This document shows, in pieces, positions 1-64,000 of a stretch of DNA of 64,000 bases. The notes beneath the pieces were generated by a model, which saw nothing but the letters and a program-made list of their open reading frames with translations, had not been told where the DNA came from and did no database searches. This DNA comes from Deinococcales bacterium. Lineage in GTDB: Bacteria > Deinococcota > Deinococci > Deinococcales > JAAFIG01. The stretch is taken from assembly GCA_031414595.1 (NCBI GenBank), contig JANNVX010000075.1, forward strand, positions 1 to 64,000, in the 5' to 3' direction. The translations under genes and the position numbers were made by a program. Positions within the stretch are counted from its first letter, which is position 1, and each line of letters begins with the position of its first letter.

Positions 1-135
1 CCATATCACTTGGCGACGAGTTTTTTCTTTGGCATCTTTGCACTGTTTGTAGTGTTTCTCGAGTTCTTCAGTCGTATGGTGGGCGGTTAGAGGTGTGCCT
101 AATCTTGACATTCCTTATTATCTACCTAAAGTTGG
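1..135 (-). mobile_element. Left end of an IS630-family insertion sequence; transposase N-terminus at 111..<1 runs off the window
   Basis: Minus-strand ATG at 111 gives MSRLGTPLTAHHTTEELEKHYKQCKDAKEKTRRQVIW, resembling the N-terminal HTH of IS630 transposases (H..EELE..Y....D..E..R.Q.IW). A TA dinucleotide (IS630 target) lies at 136-137, where the upstream GNAT breaks. Confidence 0.7.
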
Positions 136-587
136 TATAAGCGCGATTCGATCCGTTCCCAAACTTGCACAAAACCGTGTTTCTCGAGCAGATGCAAAGC
201 GGGCAGTTCGTAATCATTGCACATGGCTTGTAATTTATTGGCATTGCCCAGTTGCAATAAATGATTCTGGGCTGTTGTGTACAAAGCAGAGGCAATCCCT
301 TGATTTTGATATTGGGGCAGTATATCTATGCGAATAGAGTATTTTCCTGCTTCATAAAAAAAATCATCATGGGCTATGCGAACCATGCCAACCAACATTT
401 TTTGATTGTTCTCGAGGATTTGGGCTAAAAAGCGCTGCGAATGATGTTTTGGGTCTCGGTTGCGGTCATGGCGCATAAAATCTTCTACATCCATCTGCCA
501 ATCTTCGGTGCTGTTATGGATATTGGCAATGCTTGGGTAGTCTGTTGGGTATTCTGCACGGCGAATCTCGAATGATAATTTTTTCAT
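126..587 (-). pseudogene. GNAT N-acetyltransferase, probably C-terminally truncated by the IS
   Basis: Acetyl-CoA motif PQYQNQGIASALY and LEKHGF; ends at ESRL-YQL*, with the last codons derived from the IS end. Confidence 0.6.
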
Positions 588-740
588 GTGAAAAGTATCT
601 TACACGCCTCAGATTTTATCAATCCGCCTTTTGACGCATTGACCCATTTGGCGTTAAACTGATTTTACAAGGCAACGCTTGTCTAACGGACACGACCTGA
701 AAAAAAAGGGTTGTGTTCATTGTTTTTTTAAGGAGTTTTT

Positions 741-2582
741 ATGGATTGGACAAATTACTTGCATCACGACCACAGCCCGTTTTATCTTTCTAAGCCCGAA
801 GCTGAAGTCGGCGATTCGGTACAGGTTCGTTTACGAGTGCCATTAAACGCCCCGATTAAAAGAATTGATTTGATGACCTTGCGGGTCGGCGATTTTTTTC
901 GCCAAGAAATGAAAGCCTCTAGCCACACCGATAAAAATTGGTTGTACTTTGAAGCCGACATTGAACTTTTGTCACGGCGCAATCTCTATTTCTTTTGGGT
1001 GCATTCGCAAGACCAAAGTATTAAAGTCAGCGCCAGAGGGCTGCAACGTACCAACCCTGCGCTGCGTGACTGGTTTGTCTTTTTAGCCGAGCATCACCGT
1101 CCAGATTGGCTCGAGGACAGGGTTTTTTATCAGATTTTCCCAGACCGATTTTTTAATGGCGACCCAAGTAATAGCGTTAAAACCGCCGAGTACAACTACA
1201 TGGGGAAGCCCGTCCAAGCCATGCCGTGGGAGGCGCTGCCCGAAAAAGAATTTGGTCCTTTGCAACATTGGGGCGGCGACCTTGAAGGGATTCGCCAGAA
1301 ACTGCCGTACCTGACCGATTTAGGGGTCAATGGCTTGTATCTCAATCCGATTTTTACCTCCCCAAGCAATCACCGTTACGACACCCAAAATTATCTCGAG
1401 GTAGACCCGCACCTTGGTGGACAAGCTGCCTTCGATGCGCTCTTAAGCGATGCCAAAGCACAGGGTTTTAAGGTGATTTTAGACGGTGTTTTTAACCATA
1501 CGGGCGAACAAGCCTTAGAATTCAAAAAAGCCCTAGATAATAAGGTCGAAAAGCAAATGTTCACTTTTCGAGCAGATGGCACTTACGAAGCCTTCTTTGG
1601 GGTCAAAACCCTGCCTAAACTCGATTACGACAGCCACCAAACCTATGAACACTTTCTCGAGGGTCACAATGCACCTGTGCGCCACTGGATTCGGGCTGGG
1701 GCAGATGGCTGGCGTTTAGATGTCGCCCATATGATGGGTAAATCCGGCACAGACCGAGGCAACTTAGAAATTCATCGCCGACTTCGTAATGCGGCGCGGC
1801 TCGAGAATCCACAAGCCTGGATTTTTGGTGAACGCTTTTTGGATGCCGAAAGCTACCTCCAAGGCGCGTCCGACCCATATGACCACGACGGCGGCGGCGA
1901 AGACGGCGTGATGAACTATCAAGGCTTTGCCCTGCCGATTACCGATTGGTTAGGACGCAACGACCTTTTTGGCAATACCGTTAATCTCGAGACTCCAGAA
2001 CTGATTGCGGTTCTCGAGGAGAGTTACCGTGTGATTCCCACCCCGATGCGTTTCTCGCACTACAATCTGATTGGTTCGCACGATGTTCCACGAGCCTTAG
2101 AACGCCTAGGCGATATCGAAAAACTCAAAACTGCCTTTGCGCTATTGCTGGCATACCCCGGCGTACCCGGAATTTATTACGGCGATGAAATCGGCTTAAA
2201 AGGTGGCAACGACCCATTCTGCCGCGCTCCGTTCCCGTGGGACGAAAGCCAATGGAATATGGGATTACGCAGTTTTGTACAAAGCCTGATTCGGGCGCGT
2301 AAAAGTTCTAAAGCCCTGCAAGCTGGCGCACTGAAATTCTTAGGGCATCGGGGCGATGCTCTAGCCTTTGCCCGAACCTACACCCACGCCGATGGACGAG
2401 TCGAGAGTGCCTTAATTGGGGTCAACCGAGGCGTAGGCGAAGCCCTGAATTTTAACACTGCCTTGGTTGGTGTCTTTGAAGGCTCATGGACGGATGCAGT
2501 CACAGGCGAGGTTTTCCATGCCAGAGACGGGATTCTTAAAGCTACAGTTTTTCGCCCTCGAGTGCTGCTGCCAATGCTTTAA
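741..2582 (+). CDS. GH13 alpha-glycosidase (maltodextrin glucosidase/neopullulanase-like)
   Basis: FYQIFPDRF, GGDLEGI, DGVFNH, GWRLDVA, GSHD, YYGDE motifs; AAGGAG RBS. Confidence 0.92.
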   Translation: MDWTNYLHHDHSPFYLSKPEAEVGDSVQVRLRVPLNAPIKRIDLMTLRVGDFFRQEMKASSHTDKNWLYFEADIELLSRRNLYFFWVHSQDQSIKVSARGLQRTNPALRDWFVFLAEHHRPDWLEDRVFYQIFPDRFFNGDPSNSVKTAEYNYMGKPVQAMPWEALPEKEFGPLQHWGGDLEGIRQKLPYLTDLGVNGLYLNPIFTSPSNHRYDTQNYLEVDPHLGGQAAFDALLSDAKAQGFKVILDGVFNHTGEQALEFKKALDNKVEKQMFTFRADGTYEAFFGVKTLPKLDYDSHQTYEHFLEGHNAPVRHWIRAGADGWRLDVAHMMGKSGTDRGNLEIHRRLRNAARLENPQAWIFGERFLDAESYLQGASDPYDHDGGGEDGVMNYQGFALPITDWLGRNDLFGNTVNLETPELIAVLEESYRVIPTPMRFSHYNLIGSHDVPRALERLGDIEKLKTAFALLLAYPGVPGIYYGDEIGLKGGNDPFCRAPFPWDESQWNMGLRSFVQSLIRARKSSKALQAGALKFLGHRGDALAFARTYTHADGRVESALIGVNRGVGEALNFNTALVGVFEGSWTDAVTGEVFHARDGILKATVFRPRVLLPML

Positions 2583-4099
2583 GCCGTTGCCCAGCCAGTA
2601 ATCTGTTTTTTCTCGAGGTCAAAACGCACCCCAACTTTCACCACGGGTCTCGAGAAACTACTGGCATAACCAACGGCATCAATTTGCTTTAAGGCACTTT
2701 TGGCTGTGCCTTTAATCTTAAATTCAAAAATAATGCTGTGGGTTAGCGTCTCGAGTACGGTGTCTATTCGCCCATTCGCGGTTTGCACTTGGCTTTGGGT
2801 TCTGTATCCTGTGCCTATCAGCATGAGATGCACTAGCGAATGAATGTAATCTTCTTTGGCTGGAAAAATTTCGTAAGGTATTCCAGCTAAAACTCGGTTA
2901 ATCGTGGCAAAAAATACATCCCAATTCAACCGTGTGACCGCCCGTTGCAACTCGAGACTAAAGCCACCAATAAAACTGGGTACGCTATGGCTGTACTCGC
3001 CAAGTAAACTACTCGAGAAAGCCTGACGAACTTCTTCATTCGGATATGCCAGTGTGTAGCGCGTTCCGAGACCATCTGATTCAATCTTTTGAATCGTTAG
3101 ATACCCCGTTTGGAACATCAAGCCCAAGGGGTCAATGTGTTCGACATTAGTGGCAACCAGAGCAGAATCAGGCAATTCAAGATGCTCAAAAACAAAAGGG
3201 TTTATCTGAGCGGCGCGAATCAGTTCAAGTAGAAAAGTGGGTGTGCCAGTCTCGTACCAGTATGACCTAAAATTGGGTTGCTCGAGAAAGAGTAAAAACG
3301 AAAACGGACAGTAGACTTTCTGTACTGCATCCCATGAATACCCATTGTACCAATAGCGAATTAAATCCATAAAAACCTCGAGTTCAAGGTTTTTTTCAAG
3401 CGCAATTGCCCCCAGTCGGTCAGCAAAAGAAATTCTTATTTCGCTTTCAGTATAACCACAAGCCACTGCAAATTTTTTGTTTAAGCTGATGTCCTGCAAA
3501 TTATTGAGGTCAGAGAATAAGCTGAGCTTGCCAATTTTAGAAACGCCAGTCAGTAAAACCAAATGCAAGTATTCATCGAGCGGTTTAAGCACACCATAAA
3601 CACTTTTCAAGACCGCTTGATGCTTGTTGCGTTCGCTTGGCTCGAGTAAATAATCGGTGATTGGTTTATCGTACTCATCTATTAGCACCACCACACGTCC
3701 TTGAACAGACAGCAAACGAATCAGTTCTTCAAAAGCGGCTTTGGCTGTATTCTGCTCAAGTTGTATCCTGTACTCAGAGGCGGTTAAGCGAAAATCCTCG
3801 AGTAAAGAATCTTCCAAACTGCGCTCACGGTAATCAAGTTTAGAAAAGTCAAGTCGAATGATTGGGCGAGGCTTGAAATCAAAGTTATCTTCGAGCCAAA
3901 GACCCGCAAATAAGTCTTTGCGCCCCATAAACGCAGCCTTTAAGGTGGAAAGTAATAACGACTTCCCGAACCGACGCGGACGCGCTAAGAAAAATACTCC
4001 ACCCTGCATAAACTCTTGGAAATACATGGTTTTGTCCACGTAAACATAGTCACTTTCGCGGATTTTAGTAAAATCTTGAATGCCAATCGGGAGACGCAT
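2579..4099 (-). CDS. AAA-ATPase-like protein with C-terminal PD-(D/E)xK nuclease domain
   Basis: LPIGIQDF, YVDKT, RPRRFGKSL, IDEYDKP, YWYETGTP, GRID...IFEFK; start placed at MRLPIG. Confidence 0.88.
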   Translation of the reverse strand: MRLPIGIQDFTKIRESDYVYVDKTMYFQEFMQGGVFFLARPRRFGKSLLLSTLKAAFMGRKDLFAGLWLEDNFDFKPRPIIRLDFSKLDYRERSLEDSLLEDFRLTASEYRIQLEQNTAKAAFEELIRLLSVQGRVVVLIDEYDKPITDYLLEPSERNKHQAVLKSVYGVLKPLDEYLHLVLLTGVSKIGKLSLFSDLNNLQDISLNKKFAVACGYTESEIRISFADRLGAIALEKNLELEVFMDLIRYWYNGYSWDAVQKVYCPFSFLLFLEQPNFRSYWYETGTPTFLLELIRAAQINPFVFEHLELPDSALVATNVEHIDPLGLMFQTGYLTIQKIESDGLGTRYTLAYPNEEVRQAFSSSLLGEYSHSVPSFIGGFSLELQRAVTRLNWDVFFATINRVLAGIPYEIFPAKEDYIHSLVHLMLIGTGYRTQSQVQTANGRIDTVLETLTHSIIFEFKIKGTAKSALKQIDAVGYASSFSRPVVKVGVRFDLEKKQITGWATA

Positions 4100-4159
4100 G
4101 AGGTATTTTACCTGATGACGGTGAGCCTCTTCCCTCGAGCGCATCTTTATGGTTTAAGA

Positions 4160-4191
4160 AAACCCCCACCGTCTCGAGACGGTGGGGGTTT
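4160..4191 (-). terminator. Intrinsic terminator of the tRNA operon (perfect 32-bp palindrome centred on CTCGAG)
   Basis: AAACCCCCACCGTCTCGAGACGGTGGGGGTTT with a T-run on the minus strand, directly after tRNA-Arg. Confidence 0.85.
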
Positions 4192-4194
4192 GAG

Positions 4195-4271
<77 letters not shown>

Positions 4272-4309
4272 TTGTTTGGCTGCCTACCGTTTGCTAGACG
4301 GGGTGTTAC

Positions 4310-4401
4310 TGGCGGAGGGAGAGAGATTCGAACTCTCGGTACAAATTTCTTCGTACGACGGTTTAGCAAACCGTTGGTTTCAACCGCTCACCCATCCCTC
4401 C
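4310..4401 (-). tRNA. tRNA-Ser(GCT)
   Basis: GGAGGGATGG...ACGGT-TTGCTAA-ACCGT, long variable arm, GTTCGAATC, CCA. Confidence 0.96.
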
Positions 4402-4427
4402 AAGGATAGTTCTTGGGATTCATGGTC

Positions 4428-4517
4428 TGGCGGAGGGTGAGGGATTCGAACCCCCGGTAGAGTTCCCCCTACTACAGTTTTCAAGACTGTCGCCTTCAAC
4501 CGCTCGGCCAACCCTCC
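4428..4517 (-). tRNA. tRNA-Ser(TGA)
   Basis: GGAGGGTTGG...ACAGT-CTTGAAA-ACTGT, long variable arm, GTTCGAATC, CCA. Confidence 0.96.
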
Positions 4518-4553
4518 TCAAGAGAGCCGCACTTTTTGACAAGTGCGAGCGAG

Positions 4554-4582
4554 AGTGTATCAGGCTTGTGAGGGCGTGTCAA
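4554..4582 (-). promoter_or_regulatory. Sigma70-type promoter of the tRNA operon
   Basis: TTGACA-17nt-TACACT on the minus strand. Confidence 0.85.
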
Positions 4583-4625
4583 CAGGTGGAATGGTGTGGT
4601 GACTTGAGGGTATAATTATATTTAG

Positions 4626-5063
4626 ATGATTGAAGGCTTTTTAGGTTCGGAACGGTTCGAGGTTAAGGTTCGTCTCGAGGGTGATAAATTACTTGGGCGT
4701 GTTGGTGGCGCATTGATGGCTCGAGATGTAAAACTCGATTTGACAGCCACAGGTGTGACTGGGCGGGTTGGTGGCTCAAATGGTTTTGATGTGCGCTTAA
4801 GTTTAGAGGGCGGCGAACTGATTGGTTTTGTCGGTAACGACCCGATTGCCATGCGTGGTGTGGATGTGGTGGTCGGTACGCTGGGTGATGGTTTTTCGGC
4901 ACAAGAATTTGGCGCTCGGCAGTCGGGGTCTAGGTTAATCGGCAGCATTGGTGGGTTACTCGGTAAGCCGTTTAGCTTGGAGTTAGGGCAAGCCCCCGGC
5001 TGGTTGGGGGTGCTGGTGGTGCTGGTGGCGTTTTATGCCCTCGAGAAACACAAGAGTGCTTAG
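4626..5063 (+). CDS. Hypothetical Gly-rich protein with C-terminal hydrophobic helix
   Basis: 145-aa ORF, repeated GRVGG motifs, TATAAT just upstream. Confidence 0.7.
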   Translation: MIEGFLGSERFEVKVRLEGDKLLGRVGGALMARDVKLDLTATGVTGRVGGSNGFDVRLSLEGGELIGFVGNDPIAMRGVDVVVGTLGDGFSAQEFGARQSGSRLIGSIGGLLGKPFSLELGQAPGWLGVLVVLVAFYALEKHKSA

Positions 5064-5708
5064 ATGAACTTAGCAGGTGATTCAACCAAAAGCCGTGTCT
5101 TGTACGCCTTGCGTGGCTCTGGTGGTGGGACAGCCAACCATGTGGCGCACATCCTAGGAGTCAGTATTCCTGCCGCTAGACGACACCTGATGGACTTAGA
5201 AGCCGATGGTTTACTCGAGTCGAAGGTTTACCGTCAGGCTGGGCGGGGTCGTCCGCAGCATGTTTTTCGGGTATCACAAGCAGGTGAGTCGCATTTTCCA
5301 ACCCGTTATGCCCAACTCTGTACCGATATTTTAGAGCATATCGAACGCTTGTACGGTACTGGGGCAGTGTTGTCGGTGCTGGACAGCCGCAATATGGTTT
5401 TACTCGAGCAGTGGCAACCGCGTATTCAAGGTTCACTCGAGGCTCGGGTGCAATCTTTATGCGAAATTTTAAGTGAGCTTGGGTATCAAGCCAGTCTCGA
5501 GCCGCATGCCTTGGGTTGGGTTTTGGTGCAGAGCAATTGTCCAAATTTGGATGTAGCGCGGGCATTTGAGGCAATGTGCAGCAGCGAATCGGCATTGTAT
5601 CAGCAGCTTCTAAACACAGTTGTCAAACGTGAAACTCGGGTCTTGGATGGCTCGAGGGCTTGTCGGTATTTGATTGAGCGTTCATCGGACGGTGTGATTG
5701 AGCGCTAG
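5064..5708 (+). CDS. HTH transcriptional regulator, SufR/ArsR-like, with Cys-containing sensor domain
   Basis: HTH ending ARRHLMDLEADGL, GRGRP wing, NCP...C...C motif. Confidence 0.82.
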   Translation: MNLAGDSTKSRVLYALRGSGGGTANHVAHILGVSIPAARRHLMDLEADGLLESKVYRQAGRGRPQHVFRVSQAGESHFPTRYAQLCTDILEHIERLYGTGAVLSVLDSRNMVLLEQWQPRIQGSLEARVQSLCEILSELGYQASLEPHALGWVLVQSNCPNLDVARAFEAMCSSESALYQQLLNTVVKRETRVLDGSRACRYLIERSSDGVIER

Positions 5709-6721
5709 TCGGTCTCTTCTTGGTGCATGGTGCTTTTGCGTTCGATTAAACGTGGTTCAAAACGCACTTGACGTGGGATGCCTTCGTACCCACTCAGGCG
5801 TTCAATCAGTAACTCGGCGGCGGTTGCCCCCATCGCTTCGACAGGTTGGTGCAAGGTGGTTAGACCACGGGCTTTTGCCCAAGGATGGTCGTCAAAACCA
5901 ATGATTCGGACATCACGTCCGATTTCGAGGTTGCGGGCGGTGGCTTCGTCCATCACCGCAAGCGCCACCAAATCGGCGGCGGCAAAAATGTTGACTGGAA
6001 AAGTTGCCGTCTCGAGAATGCGTTGTGCCGCAGTTCGGGCATTGTTAAGGTCAAAGGTGATGGTTTGAATGTTCTGGTCTGGAATGGGGCGCTTGGCTGT
6101 CTCGAGGGCGCGTTTGAAGCCCCGCATTCGGTCTTGGAAGACGGTGTTTTTGAAGACTTCATCAAGGTCTTGGTGAACACTAATCGCATAAATATCGCCG
6201 TTTAAGGCAGCTAAGGCATTGGCAGCCAATTCGCCGCCAAGTTCGTTGTCTAAGAAAATACTGTCGTAATGTGGGCTGCTTCCGTCCACGATCACCACGG
6301 GTTGACGGGTCGGTAATTTACCATCGGGGTATAAATCCCCTAAGTTGTGGCTTGCCATGACAATCCCATCCGATTGATACGCGAGGGTACTCGAGTTGAG
6401 GTAACGCTCTAAGCGTTCGCGTCCGATGAGTGGAAACAGGGCGCTGTCGTAGCGGTGTGTTTCTAAGGTTTTCTCGAGTCCCGACAGCAAGCGAATATAA
6501 AATTCTGTGCCGACGACTTGTAAAATAATGCTGACGCTGTAACTTTTGCCACCCGCCACACGCCGAGCATGTGGGTTAGGGATAAAACCAAGTTCCTGCA
6601 TGGCGCTGCTGACCCGTTCACGGGTTTCTGGGCGTACAGATTTATGGTTGTTTAAGACCCGTGAAACTGTTCCTACGCCTACGCCAGCTTTATCGGCGAC
6701 TTCTTGGATGGTCAGTTTCAT
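5705..6721 (-). CDS. LacI-family transcriptional regulator
   Basis: TIQEVADKAGVGVGTVSRVLN, IIGFDD, LTTLHQP; AAGGAG RBS before MKLTIQ. Confidence 0.93.
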   Translation of the reverse strand: MKLTIQEVADKAGVGVGTVSRVLNNHKSVRPETRERVSSAMQELGFIPNPHARRVAGGKSYSVSIILQVVGTEFYIRLLSGLEKTLETHRYDSALFPLIGRERLERYLNSSTLAYQSDGIVMASHNLGDLYPDGKLPTRQPVVIVDGSSPHYDSIFLDNELGGELAANALAALNGDIYAISVHQDLDEVFKNTVFQDRMRGFKRALETAKRPIPDQNIQTITFDLNNARTAAQRILETATFPVNIFAAADLVALAVMDEATARNLEIGRDVRIIGFDDHPWAKARGLTTLHQPVEAMGATAAELLIERLSGYEGIPRQVRFEPRLIERKSTMHQEETD

Positions 6722-6930
6722 GGTCTCCTTGTAAAATTTTGAGAGAATGCCGAGCAAAACTCCAAGATGAACTTTGCAGCTTCACATTATATTGGTAACA
6801 TCTTAGCACCCATGAATCTGAGGTTATACAAAATTATAAAAAATAAGTGCAAACCTACGCTTTGGTCTGCCATAAAAAAGTTCCGTGTAAAGTCGGTCAT
6901 TGTGGCAAACCAGACAGGTTAAAATCCCCT

Positions 6931-7845
6931 GTGGTTTTTTTCTTTGCTCGAGTCTTACAAAGTGTATTGGTGCTGTGGTTGGTAGGCACAATTGCTTTTG
7001 CTGCACTGCACTTAACAGGTGATCCAATTGCCCTACTCAGCGCCGAGGATGCCACACCACTCGAGCGCCAAGCCTTGCGCCAAGCCTACGGTTTTGATCA
7101 ACCCGTGTTTATTCAATACCTGATTTTTCTAAAAAATGCCGTCAGTGGTCATTTGGGCAATTCATTCTACAGCCCCCGCCCTGCCATGCACTTGTTGCTC
7201 GAGCGTTTACCCGCCACATTACTTTTGGTCTTGATTGGGCTAAGCCTAGCCATGTGTCTGGGCGTTCCACTGGGTATTTACTGTGCGGCTCGAGTCGGTT
7301 CAAAACTTGATAATGCCATTCAAAGTCTCAGCAGTCTACTTTTAAGCGCCCCGACTTTCTGGATTGGGATTTTGCTGATTCAAATTTTTGCCGTCAATTG
7401 GCGGTTTTTACCCTCGCAAGGCAGTGGTACATTGGCACACTTAATTTTACCCGCCATTACCTTAGCGCTCCCTCGAGCCGCCGTGTACACCCAAATTCTG
7501 CGCTTGCAACTGCTCGAGGTGCTTGGTCAAGATTTTATTCGCACCGCTTACGCCAAAGGGGTTTTCGAGCGGCGTGTGTTGTACCATCATGCTCTTAAAA
7601 ATGCCCTGATTCCTTTTGTGACGGTTTTTGGAATGCAATTGGCAGGCTTGCTGTCTGGCGCAGTGATTGTCGAGAATTTATTCGCCTACCCCGGAATGAA
7701 CCGTGTGGCACTTGATGCAATCAACCGTTTGGACATGCCCGTGATTCTGGCGTTTGTGCTGCTTAGCGCTCTGGTCTATGCGGTGGTCAATTTACTGACC
7801 GATATTTCTTACGGGTTAATAGACCCTCGAGTTCGTTATGAATAG
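6931..7845 (+). CDS. Peptide/nickel ABC transporter permease (DppB-like)
   Basis: DQPVFIQY, FIRTAYAKG, GAVIVENLF, DPRVRY; probable leaderless GTG at 6931 after TAAAAT. Confidence 0.88.
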   Translation: MVFFFARVLQSVLVLWLVGTIAFAALHLTGDPIALLSAEDATPLERQALRQAYGFDQPVFIQYLIFLKNAVSGHLGNSFYSPRPAMHLLLERLPATLLLVLIGLSLAMCLGVPLGIYCAARVGSKLDNAIQSLSSLLLSAPTFWIGILLIQIFAVNWRFLPSQGSGTLAHLILPAITLALPRAAVYTQILRLQLLEVLGQDFIRTAYAKGVFERRVLYHHALKNALIPFVTVFGMQLAGLLSGAVIVENLFAYPGMNRVALDAINRLDMPVILAFVLLSALVYAVVNLLTDISYGLIDPRVRYE

Positions 7846-8680
7846 TCTGGCTCGAGTTTTTATTCCCCTAATTGGATTGGTTTTATTGGCTATTTTTGTG
7901 CCGTTTTTCTTGCCGAATCCCAATGTCCAGAATTTGCTCGAGACCTTGCGCCCGCCATTTGTGAATTGGCAGTACCCACTCGGCACAGACGAACTCGGAC
8001 GCGACCTGTTGACTCAACTGCTGCATGGGCTACGGGTTTCGTTGCTGGTGGGCTTATTGTGTAGCCTGATTTCAGCCTGTATTGGTGTACCACTGGGCTT
8101 AATCGCTGGCTTACGCGGTGCATGGCTCGAGACCATTATTATGCGAGCCACCGAAGTACAAATGGCATTGCCGACGGTACTGCTGGCATTGGTCACACTG
8201 GCAATTCTTGGGGCTGGACTGAGTAATCTGATTATTGTAATCGGTGTTTTTGGCTGGGCTGGATTTGCTCGGTACACCCGCGCCACCGTGTTGGTACAAC
8301 GCCAACTCGAGTATGTGCTGGCAGCCAAAGCCCTTGGCGCAAACGACCACCGCACGGTACTGCGCCATATCCTACCCAATGTCGCCAGTGGCATCCTGTT
8401 ACAAATCAGTTTGGATTTTCCGCAGAACATCATGCTCGAAGCCAGTCTTTCTTTTCTTGGGGTGGGGGTCGGTGTGGATACTCCAAGCCTAGGGGCAATG
8501 GTCTCGAGGGGTTATGTGCATCTGTTTAGTGGCGCGTGGTGGCTGAGTTTTCTGCCCGGCGGACTGATTATGCTTTTGGTCTGGACGGTGACTGCCGCAA
8601 GCGAAAAAATTCGGGTTCTGACCGACCCTCGAATACGAGTTATCACCGACCCTCGAGTCAAAAACAGATTATTTTTTTAA
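7838..8680 (+). CDS. Peptide/nickel ABC transporter permease (DppC-like)
   Basis: LGTDELGRD, EYVLAAKALGA, RHILPN, SFLGVG. Confidence 0.9.
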   Translation: MNSLARVFIPLIGLVLLAIFVPFFLPNPNVQNLLETLRPPFVNWQYPLGTDELGRDLLTQLLHGLRVSLLVGLLCSLISACIGVPLGLIAGLRGAWLETIIMRATEVQMALPTVLLALVTLAILGAGLSNLIIVIGVFGWAGFARYTRATVLVQRQLEYVLAAKALGANDHRTVLRHILPNVASGILLQISLDFPQNIMLEASLSFLGVGVGVDTPSLGAMVSRGYVHLFSGAWWLSFLPGGLIMLLVWTVTAASEKIRVLTDPRIRVITDPRVKNRLFF

Positions 8681-9199
8681 GAGCATACTGGTAAAATGCT
8701 TACGGGCTTTAGCCACTTTTGGTGCAACCACACCCATACAGTACGGCTGAAAAGGATTGCGGGCAAAATAATTTTGATGGTACGTCTCGGCGCTGTAAAA
8801 CTTCTCGAGCGGTATCAGTTGGGTCACAATCGGCTTGTCGTAAACACTCGAGAAAGCGCTTATGGCTTCTTTGGCGGTTTCAACTTGTAAATTTGAATGG
8901 GTCAGGATAATACTGCGGTAACTCTCGCCAATGTCGTTGCCTTGGCGGTTCAGAGTGGTTGGGTCATGAATTGTAAAAAAGACATTCAGTAAATCACGGT
9001 ACGAAATGATGCTGTTGTCAAACTCAACTTGGGTCACTTCGGCATGACCGGTGGTTTCACTGCACACCGCTTGGTAGGTCGGATTGCTGGTATGTCCACC
9101 CGCGTAACCACTGACCACACCTTTAACCCCTTGAAGCTCGAGAAAAACCGCCTCGAGACACCAAAAGCAGCCACCACCCAAAGTTGCAGTTTCAATCAT
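8669..9199 (-). CDS. msrA: Peptide-methionine (S)-S-oxide reductase
   Basis: GGCFWCLE, GYAGG, HDPTTLNRQGND, AETYHQNY. Confidence 0.96.
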   Translation of the reverse strand: MIETATLGGGCFWCLEAVFLELQGVKGVVSGYAGGHTSNPTYQAVCSETTGHAEVTQVEFDNSIISYRDLLNVFFTIHDPTTLNRQGNDIGESYRSIILTHSNLQVETAKEAISAFSSVYDKPIVTQLIPLEKFYSAETYHQNYFARNPFQPYCMGVVAPKVAKARKHFTSMLLKK

Positions 9200-9367
9200 G
9201 CTCTTAGCATAGGCGTAAGTATGGCATCAAAAAAGGGTCAAGCGTTGCCCTTTAGGCATTTTCTTAAGGTTTAAGTTTAACTCAAGAAGTAAGCTCTCAG
9301 GCACTCCCCATAGGTATCAGGCTAATCACAAAAGCCTTCCAGTACACAAAGAATCACCGTCAGTTAG

Positions 9368-9550
9368 CCCCTCTCCCGACTCGCAAGCTCGCCACCCTCC
9401 CCCAAGCGAAGCGTAGTTTGGGGGAGGGTTTGGAAAGGGGTTTTGACCTGCGTTTCGTCCCCAATCTGTAACAACAAGACAAACCGAAAAACCCTCTCCC
9501 GCGCTTTTTGGCGGGATGAGGGTAACGAGCCTAAGCGAGTTGGGTGAGGG
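9368..9550. repeat. Two inverted copies of a ~60-bp BoxC-like structured intergenic element
   Basis: CCCTCTCCCGACTCGCAAGCTCGCCACCCTCCCCC..GGGGGAGGG (+) versus CCCTCACCCAACTCGCTTAGGCTCGTTACCCTCATCCCGC..GCGGGAGAGGG (-). Confidence 0.65.
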
Positions 9551-9631
9551 TTGAACCGCGTTGATGCCCAATCATTCTCGAGACTTGGATTTTTATCGTG
9601 CGGCACTACCAATTATTTGAAAATCCAAACA

Positions 9632-10801
9632 CTATTTTAAGAATGCAATGTTCCTAAAATTCGCCCCAAGAATGTCTTTACTCGGTACGTTTAACCAACC
9701 GTCTAGCGCTGTGGCGTAGACTTGCCTAAAATCGGTGGTCATCACAGGGTCGCCGTCGCTGAGTTTTTCTAAGTCTGGTTGAGCGCCATACAGCCCACCT
9801 TTTACCCCGTCGCCAATCGTAAACATTAAGCCAGCTTTGCCGTGGTCTGTGCCTGAACTGGCGTTCTCGGCGAGTCTGCGTCCAAATTCGGAAAAACCAA
9901 TAATCATTACGTCTTGCAGTCTGCCTTGCTTCTCGAGGTCGGCTCTAAAAGCCATGATTGCGCTTGCCAGTGTCCCCAGCAGTTCTGGATGGTCTTCTGG
10001 TTGGGCGGCGTGGGTATCGTAACCGCCTTGAGACGTGTAAAAGACCCGTGGTCCAACATCAGCGCTGATTAACCTAGCAACATCGCGTAAAGATTTTGCC
10101 AAGCTACTATCTGGGTACTGCACTCCAGCTTTGTACTTGCTGACACCTTTTTGGACACTTTCGATATTGCTAAACATTTGTCTGGTGGCGTTGCGAATCG
10201 TTTCGGCTCTTCCTGGTAAATTAGACTCAAGCATCACATCTACGGCACTTTTGGTTTCTGGGGCAAGTTTTAACTGAAAAGAATCAATACTGGCAATGCT
10301 AGGCAAAATAATATCTGCGCCACGCAGCGCTAACGGGGTCGTGCCGCCAAAATTGGTAGCACAGAATGGGTCGCCGTATTTCTCGGCAATTTTTCCAATC
10401 CAACCATCGTGTTCTCGAGCCGACGGGTCGGCGGTGTGCCAAATTGCCATACTTTCAAAATGGCTACGGTTCGCATTTGGGTAGCCGACACCTTGTACCA
10501 AACCAAGTTGACCATTGTCCCAAAGCGGCATTAAAGGCTTGAGGCTTGGGTGCAAACCAACATCGCTCGAAAGCGTCAGGACATCTTTTTTCTCGATGGC
10601 AATACTTGGGCGAGCCGCATAATACGCACCGTTGCTGTACGGTACAAGGGTATTAAGCGCGTCGTTGCCACCGCTCAGTTGAATCACGACTAAAATTTTG
10701 CCTTTGCCAATTGCCGCCTGAGCGCTTTTTGCCAGAAAACCAGGTCCAGTTAAACCCGCCACGGTCAGCATTGAAGATTTTAAGAAATCACGTCTTTTCA
10801 T
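9632..10801 (-). CDS. DUF1501-family Tat-exported protein
   Basis: MKRRDFLK twin-arginine leader, GGNDALN, SHFES, GGYDTH, SEFGRR, GTDHG. Confidence 0.88.
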
Positions 10802-10824
10802 AGATAGCTCCTAGCGGCTAGTTT

Positions 10825-10971
10825 TTAGCTTCTAGCAAAAGCAAAACAGAGTTGAATGGGTACAAGCCGAAACTCGAGGGGACAGAAACACTGACGTTGA
10901 ATCTCGAGCGAGATACGAATTTTTCTAAAAGGGCAACTGGTTTTATGACAACTTTTGCAGTCGTGTTTCAT
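10825..10971 (-). CDS. Small Cys-rich ORF (48 aa), not in the ORF track
   Basis: MKHDCKSCHKTSCPFRKIRISLEIQRQCFCPLEFRLVPIQLCFAFARS; GGGAG RBS; fills the DUF1800-DUF1501 gap. Confidence 0.45.
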   Translation of the reverse strand: MKHDCKSCHKTSCPFRKIRISLEIQRQCFCPLEFRLVPIQLCFAFARS

Positions 10972-10978
10972 AAGCTCC

Positions 10979-12400
10979 CTAATTTAAGTGATACTGCGGC
11001 GAAATCATTGTTAGGTAGGCTAAACCCTTTGCAACTTCTGGGGTGTTGCGCCCTTTGGCTGCCAACTCGAGGGCGCGACGTAAACTACCGGTTGGGGCGC
11101 TGCCGAGGTGGGTTTGACCAATTAAATCTATTGTTTGGGCTAAGGTACTGCCCATCATCCACTCGAGGCTCGGGATTTTCTTTTGTCCATTGCCGCCTTG
11201 GACTTCACCGTTTTTGCCTCGCCCTGCCGTCGGTAAACTGCCACTGGCTAAAGTTGCCATGTACTGTAGGCGGTTTAACATGGTGGTATCGGCAATCCAG
11301 TCAATATCGCCATCCCAACCCGACACATCGGGGGGAAAAAACGGGATTTGTGCCATGCGCGATAAGATACCCGACAAAGCGCTTTCGTGTTGTGGCTCGA
11401 GAGTGGCTTTGGTGGCTCGGAGCGAACCAATTACAAACTCGAGTGGGGTTTTAATTAAGCCAAAACGATTTTCTGGGGCATAGAATTCTTGGCTGTTAAA
11501 AATTTCGCGCAGCACTTCGCGGATATTGCCTTTTGAGCGCTCCCAGAGCGTTGAGAGGTCATTCAGGGTTTCTGCTGAGATTTGTGGTGAAACGAAGAAA
11601 TGCCAAAGTTTTGTGACCATGTACTTAGCGGTACTTGGGTGATTAACCACAATTCGCACAATATCTTCGCCGTTCCAATTGCCTGTCTGCCCTAACACGG
11701 TTTTATTGCCCGTATCGTGTTCTTTTTGATTAAAAACAAATTCAGGGTTTTTGACAGCCGCCTCAGACCCATTGCGTTTATAAGTAAACGTCCAACCTGT
11801 GAAAGCCCGAGCCGCTTCTTGAATGTCACGTTCGCTATAGCCACCGTTTACGCCCATAGTAAAGAGTTCCATGACTTCACGAGCAAAATTCTCATTGGGT
11901 TTTTTCTTGGTGTTGACGTTGTTGTCTAAGTACCGCAGCATGGCAGGGTCTTTAGAGACCTCTAAGGTCAAGGTTTCAAATTTACCCAGTGCCAAACGCC
12001 GAAACAATTCGTTTTGGGTTTGTAACATAAAGCCGTTCCTGACCTTATCTAAGCCACTGACAAAATGACCATGCCAAAAAAGCGTCATTTTTTCTTTTAA
12101 GGGTTCTCGAGAAACCCGCATTTTATAGAGCCACCACGCCTGAGCCACGGGAATGGTACTAGCAACTTGTTGATTGACGGGGCGACCAGCTTCTCTCGCC
12201 GTGTTAAATTGCTCATCTAAGTCGTGAGGGTTGCGTTCTGTGCCATCAAAACTCGAGAACGATAAGAGTCTTTCGGCAGCCAAGCCAACACCTAAGCGGC
12301 GCAGTGCCTCAATATCCTCAAGGCTGCCACCAAATCCAGCGCGGCGAAGCAAATGACTGGCATCTTCAAAGCTGTACTCTTTTGGGTTATACGGTTTCAT
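10979..12400 (-). CDS. DUF1800-family protein
   Basis: HLLRRAGFG, EKMTLFWHGHF, DPAMLRYLDN, PNENFAREVMELFTMG, PPDVSGW; GGAGG RBS before MKPY. Confidence 0.9.
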   Translation of the reverse strand: MKPYNPKEYSFEDASHLLRRAGFGGSLEDIEALRRLGVGLAAERLLSFSSFDGTERNPHDLDEQFNTAREAGRPVNQQVASTIPVAQAWWLYKMRVSREPLKEKMTLFWHGHFVSGLDKVRNGFMLQTQNELFRRLALGKFETLTLEVSKDPAMLRYLDNNVNTKKKPNENFAREVMELFTMGVNGGYSERDIQEAARAFTGWTFTYKRNGSEAAVKNPEFVFNQKEHDTGNKTVLGQTGNWNGEDIVRIVVNHPSTAKYMVTKLWHFFVSPQISAETLNDLSTLWERSKGNIREVLREIFNSQEFYAPENRFGLIKTPLEFVIGSLRATKATLEPQHESALSGILSRMAQIPFFPPDVSGWDGDIDWIADTTMLNRLQYMATLASGSLPTAGRGKNGEVQGGNGQKKIPSLEWMMGSTLAQTIDLIGQTHLGSAPTGSLRRALELAAKGRNTPEVAKGLAYLTMISPQYHLN

Positions 12401-12493
12401 AGTTCCTCCAATTCGGTATTTGCACCTAGGATGCAAGTCTGCGCTTAAAAGTTCCCGCGTGAAAAAAGCCACGTTCTCGAGTAGACTGGTCTG

Positions 12494-13396
12494 GTGATTG
12501 AAACTGTTCAGAATGACGCTTGGCGTTTAAGCCTTTGTCCGCGCCTCGGCGCAAGCCCAATTCGTTTAGAAGCCTGTATCAACGGTCAGTGGCAAGACAT
12601 CATGCGCCCAACCCCAGCCGAATTACTAGAAGGCACAAACAGTTCTAAATTCTCGAGCTACACCCTGTCCCCGTGGAGCAACCGTATCCCCAATGGGCAA
12701 TTTAGTTTTATGGGACAAAATCATCAGTTACGCATCAACAGCCCAAAAGAACAAACCGCTCGGCACGGCGATGTCCAAGACCGTGCTTGGAAGATAGTTA
12801 ATCATGGTTCAAGTCTCGAGTGCAGCTTTGACTCGAGTTGGTATCCAGACATCAATTTTCCATTTCCTTTTGCCATGACCATCACCCACACCCTGAGAAA
12901 AAGCATGTACATCACCGAGATGACCCTAACAAATACGGGTTCAAGCCCAATGCCGGCTGGGATGGGAATTCATCCTTATTTCTTGCGTCACAGCCACACC
13001 CCAAAATTGCGCTTTAATGCCGAACACATTTACTTAACCGACTCGAGCAACGTACCTAAAAAGGCAGCCGAACCTATCCCCGAACGCTTTGATTTTACCA
13101 AGCTCAAGCCACTTGACGACCACGGTATAGACCATGTTTACCAAGGCTGGGACGGTATTTTGGAACTCGTCTGGGAAGACATCACCCTCAACTTAGAGGC
13201 TTCTGAGATTTTTGAGCATTTTGTGCTGTTCACGGCTGCGCCAGACCAAACCATTGCTTTAGAGCCAATCAGCCATGCCACCAATGCCTTTAACTTAGCC
13301 GAGCAAGGAATTGAAAACACTGGACACCGTGTTCTTGCGCCCCAAGAAAGCCTGACGGGTGATATTTGGATTTGGATCGAACCCACTGAATCCTAG
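12494..13396 (+). CDS. Aldose 1-epimerase family protein
   Basis: PWSNRI, HG, GIHPYF, DH, ALEP motifs. Confidence 0.85.
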   Translation: MIETVQNDAWRLSLCPRLGASPIRLEACINGQWQDIMRPTPAELLEGTNSSKFSSYTLSPWSNRIPNGQFSFMGQNHQLRINSPKEQTARHGDVQDRAWKIVNHGSSLECSFDSSWYPDINFPFPFAMTITHTLRKSMYITEMTLTNTGSSPMPAGMGIHPYFLRHSHTPKLRFNAEHIYLTDSSNVPKKAAEPIPERFDFTKLKPLDDHGIDHVYQGWDGILELVWEDITLNLEASEIFEHFVLFTAAPDQTIALEPISHATNAFNLAEQGIENTGHRVLAPQESLTGDIWIWIEPTES

Positions 13397-13435
13397 CCCC
13401 TTGTGTTGTCTAGCCTAAGCCTCGAGAATAAAGCC

Positions 13436-14020
13436 ATGAAAATCTATACCAAAACAGGTGATAACGGCGAGACTTCTTTGTACGGCGGCGAACGAGTCGC
13501 CAAATTCTCACAGCGCGTCGAGGCTTATGGCACAGTAGACGAAGGCAACAGCGCCATCGGTATGGCTCGAGCCACCTTGCAAGACGTGGAACTGGATGCA
13601 GTGCTTGCCGAAATTCAAAATGCCCTTTTTGATGTTGGGGCAGACCTTGCCACCCCGATTGGCTCGAAGTACGAAAAAAACTTGGTGCGAATAGATTCCC
13701 AAGATGTTTTGAGGCTCGAGAATTTAATAGACCAGTATCAACTCGAGTGTCCAGAATTTAAGAACTTTATTCACCCCGGCGGTACATCGGCTGCGGCTGC
13801 CCTGCACCTCGCCCGAACCATCACAAGGCGTGCCGAACGTGAAGTGCTGCGTTTAGAAGACCAAGAACCCAGCAACCATGATGTTGTGCTGTACTTAAAT
13901 CGCTTATCGGATTTCTTATTTATTCTGGCTCGAGTGGTCAATGCCAGAAGCGGTATGTCTGAAGCTGGCTGGCATGTCAAAGCAAGGAGGCAAAAGGCAA
14001 AAGGCGAAGGGCAAAAGTAA
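13436..14020 (+). CDS. PduO-type cob(I)alamin adenosyltransferase
   Basis: KIYTKTGDNGET, YGTVDE, RRAER, YLNRLSDFLF. Confidence 0.93.
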   Translation: MKIYTKTGDNGETSLYGGERVAKFSQRVEAYGTVDEGNSAIGMARATLQDVELDAVLAEIQNALFDVGADLATPIGSKYEKNLVRIDSQDVLRLENLIDQYQLECPEFKNFIHPGGTSAAAALHLARTITRRAEREVLRLEDQEPSNHDVVLYLNRLSDFLFILARVVNARSGMSEAGWHVKARRQKAKGEGQK

Positions 14021-14044
14021 AACCTTTTGCCTTTTGCCTTTTGC
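13982..14044. repeat. Inverted array of GGCAAAA heptamers (hairpin/terminator-like)
   Basis: GGCAAAA GGCAAAA GGCGAAG GGCAAAA ... CTTTTGC CTTTTGC CTTTTGC. Confidence 0.7.
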
Positions 14045-14057
14045 TGTACAATAGTGC

Positions 14058-14870
14058 ATGGATAAATACCTCGTTGGTGGTAAAAAATGGCGTTTGAAGA
14101 ACATTGACCCTGATGATGTTGGTAAGTTCAAAGGTGGCTCTGGACGCGAAAAATGCGAAGCCAAAACAGTAAAATTGTATGAGCGAATTGCCGAATTGCA
14201 AGAAGTCTTGTTTGCCAGTCAGTCTCGAGCTTTGTTGGTTGTTTTTCAGGCGATGGATGGCAGTGGTAAAGACAGTGCGATTAAGTATATTTTTCAAGAG
14301 TGTAGCCCAAACGGGATTCGGGTGGCGTATTTCAAAGCACCGACCAGTTTAGAACTCAGTCATGATTACCTGTGGCGGATTCATGCCGCACTGCCACCCA
14401 AAGGAATCGTTGGGGTTTTGAACCGCTCGCATTACGAAGATGTTTTGATTACTCGGGTTCACAAATGGGTGTCGGATAAACAAGCCGCTAAGCGCTTTAA
14501 GCAGATTCGTGGGTTTGAAGAAATGCTAACTGAAGAAGGCACAAGTATCCTTAAATTTAATTTTGTAATCAGTAAAGAAGAACAAGCCATTCAACTTCAA
14601 GAACGGATTGATGACCCAACCAAACGCTGGAAATTTAACTTGGGCGACCTCGATGAACGTAAACTCTGGGATACTTATATGGAGATGTACCAAGAAGCGA
14701 TGATTCAAACCAGCACCGCCGTTGCGCCGTGGTATGCCGTGCCGGGTAATAATCGGTGGTACCGTAATTATGTGATTGCCTCGATTATTGTGGATACCCT
14801 TGAAGCCATGAAACTCGAGTACCCAACGCCCAAAGGTGAGATTGACTGGGCGACCTTAAAAGTCCAATAA
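14058..14870 (+). CDS. ppk2: Polyphosphate kinase 2 family (class III-like)
   Basis: QAMDGSGKD, FKAPT, HDYLWR, NRSHYEDVL, KRWKF. Confidence 0.92.
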   Translation: MDKYLVGGKKWRLKNIDPDDVGKFKGGSGREKCEAKTVKLYERIAELQEVLFASQSRALLVVFQAMDGSGKDSAIKYIFQECSPNGIRVAYFKAPTSLELSHDYLWRIHAALPPKGIVGVLNRSHYEDVLITRVHKWVSDKQAAKRFKQIRGFEEMLTEEGTSILKFNFVISKEEQAIQLQERIDDPTKRWKFNLGDLDERKLWDTYMEMYQEAMIQTSTAVAPWYAVPGNNRWYRNYVIASIIVDTLEAMKLEYPTPKGEIDWATLKVQ

Positions 14871-14872
14871 TT

Positions 14873-15295
14873 ATGCCAAGTCAAACTTTGCGCCCTACGG
14901 TGTTAATTGCCGACGACGAACCAAGTATTCGTCAGTTCTTAGAAGTGATTCTCAGTGCTGATTTTGAGGTTTCAAGTGTGCCAGATGGTCGGGCGGCAGC
15001 CGATTACTTAAAACTGAACACCCCAGATTTGATTATCTTGGATGTCAACATGCCACATGTGAATGGCTTAGATTTATGCGGCAAACTCAAACGAATGCTG
15101 CGTTTTGAACACACGCCGATTATTATTCTGACCGCCAGCCAAGACGACCGTACCAAAGACCATGCCAAGCTCTCTAAAGCCGATGTCTTTGTGACAAAAC
15201 CACTTTCGGGCAAGAATTTTCTCGAGTTGACACGGCGTTTAATTCGTGGTGAACAAGACAAAATCGAGGAATTGTTAAAGCAGACGCGGTTTTAA
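14873..15295 (+). CDS. Single-domain response regulator (receiver)
   Basis: LIADDE, LIILDVNMP, ILTA, TKP. Confidence 0.9.
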   Translation: MPSQTLRPTVLIADDEPSIRQFLEVILSADFEVSSVPDGRAAADYLKLNTPDLIILDVNMPHVNGLDLCGKLKRMLRFEHTPIIILTASQDDRTKDHAKLSKADVFVTKPLSGKNFLELTRRLIRGEQDKIEELLKQTRF

Positions 15296-15439
15296 TTTGA
15301 GCTTCTAGTTATTAGCTTCTAGCTGTTGACCAAGTTTCTCGAGAATTCTTAGTTTTTTTTGGTAGAGCCTCCAAAAGAATGCCATTTCATCATTGTCACA
15401 GGACAGACACGGGGGTGTCTTGACCATAAACGCGCACCT

Positions 15440-15514
15440 GACGGGCATGGTCGCCTGTCCCTACAGTCATGGAATAAAAATGCGTGAGGTAGGGGCGAAT
15501 CCCCGTGTTCGCCC
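15440..15514. repeat. Inverted pair of GTAG-type REP-like palindromes
   Basis: GTAGGGACAGGCGACCATGCCCGTC (-, 15464-15440) and GTAGGGGCGAATCCCCGTGTTCGCCC (+, 15489-15514). Confidence 0.65.
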
Positions 15515-15602
15515 TGTTTTTTCATTCACGCATTTGATGAAAAATCCTAAAAATCAAGACCTTCTGGAGGCTTTAGCAGTTGCAAGCCTCGGCTGTGCTT
15601 TG

Positions 15603-15720
15603 TATACTCGAGGGTAATGAAACCACAGGTTTTCTCATGGCGAATGCCAAGCAATACCCAGCTACCGTAGAGTCTTAGACTCGAGGTTCGTTGGGGCGTT
15701 GATGCGTCCCATTTTTTTTT
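15603..15720 (+). promoter_or_regulatory. metG leader: TATACT box, 17-codon uORF (15617-15670) and terminator-like hairpin (15692-15720)
   Basis: uORF MKPQVFSWRMPSNTQLP; hairpin TGGGGCGT..GCGTCCCA followed by T9. Confidence 0.5.
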
Positions 15721-15731
15721 GAAAGGAAATC

Positions 15732-17654
15732 ATGAATAAAACGTTTTATGTGACCACCCCGATTTATTATGTCAACGACGTGCCTCACCTTGGTCATGCT
15801 TACGCAACGTTGGTTGCCGATACCTTGGCTCGGTATCACCGTTTAGCGGGTTATGACACCTATTTTTTGACGGGTACAGACGAACACGGCGAAAAAATCT
15901 GGAAAGTGGTGCAAGCCCTCGGGCGCGAGCCTCAAGAGTACGTGGATGAAATTGCCGAAACTGGTTTTAAGGCACTTTGGCAACGTTGGGGCTTAAGCAA
16001 CGATGATTTTATTCGCACCACCCAAACCCGCCATATCAAGTATGTCCAAAGCATCTTGCAGCGCTTATATGAGGCTGGCGACATTTACTTTGCCGAGTAC
16101 GAAGGTTTATACAGCATTGGCTCTGAGCGTTATGTGACCGAAAAAGAATTGGTCGAGGGAGCAGATGGTGTTCGTCGCCTACCCGGAGACCGTGACCCAC
16201 CAGAATTGCGCCGTGAAGCCAATTATTTTTTTAAGCTCGAGAAATACCGCCCATGGTTAATTGGATACCTGAACGAGCATCCAAATTTAATCGAACCTGT
16301 AAGTTACCGCAACGAAGTCATAGAAATGCTGCGTGAGCCAATTGGGGATTTAAGCATCTCGAGACCAGCTGGGCGTTTACCGTGGGGAATTCCGATTCCG
16401 TGGGATGTCGGCGATGTTTGTTATGTCTGGTTTGATGCGCTGCTGAATTACGTTTCGGCACTCGGCGGCGAAGGCGACCCGAAATTTGAAACTTACTGGC
16501 GCAGTGCTTGGCATTTGGTTGGTAAGGATATTCTGAAAACCCATTCGGTCTTTTGGCTGCCAATGCTTAAGGCTGCGGGCTTACCCTTGTACGAAAAACT
16601 GGTGGTACACGCCCATATTCTTGGCTTTGACGGGCGCAAAATGGGCAAAAGCCTAGGCAACGCGGTAGACCCTCTTCTGATGGAAGAAAAATACGGTATT
16701 GATGCCCTGCGCTACGCGCTGCTTCGTGAAACAACTTTCCAAGCCGACAGTGCTTTTGGCGAGAAAATTTTAGTCAACCGCTTAAATTCTGACCTTGCCA
16801 ACGACCTTGGGAATCTGCTCTCGAGGGTGCTGAGTATGCTCGAGAAATTCCATGATGGCATTATTCCTGTGCCAGACCAACTCGGCGCAAGGGAAGAAGG
16901 TATTAAAGCGGCTGCCTTAAAACTCCCAGACAGCACCTTGGAAGAAGTACGCGGCTTGCGGTTTCACTTGGCAATCGAAAAAATCATGGAATTTGTGCGT
17001 GACTTAAACCGTTATGTGGCAGAAACCAAACCTTGGGAACTGGCTAAGCTCGAAGATAAAACCCGTCTAAATACTGTCTTGTACACCCTTGTTGAAGGTA
17101 TCCGTGTGGCTTCGGTGTTACTCGAGCCAGTCATCCCCAATCAAGCCAAAGAAATCCGTAAACAACTTGGACTCGAGCCAAGCTATGTTCTCGAGCCAGC
17201 TTGGGGACTGACCAAAAGCGGCAGCCGAATTGCCCCAGCCAGTGTCTTATTCCCCAAAGTCGAATTAAAGGAAACCCCAATGACCCCAGAAATCCCAGTC
17301 ACCCCCGTTCTCGAGACCAAAATAGAAGAATTTATTGGTATCGAAGATTTTGCGCGCATTCAATTGCGTGTGGCTGAAGTTCTCGAGTGCGAAAAAGTCC
17401 CCAAAGCCGATAAGTTACTTAAACTAACTGTGGCATTAGGGGAAGAACGCCGCACCATTTTATCGGGCATTGCCGAGTATTACACGCCTGAAGAAATGAT
17501 TGGAAAACAAGTCGTGGTTGTGGCAAACCTTGCCCCACGCAAAATGCGCGGCATCGAAAGCCAAGGGATGATTTTGGCTGCCACTGACGAAAATGGCAAA
17601 GTGGTCATTGTTACTCCAGAGCGCCTTGTACCAAGTGGTGTGGAGGTGCGTTAA
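15732..17654 (+). CDS. metG: Methionine-tRNA ligase with C-terminal tRNA-binding domain
   Basis: TTPIYYVND, HLGH, GTDEHG, YVWFDAL, KMGKS, SQGMILA. Confidence 0.97.
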   Translation: MNKTFYVTTPIYYVNDVPHLGHAYATLVADTLARYHRLAGYDTYFLTGTDEHGEKIWKVVQALGREPQEYVDEIAETGFKALWQRWGLSNDDFIRTTQTRHIKYVQSILQRLYEAGDIYFAEYEGLYSIGSERYVTEKELVEGADGVRRLPGDRDPPELRREANYFFKLEKYRPWLIGYLNEHPNLIEPVSYRNEVIEMLREPIGDLSISRPAGRLPWGIPIPWDVGDVCYVWFDALLNYVSALGGEGDPKFETYWRSAWHLVGKDILKTHSVFWLPMLKAAGLPLYEKLVVHAHILGFDGRKMGKSLGNAVDPLLMEEKYGIDALRYALLRETTFQADSAFGEKILVNRLNSDLANDLGNLLSRVLSMLEKFHDGIIPVPDQLGAREEGIKAAALKLPDSTLEEVRGLRFHLAIEKIMEFVRDLNRYVAETKPWELAKLEDKTRLNTVLYTLVEGIRVASVLLEPVIPNQAKEIRKQLGLEPSYVLEPAWGLTKSGSRIAPASVLFPKVELKETPMTPEIPVTPVLETKIEEFIGIEDFARIQLRVAEVLECEKVPKADKLLKLTVALGEERRTILSGIAEYYTPEEMIGKQVVVVANLAPRKMRGIESQGMILAATDENGKVVIVTPERLVPSGVEVR

Positions 17655-17676
17655 GGGAAATGAATTATCAATACTT

Positions 17677-17700
17677 GTAGGGGCAAGGCATGCCTTGCCC
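17677..17700 (+). repeat. GTAG-type REP-like palindrome
   Basis: GTAG GGGCAAGGCATGCCTTGCCC between convergent genes. Confidence 0.65.
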
Positions 17701-17726
17701 TGTGGGAGGTTATTTTCGTTCAAGCC

Positions 17727-18743
17727 CTAAGTTTCCCGTGGGTCAAGCGCATCACGCAGGGCATCGCCGAGTAAATTCCAGCCAACGCTAAAAAGCAGAA
17801 TAAAAAAAGCTGGGAAAAAACTGACGTACCAATAACCAAATGGTGAACCGCTTGGTCCAATAATAAAAGCCCGAGCAAACGCCACCATCTGCCCCCAATC
17901 GGCATAACCGGGTGGTGTACCAAGCCCCAAAAAGCTGAGGGCAGCCGCCGAAAGTGGGACGGTGCTAAAGTCAAGCACGGCAATCACAATAATCGGTGTC
18001 AGGGCATTGGGCAGCACATGCCTAAAAATTTGGCGTAAATTGCCAGCCCCTAATGCCCTTGCTGCTTCGATGTACTCGAGGTGTCGCAGTTTAAGAATTT
18101 CACCACGAAGCACCCTTGCATAACCCGCCCAACCAATTAAGACCAACGCCAAGGCAATTTTATCTAAGCCTTTACCAAATAACGAAGCAATCACAATCGT
18201 TAGAATTAAACCCGGTAAGGCAAAAATAATATCTACGATACGCATGATTACATTGTCTACCCAACCGCCAAAGAATCCTGCTAAACCTCCCAAAAAAATA
18301 CCAATCACCAGCGTCGGGATGACCACACTTAAAGACAACTGAAAAGCGGTTCGTGTTCCCCAAACCAAGCCGTACCAAATGTCGTAGCCACTGCTTGTGC
18401 CAAGAATTGCGCCGTCCACTCCGGGTGGGGTAGGAACACTGGCAAAACTGATGCGGTGAACATTAAAGCAACTTTGTGGTGGCACAAGAATGCTTTTCCA
18501 AAAAAGTGGGGCGAATGGATTATAAACACTTGTCCCTTCTGGCACATCTAAGTCACGTAGACAATTGCCTTTTGGGGTAGCAAGTAAGGGCGCAAAAATT
18601 GCCATTATGGTAAAACACAAAGCAATAAATAAGCCCACCAAAGCCAATGGATTCTTGCGAAAACGTCTGGCTGGACGAGCAGTCCACCAAGTTTGTCCGA
18701 CCTCCGTCGTTGGCGCTACCGAAGCAGTTGTCATGGTACTCAT
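17727..18743 (-). CDS. Oligopeptide ABC transporter permease (OppC-like)
   Basis: RRFRKNPLA, EYIEAARALGA, RHVLPN, GDALRDALDPR. Confidence 0.93.
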   Translation of the reverse strand: MSTMTTASVAPTTEVGQTWWTARPARRFRKNPLALVGLFIALCFTIMAIFAPLLATPKGNCLRDLDVPEGTSVYNPFAPLFWKSILVPPQSCFNVHRISFASVPTPPGVDGAILGTSSGYDIWYGLVWGTRTAFQLSLSVVIPTLVIGIFLGGLAGFFGGWVDNVIMRIVDIIFALPGLILTIVIASLFGKGLDKIALALVLIGWAGYARVLRGEILKLRHLEYIEAARALGAGNLRQIFRHVLPNALTPIIVIAVLDFSTVPLSAAALSFLGLGTPPGYADWGQMVAFARAFIIGPSGSPFGYWYVSFFPAFFILLFSVGWNLLGDALRDALDPRET

Positions 18744-19762
18744 TAGTCAAACCTCACTCGAGGGTCAAAGAAACTGTACAGAATATCTATAACCAAATTG
18801 CTGATAACAACAATCACCCCAATAAAAAGCGCAAAGCCAAGTACCCCCGCATAGTCAAGGCTCACGGCGGCAGTTGCGCCCCAAGAACCAATTCCGGGAT
18901 AAGAAAAAATTGTTTCGGTAATCACTGCGCCAGACAACAAGCCTTGAATCGTAAAGCCTGCCAAGGTAACGATTGGCAAAATCGCATTGCGCCGCGCATG
19001 TTTGATGTTGACTGCGTTATCGCTTAAGCCTTTAGCCCTTGCAGTACGGACATAATCGGCTTTAAGCACATCAAGTAATTGGTTACGCATGACTTTTAAG
19101 GTACTGGCGACTTGAATAATCGCTAGGGTCATGACTGGTAAAATCATATGTTGCAAAGCATTGATTAGCACATTCCATTTACCTGCCAAAATTGAATCTA
19201 TGGTAATCATACCCGTGACGACTGGCACAGGGTCGGTGATGGCAAGTACCGTGTCGGTGCGTCCAAAACCGGGCAGTATACCCAACGCCCCGTAAAAAAC
19301 CACCAAAAGTAAAATCCCCACCACAAAAGTTGGCAAGCTGTACCCAATGACTGAAATAACCCGTAAAGCCTGGTCAAGGAATTTATCTTTGCCAAGAGCG
19401 CTGAGCGTACCAAGCCAAACCGCCAACGGGATAATAAAAAAACTGGCAAAAATAGCTAACTCGAGGGTGGCTGGGAAACGCTGTAAAATCGTGTCCAATA
19501 CGGGCAAACTACTGGCTTTAGAAAAACCAAAATTGCCTTGGGCAGCGTTGCCTAGCCAATTCCAATACTGTATATAAAAAGGTTGGTCTAAACCATTTTC
19601 TTTAATGATTAAATCAATGTTCCGCATCTGATTTTCGTTTTTAATAAAACTAACGGCGCGTTCTCGAGGTGATAAGAATTGTAGTAACCCCACAATCAAC
19701 AAAGTCAACGCCATCATCACCAAAGGCAAACTGGCTAAGCGACGTAAAATAAAAGTCAACAT
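18743..19762 (-). CDS. Oligopeptide ABC transporter permease (OppB-like)
   Basis: GLDQPFYIQY, DYVRTARAKGL, DPRVRF. Confidence 0.93.
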   Translation of the reverse strand: MLTFILRRLASLPLVMMALTLLIVGLLQFLSPRERAVSFIKNENQMRNIDLIIKENGLDQPFYIQYWNWLGNAAQGNFGFSKASSLPVLDTILQRFPATLELAIFASFFIIPLAVWLGTLSALGKDKFLDQALRVISVIGYSLPTFVVGILLLVVFYGALGILPGFGRTDTVLAITDPVPVVTGMITIDSILAGKWNVLINALQHMILPVMTLAIIQVASTLKVMRNQLLDVLKADYVRTARAKGLSDNAVNIKHARRNAILPIVTLAGFTIQGLLSGAVITETIFSYPGIGSWGATAAVSLDYAGVLGFALFIGVIVVISNLVIDILYSFFDPRVRFD

Positions 19763-19783
19763 AAGTAATCTCTTTTTTATTTT

Positions 19784-19811
19784 TTGAGGAGAGGAATAAT
19801 CCCCTCCTCAA
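19784..19811 (-). other. Intercistronic hairpin after the solute-binding gene (likely mRNA-stabilising)
   Basis: TTGAGGAGAGGA-ATAA-TCCCCTCCTCAA; no U-tract in the transcribed direction. Confidence 0.55.
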
Positions 19812-19819
19812 GTAATGGC

Positions 19820-21541
19820 TTACTTAGAAAGGTTCTTCCAAGTTGTACCAAATGAACCGCTGCCTAAAGGACTCCAAGTTTCAGCCAAACCTTTGATATT
19901 ATCGCGGTAAGTTAGGAATCCAACTTGGGCTGGCATTAAGACAGCAGGAACTTGGTCATAAGCCCGACGACCAATAGCCTTGTACAAGGTGACTCGAGCC
20001 GCCACGGTATCCGTACCTTTGGCTTGGTCAAGTAACTTGTCCATGGCTGGGTCAATGTAACTCAAACGACCCTTAAATGCACCACCTTCGGAGTGGTAGA
20101 AAGCCCGTAAGAAGTTGTCAGAATCTGGGTAATCGGCTGCCCAGCTACCAACATTGCTCGAGAGTTTGCCTTGGTCGGCTTTAGAAAGCAGTTCCGAGAA
20201 AGCAATTCCAACCACATTGACACGGAATTTTGAGCTGAGTTTTTCGATGTTGGCTTTGAATAACTCGGCAATTGTCTGACGACGGATATTACCTGTGTTG
20301 AAGTAGATATTAACTGTGAAACCATTAGACCAAACTTGACCACCAAAAGCCCGTTTCATAAAAGTGGCGGATTTCTCGGGGTCGTAAGTGTAGACAGGTA
20401 CGGTCTTGTCATAACCCAAGTAGGTGCTTGGCATTGCCATGGTGCGGATTTCGCCTTTGCCCAAGAAAATTTTAGAGATAATCACATTGGCATCAAAGGC
20501 ATAGGCAAAGGCTTTACGGACATTGATGTCGGAGAAGAAATTGGCAGGAATACCTTTACCATCTAGTTTACCACTGCCCAGTTCTTTGGGTTCTTTGATG
20601 TTCTGGTTCATAAAGTAGACTTCTGAAGCACTCGAGGGCAAATCATCAAGCACTTTTACGCCCGGTTGACCAGCCACTTGACTAAGGTTGGCTCGAGTTA
20701 AAACAGAGGCAATGTCGGTATCGCCTTTATTCAAAGCCAGCACTCGAGTGGCAAGTTCATCCACTTTTTGAATAATCACATTTTCGATTTTGGCTGCGCC
20801 ACCCCAGTAGTCTGGGAAGTGCTTAAAGACTTGTTGGGTGGCATTGCGGCTGACAAAGCGGTAAGCTCCAGTCCCATTTGGTTTTTGGCTCAGTGCCGAG
20901 TTTGCCATGTCTTTGCCAACCCAACTCTTCCAATCGGATTCGCCACCGCTCCATTCGCCCAAACCAACCGTGTATTTCTTTTCGACCACACTCATGGCGA
21001 GGTACGAGAGTTTAGCCAAAGCAGTTGGGTCTTTTTTCGGCATGGTGACAACAAATTGACCAGCCGCATTGCATTCGGCACTCTTGTTAATCATTGCCCA
21101 AGTGGTTGAGGCTTTGGTAGCATCTTCCCAGTACGGGAAACCGAGTAGGGTATCCGAAATATACGGGTAGGCTTCGGTGTCGTGGGTAATCAAATGACGT
21201 TCAAAGCTGTACTCGACATCACCACAAGTCATGACCGCGCCACTGTGGAACTTGACATTCTTACGCAATGTAAAGGTCAGGGTCTTACCATCATTTGAAA
21301 AACGCCAAGCGGTTGCCAAGGCTGGTTTAAGATTGGCTAAATCCCGACCTTCATAACCAATCAGGGTTTCGTACATGTTCTCAATACCCTCACCAGAAGC
21401 TGTGTCATAAGCCTGTGAAGGGTCGTGGGTGGTGATGTCACCAATGACCATGGCAACCAAGGTGTTGTTCGGCACGGCAGCAAAAGCCAGCATTGTCCCA
21501 AAACCAACGGCTAAGGTTGTGTAGAGCGCTTTTTTCTTCAT
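19820..21541 (-). CDS. ABC transporter substrate-binding protein, family 5
   Basis: Signal peptide, DP..AYD, YETLI, LATAW, GTGAY, WAADYPD; GGAGG RBS. Confidence 0.93.
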   Translation of the reverse strand: MKKKALYTTLAVGFGTMLAFAAVPNNTLVAMVIGDITTHDPSQAYDTASGEGIENMYETLIGYEGRDLANLKPALATAWRFSNDGKTLTFTLRKNVKFHSGAVMTCGDVEYSFERHLITHDTEAYPYISDTLLGFPYWEDATKASTTWAMINKSAECNAAGQFVVTMPKKDPTALAKLSYLAMSVVEKKYTVGLGEWSGGESDWKSWVGKDMANSALSQKPNGTGAYRFVSRNATQQVFKHFPDYWGGAAKIENVIIQKVDELATRVLALNKGDTDIASVLTRANLSQVAGQPGVKVLDDLPSSASEVYFMNQNIKEPKELGSGKLDGKGIPANFFSDINVRKAFAYAFDANVIISKIFLGKGEIRTMAMPSTYLGYDKTVPVYTYDPEKSATFMKRAFGGQVWSNGFTVNIYFNTGNIRRQTIAELFKANIEKLSSKFRVNVVGIAFSELLSKADQGKLSSNVGSWAADYPDSDNFLRAFYHSEGGAFKGRLSYIDPAMDKLLDQAKGTDTVAARVTLYKAIGRRAYDQVPAVLMPAQVGFLTYRDNIKGLAETWSPLGSGSFGTTWKNLSK

Positions 21542-21772
21542 AAATTCTCCTCCAAGAGCTACAAACCAACTTAGGGTACTTTCCCAAGTTTGCGATTTGC
21601 GTTGCGAGAGAATAGCACTAATGGCTTAGTGCCATAGCGAGGTTGTCAGATTTGTGACAATGGGGCAGGGTAGAAAGAGGAAAATAACCTTACTCTTTAC
21701 TTCTGCTTTTGGTCTCGAGTTGGAACGTTTAGAGCAAAAACCTCGTACAATGGTCTTAGGAGGAAATTCCCA

Positions 21773-22099
21773 ATGAAAAAATTTGATCCAAAACTCTTAT
21801 TGCTCCCCGCCGTTCTGGTGGCTGTCTTAGCAGCCTGTAGTGCTGAACAACAAAACCAAATCCGTCGTGATGTTCTAAACCTTGCCAATCAACGCCATTA
21901 CATTACGGTGTACAGCATAGATGGACAAGAAACCCTGCGTGGCGATGTGGACGGCAAAGTGACTCGAGCCGAATCTGGACAAGGACAAGGCACGGGTGGC
22001 GAGTACATCTACTGGTTTGACCCAAGTGGCAAGTATTACCAAACCAATATGCCCTACATTGTCACCACCGATGCAAACCGCACAGGGATAAAGAAGTAA
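21773..22099 (+). CDS. Hypothetical lipoprotein
   Basis: LAAC lipobox, AGGAGG RBS. Confidence 0.75.
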   Translation: MKKFDPKLLLLPAVLVAVLAACSAEQQNQIRRDVLNLANQRHYITVYSIDGQETLRGDVDGKVTRAESGQGQGTGGEYIYWFDPSGKYYQTNMPYIVTTDANRTGIKK

Positions 22100-22163
22100 G
22101 GCAAGGGCGAAAGACTACAAGGCAGGTTAAACCACTTGCCTTGTAGTCTTGTAGACTATTCCC

Positions 22164-23732
22164 ATGACCATTCAGATTCTTGATACGACCTTGCGTGATG
22201 GTGCTTTGGCTGGTGGGGTCACGCTGTCTACAGACGATAAACTGCGGCTTGCTCCGCTCATAGATTCGCTTGGGGTGCATGACCTCGAGTGTGGCTGGGC
22301 GAGTGTTTTTCCTAAAGACCTCGAGTTTTTTGAACGGGTCGCAGAACTTAAACTTCGCGCTCGAGTGGTGGCATTTGGGGCAACCCGCCGTCCGGAAACA
22401 CTGGTCAAAAAAGATAAGGGTCTCGAGTTGCTGCTGGCGTGTAACACCCCAGCCGTGAGTTTATATGGCAAGGTTTGGGGCTTACATGTCGAGAAGGTGT
22501 TGCGAACCACGTTAGCTGAAAATCTAAAAATGCTTTCCGACAGCGTGGCGTACATGCGTGAATCTGGGCGAGAAGTGATTCTGATGGCAGAACATTTTTT
22601 TGATGCGATGCGAGATTCACCCGAATACGCGCTCGAGTTTGTCAGAACCGCGCTCGAGGCTGGAGCAAACACGATTGTGCTGGCAGACAGCAACGGCTCG
22701 AGCTTACCCGCCGATATTCAAAATGGCGTGAAGCGTGTTCTCGAGTTCTCGAGTTCGCCAGTTGGGGTACATTTGCATAATGATTTTGGCTTGGCACTGG
22801 CAAATGCACTGGCGGCGTTTGAGGCTGGGGCAACTCATTTACAGGGCAGCGTCAATGGCTACGGCGCTCGCAATGGAATTACCGATTTAACCGCACTGTT
22901 GCCAATTCTTAAACTCAAACTTGGGCATGAGGTCGTCTCAGACCAGCAACTGACCCGTTTGACCCCAGTCGCACTCGAGGTTGCCGAAATTATTGGCAAA
23001 AGTGCCGAGATGGATGATGCGCCATTTGTTGGGCGCAGGGTTTTTGAACATAAAACCGATACCCATGTGGCGGCGGTTCTGACCAGCCCGGAAGCCTACG
23101 AAGCTGTGCCGCCCGAAAAAGTTGGCAATGCCCGTAAACTGATTATCCCCGGAGTCTCGAGACCCAGTTATTTAGCCAGAATTGCCGAGCAGTACGATGT
23201 CAATTTATCCGATGGTAGCGCCTCGAGTAACCGCATTTTAGCCGAATTAAAACGGCTTGAGGACACAGGTTATACCTTTGAGGATGCGCCCGCCAGTTTA
23301 GAACTGGCATTGGGGCAATTAACAGGAAAGTTTATCAAGGTTTTATCGGTTGAACGGGTGCGTTTATTTGATGCAATTCGTGGACGAGACCGCCCCGTGG
23401 TTGAAGCCAGTTTAAGCGTCCGCGTTGGCAATGAGGAAGAATATGTGGCAGCCGAAGCCACAGGACCCGTCAAAGCCTTCTTGAAAGCCATTAAAGCCGC
23501 CATTAAGCTATCTGAGGACAGTGGGATTGCCCTGTACGCCAGTAAACTCGAGACGGTCAGCCTAAAGGTGCGTAGCCTGAACAACCGCTCCGAGACACTG
23601 CGGGTCAGAGCCGCGATAACCTTTTCGGACGGCACACGCGACTGGACTTGTGTTGGCATTTCTGAAGATTTACTCGAGGCTTGCTGGAAAGCTCTGGTGG
23701 ATGGTGTCGAGTACGGCTTAGCCACCCGTTAA
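22164..23732 (+). CDS. Citramalate synthase/LeuA-family DRE-TIM protein (divergent motifs)
   Basis: DTTLRDG, AEHFFD, HLHND, C-terminal regulatory domain; several canonical residues altered. Confidence 0.8.
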   Translation: MTIQILDTTLRDGALAGGVTLSTDDKLRLAPLIDSLGVHDLECGWASVFPKDLEFFERVAELKLRARVVAFGATRRPETLVKKDKGLELLLACNTPAVSLYGKVWGLHVEKVLRTTLAENLKMLSDSVAYMRESGREVILMAEHFFDAMRDSPEYALEFVRTALEAGANTIVLADSNGSSLPADIQNGVKRVLEFSSSPVGVHLHNDFGLALANALAAFEAGATHLQGSVNGYGARNGITDLTALLPILKLKLGHEVVSDQQLTRLTPVALEVAEIIGKSAEMDDAPFVGRRVFEHKTDTHVAAVLTSPEAYEAVPPEKVGNARKLIIPGVSRPSYLARIAEQYDVNLSDGSASSNRILAELKRLEDTGYTFEDAPASLELALGQLTGKFIKVLSVERVRLFDAIRGRDRPVVEASLSVRVGNEEEYVAAEATGPVKAFLKAIKAAIKLSEDSGIALYASKLETVSLKVRSLNNRSETLRVRAAITFSDGTRDWTCVGISEDLLEACWKALVDGVEYGLATR

Positions 23733-23797
23733 TAATTACGTCTGAGGCTTTTATGGCTAGAAGCTAAACTACTCGTTAGTGTTATTATTTGATTCCG

Positions 23798-24583
23798 ATG
23801 TCGCTCGAGACTGCTTTTGGAAAACTAACCTTGATTGGCGGCGGATACCATTCGCGGGTCTATGCCAATGACCGTGACGAAATTATTAAAGTTTATAAGC
23901 ACAACACGGGAATGCACCGCCTAGAAGCGACCAACATGACTCGAGCAGGGCTGGGCGAATGGTTGGTTGGTACATTTGAAGTGGCTGAACAAGAAGCCTT
24001 GGTGATGAAGCGCTTTGAAGGTGCGCCAGTCAACGCAAAAAATGTAGTTTCGGCGTTACCCGCCCTTGGTGTTTTTTTGCGTCAAATGCACCAAGATAAA
24101 CAAGAATTTGTAGATACCAATCAAATTCGACAAAAAATCGAGCGTTTTAGAATCAGCTTAAAAGCCTTTGAAAAACCGCTTGAACCAATGTTTACTCGAG
24201 TACAAAAAGCCTTGGAGTCAAACCTGCTCGAGGTTCAAAGTAGTTTTTGTCATTTAGACCTGTGGTTTGAAAACATTCTTTTTGCTCCACCAAACCAAGT
24301 GCGGGTGGTGGATTGGCACAAAGCAGCTTTAGACGACCCCGCCAGAGATTATGCGCTGCTTTTTACGGGTACACTTGAATTACTTCCAATAGAAACAGCC
24401 ACCCACGAAATTCTAAAATTAGCCCAAGCCGAAAACCTCGAGCCGCGCTTACCCGCCTATGTTGCCTTATCTACTCTGCACGACCTGCACTGGTTTCTTG
24501 AAAAGAATCCCGATGGTTTCCAAGCGGCGTATGACTTAAAAGTGCCTCGAATTACTTGGTTTCTAAAAGCCTTAACGCCGTAA
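23798..24583 (+). CDS. Aminoglycoside phosphotransferase/choline kinase family protein
   Basis: GG loop, HLDLWFENIL, VVDW, DPARDY. Confidence 0.8.
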   Translation: MSLETAFGKLTLIGGGYHSRVYANDRDEIIKVYKHNTGMHRLEATNMTRAGLGEWLVGTFEVAEQEALVMKRFEGAPVNAKNVVSALPALGVFLRQMHQDKQEFVDTNQIRQKIERFRISLKAFEKPLEPMFTRVQKALESNLLEVQSSFCHLDLWFENILFAPPNQVRVVDWHKAALDDPARDYALLFTGTLELLPIETATHEILKLAQAENLEPRLPAYVALSTLHDLHWFLEKNPDGFQAAYDLKVPRITWFLKALTP

Positions 24584-24871
24584 TAATAAACCAATCAGCA
24601 CTGCCACTGCCACACCAAAAAACGCCAAAGCAATGTTGACTCGAGTATCTTTTGTCACGCCTTTATCTTGCCAAACAAGCACCGCCCCAGAAAGTGGCAC
24701 AAGCATCAGCACACCAATCCCCAGCCAAAGCACGAGACGAAGAAAAATACCGACTGCCAAAAACAAAAGTGCAGCACTAAGCCCAAGCCCAAAAACTCGA
24801 GCCAATTGCTGTTCTAGGGTAAAAGCACTTCCTCTATTCTCTCTCATCTTTCCTCTGCTTTTTATAACCAA
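24572..24871 (-). CDS. Small membrane protein, partner of the TSUP transporter
   Basis: Three hydrophobic segments; overlaps the TSUP stop. Confidence 0.65.
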   Translation of the reverse strand: MVIKSRGKMRENRGSAFTLEQQLARVFGLGLSAALLFLAVGIFLRLVLWLGIGVLMLVPLSGAVLVWQDKGVTKDTRVNIALAFFGVAVAVLIGLLLRR

Positions 24872-25632
24872 TACTTCTTAAATAAATCAAAAGCACTGTA
24901 CAGCACCAAGGCACTAAACATCAGTTTTAAGGTTCGCACCGGTACTCGAGTCGCCCAGCCACTCGAGATTCGCGCCCCAATCAGTATCCCAAGAGCAATA
25001 GCGCCCGCCAGTTCTGGCTCGAGTTTGCCACTGGCAATTTGAATGCTGGCGTTGGCAATAGCTGTAAAACCCATCATAAAGGTACTGGTTGCCACGGCTG
25101 CCCGAAAAGGCAAACCGACCAAAAGATTCAAGACTGGCACTTGAATTGTGCCGCCGCCAATGCCAAGTAAACCGCTCATGATGCCCCCAAAAACAAGGGC
25201 TGGCTTTGCCAATTTAGACGGCTCTGGGCGTTCCGTATCGGCTTTGTTTAAGCCTCGAATCAGTTCAAAAGCGGTATAGCAAAGCAGCACCGCAAAAATT
25301 GTAGCAATCAGCTTTGGCTCAAGAACCAACAGCAACAACGACCCGATAATCCCACCAAAAACCGTTAAAGGTGCAAGAGCATAAGCCGTTTGAAAGCGCA
25401 CAAAACCACCTTTTGCCAAGTACCCAGCGCTTGAAGCCACCGCCACCGAAAGTACCCCAAGTTGTGAAGCAGCAATGATTTGTTGCAGGGTATGCGGACT
25501 CGAGAGAAACTGACCGCCCAATAGTTCCATGGTTGGTACAACCACCACCCCACCGCCCAGCCCGAGCATTGCACCGAGACCACCAGCCAATAAGCCAGTC
25601 ACCAATGGAAAAAAAATGTCAAGCCAATTCAT
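24862..25632 (-). CDS. Sulfite exporter TauE/SafE (TSUP) family
   Basis: GLGGGVVVVP and GIGGGTIQVP repeats, AVATS. Confidence 0.9.
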   Translation of the reverse strand: MNWLDIFFPLVTGLLAGGLGAMLGLGGGVVVVPTMELLGGQFLSSPHTLQQIIAASQLGVLSVAVASSAGYLAKGGFVRFQTAYALAPLTVFGGIIGSLLLLVLEPKLIATIFAVLLCYTAFELIRGLNKADTERPEPSKLAKPALVFGGIMSGLLGIGGGTIQVPVLNLLVGLPFRAAVATSTFMMGFTAIANASIQIASGKLEPELAGAIALGILIGARISSGWATRVPVRTLKLMFSALVLYSAFDLFKKYWL

Positions 25633-25745
25633 ATTGCCCTTTTTTAGCTTTGATTTTATACGTTTAGCTTAGCGCCAAGCATACCATTAACAAAATTTAT
25701 GCGCCGCCTAATGGGTTAGCCAAGTAAACACGGTATGCTCTGAAC

Positions 25746-26153
25746 ATGATTCCTCGGGACTCCTCGAGATTACCCGACCCACCACGCCATGCACCAAAGC
25801 GCGACTGGGTAAAGAATTTTTTGTATGCTACCAATGGGATTGCCTATGCGTGGCGCACCGAACGCAATTTTAGGCTCGAGGCGTATATTTCGAGTCTGGT
25901 AATTGTATTGGCACTGTTTTTAGGTCTCAACCTTGTGCCTGTGCTTTTATGTTGCGCCCTAGTGATGAGCTTAGAGTTACTGAACACCGCCCTCGAAGCG
26001 ATTGTGGATTTGGTCTCGCCGACTTATCATCCTTTGGCTAAAATTGCCAAAGATGTCGCGGCTGGAGCGGTGCTGCTCTCGAGTGTTAGCAGTTTACTGA
26101 TTGGCTTGTATTTATTTATCCCTGTGATTATTTCCCGAGTCTCGAGTCCCTAG
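25746..26153 (+). CDS. dgkA: Diacylglycerol/undecaprenol kinase family
   Basis: ERNFR, ELLNTALEAIVD, AKIAKDVAAGAV. Confidence 0.88.
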   Translation: MIPRDSSRLPDPPRHAPKRDWVKNFLYATNGIAYAWRTERNFRLEAYISSLVIVLALFLGLNLVPVLLCCALVMSLELLNTALEAIVDLVSPTYHPLAKIAKDVAAGAVLLSSVSSLLIGLYLFIPVIISRVSSP

Positions 26154-26997
26154 CTTGGTAGGCACGTAAAGCCCGCAAAAAATCTATGCGCCGAAAATCG
26201 GGCCAATTGGCTTCGCAAAAGTAATACTCCGAATAAGCACTTTGCCAAAGCATAAAACCACCTAGTCTAATTTCGCCACTGGTACGAATAATAAAGTCTG
26301 GGTCGGGCAAATCGGCGGTGTATAAATGCTGACCAATGGCTTCTGGCTCGAGGCTGGCAGCGATATTTGTGGGGGTTTCGCCCGCTTTAGAAATCAAGAG
26401 TTTTTTGACCGCATCCACAATTTCTTCGCGTCCACCGTACCCCACCGCAATGTTTAAGGTCATGCCGTCGTAATGCTTGGTGGCAGTCTCGAGGTCACGC
26501 AGACTGGCAAGCACATCCTCGGGGAATAGATCGTGTCTGCCAATTGCCCTAACCCGCACCCGATTGCCATGAATCCGCGGGTCAACTGCCAAATTACGCG
26601 CCTCACGCTCAAAAAGCTGCATTAAATGCTGCACTTCGTCCTTACCGCGTTTGGTAAAATTATCGGTGCTGAGAACCCAAATGGTAGCGGCTGGAATGCC
26701 AAGGTCTAAGCACCAGCCCAAAACCTCATGGGCTTTATCCACCCCAAATTCGTAGCCAGCCGCGCCGTCCAAACCAAGGGCTTTGGCAAAACGACGGTTG
26801 CCATCCAAAATAAGCCCAATGTGCTTGGGCATGGTCTGGCTTTTGACCGCCGTCTCGAGACGCTGCTGATATAAGGCATAAAGCGGTTGCAATAAGCCCC
26901 GAGCAACACGGATGACTTGGGAACGCCAACTTGGAGCGGCTTGGGGTACTTGGGTCATTGCCTCTAGTCTAACCTGCGTTGGCGGGGTTGTGAACAT
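26128..26997 (-). CDS. cis-isoprenyl diphosphate synthase (UppS family); exact start uncertain
   Basis: HIGLILDGNRR, STDNF, YGGREE, IRTSGEIRL. Confidence 0.9.
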   Translation of the reverse strand: MFTTPPTQVRLEAMTQVPQAAPSWRSQVIRVARGLLQPLYALYQQRLETAVKSQTMPKHIGLILDGNRRFAKALGLDGAAGYEFGVDKAHEVLGWCLDLGIPAATIWVLSTDNFTKRGKDEVQHLMQLFEREARNLAVDPRIHGNRVRVRAIGRHDLFPEDVLASLRDLETATKHYDGMTLNIAVGYGGREEIVDAVKKLLISKAGETPTNIAASLEPEAIGQHLYTADLPDPDFIIRTSGEIRLGGFMLWQSAYSEYYFCEANWPDFRRIDFLRALRAYQARDSRLGK

Positions 26998-27067
26998 AGC
27001 AGCAGGATATAGAACTTTAGATGAGGGGGTTTTCATGGATAAGAGGCTATGAGCTTTGAGTCTTGAG

Positions 27068-27922
27068 CTATCTTCTTGCTGTCCCACCAAACAAGGCACT
27101 TAAGGGAAATGCAAAGGCTTGTAATCCAGGCACTTCAAGACTGGGCGAACCCGTAATTTGAAAATCAAAATTCCCACCCAAAATAGCTGCCCCCGCCGAG
27201 ATTGGGTCTATTTGAAAACGGGTATAAATTACGCCTTTGCCACTGGCAGGGACTGCGCCTCCCGCTTCGGCTTTGGCTAGGATTCGACCACCAACTGTCA
27301 GGTTCAAAGGGGCAACCAGGCGGTAGCCAATCGGGGCTGGGTTGGTGACTTCAAAGCCGAGGTCAAGGACAGCCCCACCAAGTCCAACGGTTAAACGGGT
27401 TAAATCGGAACGAAAAGCAAAACTAGGTGGGGTACTGGCTAGACTTGGGGCTTGGTATGCACCTTGGGCAATCACAAAAGGACCAAAACGTGGTTTGCCA
27501 AGTGCGCCAGCATCCACCGCAAATGAACCTTCTAAGCGGTACTCGACTCTCGAGCCTGTGACAATCTTAAACATGCTTTGTAAAGAACTCGGGTCTATCG
27601 GAATTGTCACATCTACAGGGACATTGCTAGGGACACCATTGGCTTTCATATTAAAACCAGGGGTGCTGCCAGCCGCCACTTTTTTACCATCTAAGTACAT
27701 GTCAAACTTCATTTCGGTTAAGCCAAGGTCAATCGGATTTGGGTTTCGAGCAGTCAGCAACACCCGAATAATCGCTTCTGGGGCAACCCCATTTAATCCG
27801 GGTGGGTTTAAGCGCAGTAGACCCGCTTCACGCATTTCAAACTGAGGTGTTTGCACCAAATTGGGGATGCAGCCCACCAAAACCAAGACCAATGCCGCCA
27901 GTATCACCGAAATCTTTTTCAT
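27068..27922 (-). CDS. Lipoprotein with LEA_2-like domains
   Basis: LVGC lipobox, NPNP and NPAP motifs in two beta domains. Confidence 0.75.
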   Translation of the reverse strand: MKKISVILAALVLVLVGCIPNLVQTPQFEMREAGLLRLNPPGLNGVAPEAIIRVLLTARNPNPIDLGLTEMKFDMYLDGKKVAAGSTPGFNMKANGVPSNVPVDVTIPIDPSSLQSMFKIVTGSRVEYRLEGSFAVDAGALGKPRFGPFVIAQGAYQAPSLASTPPSFAFRSDLTRLTVGLGGAVLDLGFEVTNPAPIGYRLVAPLNLTVGGRILAKAEAGGAVPASGKGVIYTRFQIDPISAGAAILGGNFDFQITGSPSLEVPGLQAFAFPLSALFGGTARR

Positions 27923-27958
27923 GACTCGAGTCTAGCGCATTTAGAGATGAAAAGTGAT

Positions 27959-28324
27959 TTAGGTCTTATTTACGGGCTTTTCGCCAAGCACTTGACTGAC
28001 GATTGAACTGGTAATGGACAGTAAAACTGAAGCAATCACGGCTGCCAAGAAGCCACCCGTCTCGAGGGTCGTAAAAGCCGCCACCAAACTAAAAATAATC
28101 CCATTGACCACCAAGGCAAATAATCCAAGGGTCAGGATCGTAACGGGTAGTGCCAAAATTTGCAGAATCGGTTGCAGTACCGCATTTGCCCCACCCAATG
28201 CCATACCAGCAATCAGGTATGAAGCCGCTCCGCCACGTTCAAACCAAATCAGACTTGGAAAAATAGCACTGACAATCCACAAGGCAAAGGCGTTAATCAC
28301 CACCCGCATTACAAAATTTCTCAT
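27959..28324 (-). CDS. 4-TM membrane protein (phage holin-like/YvlD family)
   Basis: PILQILALPVTILTLGLFALVVNG. Confidence 0.85.
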   Translation of the reverse strand: MRNFVMRVVINAFALWIVSAIFPSLIWFERGGAASYLIAGMALGGANAVLQPILQILALPVTILTLGLFALVVNGIIFSLVAAFTTLETGGFLAAVIASVLLSITSSIVSQVLGEKPVNKT

Positions 28325-28752
28325 TCGGGATTCTCCTTGCCAACACTGGGCATCAGTAACCAAGCAACCGCGTAAGCAATAATCCCCACACCACCAAAGA
28401 TGGCTAAGAACAACATCGCAATTCGGACAAGACTGACATCGAATTTGTAATACTTGGCAAGACCGGCACAAACACCCGCCAGCAAACGCTCTTTGACAGG
28501 GCGCAGTAACCCATTGACCAGTGGCAACACTTCAGGCTCGAGTTCAGTTGCCACAGTAGGCAAAATAAAAATTGCTGCCAGATAAGCAAAAACAATCAAA
28601 CCAAGCAACTGCGGTAAAATCGCACCAGACAGCAACAACACCAACAAGCCACCACGCAACCAGAGCGGATGAATCCCACTGTACCAAGCCAGACCACTGA
28701 TGACCCCAGCAATCACTCGGTCTCTTTTGAATTTATACCAACGTTTTTCCAT
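28321..28752 (-). CDS. Tandem PspC-domain protein
   Basis: DRVIAGVISGLA and ERLLAGVCAGLAKY..YAVAWLLMP. Confidence 0.88.
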   Translation of the reverse strand: MEKRWYKFKRDRVIAGVISGLAWYSGIHPLWLRGGLLVLLLSGAILPQLLGLIVFAYLAAIFILPTVATELEPEVLPLVNGLLRPVKERLLAGVCAGLAKYYKFDVSLVRIAMLFLAIFGGVGIIAYAVAWLLMPSVGKENPE

Positions 28753-28804
28753 AATTATAACTACGCGGTTTGCTTGGCTCGAGTTCCCATTGGTTAAAGA
28801 TAGC

Positions 28805-30040
28805 TTAAGTATTGGCTAAATGCAGCATCGTTCGTGCCAGTACCTCGACTCCTCTGGCAATATCTTCAGGCGCAGCGTATTCATCGGGGCGATGCGAAAC
28901 TCCAGCCCGACAGGGAATAAAAATCATTGCCATTGGTGCAACCCGAGCCATAAATAACGAATCGTGGTATGCCCTCGAGACCATTTCTAGGCTCGAGAGA
29001 TTCATCTCTTTAACAGCCGCCCGAATTGCCGCCAATATATTTGGGTCTGACTGGGCGGGTGGGTCGGCGTTAATCATTTGGGTGGTGGCGATAATGTTAC
29101 GCCGTTCCGACACGGTTTTGATTGACTCAAGAACGTGCTGCACGGCTTGGTCACGCCTCGTACCATCGGTATCTCGAATATCAATGCCTAAACGCACTTG
29201 ACTAGGAATGCTGTTAATTGCCCCAGGGTGAACCTCGAGAATGCCAGTTGTTCCAACGGTATCCTCGCAGTTTGTTTGCAGCGCAGCTTCTTCGACTGCC
29301 AACGTAATTTCAGCCGCCGCCAGCAGCGCATCGCGCCGACCCGACATTAAACGCGCTCCAGCATGACCGCCTTCGCCGTGCAGATGCACAAAAAAACTGG
29401 CTGGTGCAGCAATCGCACCCACCACACCAATCTGAATTTGTTGTTGCTCGAGTAGTGGGGCTTGTTCGATGTGCAGTTCCACAAAACCCGCATAGTAATC
29501 TGGCGGCAACAAGACTGTTTCTAGCGGCGCGGTATAACCTGCCTCTGCTCGAGCCGCCTCAAAACCGATGCCATCCGAATCCTTTAAGGCGCGTACCTGT
29601 TCGAGTTCAATTGCTCCAGACAGTACCCTCGAGCCAAGGCAGCCCAAGCCAAAACGGGTTGGTTCTTCGGAAGTAAACATCAGCACTTCAAGACTGCGCG
29701 AATGGGTTAGACCACTGCGTTTAATGGCTCTCAGTGCCTCGAGACCACCTAACACGCCAACCGTTCCGTCATACATCCCTGAAAAAGGAATCGCGTCATT
29801 ATGCGAACCTGTACCAATCGCAGGTAAATTTGGCAATGCCCCCTCGAGCCGAATAAAGGTATTGCCCAGTGCATCCTCACGATACGATAAGCCTGCCTCG
29901 AGTGCCTGAAGTTTAAGCCAAGCCCGCGCTCGCATGTCTTGCCGCGTCCACAACACCCGTGTTACGGCTGGGGCTGGGGCATCCGAGAAAGAACTCAGTT
30001 TCTCGAGTTCGGCTTGCAGTTTTTCTATATCAATCTTCAT
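28805..30040 (-). CDS. M20 Zn amidohydrolase (allantoate/ureidoglycolate amidohydrolase)
   Basis: GSHND, YDGTVG, EE, ELHIEQ, GHAG, HD, SHRPDE; adjacent to allE. Confidence 0.88.
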   Translation of the reverse strand: MKIDIEKLQAELEKLSSFSDAPAPAVTRVLWTRQDMRARAWLKLQALEAGLSYREDALGNTFIRLEGALPNLPAIGTGSHNDAIPFSGMYDGTVGVLGGLEALRAIKRSGLTHSRSLEVLMFTSEEPTRFGLGCLGSRVLSGAIELEQVRALKDSDGIGFEAARAEAGYTAPLETVLLPPDYYAGFVELHIEQAPLLEQQQIQIGVVGAIAAPASFFVHLHGEGGHAGARLMSGRRDALLAAAEITLAVEEAALQTNCEDTVGTTGILEVHPGAINSIPSQVRLGIDIRDTDGTRRDQAVQHVLESIKTVSERRNIIATTQMINADPPAQSDPNILAAIRAAVKEMNLSSLEMVSRAYHDSLFMARVAPMAMIFIPCRAGVSHRPDEYAAPEDIARGVEVLARTMLHLANT

Positions 30041-30055
30041 CTATAGACCTCAACC

Positions 30056-30799
30056 TCATGACTCGAGTGAATGGCGATTCCAGTCTTTGTAAATCAGGTA
30101 ACTCGAGGGTGTACTACCCAATGCTCCAAACCACTGCGGACAATACGCCGCCATATAAATCACATCACCGCTCTGCACGGGATACCAGTTATCCCCAAGA
30201 CGATAAATCCCGCCACCACTCAGCATGTACAAACCGTGTTCCATGACGTGCGTCTCGACCAAACTGAGGTGCGCTCCGGGTTCAAAATTCATGATATTGA
30301 CTGCAAAATCAAAACTTGGTTCGTCTGGTAGTAAGGTCTGCACCAGCACTCGAGGGTCGTTTAATACTGGATTCTTAGCTAAACTTTGAGCATCGGCAAT
30401 GATTATTTCTGGGATTTTGGTGTTGGCAATGGCATTGTACGGTTTTTCAAAAACCACAGCTACGCCACCAAGTTTAGATTCTAAATTATAATCGGCGGTC
30501 AATGGCAAAAAGGCATAAAATCCAGCTTTCAAGAGATGCCTTTTCTTGGCAACCCGCAAGGAAAATTCGCCATCCAGAACATAAATCAGGCTCGAGCAAC
30601 CATCCAAAGCAGGGGCAAAACTCGCGTTTTTTTGCGCCTCGAGACTAAACATTGTAAATCCAGCCCCACAAGCTGGGTTAATATGCACCACTCGAGTCCC
30701 GTTTTGGTCGCCCGGAAAAGGCGCTCGAATAAAAGAATCAGGGGTGAGCAGGGCATGTTCGCGTTCGACACTGGTGCGGGTAAAACCAAATTGCTGCAT
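30056..30799 (-). CDS. allE: (S)-ureidoglycine aminohydrolase (bicupin)
   Basis: VETHVMEHGLY, GD.I.MAAYCPQ, YLIYKD.NR. Confidence 0.9.
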   Translation of the reverse strand: MQQFGFTRTSVEREHALLTPDSFIRAPFPGDQNGTRVVHINPACGAGFTMFSLEAQKNASFAPALDGCSSLIYVLDGEFSLRVAKKRHLLKAGFYAFLPLTADYNLESKLGGVAVVFEKPYNAIANTKIPEIIIADAQSLAKNPVLNDPRVLVQTLLPDEPSFDFAVNIMNFEPGAHLSLVETHVMEHGLYMLSGGGIYRLGDNWYPVQSGDVIYMAAYCPQWFGALGSTPSSYLIYKDWNRHSLES

Positions 30800-30857
30800 G
30801 ACTGATTGTACCGTAATTTAGAGCCAAAGGTTTAGCCTCAACCAAGCAAGTGTAAAA

Positions 30858-31250
30858 CTATTCTAAATCCTTTGGACCAAAACCAAGCGGCAGTAAATCC
30901 CGCACCCTAGACTCGAGAACCTCGCCTTTATGGTTGGTCATGTAAACAAGGGCATCAGGCGAAAATTCAAATAAAATCTGCCGACATGCCCCGCACGGAC
31001 TCGAGGGTGGACTGGCATGGGTAAAGACCGCAATTCGCACAAAGGTCTGCACACCTTCAGAGACCATTTTTTGAATTGCAGTTTGTTCGGCACAACGCCC
31101 CAAGCCGTAACTGGCATTTTCGACATTACAACCTGTAAAAACCAGCCCGTCGCTTGTCTCGAGTGCCGCCCCCACCAAAAACTTGCTGTACGGAGCATAG
31201 GCTCGAACTGAGGCTTCTTGCGCCAAGCTCATCAAGGCTTCTTTGGTCAT
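30858..31250 (-). CDS. cdd: Cytidine deaminase
   Basis: AYAPYS, NVENASY, CAE, PCGACRQ. Confidence 0.96.
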   Translation of the reverse strand: MTKEALMSLAQEASVRAYAPYSKFLVGAALETSDGLVFTGCNVENASYGLGRCAEQTAIQKMVSEGVQTFVRIAVFTHASPPSSPCGACRQILFEFSPDALVYMTNHKGEVLESRVRDLLPLGFGPKDLE

Positions 31251-31301
31251 GGGAACAGTATAAAACTAAAAAGGCAAAAAACGAATTTGCTTTTTAGCCC
31301 T

Positions 31302-32666
31302 TCACCCTTCTGTTCTTAAATTGCGTCCTGTTCGAGTTATTTTATCCTCAAGAATCTCTGGGTCTGGGTTGCCTTGTTTACGCACCCGAATGAGCGATAC
31401 TCGGCGGTCATCGGCAGATTCGACAATAAATTCCCAACCATCATAAACAGTGGTTTCACCGGCTTTAGGAATGTCACCAAAGGCGTGCATAATGAAACCA
31501 GAAACAGTTTCAAATTCGCCTTCATCGTCTTCATTGACCGTAATTTCAAGGAGTTCTTCGACATCACTAAAAGGCATATCAGCTTGTAATAAGTACACAC
31601 CATCAGAAATGGCTTGAAAAGAAGCCACTTCGGGTTCATCGGTCTCGTCGTAAATCTCTCCGACCAGTTCCTCGAGAACATCTTCTAAAGTGGCAAGTCC
31701 ACCTGTGCCTTCGTGTTCGTCTACGACAATTGCCATATGGGTTTTTTTCTCACGCAAACGATTGACAAAATCGCGTAAACCCATGCTTTCTGGTACAAAA
31801 ATCGCTGCCCTCATGATGTCCCGCACGGTACTGTGGTCAAGCGCCTCGAGTTTTCCAAGCACATCGCGGGTGTAGGCGACACCGACAATGTTATCTTTAT
31901 CATCGTCGTAGACTGGGATTCTCGAGTAGCCGTGTTTATTGTACTCATCAAGCAGTTCCCTAAGCGGTACATCGGCTTCGATGGCATTCATTTTGGTACG
32001 TGGGGTCATGATGTTTCGCACGGTTTTATCGCCAAAATCAAAGACATTATAAACAAGTTCTTTTTCGCCTTCGTCAAGCACACCTTGTTGACTAGAGGCA
32101 TTGACAATCATGCGGATTTCGTCCTCGGAGTGGGCAGCGTACTTGCCACCCTCGGCAGGTTTAATCCCAAAAAGCCTAGTTATGCCAGCCCCAGCCCACT
32201 GAAGCGCCCTCGAGATTGGACCAAACACAAAAGCAAAGACCTCGAGCGGTTGAATCAGTGCCATGGCGAGGGTTTCGGCTTTGGCAATGGCAATACTTTT
32301 TGGCACAAGTTCAGCAAAAATAACCGATAAAATCGCGCTGATACCAATCGCAATTGCCAAACTGACCCCATCGGCTAATTTCTCACCAAGTTGTAACTCG
32401 AGCAGTGGTTTGACCAAACCACCAATGGCTGGTTCTGCTACCACACCTGTCAGCAGCGAAACTACTGTAATCCCAAGCTGATTGGCGGCAATAAAAAACC
32501 CAATGTTGCCCTGCGCCCGTTGTACCCGAGCCGCCTGACGCGAACCACGTTCGACCAACTCCTGAATTTTAGTGTGCCTCGCACTGACCAGCGAATACTC
32601 AGCCGCCACAAAAAAGGCATTGACCAAAATCAGAACAACCAAAATACCTAAACCCGTTAATTCCAT
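31302..32666 (-). CDS. Hemolysin-family CNNM/CBS/CorC protein (putative Mg2+/Co2+ transporter)
   Basis: NAFFVAAEY, ELVPK, IMTPR, SRIPVY, VVDE, EDVLEELVGEI; start placed at MELTG. Confidence 0.9.
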   Translation of the reverse strand: MELTGLGILVVLILVNAFFVAAEYSLVSARHTKIQELVERGSRQAARVQRAQGNIGFFIAANQLGITVVSLLTGVVAEPAIGGLVKPLLELQLGEKLADGVSLAIAIGISAILSVIFAELVPKSIAIAKAETLAMALIQPLEVFAFVFGPISRALQWAGAGITRLFGIKPAEGGKYAAHSEDEIRMIVNASSQQGVLDEGEKELVYNVFDFGDKTVRNIMTPRTKMNAIEADVPLRELLDEYNKHGYSRIPVYDDDKDNIVGVAYTRDVLGKLEALDHSTVRDIMRAAIFVPESMGLRDFVNRLREKKTHMAIVVDEHEGTGGLATLEDVLEELVGEIYDETDEPEVASFQAISDGVYLLQADMPFSDVEELLEITVNEDDEGEFETVSGFIMHAFGDIPKAGETTVYDGWEFIVESADDRRVSLIRVRKQGNPDPEILEDKITRTGRNLRTEG

Positions 32667-32812
32667 TTGTGGGCGCACTCCATAACACGCCTCTCCTTGC
32701 ACTGAAACCCATGCAGGAGTCCAAAAACCCAAGCCACCAATTGGCTCGAGACGATGCAAAACACGAGCGCCAAAGCACTTGTTTGATAGTCAAAACTAGG
32801 AGGTTCTTCCAT
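32657..32812 (-). CDS. Putative leader peptide (51 aa, MEEPPS...) overlapping the CNNM start
   Basis: Open frame MEEPPSFDYQ...ECAHKWN*; its stop overlaps the first CNNM codons. Confidence 0.45.
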   Translation of the reverse strand: MEEPPSFDYQTSALALVFCIVSSQLVAWVFGLLHGFQCKERRVMECAHKWN

Positions 32813-32880
32813 ACGCATCACGCGCCGCTAATCAGCGACGCGATACCCCACTATAGCAGATTTTACTTAGCGGCTGCCCC

Positions 32881-32909
32881 TTGACAGTGCAAAATGCCTG
32901 TGCTACCTT
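32881..32909 (+). promoter_or_regulatory. Sigma70-type promoter of tRNA-Lys
   Basis: TTGACA-17nt-TACCTT with extended TG. Confidence 0.8.
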
Positions 32910-32926
32910 TCTATGCGCTGTAACAA

Positions 32927-33077
<151 letters not shown>

Positions 33078-33082
33078 CAGAT

Positions 33083-33109
33083 AAGCCCCGTTATTTACGG
33101 GGCTTTTTT
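33083..33109 (+). terminator. Intrinsic terminator after tRNA-Lys
   Basis: AAGCCCCGT-TATTT-ACGGGGCTTTTTT. Confidence 0.85.
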
Positions 33110-33138
33110 CACTTTTGAAATTTTTACCTGCCTAAACT

Positions 33139-34803
33139 TTAGTCTTCGCTTGTGCCATCATCTGCCATTTTCACAATTCGTGGGTCAAAACGGGCAATCA
33201 CTCTGACCAAATCGGTTTGAGCCTTCATCACGGCTTCGATGTCTTTGTAGGCAAAAGGATTCTCGTCAATGCCCGCCGCCAGTAGCGTCACCCCAGCCGC
33301 CTCGAGCTTGGGACGAACCATCTTCCAATTAAATTGCTCTTTGGCTTTGGTTCGGCTCATGGCACGACCTGCCCCGTGACTGGCACTGTGAAGGCTATTG
33401 GCATTTCCCAGTCCGCGCACCACAAAGCCCGGAGTTGCCATGCTGCCCGGAATCATGCCCAATACCCCTGCACCGGCTGGGGTTGCACCTTTACGGTGGA
33501 CATAGACTTCTTTTGCCACCCCGTCTATTTCGTGGGTCTCGAGCCAAGCAAAATTATGATGATTCTCTACACCCGCCAACACATTCGCACCAATGGCTTT
33601 GACAATTTTTTTGTGAATCAGTGCATGGTTAGCACTGGCGTACTCGCCCATTAAATTCATGGCTGCCCAATATTCTAAACCAGCCTCGCTACTCATCTCG
33701 AGCCAAGCAAGGTGCTTTAATTCCTTGGGCAATTCTGGACGCAAATTCATTGCCAGATTCGAGTAATGATTTGCCACCGCCGCCCCAGCCCCACGTGAAC
33801 CACTATGTGACAAAAGCGCCAGGTATTCGCCAGCCTCGAGACCAAGGTCTGGCTTGGTCAGGGTGACAATGCCAAATTCTACAAAGTGATTGCCGCTTCC
33901 AGAAGTACCAAGTTGCCCTCGGGCTTTGGCAAAAACATCTTTGGTAACCCGAGTAATACTCCAATCGGCATCCAGCACCTCATGCTCGAGCGGACGTTGC
34001 CAAGTCATTCCCGTTCCAAACTTGGTCTCGGTTTCGATGGCACGTTTTAATTCATCAAATTGCCGTGAAAATGCCTTACCGACTGGCATATCAAGAATCG
34101 ATAATTTCATGCGGCAAGCAATATCTACCCCGACCGCATACGGAATAATTGCCCCCTCGGTGGCAAGTACCCCACCGATTGGCAAACCGTACCCTTGGTG
34201 AGCGTCTGGCATCAGCGCTCCACGCACCGCCACAGGCAAACGGGCGGCGTTTTTCATCTGCTCAAGCGCCCCAGCCTCTAAACCCGTTCCCCAAACTTGG
34301 TACGGCACTGGTTCGTCTCGAGCCAAAACAGGGGAGGCGCGAGAAAGTTCGCTTAAAAGTGGTAAAAAATGCCCAGTGTAGTCAGTTGGATTTGCCAACA
34401 TTGCTTTTAGTTCCTCGAGCATTTGGCGCTTCTCTGGGTGAGACTTTAATAGCTGAGCAGTTAAACCCAATGCGGAACGCGGAATGCCAAGCGCCAATAA
34501 TTCTTTTGGTTTCATGATGTTGTCCTTTACTCTAGGCGCAGATTGCACCGCTAAACTGCCAGCTACGGCTGAGGCTTGCCCCGAAGCATCAATTAAATCT
34601 AATTTTGTACGCCGGTCCCATTGTATCCCGCTTGAATTTCGGAGGTACTGGACTCTGTGCCACGGGATTTCAGAATGCGAAAAACCCTCGAAGCTGTTTT
34701 CGCGCAAACCATCGAATCTCGAGTCGTAGCCGACAAAAAAGTCGGTTGGGTCAAAACGCGGGTCATGGGCAATACGATTAAAAATGTCTTTGGCTGGAGT
34801 CAT
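33139..34803 (-). CDS. rtcB: RtcB RNA ligase fused to an N-terminal MJ1316-like domain
   Basis: MPDAHQGYGLPIGG, VGVDIACR, GSGNHF, HSGSRG, HRKGAT, SHGAGR; N-terminal VGYDSRF..IPWHRV..WDR. Confidence 0.9.
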   Translation of the reverse strand: MTPAKDIFNRIAHDPRFDPTDFFVGYDSRFDGLRENSFEGFSHSEIPWHRVQYLRNSSGIQWDRRTKLDLIDASGQASAVAGSLAVQSAPRVKDNIMKPKELLALGIPRSALGLTAQLLKSHPEKRQMLEELKAMLANPTDYTGHFLPLLSELSRASPVLARDEPVPYQVWGTGLEAGALEQMKNAARLPVAVRGALMPDAHQGYGLPIGGVLATEGAIIPYAVGVDIACRMKLSILDMPVGKAFSRQFDELKRAIETETKFGTGMTWQRPLEHEVLDADWSITRVTKDVFAKARGQLGTSGSGNHFVEFGIVTLTKPDLGLEAGEYLALLSHSGSRGAGAAVANHYSNLAMNLRPELPKELKHLAWLEMSSEAGLEYWAAMNLMGEYASANHALIHKKIVKAIGANVLAGVENHHNFAWLETHEIDGVAKEVYVHRKGATPAGAGVLGMIPGSMATPGFVVRGLGNANSLHSASHGAGRAMSRTKAKEQFNWKMVRPKLEAAGVTLLAAGIDENPFAYKDIEAVMKAQTDLVRVIARFDPRIVKMADDGTSED

Positions 34804-34958
34804 AGCGTACCTCGAATCTCGAGAAATCCCCGAGTATGAGCTTATTGTCCAACAAAAAAAGAATTGATGCCTCGGTAAAACAGCCTAGGGATACTAAGCG
34901 GTATGAACAAGAGGCGGTACAAAAAAATTGTATCCAACAGAGGGGAAGGTGAACAAAC

Positions 34959-36434
34959 TCAAAGTTGAATCGGGGCTACGCCTGTCATTTTTGCGCCACG
35001 CAAAATCTCGAGCAGGGCGTTAATCGCTTCTGGGCGGTAGCCAAAGGTAATCAGGGCTGGGGCTGGAACATCGAGTACGTTATAGGCATTCCAAAGCGCC
35101 AAATGTAGGCTTGGTTTGGCGGCTTTAGCTAGGGCTTTTGCCTCAAATGATAAGCGGCGGCGGGTGGTGCTAGCAAAAATAATTGGCTGCATGGTGTTCT
35201 GCACTTGCTCGAGTGCGCCCAACGGATTTTTCTGGTCATAAAAAATGCTTTGAACTTCATAAATACTGGATAAGGCTGCCGCTAAACTCGAGCCTGAGAT
35301 TCCCAGTTCAGATACATTTTCGCTTTGTACTTCTTGGGCAACCAAAAGCGTTAAACTCGAGCCAAGAGCGGGTAACACAGGGTTGTTGTGTGCCACAATG
35401 CCGCGCTGCCAAGCACCCTGCATGATTTTTGAATCGGTGTTCATTTGCTCGAAGCTGTACTCGAGTGGGGCAATTGGGAAACGCTTGGCTAGGTTTTGTA
35501 GGCGTTTAAGGCTTTCTTCTAAGCGCTCAGGGCGAATGCGTCCGTCTCGAGTGGCAGCTTCTAGGGCTTCAAAAGTCTGGATTTGCGATTCTTGGCTGCC
35601 TAGGGCTTCAATCATGTCTGCCCCCGCGAGGATCGATAAAATAGCCGCTTCACCACGTCCATAATTTTTGTCTATCGCATCCATGCCCATGCTGTCAGTG
35701 ACAATCACACCGTTGTACTTGGCGCGTTCACGCAGCAAACCCGTTAAAATTTTTTTAGATAAGGTGGCTGGGAATTCTGGGTCTATGGCTGGGTAAATAA
35801 TATGGGCAGTCATGATGCTGGGTAAATCGGTGGCAACTGCCGCTCGGAATGGCACAAGTTCAAATTCTTCTAAGCCCTCGAGATTGCGAGTCACGGTCGG
35901 CAGGGCAAGGTGTGAATCGAGGTGCGTGTCACCATGTCCGGGGAAGTGCTTAGCACAAGCTGCCACACCAGCACTGATTAGCCCTTCTGCCCAAGCTAAG
36001 CCCAGTGCTGCTACTTGCTTGGGGTTTTCTCCAAAACTGCGGTCTGAAATAACTGGATTGGCTGGATTATTGTTCACATCCAGCACTGGTGCAAAGTTCC
36101 AATTGACCCCCAAAGCCCGTAAGCTGCGCCCAACCAATGCTCCGATTTGCCTTGCCAAAGCGGGGTCGTTGGCTGCCCCTAAGCTCATGGCACTTGGTGC
36201 GTAGGGCAGAAAGTTGGTGCGCCAAACTCCGCCGCCTTCCATGTCTATGGCGAGTAGTAAACGTTCCCCTAAAAGTGCTTTTAACTCGAGAATCAAAGTC
36301 TTTGCCTGCTCGAGCGAAACTAAGTTTTTACGAAACAAAATAATTCCACCGGGTTTATAACGTTCTAAATGGGCTTTGGTTTCGGGACTTAGCTGCGTAT
36401 CGGGAATGTCTACCATCACAAGTTGACCAATCAT
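34959..36434 (-). CDS. nagZ: GH3 beta-N-acetylhexosaminidase
   Basis: DMEGG, NFAPVLD, KHFPGHGDTHLDSH, TDSMGM. Confidence 0.92.
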   Translation of the reverse strand: MIGQLVMVDIPDTQLSPETKAHLERYKPGGIILFRKNLVSLEQAKTLILELKALLGERLLLAIDMEGGGVWRTNFLPYAPSAMSLGAANDPALARQIGALVGRSLRALGVNWNFAPVLDVNNNPANPVISDRSFGENPKQVAALGLAWAEGLISAGVAACAKHFPGHGDTHLDSHLALPTVTRNLEGLEEFELVPFRAAVATDLPSIMTAHIIYPAIDPEFPATLSKKILTGLLRERAKYNGVIVTDSMGMDAIDKNYGRGEAAILSILAGADMIEALGSQESQIQTFEALEAATRDGRIRPERLEESLKRLQNLAKRFPIAPLEYSFEQMNTDSKIMQGAWQRGIVAHNNPVLPALGSSLTLLVAQEVQSENVSELGISGSSLAAALSSIYEVQSIFYDQKNPLGALEQVQNTMQPIIFASTTRRRLSFEAKALAKAAKPSLHLALWNAYNVLDVPAPALITFGYRPEAINALLEILRGAKMTGVAPIQL

Positions 36435-36474
36435 GCGACAAGCATAACCAAAATACGTTAGACTGCGTTCACTT

Positions 36475-36837
36475 GTGGAACTTGATCAGATTTTATCTAA
36501 CTTAGTCGCCAATGTAGATGGCGCAATTGGTGCCGCCCTTGGCGGTATGGACGGCTTACTGATCGAGCAATTCAGTAACGATGCCAAATTAAACTTAAGC
36601 AATGTGATTGCTGAACACAGCAATTTGCTTCGCAGTGCTAGAATCGCGTATGGGGTCAGTTTGGGTGCAGGTGAGGTCAGCGAAATCCAGATTACATCAA
36701 GTAAACTGATTTGCTTTACCAAACGCATCACCGATGATTTTTTTGTAACCTTGGTTCTCGAGCCAAGTGGTAATATCGGCAAAGCAAGATTACTCTTAGA
36801 ACACGCCATCCGTCACCTGAAAGGAATGTTGAGTTAA
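36475..36837 (+). CDS. Roadblock/LC7 domain protein
   Basis: VDGAIGAALGGMDGL..GNIGKAR. Confidence 0.85.
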   Translation: MELDQILSNLVANVDGAIGAALGGMDGLLIEQFSNDAKLNLSNVIAEHSNLLRSARIAYGVSLGAGEVSEIQITSSKLICFTKRITDDFFVTLVLEPSGNIGKARLLLEHAIRHLKGMLS

Positions 36838-37188
36838 ATGTCAAAATGGCTAACCAGTCTGGCTTCAATGCCTCACGTTCTCACCGCCGTGTTGGTCAGT
36901 GACAGTGGCTTAGAAATTGAAGCGGTTGGCGGGGCAGTCATCTCGAGTCAAGTTCTGGCTGCCGAAACCGCTAGTTTGGTTCGTGCCAGCAGTGTGGCTG
37001 GTCAAAACCTTGGTGGTGGTAAGTTGTTTCGTTGGAGTTTTACGACCGATCATTTTGAAGTCATTTCGTTGCGGGTTGGTTTAAGCTATTCGCTGACGGT
37101 TGCGATTCAACGAGGTTCTGACCCGCGCAGTTTACAAGTCGAAATGGCGCGTTTGTCGTTGCAACTGGTTTCGCAACTCGAGGGCTAA
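36838..37188 (+). CDS. Roadblock/LC7 domain protein
   Basis: AVLVSDSGL, LAAE pattern. Confidence 0.8.
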   Translation: MSKWLTSLASMPHVLTAVLVSDSGLEIEAVGGAVISSQVLAAETASLVRASSVAGQNLGGGKLFRWSFTTDHFEVISLRVGLSYSLTVAIQRGSDPRSLQVEMARLSLQLVSQLEG

Positions 37189-37221
37189 CGCTTCTGACCG
37201 CTTTAAGGATAGACTATTGTT

Positions 37222-37581
37222 ATGGATATTCGTGCCTTACTCGAAGAAGTGCTTGGCATCAAAGGAATCACCAGTGTCGCCTTGGTTTCCGAAGACGGCT
37301 TTGTGATTGAGTCCGTAACCACGCCCGGCAACCCGGTTGACCTTGAGTTTTTAGGTGGTGTGGTCACCTCTAGTTTAGCGGCATCGCAAGCCCTAGCCGA
37401 GTTCTTTGGTAAAGGCGAAGTCTCGCAAGTGATGGTTGAATTTGAAGAAGGTCCTGTGCTGCTTGCCCCAGTTGGCGGAGCAAGTTTACTCGCCACCTTG
37501 GACAGCGCTCAGAACTTAGGGCGGGTACGGTTTCAATTAAAAAAATACTTACCGCGACTTACCGAAGCTGCCAAAGCATAA
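37222..37581 (+). CDS. Roadblock/LC7 domain protein
   Basis: ALVSEDGFVIE, NLGRVR. Confidence 0.85.
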   Translation: MDIRALLEEVLGIKGITSVALVSEDGFVIESVTTPGNPVDLEFLGGVVTSSLAASQALAEFFGKGEVSQVMVEFEEGPVLLAPVGGASLLATLDSAQNLGRVRFQLKKYLPRLTEAAKA

Positions 37582-37689
37582 AGGGCTTTGTTTTTTACGG
37601 CGCAAATTTCTTTGATTTGGCGTTTTTCCTTACTCGCTAAAGATGCACCCCCCGAGTTTTAGAGCCTCGAACATGATAAACTATCCGTT

Positions 37690-37932
37690 ATGACCAAAGA
37701 ACTCGTGGCTTACCTAGCCAGTAAAGTAGTGGATAACGCTTCTGCCGTGCGCGTCGAAGCTGTCGGCGATAATTACATCATTCATTGTGCGACAGGCGAA
37801 GAAGGACGGGTGATTGGCAGACAAGGACGGGTCATCCAAGCGATTCGTACCATTGCCAGGGCGGCGGCTGGACCTCGAGAACGGGTTCAAGTGGATGTGG
37901 CTGGCGCATCCAGTAAGCCAGAAGATGAATGA
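37690..37932 (+). CDS. khpA: KH-domain RNA-binding protein
   Basis: GRVIGRQGRVIQAIRT; lies upstream of rimM. Confidence 0.9.
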   Translation: MTKELVAYLASKVVDNASAVRVEAVGDNYIIHCATGEEGRVIGRQGRVIQAIRTIARAAAGPRERVQVDVAGASSKPEDE

Positions 37933-38440
37933 GGTTGACATAATTCTCGAGATGCCCGAGGATTTAATTTCAATTGGGCATTTTACCCAAGCCTTTGGCA
38001 AAGACGGCGCAATGAAGCTCCGCAACAGTGGCGACCCCAGTCATTTGCAAGGACTCAAAAAAGTCTGGCTCGAGCAACATGGTTGGGTAAATGTTCGTAA
38101 ACTCGAGATTTTTAACAATGTGGTGATTCTTAAAATTGCGGGGTACACCCAACGTCATTTGACCGATGACCTGCGTGGACTCGAGGTCTACGCCGAAAAA
38201 ACCGCGATTAAATTACCCGAAGGCAGACACTTTTACCATGATTTAATTGGGCTGCCAGTCGTCACACCAGATGGCTCGAGCCTAGGGGTCTTAAAAAGCA
38301 TGATGGACGCTGGCACAAGCGATATTCTGGTGGTCAGTTACAACAACAAAGAAGTGCTTGTGCCTCTGCAAGCCCCATATGTGCAGATTAAGACTGGAAA
38401 AATAGAAATTGAACCGATTAGCGGTTTGTTTGATGCTTAA
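37925..38440 (+). CDS. rimM: Ribosome maturation factor RimM (start 37925 or 37952)
   Basis: IG...AFG.DG, FYHDLIG, GTSDILVV, LVP. Confidence 0.9.
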   Translation: MNEVDIILEMPEDLISIGHFTQAFGKDGAMKLRNSGDPSHLQGLKKVWLEQHGWVNVRKLEIFNNVVILKIAGYTQRHLTDDLRGLEVYAEKTAIKLPEGRHFYHDLIGLPVVTPDGSSLGVLKSMMDAGTSDILVVSYNNKEVLVPLQAPYVQIKTGKIEIEPISGLFDA

Positions 38441-38460
38441 AATTGGGCTAGACTAAACCC

Positions 38461-38700
38461 ATGATTCAGGTATCAGAAAACTTAGCAGCTAAGCTCGAAG
38501 CTGCGGCACTCGAGCAAGGGGTGAGCAAAGAACGTATTCTCGAGGATGCGCTGAATGCCTTTTTGCGTCAGCCTGTGCGCCGAAATGCCAAAGGATTTAT
38601 TGTTCCGAGTTTTGTCGGTGCGTATGCCAGTGATGAACCCGGTTGGATTGATCGTCATGAAGAACTTCTTTGGAATGAGGAACATGGCAATCATCGCTGA
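38461..38700 (+). CDS. CopG/RHH-type antitoxin
   Basis: Small RHH pattern plus PSFVG..EELLW tail, overlapping a PIN gene. Confidence 0.75.
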   Translation: MIQVSENLAAKLEAAALEQGVSKERILEDALNAFLRQPVRRNAKGFIVPSFVGAYASDEPGWIDRHEELLWNEEHGNHR

Positions 38701-39088
38701 TACAGGTGGGCTTCTTGTCTTACTTGATAAAAAAGACCCTCGACATCAGGCTGCTTTTGATTGTTTAGATGAAAAGTTAATTGTGCCATCGTTAATTCTT
38801 CCTGAAGTTGATTATCTTGCCTCGAGACGTTTGGCGCAAGGCGCGATGAATACATTGCTTTCGAGTTTATTTATTGGTGAGTTTGACTATTATGAAGTTG
38901 ATTTATTTGATTTACAACGCGCTCATGAAATCATGAAGCAATACGCCGATGCTCGAGTTGGTTTAGTGGATGCAGCCGTGGTTGCTGTGGCTGAAAGACT
39001 ACGAATCAATCGAATTCTGACCATTGACCATCGGCATTTTTCGATGTTTAAGCCACGAAATCTGAATTGTCTCGAGTTATTGCCATGA
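38684..39088 (+). CDS. PIN-domain (VapC) toxin
   Basis: [32 protein letters not shown] overlap with trmD. Confidence 0.9.
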
Positions 39089-39849
39089 AATTTAGTATCC
39101 TGACCCTCTTCCCAGCCCTGCTCGAGCCTTGGACAACAGAAGCCATTCTTGGTAAAGCCATAGAAAAAGGTTTACTCGAGGTGGATATTCTGGATTTTCG
39201 TGGTGTCACCACCGACAAGCACCGAACGGTGGATGACACACCGTATGGCGGCGGGGCGGGGATGGTGCTGCGGGTGGATGTGATGGCTAAGGCACTCGAG
39301 CCTGTAGAAGCCGATGAGATTATTTTGCTTTCGCCAGCCGGAGTGCCTTTTGACCAAAAAATGGCAGAGGAACTATCCACCAAAAAACATATTGCTATTT
39401 TGTGTGGGCGTTACGAGGGCTTTGACTCGAGAATTGAAAGTTTGGTGACAAGAGAAGTCAGCTTGGGCGATTTTGTGATGATGGGCGGTGAAGCAGCCGC
39501 CGTTTGTCTACTCGAGGCAGTGGCGCGGTTATTGCCGAATGTGCTTGGCGACGCGGCTTCGCATATCGAAGACAGTTTCTCGAGTGGAATCCTTGATTAC
39601 CCAGAGTACACCCGCCCACTCGAGTGGAATGGTTTGACCGTGCCAGAGATTTTGCGTGGTGGCAACCATGCGGCAATTGCCCGTTGGCGGCGGCTCGAGG
39701 CACTGCGCCGTACCTTGGCGCGTCGTCCAGACCTGATTCCAAATGGTCTGCGTGACACCGATGCAGTCTTGCTGCTCGAGCTTGGGGTCTTGGAAGAACA
39801 AATTCTGGCTTGGGGCTTGGTATTACCAAAAAAGAAACGAAAGCGTTAG
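39085..39849 (+). CDS. trmD: tRNA (guanine37-N1)-methyltransferase
   Basis: [30 protein letters not shown]. Confidence 0.97.
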
Positions 39850-39921
39850 TCACGAAGTATTGGCTCTTTCTAAGTGCTATTTTTCAATTTTGGTCTATGC
39901 TGAATGGGCAAAGGAGAGCAG

Positions 39922-41136
39922 ATGCGAAAAATTTTAATTGCCAGTGCGGTTTTACTTGGTGGCTTGGCGCTTGCCCAAGCCGTGCAGCGCAGCTTGAACA
40001 TCACGATTAACGGGGCGAGTAGCAGCGAAAAAGCGATTGTTGTGGCGGGCAAAAGCTATGTGCCGATCAGTGCCTTAAAAAGTCTTGGGGTCAATGTCAC
40101 GGCTTCAAACACTACCTTGGCACTGTCTCGAGCAGGCACAGCAGCAACACCAAGCACACCGCCAGTGAATACTGGTGTGGCTGGAACGCAGCAATTGTCT
40201 GGTGGGGTTGGGGTGTTTAATCAAGCAGCGACACTTGGTAAAGAAAGTCCTTTGAATTTCACATTGCGTAGTCTCGAGTATCAGTTTGGACGCATTGCCA
40301 TTGGGCAGAATGTTTGGGAAGCAAACAGTAAACAAAAATTGTTGCTGGTGCGGTTTACAGTGCAGAATCCTCAAAAAAATCGTGATGTACAGTTTAATCA
40401 TTCGAGTTTTCTATTCACTTTGGTAGATTCCAATAATGTTTCTTCAACGCCTGCGTGGGCTGCGACTGAACTGAATTTTGCTCGAGATAATGATTTTACT
40501 CCACTTGATACACCTCTTAAACCCGGGCAGCGCCTTGATGCCTACACCGTTTTCGTCGTGCCTAGCGAAGTCAGCGTGCCGAAACTGATTGTTGAACGTT
40601 TTAATGAACGTACTGCTGGTGTGCTGCGTTTTGATTTAACAGGCAAAATTAAGGGATTACCCACGCCTTTTGCGGCTGACAGCAATGGATTTAAGGCACT
40701 TCAAGAAATCACAGCGCAAATAGGCACATATTACCCTGTTGGTCGAGTGGACATGCGTTTAGAAAGCGCTCAAGTCAGTACCTTAGAAGCAGGAGAAATG
40801 CGCCCAAGCGAAGGCAAGCGTTTTGTGCGCCTAAACTTTGCGTTTCGTAACCCTATGCCTCGAGGTGCGCCAAATGCTGGTGTGACCATGTGCGGTACAG
40901 ACGGATTTATTCTCGAGTTCACCGATTCGGACAATGAACGCCAAACCACACAGTCATGTGGCACAAATTTCTTAAAACCGACGCGCAATGAAAATGGTGA
41001 CGGTGAGCTTGCCCCTGGTCAAGAAATCAAGTTGCGTTACTTATTTGAAGTGCCAAACAACGTAGCCGCCGCAAAATTAGCGGTCTACACAGAACCTTCT
41101 GTTCGTTATATCTTTGATATTGGCACAGCCAAGTAA
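39922..41136 (+). CDS. Secreted protein with two Ig-like (DUF4352-like) domains
   Basis: Signal peptide ALA-Q, two repeats ending LKPGQ/LAPGQ..F.VP; AAGGAG RBS. Confidence 0.7.
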   Translation: MRKILIASAVLLGGLALAQAVQRSLNITINGASSSEKAIVVAGKSYVPISALKSLGVNVTASNTTLALSRAGTAATPSTPPVNTGVAGTQQLSGGVGVFNQAATLGKESPLNFTLRSLEYQFGRIAIGQNVWEANSKQKLLLVRFTVQNPQKNRDVQFNHSSFLFTLVDSNNVSSTPAWAATELNFARDNDFTPLDTPLKPGQRLDAYTVFVVPSEVSVPKLIVERFNERTAGVLRFDLTGKIKGLPTPFAADSNGFKALQEITAQIGTYYPVGRVDMRLESAQVSTLEAGEMRPSEGKRFVRLNFAFRNPMPRGAPNAGVTMCGTDGFILEFTDSDNERQTTQSCGTNFLKPTRNENGDGELAPGQEIKLRYLFEVPNNVAAAKLAVYTEPSVRYIFDIGTAK

Positions 41137-41252
41137 CTGACTTTGGTACAGCCAAGTAATCTCGTCACGATTCTATTAAAATTTTGCTGCACAATATAGC
41201 CATGAGACTACCGCATCTGTCCGTCATGAGACTACCGCATCTGTCGGTCATG
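41120..41252 (+). repeat. Two adjacent short tandem duplications (23-bp and 24-bp period)
   Basis: TTGG(C/T)ACAGCCAAGTAA x2; CATGAGACTACCGCATCTGTC(C/G)GT x2. Confidence 0.85.
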
Positions 41253-42473
41253 AAATTTCTTTTTGTGGCTTTATTGTTTTTTTCTTCAAGCGCTTTTGCC
41301 AGTCCAGCCCAAGATTTACTCAACCAAGCCGCCTACTTTATTGCCGTGCGTTACAACGGGTTTTCCAGTGCTGACACCAGTAATTTTGCCACGCAGTTTC
41401 AACCAGAACTGGATTTGGCGTGTAAGGAGATGCTCGAGACCTGCCCCTACTCGAGTGCCGTACCAATTATTCAAAAGATGATGACCGCATTAAACGATGG
41501 TCATTCGTATTACCTCAGTCCAGAGCAGTATGAAGAACAATTAGCCCAAGCCCGTGGTTTGGGTGGCTCGAGTTTACGGCTCGGAATTATCACAGCCGAT
41601 GCCAAGGATGGTTTTGAGCGGATTGTCGCCGATGTCTGGGCGGGTTCGGCAGCCGATAAAGCAGGCTTAAAACGCGGCGACCGAATTATTGGCTTTAACA
41701 ATCAAAGCGCCAGTGTTCTAGCCGAGAATTTTAGGACACTGCTGGCTAAAGAAGTCAGTACCGGCAACGAAGTGCGTTTGAATCTTCGTCGGGCTGGGCT
41801 ACCCATAGAATTAAAAGTGCGTGGCTCGAGTCTGCGCTCACCGCTTCCAAGCTATAAAACCATCAATGCCAAAGTTGGTTATTTGCGTCTGCCAATTTTT
41901 GATGTCAGTGGTGCAGTCGCAAGTACAGTCCATTCGATTCTGAAAACCCAAAAGAATTTAGCCCCCAATCTGATTATAGATGTGCGCGATAACCCCGGTG
42001 GGCTTGCCACCGAAACAATCGGGGCAGTTGGGGCGTTTGTTGAAAAAAGCGGTTTTATTCTCGAGACCAAAGACGGCAGCAACGAGCAAAGGGTAGAAAA
42101 AGGCGCGGTCTTGATTGCGGGTTTGCGTTTGAATATTGTGCCGCAGCCTTTTATGTACAAGGGTAAAGTCTTGGTATTGGTTAATAAAAATTCGTATTCA
42201 GGAGCAGAATACTTCGCCCAATTACTGCAAGACCAAAAACGAGTCACGGTGATTGGCGAAACCACTGGTGGACTTGGCAATACAGCTACCATTCCATTTG
42301 CTTTGCAGAATAACAGTGCTATTTTTATTACGGTTTCAAAGAGTTTGCGTTTAAGCGGTGGGTACTTACCGGCGGCTGTCACCCCAGATGTGCTTGTGCC
42401 AGATGACCTCGAGTTACAAAGTGTGACTGGCAAAGATGCGGTCTTGGAAAAAGCCCTAGAGTTTTTGAAATAA
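41250..42473 (+). CDS. S41 (CtpA-like) peptidase with PDZ domain
   Basis: DGHS, AGLKRGDRI, DVRDNPGG, SYSGAE, GETTGG; signal peptide. Confidence 0.88.
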   Translation: MKFLFVALLFFSSSAFASPAQDLLNQAAYFIAVRYNGFSSADTSNFATQFQPELDLACKEMLETCPYSSAVPIIQKMMTALNDGHSYYLSPEQYEEQLAQARGLGGSSLRLGIITADAKDGFERIVADVWAGSAADKAGLKRGDRIIGFNNQSASVLAENFRTLLAKEVSTGNEVRLNLRRAGLPIELKVRGSSLRSPLPSYKTINAKVGYLRLPIFDVSGAVASTVHSILKTQKNLAPNLIIDVRDNPGGLATETIGAVGAFVEKSGFILETKDGSNEQRVEKGAVLIAGLRLNIVPQPFMYKGKVLVLVNKNSYSGAEYFAQLLQDQKRVTVIGETTGGLGNTATIPFALQNNSAIFITVSKSLRLSGGYLPAAVTPDVLVPDDLELQSVTGKDAVLEKALEFLK

Positions 42474-42486
42474 AGTGCAAATGTTG

Positions 42487-42524
42487 GCTCGAGCAGCAAG
42501 CAAGGGCTGTGGGTTCTCGAGGGT
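42487..42524 (+). repeat. 38-bp direct repeat, copy 1 (two CTCGAG)
   Basis: GCTCGAGCAGCAAGCAAGGGCTGTGGGTTCTCGAGGGT. Confidence 0.85.
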
Positions 42525-42583
42525 GATGTGAAATGGGTTAGGAAAAGCCATTCCACACTCAAATTTATGCTACAATTCCCACC

Positions 42584-42775
42584 ATGAACACAGCCATTAG
42601 AAATGAGGTTCTGCACGTCGTAGAGCAACTACCAGAAGATGCCGATATGGAACTTTTGATTCAAGCCTTAAAAGTCCGACTTAACATTACTCGGGGCATC
42701 AAAGACTTAGACGAAGGGCGCACAGTCACATCACCAGAAATCCTAGGGCATTTTCGAGCCAAATTATCTTCATGA
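42584..42775 (+). CDS. Antitoxin (63 aa)
   Basis: LPEDA..I.RG.KDL.EGR pattern; ATGA overlap with the toxin. Confidence 0.8.
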   Translation: MNTAIRNEVLHVVEQLPEDADMELLIQALKVRLNITRGIKDLDEGRTVTSPEILGHFRAKLSS

Positions 42776-43065
42776 AAGTGATTTGGTCATTACAAGCCAA
42801 ACTTGATTTAGACGAAATTTATGCTTTTCTCGAGTACAACTCGCCGCGTAAAGCCTTTGAAACCATTAACCGCATTGTGCTGGCGGCTGACGCACTTGGC
42901 GATTTCCCACTGATGGGCAGTGCTGTAGAAGATTCACACCACCAAGACTTGCGTTCATTACTCGAGAAACCATACCGAATTTATTACCGTGCCAAAGAAA
43001 GCCATGTTGAAATAGCCAGTGTCGAAGATACAAGACGCGGGTATCAAATGGATTGGTTACGATAA
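42772..43065 (+). CDS. RelE/ParE-family toxin
   Basis: VIWS..A..DLDEI, L.DFP.MG, YRIYY. Confidence 0.88.
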   Translation: MKVIWSLQAKLDLDEIYAFLEYNSPRKAFETINRIVLAADALGDFPLMGSAVEDSHHQDLRSLLEKPYRIYYRAKESHVEIASVEDTRRGYQMDWLR

Positions 43066-43067
43066 CT

Positions 43068-43105
43068 GCTCGAGCCGCAAGCATGGGCTGTGGGTTCTCG
43101 AGGGT
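43068..43105 (+). repeat. 38-bp direct repeat, copy 2 (36/38 identical)
   Basis: GCTCGAGCCGCAAGCATGGGCTGTGGGTTCTCGAGGGT. Confidence 0.85.
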
Positions 43106-43116
43106 TGGTGATGTAA

Positions 43117-43533
43117 CTATAATTTCCCACGCGAGAATTTTGCATCCAAAGCTGCGATTATCACCACTTCAAGCTGAGCCGAAAAAGCTGTTGCATCACG
43201 CCGCTTACCATCTTTTAAGTCCAACACAACCAGCACTGTACTATCACCCTGAAATGCCAACAGCACTATTGTATTTTGCTTCTCGAGTTGAAGACTGGTA
43301 ATTTCATGCACAACCAAACCAGTATCTTGAATAACCACAATATATGCGCCTTTTAAGCTCGGGTTAAAACCTTGTACTGCCTCGAGTGCCACGGCTTGGG
43401 TCTCGAGGCGATTGCCTTTCCAAACAGGAATATCACTTGAAGTAAAGTCAATATCATTCAAGTAATCATCGGTAGTGGTAGCTGGAGCGCAAGCGGCAAG
43501 CCAAAGCAAGAGTAAAATAGCAAAACGAATCAT
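43117..43533 (-). CDS. Hypothetical lipoprotein
   Basis: LAAC lipobox; AAGGAG RBS before MIRF. Confidence 0.7.
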   Translation of the reverse strand: MIRFAILLLLWLAACAPATTTDDYLNDIDFTSSDIPVWKGNRLETQAVALEAVQGFNPSLKGAYIVVIQDTGLVVHEITSLQLEKQNTIVLLAFQGDSTVLVVLDLKDGKRRDATAFSAQLEVVIIAALDAKFSRGKL

Positions 43534-43633
43534 GGGTTTCTCCTTTTCGCGAGGTATCAAAAGCGGCATACATCGCAAGAAATCTCAGGGCATTTTCAAG
43601 CAAATTGGGCGAAGTCTTCAAGAAAGAGATACA

Positions 43634-44911
43634 TCAAGTAACTGTAATTGAAATTATTTGAGATCGTAATGTGTCTTTTTTATCTTTTGCGGAAATCGTG
43701 TATTGCGTAGCCAGCATGGGTTTCGTTGGTTTCCCAGAAATGATACCTGTTTCAGGATCAAAAGATAATCCATCTGATTTTTCTGGTATCATCGTAAACA
43801 CAATTGGTAGAACCAAGTCATTGAGGTTTGAGAAAGTAGGTTGATTTACAGCCACTTCAGACGCGAAAGTAAAATTAGGGATAATTGCAGTTTTTGTGGT
43901 CACAGCATCTGTGATTTTGCGTGTTAAATATGCTCCCTGCCCCAAACCAAAAAGTGCTAGGACTGTTCCATTGACATCTGGCAAAGCGGTTTGACTGATA
44001 AATGGAATGATCTCGAGATGTGCCAAAAATGCAAGAAAATATGTAAAAGCCGCCACCACAGTGACAGCAATCATTTGAAAATCGGTTAAATCAAAAGCAC
44101 CATCATCGCTTGTCCATAATTGATCCCAATCGGCTTTATCCGAATTGGGAATGGCTATATTTGGATTGCGCTCAACTTGTGCTTCTTTGGCAACTCGCGC
44201 TCCAACAAAAACAATCATGCTTAAACCAGAAAGCACCAGTAAATTAGTTGGAATATCGATTCCAAGAGCATACCGAAAATGCGTATACATCACTCTAAAA
44301 ATCAGTACGGTCAGCAGTGTTGTTAGGAGCATAAAAAACCAGATGGCAATTTGGGTTTGTGAATTGCTCATTCTGCCGTCTTTACCAGTACAGAGTTGTC
44401 TAAAACCAGACTTAAATAAACCATGAAGCAAAAGAATAAGTGAAACCATCACTAAAATTGTGACTAAAACAGGAGACCAAATCCGACTTGGCTTTATTTG
44501 GCGTATTGCCAGACTTTTAAGGGTTTTTCCGTCCAGTGCTAACTGTGCATAGACTTCATCACCAATGCTGATTCCACTGCTTAAAGCCTTTGCACCTTCA
44601 AAGCTAATGCGTGGCTCTGTGATGTCTTTTGGACTATCCAATTCAGACAGGGTACAGCTGCGACGAATAGTAATTCTATCTGTGTTTTCTAAAGGGACTT
44701 CAGTCACAACACCACGTAAAAAAAGTGATTTACCTGTGGGACCATACGCACCAAGTTCGCTGTATTGCACTTCTTTTGGGTCAACACAGGTTTTTAATTC
44801 TGAACCAAAAAAACCTTCGCCACCAATCGCGTTGGCATTAAAGCGAGCCACAACACCTGCTCCCACAAAAAAAACTGCACTCAAGAAAATATATAACCAA
44901 GTTATTTTCAT
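43634..44911 (-). CDS. Multi-pass membrane protein with C-terminal putative Ig domain
   Basis: N-terminal signal/TM, 5-6 TMs with an internal repeat (SQTQ..W / TDFQM; IP..LLVLSGLS / LP..VLALFGLG), GLSFDPETGIISGKPT. Confidence 0.7.
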   Translation of the reverse strand: MKITWLYIFLSAVFFVGAGVVARFNANAIGGEGFFGSELKTCVDPKEVQYSELGAYGPTGKSLFLRGVVTEVPLENTDRITIRRSCTLSELDSPKDITEPRISFEGAKALSSGISIGDEVYAQLALDGKTLKSLAIRQIKPSRIWSPVLVTILVMVSLILLLHGLFKSGFRQLCTGKDGRMSNSQTQIAIWFFMLLTTLLTVLIFRVMYTHFRYALGIDIPTNLLVLSGLSMIVFVGARVAKEAQVERNPNIAIPNSDKADWDQLWTSDDGAFDLTDFQMIAVTVVAAFTYFLAFLAHLEIIPFISQTALPDVNGTVLALFGLGQGAYLTRKITDAVTTKTAIIPNFTFASEVAVNQPTFSNLNDLVLPIVFTMIPEKSDGLSFDPETGIISGKPTKPMLATQYTISAKDKKDTLRSQIISITVT

Positions 44912-44914
44912 ACA

Positions 44915-45565
44915 TTACTCCTTTGAAGCACCAAAACCACTATTACGTGACCAAAAAGTACGCAGCTGGCTTTCTGTACCATTAAATTTGTCTCTATCAC
45001 AACGTCCGATACCAGTAACTTCATGTGGAGGTTGCCCGACTGCCCCATCTGTGTATTGCCATAAAGTCCAAGTTGTCCAGATTTTTGGAATGAGGGGAGC
45101 TTGGCTATATTGTGCAATCCATAGCCAACATTTGGATAGTTCTGTTTGTTTGGGACTGTTAATTCCAGCTTTTGTCAGAGCTTCTTTGATGGTATGTCCC
45201 GAGTACAAACCGGGGTAACGTCCTGTCAGTGCGTGAATATGATGGACAAAGTGTTCGGCTTCTTCGAGTGTCATATCATGACCCTGCGGATTGCCTTCAA
45301 AGTCCAATACCAAGAGAGTATCAGCACCAGCGATCCGAAGAAAATGCTCGGCTTGTTCAATCGCATTTCCTGCCACGCCGAAGTGATATGCACCAACCAA
45401 TAAATCAGCTTGTAAGGCTTGTCGTCGTCTCGAAAGATAGGTCGGATCAGTATAAATTGTACCTTGGGTGGCTTTTTGGATAACACCCAGAATCCCCGCT
45501 TGCTTTACCTTAGTAAAACTCGAGACTTTATTGTGATGTGAAATGTCTATGACGGCGTTAATCAT
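44915..45565 (-). CDS. GH25 muramidase (lysozyme), no signal peptide
   Basis: IDISHHN, KATQG, GAYHF, LDFE, LWIAQY, WQYT, DRD. Confidence 0.92.
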   Translation of the reverse strand: MINAVIDISHHNKVSSFTKVKQAGILGVIQKATQGTIYTDPTYLSRRRQALQADLLVGAYHFGVAGNAIEQAEHFLRIAGADTLLVLDFEGNPQGHDMTLEEAEHFVHHIHALTGRYPGLYSGHTIKEALTKAGINSPKQTELSKCWLWIAQYSQAPLIPKIWTTWTLWQYTDGAVGQPPHEVTGIGRCDRDKFNGTESQLRTFWSRNSGFGASKE

Positions 45566-45580
45566 TTTTCCTCCTGCAAT

Positions 45581-47407
45581 TCAACTATTCCATTCGTTGT
45601 ACAGATTCCTGAAAGCAATCAAAACACGTCCTTTGACAGAACTACCCCAACTAAAAGGTAAGTTCATTGCTTCTACGTCACCATCAGCAATATCTAATAC
45701 ATCTTGAACAGTGGCACGTTGGGCAATCCCGTTCTCTTCCCAATCCAATTTCACTTCAACGGTTGCTCTCATTGGATATGTGGGAAATGGGTTAGAGCCA
45801 TGGGCGGCTACAAATTTCTCGAGCTTGATGCTAAGGCGGGCGGAATACTTGTTTCCCCAAACAAAGCGCTTAGGCTTAAAGTCTTGTTGGGTTATACCAG
45901 AGTCAAAGAAAATAGTTTCACTGGCATAATCAACTGTACCAAGGCTAGGGTTTGTCGCTGTGCTATCGGAAGCCGAATAACTCATGTGTATTTCTACTCT
46001 GCGGTGGTCTAAGTCTTTGGGCGGGTTTAGTGAAAAAAATAATTTGTTTGTTTGGTTGGCAATGAGTAATTTCTCTTGCTGGTCAGCATATTTAAGGTGG
46101 TTAATAGTTGCTTGAGCATCTATGATGTATGCCCCAACAGGTACATTTTCGATTTCAAAGTCTCCATTAGTATCAGTGAAAGCACTCATACCCTCAAAGA
46201 CCCGAACCATAGCGTTTGCAACAGGTGAATATATGCCGCCGATAAAGCGTTTGACTGTTCCTTGTATCGTTGTTGTTCCCACGAATGGTGTCCAGCGAGA
46301 TATTTTTTGCAAAACAACCATTTGTGGTCGGTGTTGCACAGGCTCAAAATGCCCATAACAACCACCTTGGTCAGGTGAAAACCATTCGAGTATGTTATTT
46401 GGTGAAACAGCGACACCCATACCGGGGTTTTTCCATTTTGTTGTAATGTCTGCCACTGAATCATTGGCAAAAGCATTGACAATCTGATTGGCAACATACT
46501 CATCAATTTGCAGTAGCTTTGCAATAAATGGCACAGCTTTAGCTACTTCAAATTTCAGGTATTCATGTAGCCAATTTGCTGCTTTTGCTCGGTTTGCAAG
46601 GTTGTAATTGGCTAAGCCATTTTTAGTTGTACCAAGTTTTACGCCAACATCATTTGCCATATGCCAAATAAATGATGAACAGACTGTGGGTAATGAATCT
46701 GATGCCCAACCAAGATTTCTACCTGCTTTTGACAAATTGGCTTTTGTATAGCCATATAAACGATAATGTGCTTTGGAAACTTCATTTGGTCTTGCGCCAT
46801 ACTGCAAAGCCAAGTCTGCAACTTTATGAAGTGTTAAGCGAACAGTTTTGTCTTGCTGTGGTGGTGGTTTTACCACAAGTGGAGGAGTGATAATAATTTT
46901 TTCACCGTTTGTTGTTGCCACCGCGATTGCCATGTGGTATTGCGTGACACCTGCAATGGTGTAATCCTTCTTGCCATCATTAAAGGGTTCACCGTGAATT
47001 GCCTCATACATATTTTGGCGCACTGTACCAGGCCACATGTATTTTAAGTCAAAATCAGGAAGTCTTTGTGTAGAAGTGTCAAGCTGGTCTGTGAGTCGTT
47101 CAACACTGGCGGTACTGTGAACAATTTCCGAAAAGTCTTTGGTAACTAAGCATGAATGTCCATATGTTTGTGGTGGCAGTAATTGACGGAGTAACTGTCC
47201 AATGACATCCATTGCGCCGGGCATTAGTAAAACATCGCCCTTGCGAGCATTAAGAATACACTCTTTCAAAAGAACTTGTTTTAGAGGTTCATCAAGAGTA
47301 ATCTGAGGCGAGAGTTTGGCTTGTTTGGCAAGCATCCACTCTTCGCTGGTAATTGTTTCACGGTCACAGACTTCACCTTTTGCTACATAGTTTGAAATGT
47401 TTAACAT
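45581..47407 (-). CDS. Permuted papain-like (YiiX/YebB-type NlpC/P60) enzyme with carboxypeptidase-regulatory-like and C-terminal beta domains
   Basis: KGDVLL..YGHSCL followed later by VCSSFIW and VSP..I (His before Cys); GTV..PVANAMV..TDTNGDFEIENVPVGAY; GAGG RBS before MLNIS. Confidence 0.65.
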   Translation of the reverse strand: MLNISNYVAKGEVCDRETITSEEWMLAKQAKLSPQITLDEPLKQVLLKECILNARKGDVLLMPGAMDVIGQLLRQLLPPQTYGHSCLVTKDFSEIVHSTASVERLTDQLDTSTQRLPDFDLKYMWPGTVRQNMYEAIHGEPFNDGKKDYTIAGVTQYHMAIAVATTNGEKIIITPPLVVKPPPQQDKTVRLTLHKVADLALQYGARPNEVSKAHYRLYGYTKANLSKAGRNLGWASDSLPTVCSSFIWHMANDVGVKLGTTKNGLANYNLANRAKAANWLHEYLKFEVAKAVPFIAKLLQIDEYVANQIVNAFANDSVADITTKWKNPGMGVAVSPNNILEWFSPDQGGCYGHFEPVQHRPQMVVLQKISRWTPFVGTTTIQGTVKRFIGGIYSPVANAMVRVFEGMSAFTDTNGDFEIENVPVGAYIIDAQATINHLKYADQQEKLLIANQTNKLFFSLNPPKDLDHRRVEIHMSYSASDSTATNPSLGTVDYASETIFFDSGITQQDFKPKRFVWGNKYSARLSIKLEKFVAAHGSNPFPTYPMRATVEVKLDWEENGIAQRATVQDVLDIADGDVEAMNLPFSWGSSVKGRVLIAFRNLYNEWNS

Positions 47408-47559
47408 TTTTACCTCGTATTGACAGAATAAATACGCGAATAAGTATCTAACTAACTGATGTGTGTTCTTCATCTGTAAAAGGAATAATATGTGAGTTGA
47501 TTCAATTATAAACCCCCCAAATTAACTCGAGTCAGACGCACCCAAGCTCGAGTGGTTAC

Positions 47560-47595
47560 ACCTTATAAATAGAAGCGTAATCAGACCGTAATCAG
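47560..47595 (-). promoter_or_regulatory. Activator-type promoter 1
   Basis: CTGATTACGGTCTGATTACG-10nt-TAAGGT. Confidence 0.7.
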
Positions 47596-47625
47596 GTGAA
47601 TACTTTTATCGTTTTGTTTCAAATA

Positions 47626-48126
47626 TCACATTTGATCAGCTTCGTGTGCCAAAGAATTACTCGCAAAAGCAAGCCCAACTGCTAAGACAGCAGCAAATAC
47701 TGTGCGGACTGTTGAATCAAAATTTCCAACAACGGCATCAAGGGCGGTTGGTCGTTGCAACATCATCCAAGCAACAAAAGCAAATGGTGGAATAAAAACC
47801 CTACCCAAGTCTAACTTATTCCATGTTTTATTCAAGACCCTAGGAATGACATACATCAGTACAGTTAGGACAAGGCAAGACCAGAACACTAATTGCAGTG
47901 CGCCAAAATTTTCATTTGCAATTGTCGTTGTCTTTGTACCGTCTATTGTTTTCGTTGTTGTTGTGAATGCAATCGCAAATGCGTGGAGTCCCAAGATTTC
48001 GCTTGGGACAAGCGCTGCCAAGGTATCCATATAGGTTTTAATCCCGGGTGGCTCTGTGTCTTGACTTTTTTGCGGAGCAGAGTCTTCTCGTTTTTTGGAA
48101 AGTAGCGCGTATAAAATCGTACTCAT
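47626..48126 (-). CDS. Hypothetical 4-TM membrane protein
   Basis: YMDTLAALVPSEILGL motif then four hydrophobic helices; AAGGAG RBS before MSTILY. Confidence 0.75.
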   Translation of the reverse strand: MSTILYALLSKKREDSAPQKSQDTEPPGIKTYMDTLAALVPSEILGLHAFAIAFTTTTKTIDGTKTTTIANENFGALQLVFWSCLVLTVLMYVIPRVLNKTWNKLDLGRVFIPPFAFVAWMMLQRPTALDAVVGNFDSTVRTVFAAVLAVGLAFASNSLAHEADQM

Positions 48127-48154
48127 ATTTTCTCCTTTGTGGTCTCTCGAGGGC

Positions 48155-48190
48155 AGCTTATAAACCAAACCGTAAACAAACCGTAAACAC
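48155..48190 (-). promoter_or_regulatory. Activator-type promoter 2
   Basis: GTGTTTACGGTTTGTTTACG-10nt-TAAGCT. Confidence 0.75.
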
Positions 48191-48414
48191 CCCAAAACTG
48201 CCCATGCTGCAATGTTTTCAGACAGGGGTTGAATTTGGGTTGAAAAAAAGCTGAAAAAAATTCAGGCAAAAATAAATTTGTCCTAGGCGCAAATAATCTG
48301 TTTGGCTGTACCAACCACAGCCCAAGCTCGAGCCAAAGCGTCAGGCTCGAGTTTCTACGGACACAGTGATAAGAAATGCTTGTGAAATGACCTTGAGACG
48401 ACTATAATTTCGCC

Positions 48415-48636
48415 ATGAATACTGTCCTTGAGTTGCCTAAAGAACTTGAAGTCGCACTGATGGACATTGCCACTCGAGAGAACCGTACAGTCAATGAATT
48501 GGTTCAAGCTGCCTTACTCAGTTTTGCCCAAGAACACTCAAAACCAGTATCAAGTTGGTTAGGCATTGCCGAAGGCAGCCCAGATTTATCACAGCGCGTG
48601 GATGAGCTTTTATTCCAAGATAGCTTAAGACCGTGA
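48415..48636 (+). CDS. CopG/RHH-type antitoxin (orphan)
   Basis: Similar layout to the 38461 antitoxin (SWLG..DLSQRVDELL); TATAAT 6 nt upstream. Confidence 0.75.
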   Translation: MNTVLELPKELEVALMDIATRENRTVNELVQAALLSFAQEHSKPVSSWLGIAEGSPDLSQRVDELLFQDSLRP

Positions 48637-48665
48637 ATCTTAAAAATGCGATTCTGGCGGACACT
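48633..48665 (+). pseudogene. Remnant 5' end of a vapC toxin
   Basis: GTGA overlap, VNLKNAILADT matches the PIN first motif, then similarity ends. Confidence 0.5.
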
Positions 48666-48686
48666 CAGTCTTACTTTTGGGGAAAC

Positions 48687-49088
48687 CTACTGGTCTTCAG
48701 AGATGACTACCAAGCCTTCGAGAAAATCAAAATGTTTTTTGTTGTGTGTCACAAGTGGAATCTCTAAAACTAAAGCCGTGGCTGCAATCCATGCGTCGGC
48801 TAGGTCTAGCACAAAGCCTTTTTGTCTGGCTTGTACCCGAATCTCGGCGCATTTGGTGCAAATTAGATCAGTGGTTTGGACAACTCGAAAGGATTCAAAC
48901 AATACCTCGAGTTGTGAAATTCGTACTTTTCCCCACTTGGCTTTGAATGCACCGTAACGCAGTTCTTCTACTGTCTGAGCGGCTGTAAAAAGCATTTGTC
49001 CTTGTAGTTTGGCTTTGTATATAACCCCTAAGGTATGTCGGTTAAAAATATAACTGATCACATTTGTATCTACGACAACTGGGTTCAT
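48687..49088 (-). CDS. PIN-domain (VapC) toxin
   Basis: VVDTNVIS, EEL.YG, DAWIAATAL, LVTHN..HF. Confidence 0.92.
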   Translation of the reverse strand: MNPVVVDTNVISYIFNRHTLGVIYKAKLQGQMLFTAAQTVEELRYGAFKAKWGKVRISQLEVLFESFRVVQTTDLICTKCAEIRVQARQKGFVLDLADAWIAATALVLEIPLVTHNKKHFDFLEGLVVISEDQ

Positions 49089-49318
49089 GCGATTGAAGTT
49101 TGTTCGGCAACGATTTTTTCACGGTACTTTTCAAATTCAAGTCGTTCAAGCCGCTCAAGTTCAAGTTCAACCATGATTGCTTGATTATTGATTTTTTCTT
49201 CGGTTGTCCATTCTGGAATGAATTGCTCAAGTTCTGCCCAATTTACGGGTTTAAGACCGTGTAGCAGTTCCTTAAGTAAAGGACTGAATGGTTTTTTGGT
49301 TTGTTCTTGGTATTCCAT
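49085..49318 (-). CDS. Probable antitoxin
   Basis: Small acidic ORF with ATGA overlap onto the PIN gene. Confidence 0.65.
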   Translation of the reverse strand: MEYQEQTKKPFSPLLKELLHGLKPVNWAELEQFIPEWTTEEKINNQAIMVELELERLERLEFEKYREKIVAEQTSIA

Positions 49319-49372
49319 AGCCAGATTCTAGCAGAACCCCCGCCTAATCCCAAACACGCTATAATCAGCCGC

Positions 49373-52192
49373 GTGTACCTGAAAACACTGGGAGGACTGC
49401 GACTCGAGGGGAGTGCTTTGACCCGCCCTAAGCCATTGGCGCTGCTGGCATACCTTGCGCTCGAGGGTCTTAAACCCCGTGGTCATGTGCGTGATTTTTT
49501 TTGGGGCGCTTCGGGCGACGCGGCGACGAATTTGCGAATGGCATTGAAGCAATTGCGAACAGCAGGGGCGTTGCTCGAGAAATCAGATTCGCTTTTGTGT
49601 CTTGTGCCTTCGGATGCTACAGATTTACTCAAAGCGCTTGATGCAGGACATGACCAAGAAGCTACTGTCTTGTATACGGGTACTTTTTTGCATGGCTTGG
49701 ATTTGGGCATTCCCGAATTTGAAGAATGGACTTTGACCACTGGCGAATACCTTGCTGCACGGGTTTCCTTGGCGCATTTGCGACTGTCCGAAGCAGCGTT
49801 ACTTAAAAAAGATTTGGGTCTGGCAACTCGAGAAGCCGAAGCTGCTTATAGTGTTGAAGGCAATTCGACTTTAGAACCCGATGTGCTGCTGCGGGTATTA
49901 CGGGTGCTTGAATTGTGTCACGCCGATTTAGCGGTGCTGGTGCGCCGAGAAGCCCTAGAATTGGGTTTGACGATTCCCAATGTTAAGCCTTTGGCGAATC
50001 CCAGTCCGTTACCTGTGCCGCTTCACCGATTTATGCAGCGTGTCGAACAAACCGTGTTGCTAGAGTATTTACAAGACAACCGTTTAATCACGATTGTTGG
50101 TTATGGTGGGGCTGGTAAATCCAGTTTAGCCCTCGAGGTGGCACGGGTGGTGCAAACCAATTTGGCTGTTTTTTTTGTGCCGCTCGAAGCAGTTTTGGAT
50201 AGTGCTGGAATTGCCTCAGTCTGCCTTCGGGTCATGGGCGAAACAGACATCAAACCAAATTCGTTCGAGCAATTAAAACAACGCATTGGACAAGAAAAAA
50301 CCTTGTTGGTACTGGATAACTTTGAGCATCTGCTCGAGTTCGCGCCGTCCGTACTGGAATTACTGACCGCTTGTTCGGCTTTGCAAGTGCTTGTCACCAG
50401 TCGGGAGCGTCTGCATATCCTTGGGGAAACAGTGCTACCACTTTCGGGTTTTGATTCGGATGCCGTTGCCCTCGAGTTCTTTGTTTTTTGTGCTTTGCGT
50501 TCTGGGGTTAAAATAAAAACCTCTGAGGTTACTGCCCTACAAATCTGTACTTTACTCGAGCGGTACCCATTGGCGCTTGAATTGGCAGCCGCCCTGACAC
50601 CTATTTTATCGCTACCAGAGATGTTAAGTGCCTTACAAGAACACTTGGATATTCTGGGTGCAACCCCTTGGCAAGCAGGGCGACATAACGGCATGAGGGC
50701 GGTATTTAACTGGTCGTGGTCATTGCTGACCAATCCACAACGCTTTGCACTGGCGCGATTAGCGGTTTTTAAGGATGGTTTTGCCAGAGCCGCCGCGCTG
50801 AGCGTCATAGACAGCAATTTAACCATGTTGGTCGCCTTACTGCAAAAATCCTTGGTACAAAACCAGCACAACGGGCGGTACAGGCTGCATCCACTGATTG
50901 CCCAGTATTGCCTAGAAGCCCTAGAAGCCATCCCGCTCGAGACGAGTAAAGCAAGAAGCCACCATGCCCAGTTTTTTCTCAATTGGCTCGAGCTAAACGC
51001 CGCCGATGTTCGCAGTGACAAAGCGGGTGGTGTATTAAGTGCTTTTGAGACTGACTTGGAAAATTGTAAAAGTGCATGGCTGTGGTTGTGCGCTAATCCA
51101 GATGCAGCGCGGTTTGAACGATTACAAGACATGGTTTTATTATTTGATGCGAGGGCGAGGTTTACCGAAGGGATACAGCTTTTTGAAACAGCCATTGATA
51201 CCCTCGAGCCGAAGATGGCATTAAGTCAAAGCGCAGGATCGAGCGATGAAACTTTGCTACGGGCAATGGCAGTGTTACACATCAATGCGGCTTGGTTGAA
51301 TACACGAGTAGATCAGAATATGGCAGTTTTAGAACACGCGACTCGAGCCGACGAAATTTTGCAACATGTAGATTCACCAATGCTTAGGATAAAGACGTTG
51401 ACAGTGTTGGGTAATACCAGTCGTAATCTCGGACAATTTCAAAAAGCGCTCGAGTATTTTCAGCAATCTTTGGTGTTGGCAAGACAATTAAATGCAGACT
51501 ATAGAATTGCCTTAGCTCTATCAAATATTGGCAATAGCTTATTGACTCTAGGGGAGTATGAATTTGCCTTAAATCATTTCCAAGAGGCGCACGATATTTT
51601 TTTAACACACCAAGATGTCATCAATGCAAATGCAACCACTACAAGTGTTATTCATCTTTTTATTTTTTGCTTGGATAAAGACCCAAACGAAATCCATGAT
51701 GTATTACTTGGTGAAATCTCAAAAGCCGAGCATTATGGACAAGTGACTCAACTTTTCACACTAAAGACATATCTTATTTTTACCTATTCTAACTTGGGGT
51801 ATTTTCACCAAGCTGAACAGCTTTGTGCTTCCATGCAAAAAATTAAGGTAGACCACCAAGCGCTAGATTTGTTTTCGATTGCCTCTGCTTTGATTGATGC
51901 AGGTTGCAATCGCTTTGAGGCTGCCGAATTACAACTTTTGAACATAGCGCAATTAAATCTGGCAAAAAATGCACCCAATCTTGTCCATCAGGCAATGTAT
52001 CATTACGCTCAGATTACTTTACAACAGCAACATTTTATCAAAACAGCTAATGCAATTCACTACTTACTGAATCAACAAAATTTAGTGAAATGGGTAGAAA
52101 AGAAAGCTCGAGCCTTAGCGCAACAACCTAAAATTCTAGGCTTAATTCAAGACCCAAATCTCGAGCTTTCGTTACCGCAACTAGGCTATTAA
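49373..52192 (+). CDS. AfsR/SARP-like regulator: wHTH + BTAD + STAND-type NTPase + TPR
   Basis: LKTLGGL..KPLALLAYLALEG..NLR.AL..LR; Y.G.FL.GL...EFEEW; GYGGAGKS; LVLDNFEHL; VTSRE; PLALELAA; RLHPLI; TPRs; leaderless GTG after TATAAT. Confidence 0.85.
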   Translation: MYLKTLGGLRLEGSALTRPKPLALLAYLALEGLKPRGHVRDFFWGASGDAATNLRMALKQLRTAGALLEKSDSLLCLVPSDATDLLKALDAGHDQEATVLYTGTFLHGLDLGIPEFEEWTLTTGEYLAARVSLAHLRLSEAALLKKDLGLATREAEAAYSVEGNSTLEPDVLLRVLRVLELCHADLAVLVRREALELGLTIPNVKPLANPSPLPVPLHRFMQRVEQTVLLEYLQDNRLITIVGYGGAGKSSLALEVARVVQTNLAVFFVPLEAVLDSAGIASVCLRVMGETDIKPNSFEQLKQRIGQEKTLLVLDNFEHLLEFAPSVLELLTACSALQVLVTSRERLHILGETVLPLSGFDSDAVALEFFVFCALRSGVKIKTSEVTALQICTLLERYPLALELAAALTPILSLPEMLSALQEHLDILGATPWQAGRHNGMRAVFNWSWSLLTNPQRFALARLAVFKDGFARAAALSVIDSNLTMLVALLQKSLVQNQHNGRYRLHPLIAQYCLEALEAIPLETSKARSHHAQFFLNWLELNAADVRSDKAGGVLSAFETDLENCKSAWLWLCANPDAARFERLQDMVLLFDARARFTEGIQLFETAIDTLEPKMALSQSAGSSDETLLRAMAVLHINAAWLNTRVDQNMAVLEHATRADEILQHVDSPMLRIKTLTVLGNTSRNLGQFQKALEYFQQSLVLARQLNADYRIALALSNIGNSLLTLGEYEFALNHFQEAHDIFLTHQDVINANATTTSVIHLFIFCLDKDPNEIHDVLLGEISKAEHYGQVTQLFTLKTYLIFTYSNLGYFHQAEQLCASMQKIKVDHQALDLFSIASALIDAGCNRFEAAELQLLNIAQLNLAKNAPNLVHQAMYHYAQITLQQQHFIKTANAIHYLLNQQNLVKWVEKKARALAQQPKILGLIQDPNLELSLPQLGY

Positions 52193-52737
52193 GGACCAAA
52201 ACCAGGTGGAGGAGTCTGTTTAGTGGGTTTGTCGTTATTTGCATCCCAAGGCTCGGGTTCTTCAAGAGTATCTGGGTCTGGTATCATTGGTACTTCTGGT
52301 AACCTTGTATCTTCATCAATAAACCTAAGGTTTTCTGGTCTTTCATCAATTTTAATTGGAATGGTTGCCCAAATTCCAGGTAAAGAGCAATCTTTAGCAC
52401 TCAACTCGCCCACAAATTCGTAGATTTGCCATTTGCTATAGCGCCATTGGAATACCCCAGTTTGACTGTGATTTTGCGGGTTAATATCATCGCGGTCAAC
52501 TGGATCAAACAAATCCCTGTCTACACCAGAAAAGATTTCCCTTCCCAATTGAAGCACAGGGAGAAAAGGAAAAAGCACTTTCTGAATCCGTTTATCGCCT
52601 GGCAATTCCATGTAGCTTGGAATGAGCTTCCGCAACAATCGATCATTAAGGTGCAATAAGCAACGATAGACATAAACACGTTCGCCTCCCTTTTCAAGAC
52701 CCAAGTGACCGCTAAAATTGACAAATTTGATACTCAT
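52189..52737 (-). CDS. Hypothetical protein with acidic Pro-rich tail
   Basis: 182-aa ORF with AAGGAGG RBS and its own promoter motif. Confidence 0.7.
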   Translation of the reverse strand: MSIKFVNFSGHLGLEKGGERVYVYRCLLHLNDRLLRKLIPSYMELPGDKRIQKVLFPFLPVLQLGREIFSGVDRDLFDPVDRDDINPQNHSQTGVFQWRYSKWQIYEFVGELSAKDCSLPGIWATIPIKIDERPENLRFIDEDTRLPEVPMIPDPDTLEEPEPWDANNDKPTKQTPPPGFGP

Positions 52738-52776
52738 AAACCCCTCCTTGTCACTACTCTCGAGCAGTGTGCCACT

Positions 52777-52812
52777 AGCTTAGCGCATGGGGCGTAAACA
52801 AACCGTAAACAC
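52777..52812 (-). promoter_or_regulatory. Activator-type promoter 3
   Basis: GTGTTTACGGTTTGTTTACG-10nt-TAAGCT. Confidence 0.75.
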
Positions 52813-52840
52813 TTCTGGTGGTTTGCTGGTGTCTCGAGAT

Positions 52841-54085
52841 TCAAGCATTGGGGAAGCCAATACCCACTCGAGCGCCGTGTTTTATATTCTCGGCTCGAGC
52901 CTGCCCGCCGTGAACCTCGGCAATCGCGGCAACGATGGCTAAGCCTAAGCCAGTGCCTGTGCCGCGTTTAACAAAGGGTTCAAAAACCGTGGGGAGCAAA
53001 TCGGGTGCAAAGCCAATACCCGTGTCTACAAGCCAAATCCAAGTTTGTTGGCGGTTGCTTTCTAAAACAAAGTGTTTTGCGCCTCCTCCGTGGTCGTTAG
53101 CATTTTTGACAAGGTTCTCGATTGCCAACTCGAGTAAGTCTCGGTCAGCCCTGATACTGGCGTTACCGATAACTGGCAATTCAAAATTGGCTTCTAAAAA
53201 ATCGCGCAGCACCACCTCTTGTCCGCTGACTTGTCCGCGTCCCTCGAGCCGAGCTAAGGTCAGTAAGCTACCCAAAACCCGTTCAGTCCGCCGTACCGCC
53301 TCGAGTGCCTGAGCCACTGCCAAAGGTTCGTTGGGGTGGCGCTCGAGTACCTCCAAATAATTTCGAGCCGCCGTTAATGGATTGCGTAATTCATGTGAGG
53401 CGTTATAGGCAAAGCGTTTGGCACTTTGTTCTTGCAGTCTGGCTCGAGACAAACTGGTGCGTAAATCCTCGAGTAAGCCGTTGAAGGCATGAACGGCTGG
53501 TTTTAATTCTGGTAGTGGCGGATTGGCAATGGCTTCGAGTTGATTGGCGTTACGACTGGCAATATCGGCAGCAAAACGCTCTAAGGGAATTAAGGAGCGG
53601 CGCACACCTACCGAACCAAACAGCAGCGCGGTGCTTAAGAGCAAAATTGCCCAGAGCCAAATGGTGCTTTGATTGGTGATGGTGAATCCTTCGCTGGGTC
53701 GGACTTCCTCGAGTTGCCCTGCACTAAAACGCAGCAAAGCCGGTTCGCGCCGAGTTTGTAATTGTGCGAGGGTGATTTCCCTGATTGGTGCTTGAGTTGG
53801 GGTACTTTTTGGGGTTGGTACGGCTGGTTCAGCACTGATTTTAGCGGCACTTGCTGGGCTGGTGGTGGCAAAAGGATTGGGGCTATCAGGGACTGGAGCG
53901 CTTGGGATGGCTAAATCGGTCAGTGGTTTTTTAGGCGTTTCAACTGTATTTTGAGTTTGCGGTGTACTTGATACTTTGACAAACTCGAGCGAAGCCGTTT
54001 GACGCAAAGAAAACCAGACCATCATCCCGACCAAAACGGCAGCCAGTGGCGCAAGCCAGAACAGTAAACGCAACCGCAAGGTCAT
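52841..54085 (-). CDS. Sensor histidine kinase
   Basis: Two TMs, HAMP, ASHELRNPL, ENLVKNA, DTGIG, GTGLGL. Confidence 0.93.
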   Translation of the reverse strand: MTLRLRLLFWLAPLAAVLVGMMVWFSLRQTASLEFVKVSSTPQTQNTVETPKKPLTDLAIPSAPVPDSPNPFATTSPASAAKISAEPAVPTPKSTPTQAPIREITLAQLQTRREPALLRFSAGQLEEVRPSEGFTITNQSTIWLWAILLLSTALLFGSVGVRRSLIPLERFAADIASRNANQLEAIANPPLPELKPAVHAFNGLLEDLRTSLSRARLQEQSAKRFAYNASHELRNPLTAARNYLEVLERHPNEPLAVAQALEAVRRTERVLGSLLTLARLEGRGQVSGQEVVLRDFLEANFELPVIGNASIRADRDLLELAIENLVKNANDHGGGAKHFVLESNRQQTWIWLVDTGIGFAPDLLPTVFEPFVKRGTGTGLGLAIVAAIAEVHGGQARAENIKHGARVGIGFPNA

Positions 54086-54747
54086 GAGGTCGCCCCGTTC
54101 ATTCGCAGCGCATAACCGACACCGCGCACCGTTTGAATCAGGTTTGGTGTACCAAGGCTACGACGCAGCGCCGCAACCAAGGCATCTAAGGTGTTGGGGT
54201 CTACTTCTTGCCCCCAAACGGCTCGCATTAAAGATTCTCTGGCTAAGACCCTTTGCGGATGTTCAAAAAGCACTTGGAGCAAACGAAAACCCTTAGGTGT
54301 AACCTCGAGTAATTGTCCACCGCGCCGAGCTTCGAGGGTCACAAAGTCCAGTACCACATCGGCAAAATGACTGCGAATCACTTCAGTTTTACTGCGCCGC
54401 AACAGGGCTTCGATGCGGGCTAGAATCTCGGATAAACTGTACGGCTTAACCACATAATCATCTGCGCCAGCTTTTAAGCCGCGCACCTTGGCACTGACTT
54501 CATCTAGGGCAGTCAGCATCAATACTGGCACAACTGAACGCGCCCTGATATGCTCGAGAACCCCAAAACCATCCATGCCGGGCAGTACAATATCGAGCAG
54601 CACCACATCAGGCAGCATCTCGAGCAGTTTTAAGCCAACTGCCCCATTCTCGGCTTCTAGCACTTCACAACCCTCGAGCCGTAAGCCCAAAGCCAGCGAT
54701 GCGCGAACCGCCACATCATCTTCAATCAATAAAACCCGTGCTTTCAT
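54082..54747 (-). CDS. OmpR-family response regulator
   Basis: IEDD, LLDIVLP, GADDYVVKP, IQTVRGVGY. Confidence 0.95.
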   Translation of the reverse strand: MKARVLLIEDDVAVRASLALGLRLEGCEVLEAENGAVGLKLLEMLPDVVLLDIVLPGMDGFGVLEHIRARSVVPVLMLTALDEVSAKVRGLKAGADDYVVKPYSLSEILARIEALLRRSKTEVIRSHFADVVLDFVTLEARRGGQLLEVTPKGFRLLQVLFEHPQRVLARESLMRAVWGQEVDPNTLDALVAALRRSLGTPNLIQTVRGVGYALRMNGATS

Positions 54748-54779
54748 CAGAGTATTCTACCCAAGTTACCTGATTTTTC

Positions 54780-54874
54780 TCTGAAAAATGAGTAAGCACT
54801 GCTATCTGAAAAATGAGTAAGCACTGTTCTCTGAAAATAAAAAGGCACTGCTATCTGGGAGGGGACAGCAGTGC
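54780..54874. repeat. Three ~25-bp tandem units merging into a hairpin with a CCCCTCCC loop (minus strand)
   Basis: TCTGAAAAATGAGTAAGCACTG x2 plus a degenerate third; GCACTGCT..AGCAGTGC stem. Confidence 0.75.
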
Positions 54875-54946
54875 TGGTCAGAATCATACACTTTCTCGAG
54901 TGGGTCATTTGGTCATCCATCACACCAAGACTTTGTAAACTATGCT

Positions 54947-55240
54947 ATGCCGATTTGGACACCGTGGCTGGGAGTCGCACTTTACTTAATAAACCTCTGC
55001 CTAGGACTGGGTTTACAATTGCGCCTGTACCATTTACAGCGTGCTAAATGGGTGCATCATGCCCTGTACTTTTGTGTTTTTGTGGCTGCCATTGCCAGTG
55101 CGCTCTCGAGTTCACGCTGGTGGGTGATGATTCCAACCCTGATTTGCTTAACTGTACTACCGCGTTTTAAGGGTGGCTCGAGACCCCACGCACTACTGAC
55201 CATATCAGGTTTACTGGGCTATGTTCTGCTTTTGATTTGA
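54947..55240 (+). CDS. Small membrane protein
   Basis: Hydrophobic 97 aa, HHALY and H motifs; leaderless-type -10 box. Confidence 0.65.
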   Translation: MPIWTPWLGVALYLINLCLGLGLQLRLYHLQRAKWVHHALYFCVFVAAIASALSSSRWWVMIPTLICLTVLPRFKGGSRPHALLTISGLLGYVLLLI

Positions 55241-55305
55241 AGCCTAGGGGGACATGATTATTGGCTCAAACCAGTAGAATACAGTATTAGTCGAGGAGTG
55301 AGCCA

Positions 55306-56091
55306 ATGGATTTTTTTGAAGTGCTGCATAATCGCAAGACCACCAACGGACCATTTGACCCGCGTCCAGTCAGTCGTGAACACCAAAAAACCCTGATGGA
55401 AGCGGCTTCCAGAGCGCCGAGTCATTTTAATTCGCAACCGTGGCGGTTTGTGCTGTGTGAAGAGAAAGCCCGGATTCTCGAGGTGGCAGAATTGGCAGGG
55501 TACTCGATGGAGCGCTTAATTCAAGAAGGGTTATTTTTTGACCGCTACAGACCGTATTTTCGCTTCTCCGAGGCAGAATTATCAGCCCGTGGCGATGGAA
55601 TTCACTTTGACCAACTGCCGGGTCCCTTAAAACCCTTTGCTAAACAAGTGATGTCACCGACAGGTGTGAACATCATGCGGAGTTTGGGTGTGCCAAAAAT
55701 GCTTGGCAAAGATAATAAAGACCTTGTGGCAGGAAGCCCGTTGCTCTTGGGGGTGATGCTCGATAAAGCCGAGTACATTCCCGGTAAGTTATCTGGGTTT
55801 TACAGTATTTTTGGTATGGGCGCAGCCATGGAAAACATTTGGCTTTCGACCCACGCGCTCGGCATGGGGATTCAATTTATCAGCACCCCAATGGAAATCC
55901 CAGAGTGCTGGGAAAAAATGAAGAGCATCCTCAAAGTCCCAGAACATTTGGAACTCATGGCGGTCTACCGACTTGGCTACTTAAAAGAGGGCAACCGCCG
56001 TCCAACCATCGATTGGAGCAGTCGGCATCGCAAGAAACTATCACAATATGTCTACCGCGAAACCTGCGAAACCCCAGAAAGTGATGAATAA
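55306..56091 (+). CDS. Nitroreductase family protein
   Basis: [24 protein letters not shown]. Confidence 0.88.
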
Positions 56092-57140
56092 TGCCCGAAC
56101 CTCGTATTCTTGCCGTTGGCACAGCCTTACCGCCCCACAAAGTTAGCCAAGATGCCGTGCGGCATTTAATCGGCGCGATTTTTAAGAATACCTCACGCGA
56201 CTTAGAACGTTTACTCGGTGTTTTTGATAATGGTCATGTCAAAAGTCGCTACCTAAGCGCTCCACTCGAGTGGTATTACGAACTGCGAAGTTGGACTGAA
56301 CGCAACCAAATTTATGTCGAGCAAGCCCGTGAACTCTCCGAACAGGCTGCAAAAATCGCGCTCGAGAAAGCTGGGCTAAGCGCCGACCAACTGAGTGCGA
56401 TTATCTTTGTCTCGAGTACCGGACTGGCTACCCCCAGCTTGGACAGTTGGTTAATCAAAACCCTAGGCATGAACCGCCACGCGATGCGCTTACCCGTATG
56501 GGGACTTGGCTGTGCGGGTGGGGCAGCCGGCATCAACCGCGCCGCCGAGTACATCCGCGCTAAACCGGGCAGCCATGTGTTACTGGTTGCGGTCGAATGC
56601 TCGAGCCTGACCTTCCAAGCCAACGACCCCAGCCGAGCCAATTTGGTCAGCACCAGCCTCTTTGCTGATGGTGCAGCCGCCGTAATTTTATCCGACCAAC
56701 TCGGTACAGGCTTAACTGTCCTAGGCGGCTCGAGTACGCTTTGGGACGACACCGAAGAAGTTATGGGTTGGGAAATTGTAGACACGGGTTTCAAAGTTCT
56801 GCTCTCTAAAAGCGTGCCTTTGGTGGTCGAAAAACATATCCGCGCTGATGTGTTGCGCTGCCTCGAACAATTTAACCTGAGCCTAGCGCAAATCCAGCAT
56901 TTCATCACCCACCCCGGCGGCGAAAAAGTCATGCAAGCCTTTGCCGAAGCCCTAGGTATCGCCGATACAAAACTCGAGCATTCCAAAAATATCCTCGAGA
57001 ACCACGGCAACATGAGCAGCCCGACTGTCTTATTCATTTTGGAGAAATTTATGCAGCAACCCATTCCAAAAAATGAGTACGCCCTTTTAACGGCAATGGG
57101 ACCGGGATTCAGTGCTGAACATGTGGTTTTAAGGGCTTAG
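56091..57140 (+). CDS. Type III polyketide synthase
   Basis: GLGCAGG, LFADGA, HPGG, GNMSS, GPGF (Cys-His-Asn triad). Confidence 0.93.
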   Translation: MPEPRILAVGTALPPHKVSQDAVRHLIGAIFKNTSRDLERLLGVFDNGHVKSRYLSAPLEWYYELRSWTERNQIYVEQARELSEQAAKIALEKAGLSADQLSAIIFVSSTGLATPSLDSWLIKTLGMNRHAMRLPVWGLGCAGGAAGINRAAEYIRAKPGSHVLLVAVECSSLTFQANDPSRANLVSTSLFADGAAAVILSDQLGTGLTVLGGSSTLWDDTEEVMGWEIVDTGFKVLLSKSVPLVVEKHIRADVLRCLEQFNLSLAQIQHFITHPGGEKVMQAFAEALGIADTKLEHSKNILENHGNMSSPTVLFILEKFMQQPIPKNEYALLTAMGPGFSAEHVVLRA

Positions 57141-57307
57141 TGCTTTGTCGTTTAAGTCCTTCAACTCATCGTACCTCGAGACTACGGACTCCACGACAAA
57201 GCACCTTTCGGTACTCGCATAGCTCGCCAAGTCTACCGACTTGTCCGACACTGCACTTAGAGGCAAGTAAAAAATAAGTCCCTGATTTAAGAATGAATGG
57301 CATTAAC

Positions 57308-57341
57308 AAAGGCTACCCAAAAATAGCAAAGGTAGCCTTTT
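57308..57341. terminator. Bidirectional terminator
   Basis: AAAGGCTACC..GGTAGCCTTTT between convergent genes. Confidence 0.7.
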
Positions 57342-57357
57342 GGCGCTCGAGTAAAAT

Positions 57358-58551
57358 CTAATTGCTTTGCCGCACACCAATACCCGCATTGGTGGTGTTG
57401 GCAGTTAAATTGAGGGTGATTGCCGCATCGGTGGCAGAACGCCCCGTGTTGGTGGTAAGCCAAGCATCGAATTCGGTGACTCGAGCATAGACTCCGGGCG
57501 TGTTGATTTCTTCGCAGGTTTGGCTACCAAAAGAAACCACACCAACTTGGCGCAGAGGATTTTGGGTAAAGAGTGGTCCACCGCTATCGCCTTGGCAGGA
57601 TTCACGCACAATATTGTCGCCTGCTGGGGTTTTAGCACACAACATTTTACTGGTTGCATTCCAAGCTACTTGGCAAGCGGCATCAGTTGCAATTTCTTGT
57701 CCAACTTCACGCAGCACCGTAGAAGTGGGTCCACCATTGCTGGTGCGTCCCCAACCGATGACTCGTGCAGCCGTACCAGCCGAATTTAAATTGGTTTCAT
57801 TAGCACCAGATGGAATAATCGGCGTGGCTGTGGCATTGGCTGCCAGTTTTAAGAGCAGCATGTCGTTGTTAAAACCGGCATAATCAGGGTGACGAATGAT
57901 TTGGGTCACATCCAGAGATTGCCCTTGGAGCGGGACTGCCGCCAAGTCTGTCACCCCAGAACGCACTTGAACATCGGCAGCTTGGGAGGTTTGGGCAAAT
58001 GTTATCCCATCAAAAAAGCAGTGTGCCGCCGTTAAAACCCAACGAGGGGCAATGATAGAACCTCCACAAAATGCAAACCCAGTGTTGTTTTTATTGACCA
58101 ATGCCACTTGAAAAGGGTACACACTGGCATTGGCTACCACTGTACCATTGATGATTTGAGGTCGGAGTTGGTTTGCTTGCGGTTGCACTTGGCTCGAGGT
58201 CAGGGTCACGCTTTGAGCGGCGTTGTATCCAAGGCGCATTTTGACCCCGAGTTTGACATTGCCTTGCGGAACATCGGTCAAGGTATATGAGCCTGTTGCC
58301 GTGGTCAGCACGCTTTTTTCACTCACATCCAGAGCGTTATTGCCATTGGTGTCAACATAGACCGTCCAATCCTTTAAGCCAAGTTCACCTGCTTCTCGAG
58401 CGCTGTTCTTATTCAGGTCATCGAAGACAATCCCGCTCAGGCTGGCGGTGGTGACGGGTGGCGGAGTCGGTGGGGTTGGGGTTGTACAACCAATCAAAGT
58501 AAGCAGTGCTGCGAGACCAGAAAGTGGGGCTTTAAGAACATATTTTTTCAT
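57358..58551 (-). CDS. Trypsin-like S1 serine protease lipoprotein with SdrD B-like domain
   Basis: LIGC lipobox, SGIVFDDLN..GE.GL, IING, CGGS, TAAHC, ND, GDSGGP. Confidence 0.92.
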   Translation of the reverse strand: MKKYVLKAPLSGLAALLTLIGCTTPTPPTPPPVTTASLSGIVFDDLNKNSAREAGELGLKDWTVYVDTNGNNALDVSEKSVLTTATGSYTLTDVPQGNVKLGVKMRLGYNAAQSVTLTSSQVQPQANQLRPQIINGTVVANASVYPFQVALVNKNNTGFAFCGGSIIAPRWVLTAAHCFFDGITFAQTSQAADVQVRSGVTDLAAVPLQGQSLDVTQIIRHPDYAGFNNDMLLLKLAANATATPIIPSGANETNLNSAGTAARVIGWGRTSNGGPTSTVLREVGQEIATDAACQVAWNATSKMLCAKTPAGDNIVRESCQGDSGGPLFTQNPLRQVGVVSFGSQTCEEINTPGVYARVTEFDAWLTTNTGRSATDAAITLNLTANTTNAGIGVRQSN

Positions 58552-58634
58552 ATCATTTCTCCTATACTCTCATCTACACAGATCATTGTTGATCACCATA
58601 AAAATAGCATGTGTTACAATAAAACCAAGCTATT

Positions 58635-59849
58635 TTAACCATTTTGCGACATCTCGAGTCTACCAAATTGCGATGACCTCGAGATACCACCACCTCTGTG
58701 TCCTGAATCCTGAACCGAGGCTTGTACAACTCGAGCCGCAGCCATTTGCACTTCAAGCCGAGGGTCTTCTAAGAGTGGCGCAACCAACAATTTGGCTTTT
58801 TCGCCAAAAGTGGCAAGTTGTTCGGCTGCCACGCTACGAATTCGCCAGTCTTGGTCTTGAAGAAATTCGAGTAAGCTGCTGCTGTCCTCGAGTTTTAGTT
58901 GTTGAATTGCAGCAATTCTGACCGTTCTGGATTGGGCTTCTAAGGCTCGGGTGCGGTTATTACCGCCAACCCCAGCCCGAATTGCGGCGGCTTGGATTTC
59001 TGGGTCTGGGTCGAGTAGATATTGCTCGAGTTGTGGTTGAAATTGAGCCGTGATTTCTGGATAGGCAGCGGCTCGGATGGCTTCTAAGCGGGTGTTTTCT
59101 TGGTGCATGGCTTTGAGAATTAAATCTGGCAGTTGCTTGGCATTGGTTTTGGCAGCTAAATTCAGTATCCAAACTTGGTTTTCTTGACTCAGGTGCGTCC
59201 AGATTGGACTGAGTTGTTCAACTGCTTCTAGGGCGTACTGCTCGAGGTAATCGCGGGCTTGTTGGGCAAAAACAGCCTGTAATTCGGCTAACCACAGGGC
59301 TTTATGTTGCGCCAAACTGGGAACTTCGTGTTCGCTATCATTTAACAGAGCCAAGCGCAAACGCACCGCCGCAGAATCATCGGCAGAACCAAGCCAAATG
59401 TTAGCAATGGATTCAGCACGGTTGGTATCTTTACCCAAGAGCGCTGCCTCGAGATGCGCCATTGATTTTGCCTCGCCGTCTTGGATTAAGCGAATGGCTG
59501 CACTGATGCGCTCGACGGTTTCATCCGAGAAAAACCAGATCCGCTCGAGTGTAGCGGTAATTCGCGGGTCTTTGGGCATGGCACAAATCGCGTTCAGCAA
59601 ATAAGCACGGCTCTCGAGAACAAAGACCTGTTCAAGTTCTTGGCATAAAAAACCAATTAAGTCCTGGTTGCCGTCCGTTCCCAACCCAAGCGCCGCGTTT
59701 GGGTTTTGGGCAATGGCTTCTAAAACACTTAAACGGGTTAGCATATCGCTTGAGTTAATCGCGTTAAACAAGTCTTGGGCGGTGTTGAGGTGCAAATCTT
59801 CGGTCTTGACTTCGGCAGCCGCCTCGAGTTGAGCTTCTAGGTTATTCAT
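58635..59849 (-). CDS. HEAT-repeat protein
   Basis: L.DPDPEIQAAA, LQDQDWRIR..AA..L, LEDPRLEVQ.AA; ATGA overlap with the upstream gene. Confidence 0.8.
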   Translation of the reverse strand: MNNLEAQLEAAAEVKTEDLHLNTAQDLFNAINSSDMLTRLSVLEAIAQNPNAALGLGTDGNQDLIGFLCQELEQVFVLESRAYLLNAICAMPKDPRITATLERIWFFSDETVERISAAIRLIQDGEAKSMAHLEAALLGKDTNRAESIANIWLGSADDSAAVRLRLALLNDSEHEVPSLAQHKALWLAELQAVFAQQARDYLEQYALEAVEQLSPIWTHLSQENQVWILNLAAKTNAKQLPDLILKAMHQENTRLEAIRAAAYPEITAQFQPQLEQYLLDPDPEIQAAAIRAGVGGNNRTRALEAQSRTVRIAAIQQLKLEDSSSLLEFLQDQDWRIRSVAAEQLATFGEKAKLLVAPLLEDPRLEVQMAAARVVQASVQDSGHRGGGISRSSQFGRLEMSQNG

Positions 59850-60973
59850 GAGCCAGCCACTCCAAAAACCACGGTACGACGGGTGGGTCTGGTCGCACTT
59901 GGTCCACAACCACAACCCGAGCCTTGCATCGCAAAGGCTTTGTTGACTGCGCCAATCGTATTCTCGAGCGGATTAAAAGCATCTACGTTCTGCCCAAGGT
60001 TTGTGCCGGTCAGTGCAGAAATAAAATCCACAATGCTCCACAGCCATTTGTTGCCAAAGTACCCAAACTTAGAATGGGAAATCGCTAGTTCAATCCCAAC
60101 TTGGACTTCGACGCGGCTGGTTTGTTTGATTTTCAAACTCAGTTTGTTGTCTGGGTTGCCTGCTTGGTCGCCGCCGGCGTTGCGGTCTCCGATGGTGTTG
60201 CTGCCAGACCAACGCAAATTGTTGTACGACTGCTTACCAATCACAATTTCGTTCGGTACAACCGTGATTGGAAACCCAACTTGCAACACAGGACCGGCAA
60301 TGATTGTGCCGCCAACAATCCTAAAAATATCGTTAATGGCTCGAGTAAACGGAATCAGGTCAATGACGTTGAGTGTCCCTTCGACACCGGGGGTTAAATC
60401 AATTGTGCCTTTAGATTTCCATTCACCATTTTTTGTTTGGAACAAGTCAAAATCTATTGTTCCGACAGTTGAGGTTTTTGGCTTGTCCGAACCTTTGCCA
60501 GTAGAACCCGAAGTTCCTGCTCGGCTAATCAAGTAATCCAAAAAGACTTTTAAGACGTTAATTCTAAATTCGCCATCTCCTGTAAAGCGTGGAATGATTG
60601 GCGGATTGATGTTATAACTCCAAGTAATTGCAAACTCGAGTCCAACTTGAATTCCGCCTGCAAAACCATCTTGCGTACCATCGCCGTATTTACCAGCCCA
60701 GTTGAGCAGCACAGGTGGATTGTTGTCGTAATTGCCGCCCACTTCGGTATTCATTGCCCAAGCAGGACCGCAAATACCAAAGAAGTAACTCCAACGCACA
60801 TTGACTTTGACATCTAGAAAAAAACTTTCGTAGTTAATATTGATCAGTTCGCGTTGCACATTAGAACCTTGGACACTGGCTCGAGCCGTGCCAAGGGCTG
60901 GGATGATCGCAAAGCCTTGGCAAATATCAAGCGAAGGCGAAGTCTCGAGGGTGGTGAGGGCAAGATCTGGCAT
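59846..60973 (-). CDS. Hypothetical beta-rich protein with C-terminal GCGCG motif
   Basis: AAGGAG RBS before MPDLAL; no signal peptide. Confidence 0.7.
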   Translation of the reverse strand: MPDLALTTLETSPSLDICQGFAIIPALGTARASVQGSNVQRELININYESFFLDVKVNVRWSYFFGICGPAWAMNTEVGGNYDNNPPVLLNWAGKYGDGTQDGFAGGIQVGLEFAITWSYNINPPIIPRFTGDGEFRINVLKVFLDYLISRAGTSGSTGKGSDKPKTSTVGTIDFDLFQTKNGEWKSKGTIDLTPGVEGTLNVIDLIPFTRAINDIFRIVGGTIIAGPVLQVGFPITVVPNEIVIGKQSYNNLRWSGSNTIGDRNAGGDQAGNPDNKLSLKIKQTSRVEVQVGIELAISHSKFGYFGNKWLWSIVDFISALTGTNLGQNVDAFNPLENTIGAVNKAFAMQGSGCGCGPSATRPTRRTVVFGVAGS

Positions 60974-60986
60974 GATTATCTCCTTT

Positions 60987-62411
60987 CTAAAGTGGAATTC
61001 CAATAACCACCGATTGGCTTTTATCTTGGTGTTCAACCACAAAGACCAGTCGTCCAGTATCGTCGGTGTGCATCGCCGTGTAACCAATGCCAATAAAATC
61101 TCCGACAGGGCTGTTGTGGTTGGCAAGGCGGTCTTTGTTGCGTAAAATGGTACGGTTTTGCCGTCCATTGCTGACCACCAATTCAATGCCTGCGCCCGTG
61201 CTAACCAAGAAAAAACTGATCCCGTCGGTTGCCAAATGCGGTGTGGCAATGGCTTTGACGATTTGCCCTGTGGGGCTGCGATCCCCTGTTTTTAACAGCA
61301 CTTGATTGTTCAAAACCAGAGCATGGTCGGCATTGTTAATCACCACATGGGCAACTTGATTATTTGCACCACAGCGCGGTGCAAAATAGGTCAGACCACT
61401 AACTCGAGCGTTGCTGGTGCGTAAACCACTGCTGATTGAACTGGTTTCGACTCGCAAATTGTTGGGCGTTCCAGTGCGAGCGCTGGCTGTGCCAATGGTG
61501 TTGAGGTTGCCACGCAGTACAGCCGTTTGCGATGCCCCTTGGACAAAGGCTGCACTCATTTCGGTGGCTGGGGTGAGCGTGGTTTGCATCACCAGTTGTC
61601 CGTTGTCGTGCAAGCAAATTAAGCCAAATTGTGAAATCAGCGCAGCGCTGCTGTTGGCAGCCAAAGGCGTGCCACTCGAGACGACCAAACTGGCTTCTGT
61701 GCCGTTGTTACCAGACAATTGAAAAACCCCTTGGCGCACTTCCTTAAAGCCTTGTTTGGTGGTGTGGTAATAGTTTGCCACAAAGACCAAATTTTTGCCG
61801 TGCAAACTGAGATCACCAAACATTCCTGCAAATTCGTGTCCGTCGTTGTTGGTCTGGTGTTCGTGCAGCACTCGAGTTAAACCGTTGGCGGTGCTTTTGT
61901 AAATGGCTTGCATTCGGATTGGGGTTGTACCACCATCAAAATTACCTTGGTCGTCGGTGGTTTGGCGTTTGGTTTCGGTGTCAACCATCACCACCACGGC
62001 TAATTCACCTTGGGAATTGATGTCATGGGCTGTAATTTCGACGACTTTGCGACCATCAAGAATTTCTTCGGTGCGAAGAATCCGTGTTTCTTTGGTCACT
62101 TGAGGGGTAGCCCCAGAAAACTCGAGTTGCAGGGTGTACAGACCAATTTGTTTTTGCTGGTTGACTGCGCCGTAAACCACCCGCCCGTTATTGTCTATGG
62201 CAGCATCTAAGCGCAGATTCACCATTTGGTTGCCGTCCGGCAGGGCATGAGCGCTATTTTTAAGCACAAAGAATTGGTAGCCGTTAGGCAGCACACCATC
62301 TGTGCCAATTGGCGGCGTGAGATTGTTGTTGGTTGTTCCACAAGCACTTAAGAACGCACCTGAGAAGGTTAAACCTGTAGCTTTAAGAAAATTGCGGCGA
62401 TCTATGTTCAT
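60987..62411 (-). CDS. Tat lipoprotein, probable beta-propeller (NxxGxx(A/V)-type repeats)
   Basis: DRRNFLK..LSAC; IDNNGRVVY, INSQGELAV, HDNGQLVM, DDTGRLVF. Confidence 0.7.
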   Translation of the reverse strand: MNIDRRNFLKATGLTFSGAFLSACGTTNNNLTPPIGTDGVLPNGYQFFVLKNSAHALPDGNQMVNLRLDAAIDNNGRVVYGAVNQQKQIGLYTLQLEFSGATPQVTKETRILRTEEILDGRKVVEITAHDINSQGELAVVVMVDTETKRQTTDDQGNFDGGTTPIRMQAIYKSTANGLTRVLHEHQTNNDGHEFAGMFGDLSLHGKNLVFVANYYHTTKQGFKEVRQGVFQLSGNNGTEASLVVSSGTPLAANSSAALISQFGLICLHDNGQLVMQTTLTPATEMSAAFVQGASQTAVLRGNLNTIGTASARTGTPNNLRVETSSISSGLRTSNARVSGLTYFAPRCGANNQVAHVVINNADHALVLNNQVLLKTGDRSPTGQIVKAIATPHLATDGISFFLVSTGAGIELVVSNGRQNRTILRNKDRLANHNSPVGDFIGIGYTAMHTDDTGRLVFVVEHQDKSQSVVIGIPL

Positions 62412-62422
62412 CCTAACCTCCT

Positions 62423-64000
62423 CTAATTTGTTCCCCAAGCTGTACCGTCTGGCACAGTGGTTGCGACCTTAAAAGTGCTGACCCGTTCGCCCGAAGGTTG
62501 TTCTTCTTCGCGTTCAATCAGTAAATTCCAACCCGCCAGTAATGCCACATTGTATTTCAGGGTGCGGTTGACCTGACCAGAACAGGTTTGTGTACCATTT
62601 ACGGTGGTGGCTGTTTCGAGATACCACCAACTGATTTTCTCAAGCGCTCCATCAGAATCTTCGTGGGTGATTTCAACTGGGGTTCTAAAGGTGCTTTGAT
62701 TCCAAACTTCGATTTGTAAAGCACCGTATTTGCTGGCTGGGCTAACCGTGATTGTGCCAGTGCAAACGGCTCGAGTCAGACTGAGTGGACTTAAAAGACT
62801 CGAGGAGACAGGGCTGGGCAGTGGTGTACTGACTTCGCCATTTGCACCTAATGTAAGCTGAGCAATTTGCTGATTGGCAACTTTTAAGCGCAAACTGTTC
62901 TGGGCAAACGCACTGCCAACCGAACCACTCAAGGCACTCGAGGTGCTACCCGTATCGGGAATGCCTGGTTCTTTATCGGCTTCAAAGTACCACTGCGAGC
63001 CTGTCGGTAACGTACCTGATGTATGCAGCACCACTTCGTTATTATTTTTTAGCACCACTTGGTCAATCATCAAATTCCAACCTTGGATAAAATTGATGTT
63101 GTATTCATGGATTTCGTCTTGTCCGTCGCCACTTGGGCAGTTTTCCGAACCCGTGACTTGCACGGCACTGACAGCATAGACCCAACTGACCAGAAAACCA
63201 CGTCCACCAACGGCGATCAAACCAATTGGCACCCCACTTCGGGTCGGCTCGAGAACAGCCATTGCACCTGTTGGAGTAGCCGGAGTCACAACTGCACTCG
63301 CTCCACACCCTTGGGTCAGGTCAAGCGGCTCGAGTAATGTGTTATCGAGCGTGGCTGGCAAGCTAAAGTTCAATTCACCAGTGGCGCTTAGAGTTGAAGC
63401 TCCAAGGCTTTTGCCTTTATTTGACTCGAGTTTCAAATCGGCAGCCGTGGTGTCCGTCCAACCACCCAATTTGCCACGCATCCGCGTTGGGCTGCTGCCT
63501 GCGTCCAAACCACCAAACGGACCTGGGGCAATACCCACACCTGTATCTTCGAGTTGCACAAACCATTTTTGCCCTGTGGGGATAGTAATGAGGTTATTAA
63601 AGGTGCTGATTTGCAGAACGTTATCCTCGAGTTGCTGCACCAAATTCCAACCAGCTTTTAGGTTTAGATTGTACTGGGTCGAGAAAACCTCATCGCCGCT
63701 ACCGCAACCTAGGACACCCGAAATCGTGACTGCACTCGAAGCGTACCACCAACCAACTCTGGTCGAGTACGAACCCAAGAATGCCTTACCGACAATGTTG
63801 TTGCCTCGGTACAAGACTGTGTTCAGTTTGCCAATTAAAACACTGGGGTTATTGGCTATGACTGTTCCAGTACAACCCGCTTGGTTGAGGCTCGAGATTA
63901 CCCCGAGTAAGGCTGGATTGATTGTGGCTGGAATCGCCACGTTAAAACTGCCTGTTGCGCTTGTGGTTGCGACTGGTGTTGCACCAATCACCACGGCAGA
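62423..64000 (-). CDS. Extracellular protein with at least three ~180-aa Cys-containing repeats (5' end outside the window)
   Basis: Each repeat has G....LP..L..C..W.Y..V.G...C..YN..L..GWNL. Confidence 0.75.
   Translation of the reverse strand, partial: SAVVIGATPVATTSATGSFNVAIPATINPALLGVISSLNQAGCTGTVIANNPSVLIGKLNTVLYRGNNIVGKAFLGSYSTRVGWWYASSAVTISGVLGCGSGDEVFSTQYNLNLKAGWNLVQQLEDNVLQISTFNNLITIPTGQKWFVQLEDTGVGIAPGPFGGLDAGSSPTRMRGKLGGWTDTTAADLKLESNKGKSLGASTLSATGELNFSLPATLDNTLLEPLDLTQGCGASAVVTPATPTGAMAVLEPTRSGVPIGLIAVGGRGFLVSWVYAVSAVQVTGSENCPSGDGQDEIHEYNINFIQGWNLMIDQVVLKNNNEVVLHTSGTLPTGSQWYFEADKEPGIPDTGSTSSALSGSVGSAFAQNSLRLKVANQQIAQLTLGANGEVSTPLPSPVSSSLLSPLSLTRAVCTGTITVSPASKYGALQIEVWNQSTFRTPVEITHEDSDGALEKISWWYLETATTVNGTQTCSGQVNRTLKYNVALLAGWNLLIEREEEQPSGERVSTFKVATTVPDGTAWGTN

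Follow-up and report, generated by a model that had tools for sequence, protein, structure and literature searches.

CTCGAG recurs so often in this DNA that the locus raises the question of what kind of pressure would build up a single palindrome and keep it in place. The window, by which we mean the whole stretch of 64,000 nt analysed here, holds 305 copies (~4.8/kb) across genes and spacers, while 100 dinucleotide-preserving shuffles of it averaged 7.36 (sd 2.98) and never held more than 22. The initial annotation, which described CTCGAG as highly iterated across the window, was therefore right; its count for the first 3 kb was reproduced exactly, and both its count for trmD and the identity of that gene were upheld (Table 1). 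Other elements in the window, sought with Rfam and an inverted-repeat look at dispersed repeats, amounted to just 4 tRNAs and a single 12-nt hairpin, and three conserved rRNA primer motifs had no match in the metagenome-assembled genome (MAG).

Table 1. Coordinates of the window features discussed in the text
Feature	Position	Strand	Evidence and content
CTCGAG sites, whole window	1..64000	.	305 sites; 2 to 18 per 2-kb bin
First 3 kb	1..3000	.	exactly 14 CTCGAG sites
Methionyl-tRNA synthetase (MetRS) gene	15732..17654	+	Pfam; 9 CTCGAG, 7 in Leu-Glu frame
trmD (tRNA m1G37 methyltransferase), 765 bp	39085..39849	+	PF01746, E 1.9e-61; 9 CTCGAG
Motif-poor stretch	43403..47525	.	3 CTCGAG in 4.1 kb (44012, 45519, 45818); GC 41.4%

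The abundance holds for the whole genome: with 23,235 copies in 4.49 Mb (5.2/kb, one per ~190 bases), CTCGAG is its most frequent hexamer. Observed/expected ratios were 23.9, 43.6, 18.1 and 3.8 under Markov models of order 0, 1, 2 and 3, and 1.16 under order 4. Loss of the excess at order 4 had been named beforehand as grounds for refutation, and formally the excess is lost; but a model of this order conditions on CTCGA and TCGAG, and 89.8% of all genomic CTCGA continue with G, so that the signal is already inside the model. The order-4 value is not a valid test and the enrichment is not refuted. A synonymous shuffle, which retains all protein sequences and per-gene codon usage, yielded 2,010 copies in coding DNA against 20,297 observed, a 10.1-fold excess.

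A passive by-product or an artefact could in principle give such counts, through codon or dipeptide usage, mutational bias, a sink left by palindrome avoidance, a dispersed repeat, or sequencing and assembly error. The order-4 ratio fits this account, as does the avoidance of nearly all other 6-bp palindromes. Against it, the next most enriched palindrome reaches only 2.15 observed/expected. Genome-wide density was 5.18/kb in coding and 5.15/kb in intergenic DNA; sites fell in the three codon frames 12,173, 3,901 and 4,179 times and between genes 2,976 times (genes being our own ORF-based calls), and the profile stayed level at ~5.2/kb from -400 to +400 about gene starts and ends. Together with the synonymous shuffle, these figures bear out the earlier claim that sites occur in every frame and between genes and that amino-acid usage does not explain them. 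The bases flanking CTCGAG were near random, with the exception of a depletion of CCTCGAGG, so the hexamer is not part of a longer repeat; REP or MITE elements were excluded, as no sequence is conserved beyond the core. Equal densities in several independent MAG projects and in a complete 5.1-Mb chromosome assembled as a single contig (OZ252252.1) rule out the assembly artefact that the initial annotation had kept in mind. None of 26 six-base indels contained CTCGAG, which rules out spread by 6-bp insertion; new sites come by substitution. Spacer density, random flanks, the synonymous shuffle and the conservation at synonymous positions described below already contradict a passive or artefactual origin, which we regard as barely credible. 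What is under pressure is the hexamer as a whole, irrespective of coding context.

This pressure has a cost to proteins. Leu-Glu pairs were encoded by CTCGAG in 12,192 of 20,380 cases (60%, 1.6% expected), and the dipeptide itself was 2.22-fold over expectation, against 0.98 for Glu-Leu, a surplus of ~11,000 pairs. In an alignment of MetRS that took in 13 orthologs, most or all aligned Deinococcus orthologs had ME, IQ, LG, LT, QP or VA at 6 of the 9 CTCGAG sites. CTCGAG thus overrides codon choice and, as the Leu-Glu excess indicates, has altered protein sequences; it illustrates how far a DNA-level signal can go in this respect.

Comparison with related genomes indicated that the sites are kept once formed. 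Where nucleotide identity was 74.5%, CTCGAG persisted at 30 of 41 sites, against 26% for all hexamers, and overall preservation was 2-4 times that of comparable sequence. In almost all comparisons each of the three frames showed more conservation than its controls, and the few intergenic sites pointed in the same direction. Against genome G003, the synonymous third position of CTC was kept in 44/47 cases within CTCGAG and in 21/37 elsewhere, that of GAG in 45/50 and 32/56, respectively, which is the check on synonymous positions proposed at the outset. Constrained tRNA genes carried 7 sites, where genome density would give 27.5. Conserved one-off sites had given rise to CTCGAG in 0/20 and 0/21 cases on the two youngest branches (only ~0.14 expected on each). 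The population variants at CTCGAG positions, 0 among 40 of 1,844 variant places with 1.3 expected (10 runs, contigs), were uninformative. Conservation above background, whether by frame, in spacers or at synonymous third positions, shows that the sites are actively maintained.

The initial annotation had surmised that related Deinococcota might share the motif, and they do. CTCGAG reaches 4.3-6.8/kb in each of the 19 genomes of GTDB family f1, which come from 5 genera and range from 45 to 62% in GC; the abundance is a family-wide trait, and the main motif-bearing clade has a support of 100/100 on the MetRS tree. The remaining families of the order Deinococcales lack it, and Deinococcaceae avoid CTCGAG whether low or high in GC (for example, 27 sites in 2.4 Mb). 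One further lineage beyond the family, G041, reaches 7.0/kb, while G042, its sister on the MetRS tree, is motif-free at 0.30/kb. The MAGs surveyed were 57-94% complete; G013 is the single 5.1-Mb contig. A literature search found no publication on CTCGAG hyper-abundance in Deinococcales.

DNA that looks foreign is without the motif. The genome contains 43 CTCGAG-free stretches of at least 1.5 kb, with a mean GC of 40% against 47% for the genome, and of its motif-poor blocks a cluster for surface polysaccharides is the largest. Given the low GC of these stretches and the island nature of that block, the motif marks residence time, as was first suggested for this window. The depletion noted there at 43.6-47.5 kb was also found, with only 3 sites from 43402 to 47526. 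This stretch contains the window's two longest runs without CTCGAG (1708 and 1507 bp), encodes GH25 muramidase, He_PIG and CarboxypepD_reg-like domains (Pfam) on the minus strand and was probably acquired more recently. Density in CTCGAG could accordingly flag recently acquired DNA and aid binning or the assignment of phages and plasmids to the family. Viral contigs dense in CTCGAG do exist (at least 80 long loci), mostly at 63-70% GC and rich in GAGCTC too, which fits a codon-usage effect; none among the matches listed was assignable to family f1.

The process originally proposed to create or maintain the motif was linked to methylation, repair or recombination. Maintenance was confirmed; the link to methylation or repair found no support. 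In its full form, which is also Elhai's model for HIPs (highly iterated palindromes), this account has a CTCGAG methyltransferase mark the sites, with methyl-directed mismatch or very-short-patch repair restoring or creating them, or with the sites serving as strand-discrimination marks. A density of 5.2/kb is close to what a 4-mer reaches by chance, GATC in E. coli being one example, while in this genome GATC drops to 0.14 of expectation; G000 has ~25 DNA methyltransferase genes, and CTCGAG is a methylated motif elsewhere, according to sources accessible in part. The precedent in cyanobacteria is favourable as well, as the accessible portion of Elhai 2015 (PMC4390886) assigns a cognate methyltransferase to every HIP, including the alternate ones. 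Against this, the very-short-patch endonuclease Vsr (PF03852) had no match in G000 (94% complete), and the one-off transitions that Vsr-type repair should deplete were at 1.07-1.23 observed/expected (CTTGAG 1.07, TTCGAG 1.23), which speaks against this form of enrichment. The orphan CTCGAG methyltransferase that was to be looked for did not emerge: no methyltransferase ortholog group was common to the motif-bearing genomes G000, G006, G010, G011, G012 and G013, and the m5C, N6_N4, D12 and N6_Mtase families gave no common ortholog across the five other than G000. There was no m5C methylase in G010 and no N6_N4 methylase in G013, and D12-class matches between genera were only 25-37% identical.

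Candidates for a XhoI/PaeR7I-type restriction-modification system were rejected likewise. The XhoI-family nuclease (PF04555) was found in 0/5 genomes, a weak negative as no control genome matched either. The TaqI_C domain, which we take M.PaeR7I to carry, occurred in only 5/18 genomes of the family, the positive control Thermus thermophilus having matched. Two TaqI_C-type methyltransferases, L112 (4/18 genomes; in G016, part of a 1403-aa open frame) and L114 (2/18), and the 424-aa L132 with a weak methylase signature (6/18) were all too restricted to be the conserved factor. In a PDB search L112 resembled CamA and M.BseCI and L132 had weak matches only, neither result indicating specificity. 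The MAGs' incomplete state bears on these negatives, as does the fact that sequence does not reveal specificity and that unrelated methylases could share it. Collectively, no conserved methyltransferase or restriction enzyme acting on CTCGAG seems to take part, and we consider methylation-linked repair an unlikely explanation.

Another account is architectural. CTCGAG would be bound by an abundant family-specific protein with a role in compacting or organising the chromosome, in line with the nucleoid-structure role that Xu, Lawrence and Durand 2018 favour for HIP1 in the accessible part of their article (PMC5861425), the same study describing a periodic distribution at 10-90 kb. In its favour, CTCGAG is evenly spread whatever the gene or strand, conservation of the sites extends from genes to spacers, and pairs less than 25 bp apart are deficient while those at 50-300 bp are in excess (a short-range analysis, with contigs of at most 205 kb). 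However, no candidate protein was found, and architecture by itself gives no reason why motif-less foreign DNA is tolerated; we hold this account to be rather improbable.

CTCGAG, in sum, belongs with the highly iterated palindromes and is a DNA-level signal kept up throughout an uncultured family of Deinococcales. Tentatively, and short of calling it likely, we read it as a signal by which the family tells its own DNA in uptake or homologous recombination. The signal would be recognised by a reader, probably a symmetric dimeric protein, and its upkeep might come from selection or from a bias in uptake or recombination, as for the uptake sequences of Neisseria and Haemophilus and as proposed for HIP1. 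A further reading, in which a family-specific protein system with no dedicated methyltransferase tells own from foreign DNA by CTCGAG density, in uptake, recombination or nuclease protection, is possible but somewhat doubtful. If it holds, the HIP phenomenon would have arisen a second time in this family, independently and free of methylation.

The search for a receptor or reader protein for CTCGAG found none. The competence channel ComEC was present in G000, G013 and G041, but also in the motif-less G042 and the Deinococcus radiodurans control, and so does not discriminate. A multi-copy AAA-ATPase_like/PDDEXK_9 family, found within the order only in family f1, was rejected as the reader because it occurs in 9/18 of its genomes and not in G006, G010 or G013. 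The contrast between G041 and its sister G042 offers a route to the reader.

Several observations speak against such a self-DNA signal. At ~5-7/kb, CTCGAG is several times denser than known uptake sequences, and a 6-bp palindrome is low in information. Sites are spaced just slightly more evenly than chance would have it, and the numbers per 5-kb window are over-dispersed (sd 6.4, Poisson 5.1). Gains on the two youngest branches were not elevated, with the low expectation given above. HIP1 has been linked to transformation, a parallel in favour of the reading and one for which PMC13756078 used phylogenetic profiling, but the effect is reportedly dependent on methylation in the accessible text of the sources (PMC13756078; bioRxiv 10.1101/2024.09.10.611283), and no common methyltransferase was found here; Xu et al., as noted, preferred a structural role.

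CTCGAG matters beyond this window as a second, independent and denser HIP case in another phylum. To our knowledge, HIP1 has gone unexplained for about thirty years and is known only from cyanobacteria. Members of the family known so far are all uncultured; with five genera, GC contents of 45-62% and motif-free close relatives, the question is approachable by comparison, through co-travelling genes and methylation.

Among known systems, the uptake sequences of Neisseria (DUS) and Pasteurellaceae (USS) are likewise over-represented family-wide, occur in coding DNA in all frames, alter peptides and are scarce in foreign DNA, and uptake bias with recombination can maintain them. They differ in being 9-12 nt long, non-palindromic and present at ~1/kb, with a known receptor in Neisseria, whereas an uptake role for the 6-bp palindrome is proposed by analogy. 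Very-short-patch repair by Dcm/Vsr in E. coli also leaves a methylase target over-represented through biased repair; there, CCWGG is modestly enriched and T-containing one-off words are depleted, whereas no Vsr was found in G000 and one-off transitions of CTCGAG are at or above expectation. Chi (RecBCD/AddAB), too, is a short word in excess by which recombination enzymes recognise self DNA, but it is asymmetric, strand-skewed and only a few-fold enriched.

HIP1 is the comparable case that the initial annotation had named, and the parallel proved apt. Both are short palindromes in extreme excess (15-300-fold for HIP1 in the published portions available, 24-44-fold for CTCGAG), lie in genes as well as spacers, are present lineage-wide, and are conserved in position beyond background, as Xu et al. 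2018 require of HIP1 in the accessible part of their text. CTCGAG is not HIP1 proper, as CGATCG, the HIP1 core, has only 3 copies in 4.49 Mb; the HIP1 word is GCGATCGC, 8 bp against 6 bp. For each HIP, the accessible sections of Elhai name a cognate methyltransferase, whereas no conserved one was found for CTCGAG. HIP1 belongs to cyanobacteria, where those sections place it at 300-2,700 copies per Mb (PMC4390886); CTCGAG belongs to Deinococcota and, at 5,200 per Mb, is the denser of the two.

The palindrome CTCGAG was found 305 times in the window, versus a mean of 7.36 (sd 2.98, maximum 22) in 100 dinucleotide-preserving shuffles of the 64 kb. The detailed counts of the initial annotation hold, with 14 sites in positions 1-3000 and its values for trmD and for the depletion near 43.6-47.5 kb confirmed (table below). 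The source assembly (4.49 Mb in 120 contigs, GC 47.2%; the window is contig C75) contains 23,235 sites, i.e. 5.18/kb. CTCGAG is its most frequent hexamer, with 46,470 occurrences by both-strand count; the runners-up overlap it, and CAAAAA, with 11,129, is the most frequent word unrelated to it.

Features of the window and of other contigs of the source genome
Feature	Location	Length	CTCGAG sites	Properties
trmD	window 39085-39849	765 bp	9	PF01746, E 1.9e-61
Motif-poor stretch	between window 43402 and 47526		3	GC 41.4%
Largest motif-poor block of the genome (locus L381)	contig C46, ~27.5-41.6 kb		4-6 per 5 kb	GC 33-38%
tRNA cluster (Ser, Ser, Cys, Thr, Glu)	contig C56, 144-2945			holds 5 of the 7 CTCGAG-containing tRNA genes
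Recurrent contig-end sequence	window 1-140			recurs with 99-100% identity at, or close to, the ends of at least 17 further contigs
Dispersed repeat	window 9304-9614	~300 bp		many copies at 75-94% identity
Dispersed repeat	window 15356-15590	~220 bp	none internal	many copies at 75-94% identity
AAA-ATPase_like + PDDEXK_9 gene	window 2579-4144, minus strand			multi-copy

Under Markov models of order 0, 1, 2, 3 and 4, the observed/expected ratios in this genome were 23.9, 43.6, 18.1, 3.8 and 1.16. The initial annotation had held that loss of the enrichment under a fourth-order null would count against the motif; the value does fall to 1.16, yet this is no refutation, since 69% of TCGA tetramers lie inside CTCGAG and CTCGA is followed by G in 89.8% of cases, so that the fourth-order model already contains the signal. 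Using our own ORF-based gene calls (3,867 genes covering 87% of the genome), the density was 5.18/kb in coding DNA versus 5.15/kb between genes. As initially claimed, sites occur in all three frames (12,173 as CTC GAG, 3,901 and 4,179) and between genes (2,976), and composition-based observed/expected values were 28.7 for intergenic and 23.3 for coding DNA. Leu-Glu pairs were spelled CTCGAG in 12,192 of 20,380 cases (60%), versus 1.6% predicted from the codons used for Leu and Glu elsewhere; codon use outside the motif was 7.9% for CTC and 19.8% for GAG. Shuffling synonymous codons within genes, which retains every protein and the codon usage of each gene, left 1,963-2,080 sites in five runs versus 20,297 observed, a 10.1-fold excess. 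The dipeptide Leu-Glu was itself in 2.22-fold excess (Glu-Leu, 0.98). Six of the nine sites in methionyl-tRNA synthetase (MetRS) lie where most or all aligned Deinococcus orthologs differ (ME, IQ, LG, LT, QP, VA), indicating that CTCGAG has changed protein sequences.

Conservation was analysed over window positions 1-40000, onto which orthologous sequence from seven genomes of the same genus was projected. The motif was better conserved than same-class hexamers in all three frames, except in frame 2 versus G002 and G003, which are the two most distant genomes; the few intergenic sites (0-9 per comparison) went in the same direction. Against genome G007, conservation was 47/69, 12/23 and 18/24 in frames 1-3 and 4/4 between genes, with controls at 0.26-0.47. 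The proposed check on synonymous positions, run with G003, supported maintenance: third positions of CTC were kept in 44/47 cases inside the motif and 21/37 elsewhere, and those of GAG in 45/50 and 32/56. In most three-genome comparisons, a motif shared by two genomes was lost from the third at a rate 2-4-fold below that at which generic shared hexamers changed. Conserved one-off sites yielded no gains on the two youngest branches (0/20 and 0/21), where only about 0.14 was expected on each. A passive or artefactual origin of the enrichment is so improbable, given the abundance, null-model and conservation data, that we consider it excluded.

Of the motif sites at which close pairs disagreed, 12/53 did so at a minimum of three hexamer positions (6.5% in controls), as did 47% of those at which distant pairs disagreed (19% in controls), flank-matched control means being 1.36 and 1.84, with overlapping pairs and non-independent events. 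These multi-position differences fit a pressure that acts on the hexamer as a unit, in all-or-nothing fashion, against a background disfavouring CTC and GAG codons; imported alleles could also account for them. Close relatives differ from the window at 3-4 hexamer positions (for instance CTCGAG versus TTAGAA or TTTGAT) at window 7093, 14703 and 25499, where the 36-bp flanks are almost identical, and at 411, 12815 and 20692, where the flanks also differ. None of 26 six-base indels carried CTCGAG, which indicates that sites arise by substitution.

MetRS loci place the source genome among uncultured Deinococcales MAGs. Its relatives' loci (73-97% protein identity, GC 45%-62%) carry 5-8.6 sites/kb, and Deinococcus loci 0-4 sites in ~22 kb. 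Whole-genome counts gave 4.3-6.8/kb in all 19 genomes of its GTDB family, f1 (five genera, source genome included), with 0-568 copies per genome of the reversed word GAGCTC, and 0.03-2.9/kb in the remaining four families of Deinococcales. Genome G041, from a further lineage, reached 7.0/kb; the suggestion that related Deinococcota share the motif was thus borne out by 19/19 family genomes and G041. G042 (2.3 Mb), nearest to G041 on the MetRS tree (sister support 100/99; loci L045/L047), has 0.30/kb, about the composition expectation, and the low-GC Deinococcaceae genome G045 (locus L021; 2.4 Mb) contains only 27 sites. Support for the main motif-bearing clade is 100/100. Motif state on this single-gene tree requires two changes, with which two gains, gene transfer, or a single gain plus a loss are all compatible. 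The motif-rich G041 and its unenriched sister form a pair naturally suited to identifying the gene responsible. Collectively, the data robustly indicated that CTCGAG is a real, family-wide and actively maintained DNA-level signal of the highly iterated palindrome (HIP) type.

Bases adjacent to CTCGAG in the source genome were close to random, so the hexamer is not part of a longer repeat. The sole depleted flank combination of 16 was CCTCGAGG (356 both-strand counts versus ~2,600 expected, about 7-fold), which may point to an 8-bp site, containing CTCGAG, that is avoided. Within 400 bp on either side of gene starts and ends, density was flat at ~5.2/kb, except that it dipped to 3.6/kb over the initial 25 bp of genes and rose to 6-7/kb at gene ends. 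Gaps between sites averaged 191 bp. Those shorter than 25 bp or of 400-1000 bp were under-represented and those of 50-300 bp over-represented, and the distribution had a tail beyond 1.5 kb; no gap equalled 6, the value that would create GAGCTC. The 68 tRNA genes (5,310 bp) contained 7 sites versus 27.5 at genome density, indicating that strong functional constraint holds CTCGAG back.

This genome, window included, strongly avoids almost every other short palindrome. GGCC has 152 sites versus 13,951 expected, and GATC an observed/expected of 0.14. Of the 64 six-base palindromes, about 30 have a ratio below 0.1 (GGGCCC 0, TGCGCA 2, CGATCG 3 and GAGCTC 6 copies). The DNA methyltransferase genes number about 25, represent all classes and are sporadically distributed among relatives. 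Together with the avoidance, this suggests heavy and variable restriction pressure.

Site-free stretches of at least 1.5 kb numbered only 43 (82 kb in all, mean GC 40.4%), in line with the initial reading of CTCGAG as a marker of residence time. The largest motif-poor block encodes Wzy, a sugar transferase, glycosyltransferases, a flippase, epimerases and a DegT aminotransferase, and is a surface-polysaccharide cluster. Of 24 methyltransferase open frames analysed, most had ~4-9 sites/kb, near the genome average; six had <3/kb. The start of the window probably marks the border of a repetitive element at which the assembly is interrupted. Both dispersed repeats also occur in same-genus genomes, and neither showed an Rfam match or long inverted repeats.

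The initial annotation had linked the motif to methylation or repair. Two TaqI_C-type methylases, of a class which we take to include M.TaqI and M.PaeR7I, were sporadic (4/18 and 2/18 family genomes); the TaqI_C domain was found in 5/18, and the positive control Thermus thermophilus gave a match. A sixth candidate, L132 (424 aa, weak methylase signature), occurred in only 6/18. Among five other motif-bearing genomes surveyed, no m5C methylase was seen in G010 and no N6_N4 methylase in G013 (a single 5.1-Mb contig), and D12-class matches between genera had 25-37% identity. No methyltransferase ortholog group (≥35% identity over 60% of length) spanned all six motif-bearing genomes, and Vsr was not found in the source genome. 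An XhoI-family nuclease model matched 0/5 genomes, though it matched no control genome either. The AAA-ATPase/PD-(D/E)XK family (6, 14 and 13 matches in the source genome, G001 and G007) is restricted to f1 within the order (0/22 in other families), yet occurs in only 9/18 of its genomes. ComEC was present in motif-bearing and equally in motif-free genomes. One-off variants of CTCGAG were not depleted in the source genome (observed/expected 1.07-1.23 for the three transition variants, 0.17-0.69 for the six transversion variants, all-hexamer median 0.83). The proposed link is weakened by the normal one-off words and by the negative outcomes for methylases and Vsr, and methylation-linked repair or strand marking appears unlikely.

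The literature searched gave no account of CTCGAG over-representation in Deinococcota or as an HIP; it describes the word as methylated in hot-spring MAGs and Halorubrum, and as enriched between the genes of the honey bee. We tentatively rank first the reading that CTCGAG marks self-DNA for uptake or recombination, on the basis of its family-wide sharing, its scarcity in foreign DNA, a transformable order and the current reading of the cyanobacterial HIP1. Cultured members of Deinococcales are naturally transformable. By analogy with HIP1, for which PMC5861425 favours a nucleoid-structure role, CTCGAG might instead be a nucleoid-organising binding site, which we consider doubtful. The remaining probability goes to a mechanism not yet conceived. 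According to Elhai (PMC4390886), a cognate methyltransferase is conserved for every cyanobacterial HIP, whereas none is evident for CTCGAG in f1, among MAGs 57-94% complete and for enzymes whose sequence does not reveal their specificity and which could share it without being related. HIP1 itself is currently read, in PMC13756078 and bioRxiv 10.1101/2024.09.10.611283, as linked to transformation.

Follow-up and report, generated by a model that had tools for sequence, protein, structure and literature searches.

Organization of the locus

The locus lies in a window of 64,000 nucleotides, the whole stretch of DNA that was analysed, from a Deinococcales bacterium. Here, the gene of a wHTH-STAND-TPR transcription factor and that of a 182-aa protein, its putative partner, meet tail to tail, the partner gene sharing 4 nt with the STAND stop codon. 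They are accompanied by three promoter sites (A, B, and C) and by cargo genes for lytic, membrane, and secreted proteins (Table 1). Among the cargo, the GH25 lysozyme showed no evident signal peptide, and the 166-aa membrane protein revealed no match in Pfam, NCBIfam, PHROG, or PADLOC. The label "amidase", given earlier to the 608-aa gene, could not be confirmed: PF05708 found no match, and the His...Cys pattern was recognized by eye only; presumably, this pattern is like that of a permuted papain-fold enzyme.

Table 1. Features of the locus with their positions in the window.
Feature	Position	Strand	Remarks
Small lipoprotein-like gene	43117..43533	-	Lipobox by eye; possible end of cargo operon
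425-aa membrane protein (cargo)	43634..44911	-	He_PIG Ig domain at C-terminus
GH25 lysozyme (cargo)	44915..45565	-	Endolysin-like; PF01183 E 1e-32; PHROG endolysin E 2e-32
608-aa cargo protein	45581..47407	-	N-terminal His...Cys pattern (by eye); carboxypeptidase-regulatory-like domain
Promoter C	47560..47594	-	TGATTACG twice, 10 nt, TAAGGT; half-site of C30-paralog type
166-aa multi-pass membrane protein (cargo)	47626..48126	-	Unnamed Atlas clusters at 0.93
Promoter B	48155..48189	-	TGTTTACG twice, 10 nt, TAAGCT; 5' of 166-aa membrane gene
PIN toxin gene, preceded by a 77-aa gene	48687..49318	-	PF01850; passenger toxin-antitoxin pair inside island
wHTH-(divergent BTAD)-STAND NTPase-TPR transcription factor	49373..52192	+	939 aa; GTG at 49373; frame open from 49301
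Predicted recognition helix R55-T63	49535..49561	+	Helix 50-63 in AF2 model; variable positions co-vary with half-site
Candidate Gly-Pro pocket in TPR	51293..51526	+	W641, R645, K674, position 677, R711, N718
Partner C-terminal tail PPPGFGP	52192..52212	-	Terminal Gly-Pro invariant
182-aa cytoplasmic partner	52189..52737	-	Remote PF03640 (Lipoprotein_15) relative; no signal peptide
Promoter A	52777..52811	-	TGTTTACG twice (period 11), 10 nt, TAAGCT; 5' of 182-aa partner gene
Histidine kinase and OmpR regulator	52841..54747	-	Neighbours; tried as rival, outside system

Promoter sites

The exact pattern TGWTTACG-N3-TGWTTACG-N10-TAAG(C/G)T was matched three times in the window, always on the minus strand. 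The sites consist of direct repeats 11 bp apart, which take the place of a -35 box with constant spacing to the -10 box, and no sigma-70 -35/-10 pair was called at any of the three. Allowing up to two mismatches, three repeats were observed in the window against 0.16 expected, and none of 100 shuffles reached three, bearing out the three same-layout promoters described in the earlier note. The minus-strand locations hold as well, though the upstream ends are one base shorter (52811, 48189, and 47594), and the 20 identical bases common to the sites at 52812 and 48190 are directly visible in the sequence. A CTCGAG near each -10 box, also claimed there, is indeed present 12, 3, and 7 nt past the hexamers, but no hexamer is more frequent in this genome (5.2 per kb, about 5% per 10-nt interval), the window alone having 305 copies, and as a genome-wide repeat it provides weak evidence.

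Scanning the whole genome (G000), as had been suggested, unveiled seven exact repeats, namely the three in the window and four more on the contigs C30 and C54 (two each), and none with exactly one mismatch. With these four, the supposed regulon reaches past the window. A period of 11 combined with a spacer of 10 gave 20 perfect sites in G000 and with a spacer of 9 gave 11, while each of the 23 remaining period/spacer settings gave 0 to 4. In AfsR, the first 8 bp within each 11-bp repeat are touched by the protein (PMC10936776). Promoter C is located ~150 nt ahead of the RBS-led start at 47407 of the operon encoding the 608-aa protein, the lysozyme, and the 425-aa membrane protein. Sites of the promoter A type also precede the partner genes in the relatives G003 and G005, and in G001 an Ig-like lipoprotein gene is led by a promoter-RBS unit near-identical to that of promoter B.

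The transcription factor

Pfam recognized the STAND NTPase and TPR parts of the factor, in agreement with the AF2 model. The NTPase is of the NB-ARC type, with intact Walker A/B motifs (G243-K249, D315, and R344 conserved) and a fold comparable to that of Apaf-1 (Z 25.3), and the C-terminal TPR sensor was also recovered by fold comparison. The family profile matched AfsR (8k60) with an E-value of 5e-32 over the BTAD end, the NOD, and the TPR. The N-terminus, formerly read as wHTH-BTAD, displayed wHTH topology in the AF2 model (pLDDT about 90), but Pfam BTAD (PF03704), which matched 8 of 32 family members, found no match there; its tie to BTAD comes from hhalign against BTAD-positive paralogs (probability 98.4 over 130 columns). 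No sequence match to the SARP domains of AfsR and EmbR was seen for this N-terminus, and in the fold-search lists the domain was crowded out by NOD and TPR matches. According to a pattern-based mapping, the spacing of the recognition helix would match AfsR R87/T88/S91/R92/R94 (PMC10936776), its variable positions corresponding to T88/S91/R92. At the place of the (F/Y)HD latch motif of AfsR (10.64898/2026.09.02.748808), the window factor reads LHP, and 29 of the 35 partner-linked factors have a proline there.

An identity as an antiviral STAND (Avs) was not supported, as PADLOC gave a generic TPR match only among known defence models and the N-terminus is a DNA-binding-type domain, not a cell-killing effector.

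Linkage of sites and regulators

The motif and the regulator also co-occur in relatives, as the earlier note had asked to see: 80 regulator loci displayed 40 sites against 0 to 3 in each of ten Markov controls, the site pattern having come from loci that are themselves in this set. Among 38 loci chosen by regulator similarity, 27 showed no site. In G000, 8 of the 20 perfect sites are found at most 3 kb from a wHTH-BTAD gene (such zones make up 6.1% of the genome), 12 have no such regulator inside 3 kb, and one lies near an OmpR gene; the linkage amounts to 5/17 when the three window sites are left out and to 3/15 without C30 too (P about 0.06, hand calculation).

Across the relatives, the half-site tracks the recognition helix of the SARP-like domain and not the OmpR neighbour. 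In their regulator loci, the helix LRMALxQ pairs with the half-site GTTTACG, LR(V/I)xLQQ with GATTACG, LRVALSY with GTTAACR, LRTAxNQ with GTTGACG, and (L/F)RHLLxR with TGCGACG; this code rests on roughly 8 lineages, related loci not being independent. G003, having only the window-type factor (76%), carries three perfect TGTTTACG sites, and G006, having only the C30-type factor, carries three TGATTACG-type sites around it. Exceptions are G001 (a TGTTTACG site, window-type factor not found in 820 contigs), G004 (a TGATTACG site, no C30-type factor in an assembly 57% complete), and the helix LRVALGQ (L026), which also pairs with TGTTTACG. Most likely, NLR-like transcription factors activate the three promoters; the adjacent factor suits the two TGTTTACG promoters, and the TGATTACG promoter in front of the lysozyme operon probably belongs to the paralog on C30. 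The claim of SARP-type operators stands in that the half-site follows the helix of the STAND factor, while the idea of one common regulator holds in part: promoter C is probably not a target of the adjacent one, its half-site going with the C30-type paralog elsewhere.

The putative partner and the candidate TPR pocket

The 182-aa gene had been regarded as an orphan output gene, but it rather encodes a dedicated partner of the factor, as 46 of the 47 examined non-secreted complete homologs are encoded tail to tail with a STAND gene. All 47 end in Gly-Pro, an ending expected in about 0.1% of genes, whereas four of four secreted-type homologs have neither this end nor a facing STAND. In a blind check, a STAND gene of G012 picked by its NOD alone also faced a convergent partner ending in Gly-Pro. 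The N-terminus of the window protein is a beta strand without hydrophobic leader (by eye and in the model), speaking against secretion. PF03640 was found in six partner homologs, and in a separate search four loci matched it, one over the cut-off; the link is a transitive one, as the window protein itself gave no direct match.

In STAND factors linked to partners, the TPR groove retains the residues W/K/N/R/N. Compared with 64 other factors, the 35 partner-linked ones are enriched in W641 (35/35 vs. 18/64), K674 (28/35 vs. 3/64), N677 (33/35 vs. 19/64), R711 (32/35 vs. 10/64), and Y715 (24/35 vs. 0/64); at position 677, the window factor has T. Tail and distal TPR are exchanged between strains. 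The STAND proteins of the window and G003 share 75% identity in residues 1-600 and 22% after 720, with partners at 30%; L083 and L122, having one common tail, are 58% identical in the N-terminal and 55% in the distal part, and L151 and L083, with unlike tails, 87% and 17%. The TPR part can be superimposed on human APPBP2 in complex with a C-degron of the RxxGP type (383 aligned, Z 21.0, rmsd 6.0), an unspecific match since the TPRs of LGN, Rap, and NprR tie (Z 18-21). The Pro carboxylate of this C-degron is held by Arg and Asn of APPBP2 (PMC10614623).

Proposed mechanism and alternatives

We propose, with a probability of roughly 0.6, that AfsR-type STAND factors act on SARP boxes and that docking of the partner's Gly-Pro tail in the TPR gives feedback on lytic and secreted cargo. 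The sites would be activator boxes of 8 conserved and 3 free bases, present twice and substituting for the -35 box, read by AfsR-like STAND factors of the Deinococcales. The adjacent factor would start transcription at the two TGTTTACG promoters and, through promoter A, induce its own convergent partner; the C30 paralog would probably serve the TGATTACG promoter, with cross-reading possible. The free ...PPPGFGP C-terminus most likely docks in the TPR groove, where the W/K/N/R/N pocket would hold the Gly-Pro carboxylate and the variable distal repeats would read the preceding residues. Owing to the tail-to-tail arrangement, the DNA encoding the lock directly adjoins that encoding the key, so that both are swapped together. 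We slightly prefer a role of the partner as anti-activator, which would make the loop a negative feedback; upon its loss, cleavage, or displacement, ADP in the NOD may be replaced by ATP, whereupon the SARP domain would turn on the lytic, membrane, and secreted cargo.

A single regulon of the adjacent factor, with the T/A difference tolerated, is less probable. The three promoters are physically clustered, their half-sites differ at one base, and G005 has both site types next to the same factor; yet the one-paralog genomes G003 and G006 carry the matching half-site only, and elsewhere sites act at a distance (C54; G003:C12).

Within the proposed mechanism, a somewhat less probable branch keeps operators and pairing but makes the Gly-Pro tail an inducer, masked until a trigger or freed by a co-regulated protease, so that promoter A would provide positive feedback in a bistable or peptide-signalling switch. 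Small exported peptides with matching Gly-Pro tails, encoded between the two genes in three related loci (L121, L125, and L151), agree with this, as do clostripain and papain genes just ahead of the partner with the same box (C30, G006). However, the window has no exported peptide gene next to the receptor and the partner is the sole frame ending in Gly-Pro (both for 38-58 kb), and an inducer that is constantly exposed and itself controlled by the factor would keep the system permanently active.

Pro-stop and SecM-like RAGP motifs are stalling signals, and a terminal Gly-Pro that stalls ribosomes or keeps the partner unstable, instead of being a TPR ligand, would suit the invariant Gly-Pro-stop and the proline-rich tails. 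We consider this unlikely, as it leaves the exported-peptide tails, the partner-specific TPR residues, and the co-swapping of tail and distal TPR unexplained. It is still less likely that the TGATTACG sites belong to a 443-aa wHTH-like/TPR protein on C54: its gene is flanked by two sites in G000 and by sites in G005 and has one site 3' in G004, but no homolog was found in G006 (94% complete) with its three TGATTACG-type sites, the 14 kb covered at the G003 homolog contain none, and the G007 copy has no upstream site.

The half-site presumably resembles PhoP-type boxes. Least probable of all is a reading of the repeats by a response regulator of the OmpR family, be it the one at 54082-54747 or some other, although PhoP too binds the AfsR site (PMC10972967) and, outside Deinococcota, an OmpR gene lies within 5 kb in 3 of 13 exact-match loci and a SARP-STAND in none of them, since orthologs of 62-89% identity exist in G002, G006, G007, G011, and G014-G018 with no site in five OmpR-kinase loci, G011, G014, G015, and G016 lack a site even at two mismatches, and a single OmpR cannot account for half-sites that vary with the STAND helix.

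Comparison with known systems

With AfsR and the AfsR-like large SARPs of the Actinomycetota (SARP-NOD-TPR), the window factor shares the domain order, the 8k60 profile match, and a putative target gene adjoining the regulator; in the afs box, too, an 11-bp repeat with 8 conserved positions, present twice, stands in place of the -35 box (PMC10936776). In contrast to AfsR, the system belongs to another phylum, about 33 paralogs with distinct half-sites occur in one genome, the BTAD is too divergent for Pfam, HP replaces HD at the MHD-like latch, and the spacing to the -10 box would be about one base longer. The cargo comprises lytic and secreted proteins instead of afsS, and there is a dedicated Gly-Pro-tailed partner, while the effector of AfsR is described as unknown in papers on AfsR.

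MalT (structure 8bob) is inhibited by the proteins MalY, MalK, and Aes. Like MalT and PH0952, the window factor is a STAND whose sensor is TPR-like (Z 22.8 to 8bob, 24.3 to 6mfv), and control by a protein of its own regulon may be another likeness to MalT; its DNA-binding domain, however, is N-terminal and SARP-like, not C-terminal LuxR. Compared with the MalT inhibitors, the partner is dedicated, polymorphic, and PF03640-related, and would act by its C-terminus on the TPR, not on the NOD. RRNPP receptors (Rap-Phr, NprR-NprX, PlcR-PapR, and AimR) have the TPR fold (Z 15-19.5) and a conserved Asn/Arg/Lys groove in common with it, and matched co-varying peptide/receptor alleles and, in some loci, exported peptides with the partner-STAND family. 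Here, however, the receptor is an NTPase switch, and instead of a peptide that is exported and taken up again, a folded protein of the cytoplasm would supply the ligand with its tail. APPBP2 resembles the candidate pocket in having a TPR pocket for C-terminal Gly-Pro, but it is an E3 ligase receptor that needs Arg at -5, absent from the tails here. The secreted PF03640 repeat lipoproteins show, through its homologs, profile homology with the partner core; unlike them, the partner lacks a signal peptide and the CxxxC-WPP motif, adds a Gly-Pro tail, and always occurs beside a STAND.

Significance

AfsR-type factors are widespread, and in this locus a candidate ligand with an invariant end is encoded next door to the factor. 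With this ligand, named candidate pocket residues, matched and mismatched natural alleles, and a known operator in hand, the switching of a SARP-STAND factor becomes open to direct study by peptide and reporter assays. From the pairing of helices and half-sites, regulons can be predicted for paralogs that lack annotation, and orthogonal pairs of activator and promoter become available. More speculatively, and in our view doubtful as yet, the locus may be a guard system that operates through transcription, in which an NLR-type factor watches a fast-changing PF03640-like decoy via its Gly-Pro tail and an attack on the decoy or its loss (phage, predator, or protease) would turn on lysis and antagonism genes, with sensor and decoy alleles exchanged as one block and the helix-operator code insulating dozens of paralogous circuits per cell. 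If true, this would be a bacterial counterpart of the plant guard/decoy NLRs, with transcription as its output.

Candidate operator sites

The three minus-strand promoters of one layout described in the earlier note are present in the window (promoters A, B and C), and with up to two mismatches the repeat occurs there three times against 0.16 expected. In the 4.49-Mb genome G000, to which the window's contig C75 belongs and whose relatives include Deinococcus, the repeat has seven exact copies, three in the window and two each on contigs C30 and C54, and none with a single mismatch. Perfect N4-ACG repeats with a period of 11, followed by a YANNNT hexamer, number 20 at a spacer of 10 and 11 at a spacer of 9, the other 23 settings of period and spacer giving zero to four sites each. 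The operator layout is a genome-wide class in G000, with half-site families including TGWTTACG, TGCGACG, TGGAACG, TGTGACG and TGAGACG. This genome has 33 genes with an N-terminal domain of the type found in the window factor (the STAND regulator beside the promoters) and 15 OmpR genes. Of the 20 perfect sites, eight are no more than 3 kb from a gene of the first type, an area that makes up 6.1% of the genome; this count takes in the three discovery sites and becomes 5/17 without these and 3/15 when C30 is also left out. One of the 20 lies near an OmpR gene. The 12 perfect sites with no such gene nearby would be read at a distance.

A second operator class, of TGCGACG repeats, is represented on contig C88 (locus L152) by three sites beside two STAND genes and a partner gene, and also by several distant sites, making it a candidate for a larger regulon. 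The same geometry is seen in further half-site families, with TGTGACG on C37, C64 and C86 and TGAGACG on C37, C51 and C93. On C14, TTATCCACAG stands in tandem with an 11-bp period, an array that we take to be akin to the DnaA boxes of an origin.

Coordinates of the features discussed (G000 unless a locus of another genome is given)
Feature	Position	Strand	Remarks
Promoter A	window 52811-52777	-	TGTTTACG; CTCGAG 52759-52764
Promoter B	window 48189-48155	-	TGTTTACG; CTCGAG 48146-48151
Promoter C	window 47594-47560	-	TGATTACG; CTCGAG 47547-47552
Window factor	window 49373-52192	+	939 aa
Partner	window 52189-52737	-	182 aa
Neighbouring OmpR	window 54082-54747		beside histidine kinase
ParE and PIN genes	window 42772-43065, 48415-49318
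TGCGACG class	C88:272715-284737		L152
TGCGACG, distant	C56:28315, C67:34861, C86:49596 and 51282, C88:191688
Further half-site families	C7:7583, C20:5265, C71:11878, C75:65049
TTATCCACAG array	C14:88150-88190
443-aa gene region	C54:46976-56935		L154
Haem-oxygenase-like pair	C30:10705-12216
Short-ORF promoter	L026:6476-7483		G018
STAND with GP-less surroundings	L185:6238-9105		G033

The CTCGAG downstream of the -10 box does follow each window site, as had been noted, but is weak evidence because no hexamer is more frequent in this genome (5.2 per kb), and we rejected it as an operator component. The same genome strongly avoids GGCC (153 vs 20,304 expected), GATC, CCGG and GGWCC. At 3-12 nt past the -10, CTCGAG is found in all eight promoters of the TGTTTACG type from this genus (three offset lineages) versus 1/13 of the TGATTACG type (further loci compared: L021, L024, L025, L028 and L031), and the likeness of relative G005 to promoter C stops inside it; this may reflect shared ancestry, control by methylation or a point at which cargo is swapped.

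The window factor and the probable readers of the operators

The wHTH-BTAD-NTPase-TPR architecture assigned earlier to the window factor stands as regards the STAND NTPase and the TPRs, both found by Pfam, but its N-terminus matches neither Pfam BTAD nor the SARP domain of AfsR. Compared with BTAD-positive paralogs, this N-terminus reaches an hhalign probability of 98.4, and at the N-terminal end of the AF2 model (pLDDT 90) a sheet, three helices and a wing precede further helices. A profile built from 36 relatives matches AfsR (8k60) from the end of the BTAD through NOD and TPR (E 5e-32), and structural matches of the model are Apaf-1, PH0952 and MalT. The factor is predicted to work like a large SARP, with a latch motif HP that differs from the HD of AfsR.

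Repeat and regulator also occur together in relatives, the exact repeat being found in 7 of 61 genomes, all of the window's family, and mostly adjoining STAND genes. A generalised pattern, derived from loci within the same test set, detected 40 sites, 25 of them perfect, in 29 of 80 regulator-bearing loci versus 0-3 in each of ten Markov controls; among 38 loci chosen by regulator similarity, 11 had a site and 27 none. Across loci, the half-site varies with the recognition helix: LRMALxQ goes with GTTTACG, LR(V/I)xLQQ with GATTACG, LRVALSY with GTTAACR, LRTAxNQ with GTTGACG, LRVALHA with CTTAACG and (L/F)RHLLxR with TGCGACG, a correspondence that rests on about eight lineages, related genomes not being independent, and has exceptions in L026, G001 and G004. 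In AfsR, T88 and R92 of the recognition helix are described as contacting bases, and the first 8 bp of every 11-bp repeat are touched (PMC10936776); by spacing, M56 and Q60 of the window factor would correspond to these residues and K59 to S91.

Since G003 carries three perfect TGTTTACG sites and no factor other than the window type, and G006 only a C30-type factor (that of the window factor's paralog on C30) with three TGATTACG-type sites around it, promoters A and B fit the adjacent factor as putative reader and promoter C fits the C30 paralog, so that the single regulator once proposed for all three is retained for two of them. In L026, several very short ORFs lie behind a TGTTTACG promoter that points away from a STAND gene lacking a partner.

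The neighbouring OmpR regulator, named in the earlier note as the main alternative reader of the repeats, is an unlikely one. In its favour, the half-site resembles PhoP boxes. PhoP and AfsR are described as having a common site (PMC10972967), and of 24 loci found across 185,579 species genomes, 11 are in Deinococcota and 13 scattered, the latter with an OmpR gene nearby in 3/13 and a SARP-STAND in 0/13. However, five OmpR-kinase loci contain no site, although OmpR orthologs of 62-100% identity span the family, and in four ortholog-bearing genomes no site appears even at two mismatches. A 443-aa protein of C54, a second candidate for reading TGATTACG, is made unlikely by G006, which has such sites without it. 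Its wHTH-like/TPR gene lies between two TGATTACG promoters, upstream of Ig lipoprotein, M23, 275-aa protein, GH108, RCC1-repeat and Amidase_2 genes.

The Gly-Pro partner and the candidate TPR pocket

The 182-aa gene, tail to tail with the window factor, is not the orphan it was taken for: a paralog faces the C30 factor, and the family ends in PPxxxGP. Iterated profiles reach PF03640 lipoproteins, and the A2 profile matches 44 of 363 genomes of the order. The fetched loci hold 53 homologs, four of them secreted-type and two truncated at a contig edge, the other 47 being complete. All 47 complete ones terminate in Gly-Pro, expected by chance at about 0.1% of gene ends; 46 face a STAND gene, at least 45 of them within 1,010 nt, and the remaining one runs off its contig. 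The secreted-type homologs have neither GP nor STAND, and a STAND of G012 found by NOD alone has a GP-ending partner too. P0008 and P0012, Cys-rich repeat proteins, were dropped as chance matches. Some loci (L141-L144, L146, L148-L150) have tandem partner genes, both GP-ending, the upstream one with HGP or QGP and in some loci within a 380-450-aa reading frame. Exported mini-peptides are present in L121, L125 and L151, and none in the window.

For the partner, a model of pLDDT 77 (tail under 50) has no fold match in the PDB (best Z 2.8) and only leads under 0.8 in the Atlas. Locus searches of metagenome contigs found no partner relatives, and hence no setting for homologs P0002-P0006 and P0009-P0011. 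The window locus lies unbroken in DNA contigs that are its possible source. We rejected the idea that C-terminal GP is shunned as 'self', since GP is depleted throughout G000 (observed/expected 0.32), along with the avoidance of GGCC and GGWCC, and terminal GPs number three versus four expected, all three in partners. The tail is reminiscent of SecM, and control of the STAND by its partner would resemble that by MalY, MalK and Aes.

Seven residues lying on consecutive helices of the TPR, W641, R645, K674, N677, R711, Y715 and N718, are kept far more in partner-linked factors than in other STANDs, a comparison subject to divergent-repeat alignment and shared ancestry. The TPR can be aligned with APPBP2 carrying an RxxGP degron, other TPRs scoring alike; in APPBP2, Arg and Asn are described as holding the carboxylate of the terminal Pro (PMC10614623). 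Between the window factor and that of G003, identity is 62-85% before residue 600 and 17-33% after 660, and the syntenic locus of G005 combines another partner (23%) and another distal TPR (26%) with a promoter region 92% identical. Distal repeats are similar in same-tail pairs and dissimilar in different-tail pairs, whatever the N-terminal identity. A predicted complex of the partner and STAND 215-939 scored 0.02 and was counted neither for nor against. The STAND of L185 has most of the pocket signature and no GP-ending convergent frame within 1.2 kb, being either an exception or served by a partner encoded elsewhere. A single origin of partner-linked STANDs finds no support in a quick NOD tree, which requires six changes, at least three forced; these sensors spread over several NOD clades.

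Cargo

The promoters change cargo: in G001 the promoter B unit stands before an Ig-like lipoprotein gene, and the sequence of G005 departs from the window's just past promoter C. In the window, promoter C precedes a 608-aa gene, a GH25 lysozyme gene and a membrane protein gene; the 'amidase' label given to this operon is unconfirmed, PF05708 not being found, and the 608-aa protein may resemble a permuted papain. Genes behind boxes encode GH25, GH108, Amidase_2, Amidase_3, M23, phospholipase D, clostripain and papain enzymes, Ig-like lipoproteins and haem-oxygenase-like plus FeeM-like pairs, which, within predicted operon limits, suggests lysis or antagonism as output; PADLOC detected no known defence system. 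The pair of haem-oxygenase-like iron enzyme and FeeM/GNAT-like protein, seen on C30 and in L027, L028, L030 and L089, may constitute a small-molecule pathway belonging to the regulon. Toxin-antitoxin genes of the ParE and PIN types are scattered through the island, and relatives have other such pairs at the same spots.

Proposed mechanism

What was observed are the sites and their statistics, the covariation of helix and operator, the pairing of the genes, the invariant tail, the conserved pocket residues and the joint swapping of tail and distal TPR. Beyond this, we propose that the resting factor would be held off by its NOD and TPR, as these domains are described to do in AfsR (PMC10936776), and that the partner tail would bind the TPR. 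Because promoter A, ahead of the partner gene in G000, G003, G005 and G006, would put the partner under the factor's control, the two would form a feedback loop, whose wiring logic tips slightly towards an anti-activator rather than an inducer.

The literature covered, with most subscription journals and supplements outside its scope, holds no account of an operator code with a Gly-Pro partner, nothing on BTAD/STAND proteins with direct repeats or on a SARP/AfsR regulon in Deinococcus, nothing on COG4315 and, by title, nothing relevant on PF03640/Lipoprotein_15. The main text of an AfsR-like survey (10.64898/2026.09.02.748808) lacks 'Deinococc', and its supplements could list Deinococcota members. 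The window holds a real regulatory feature of the AfsR/SARP kind, and what is new relative to that kind are operators with a readable code and a dedicated, polymorphic Gly-Pro partner.
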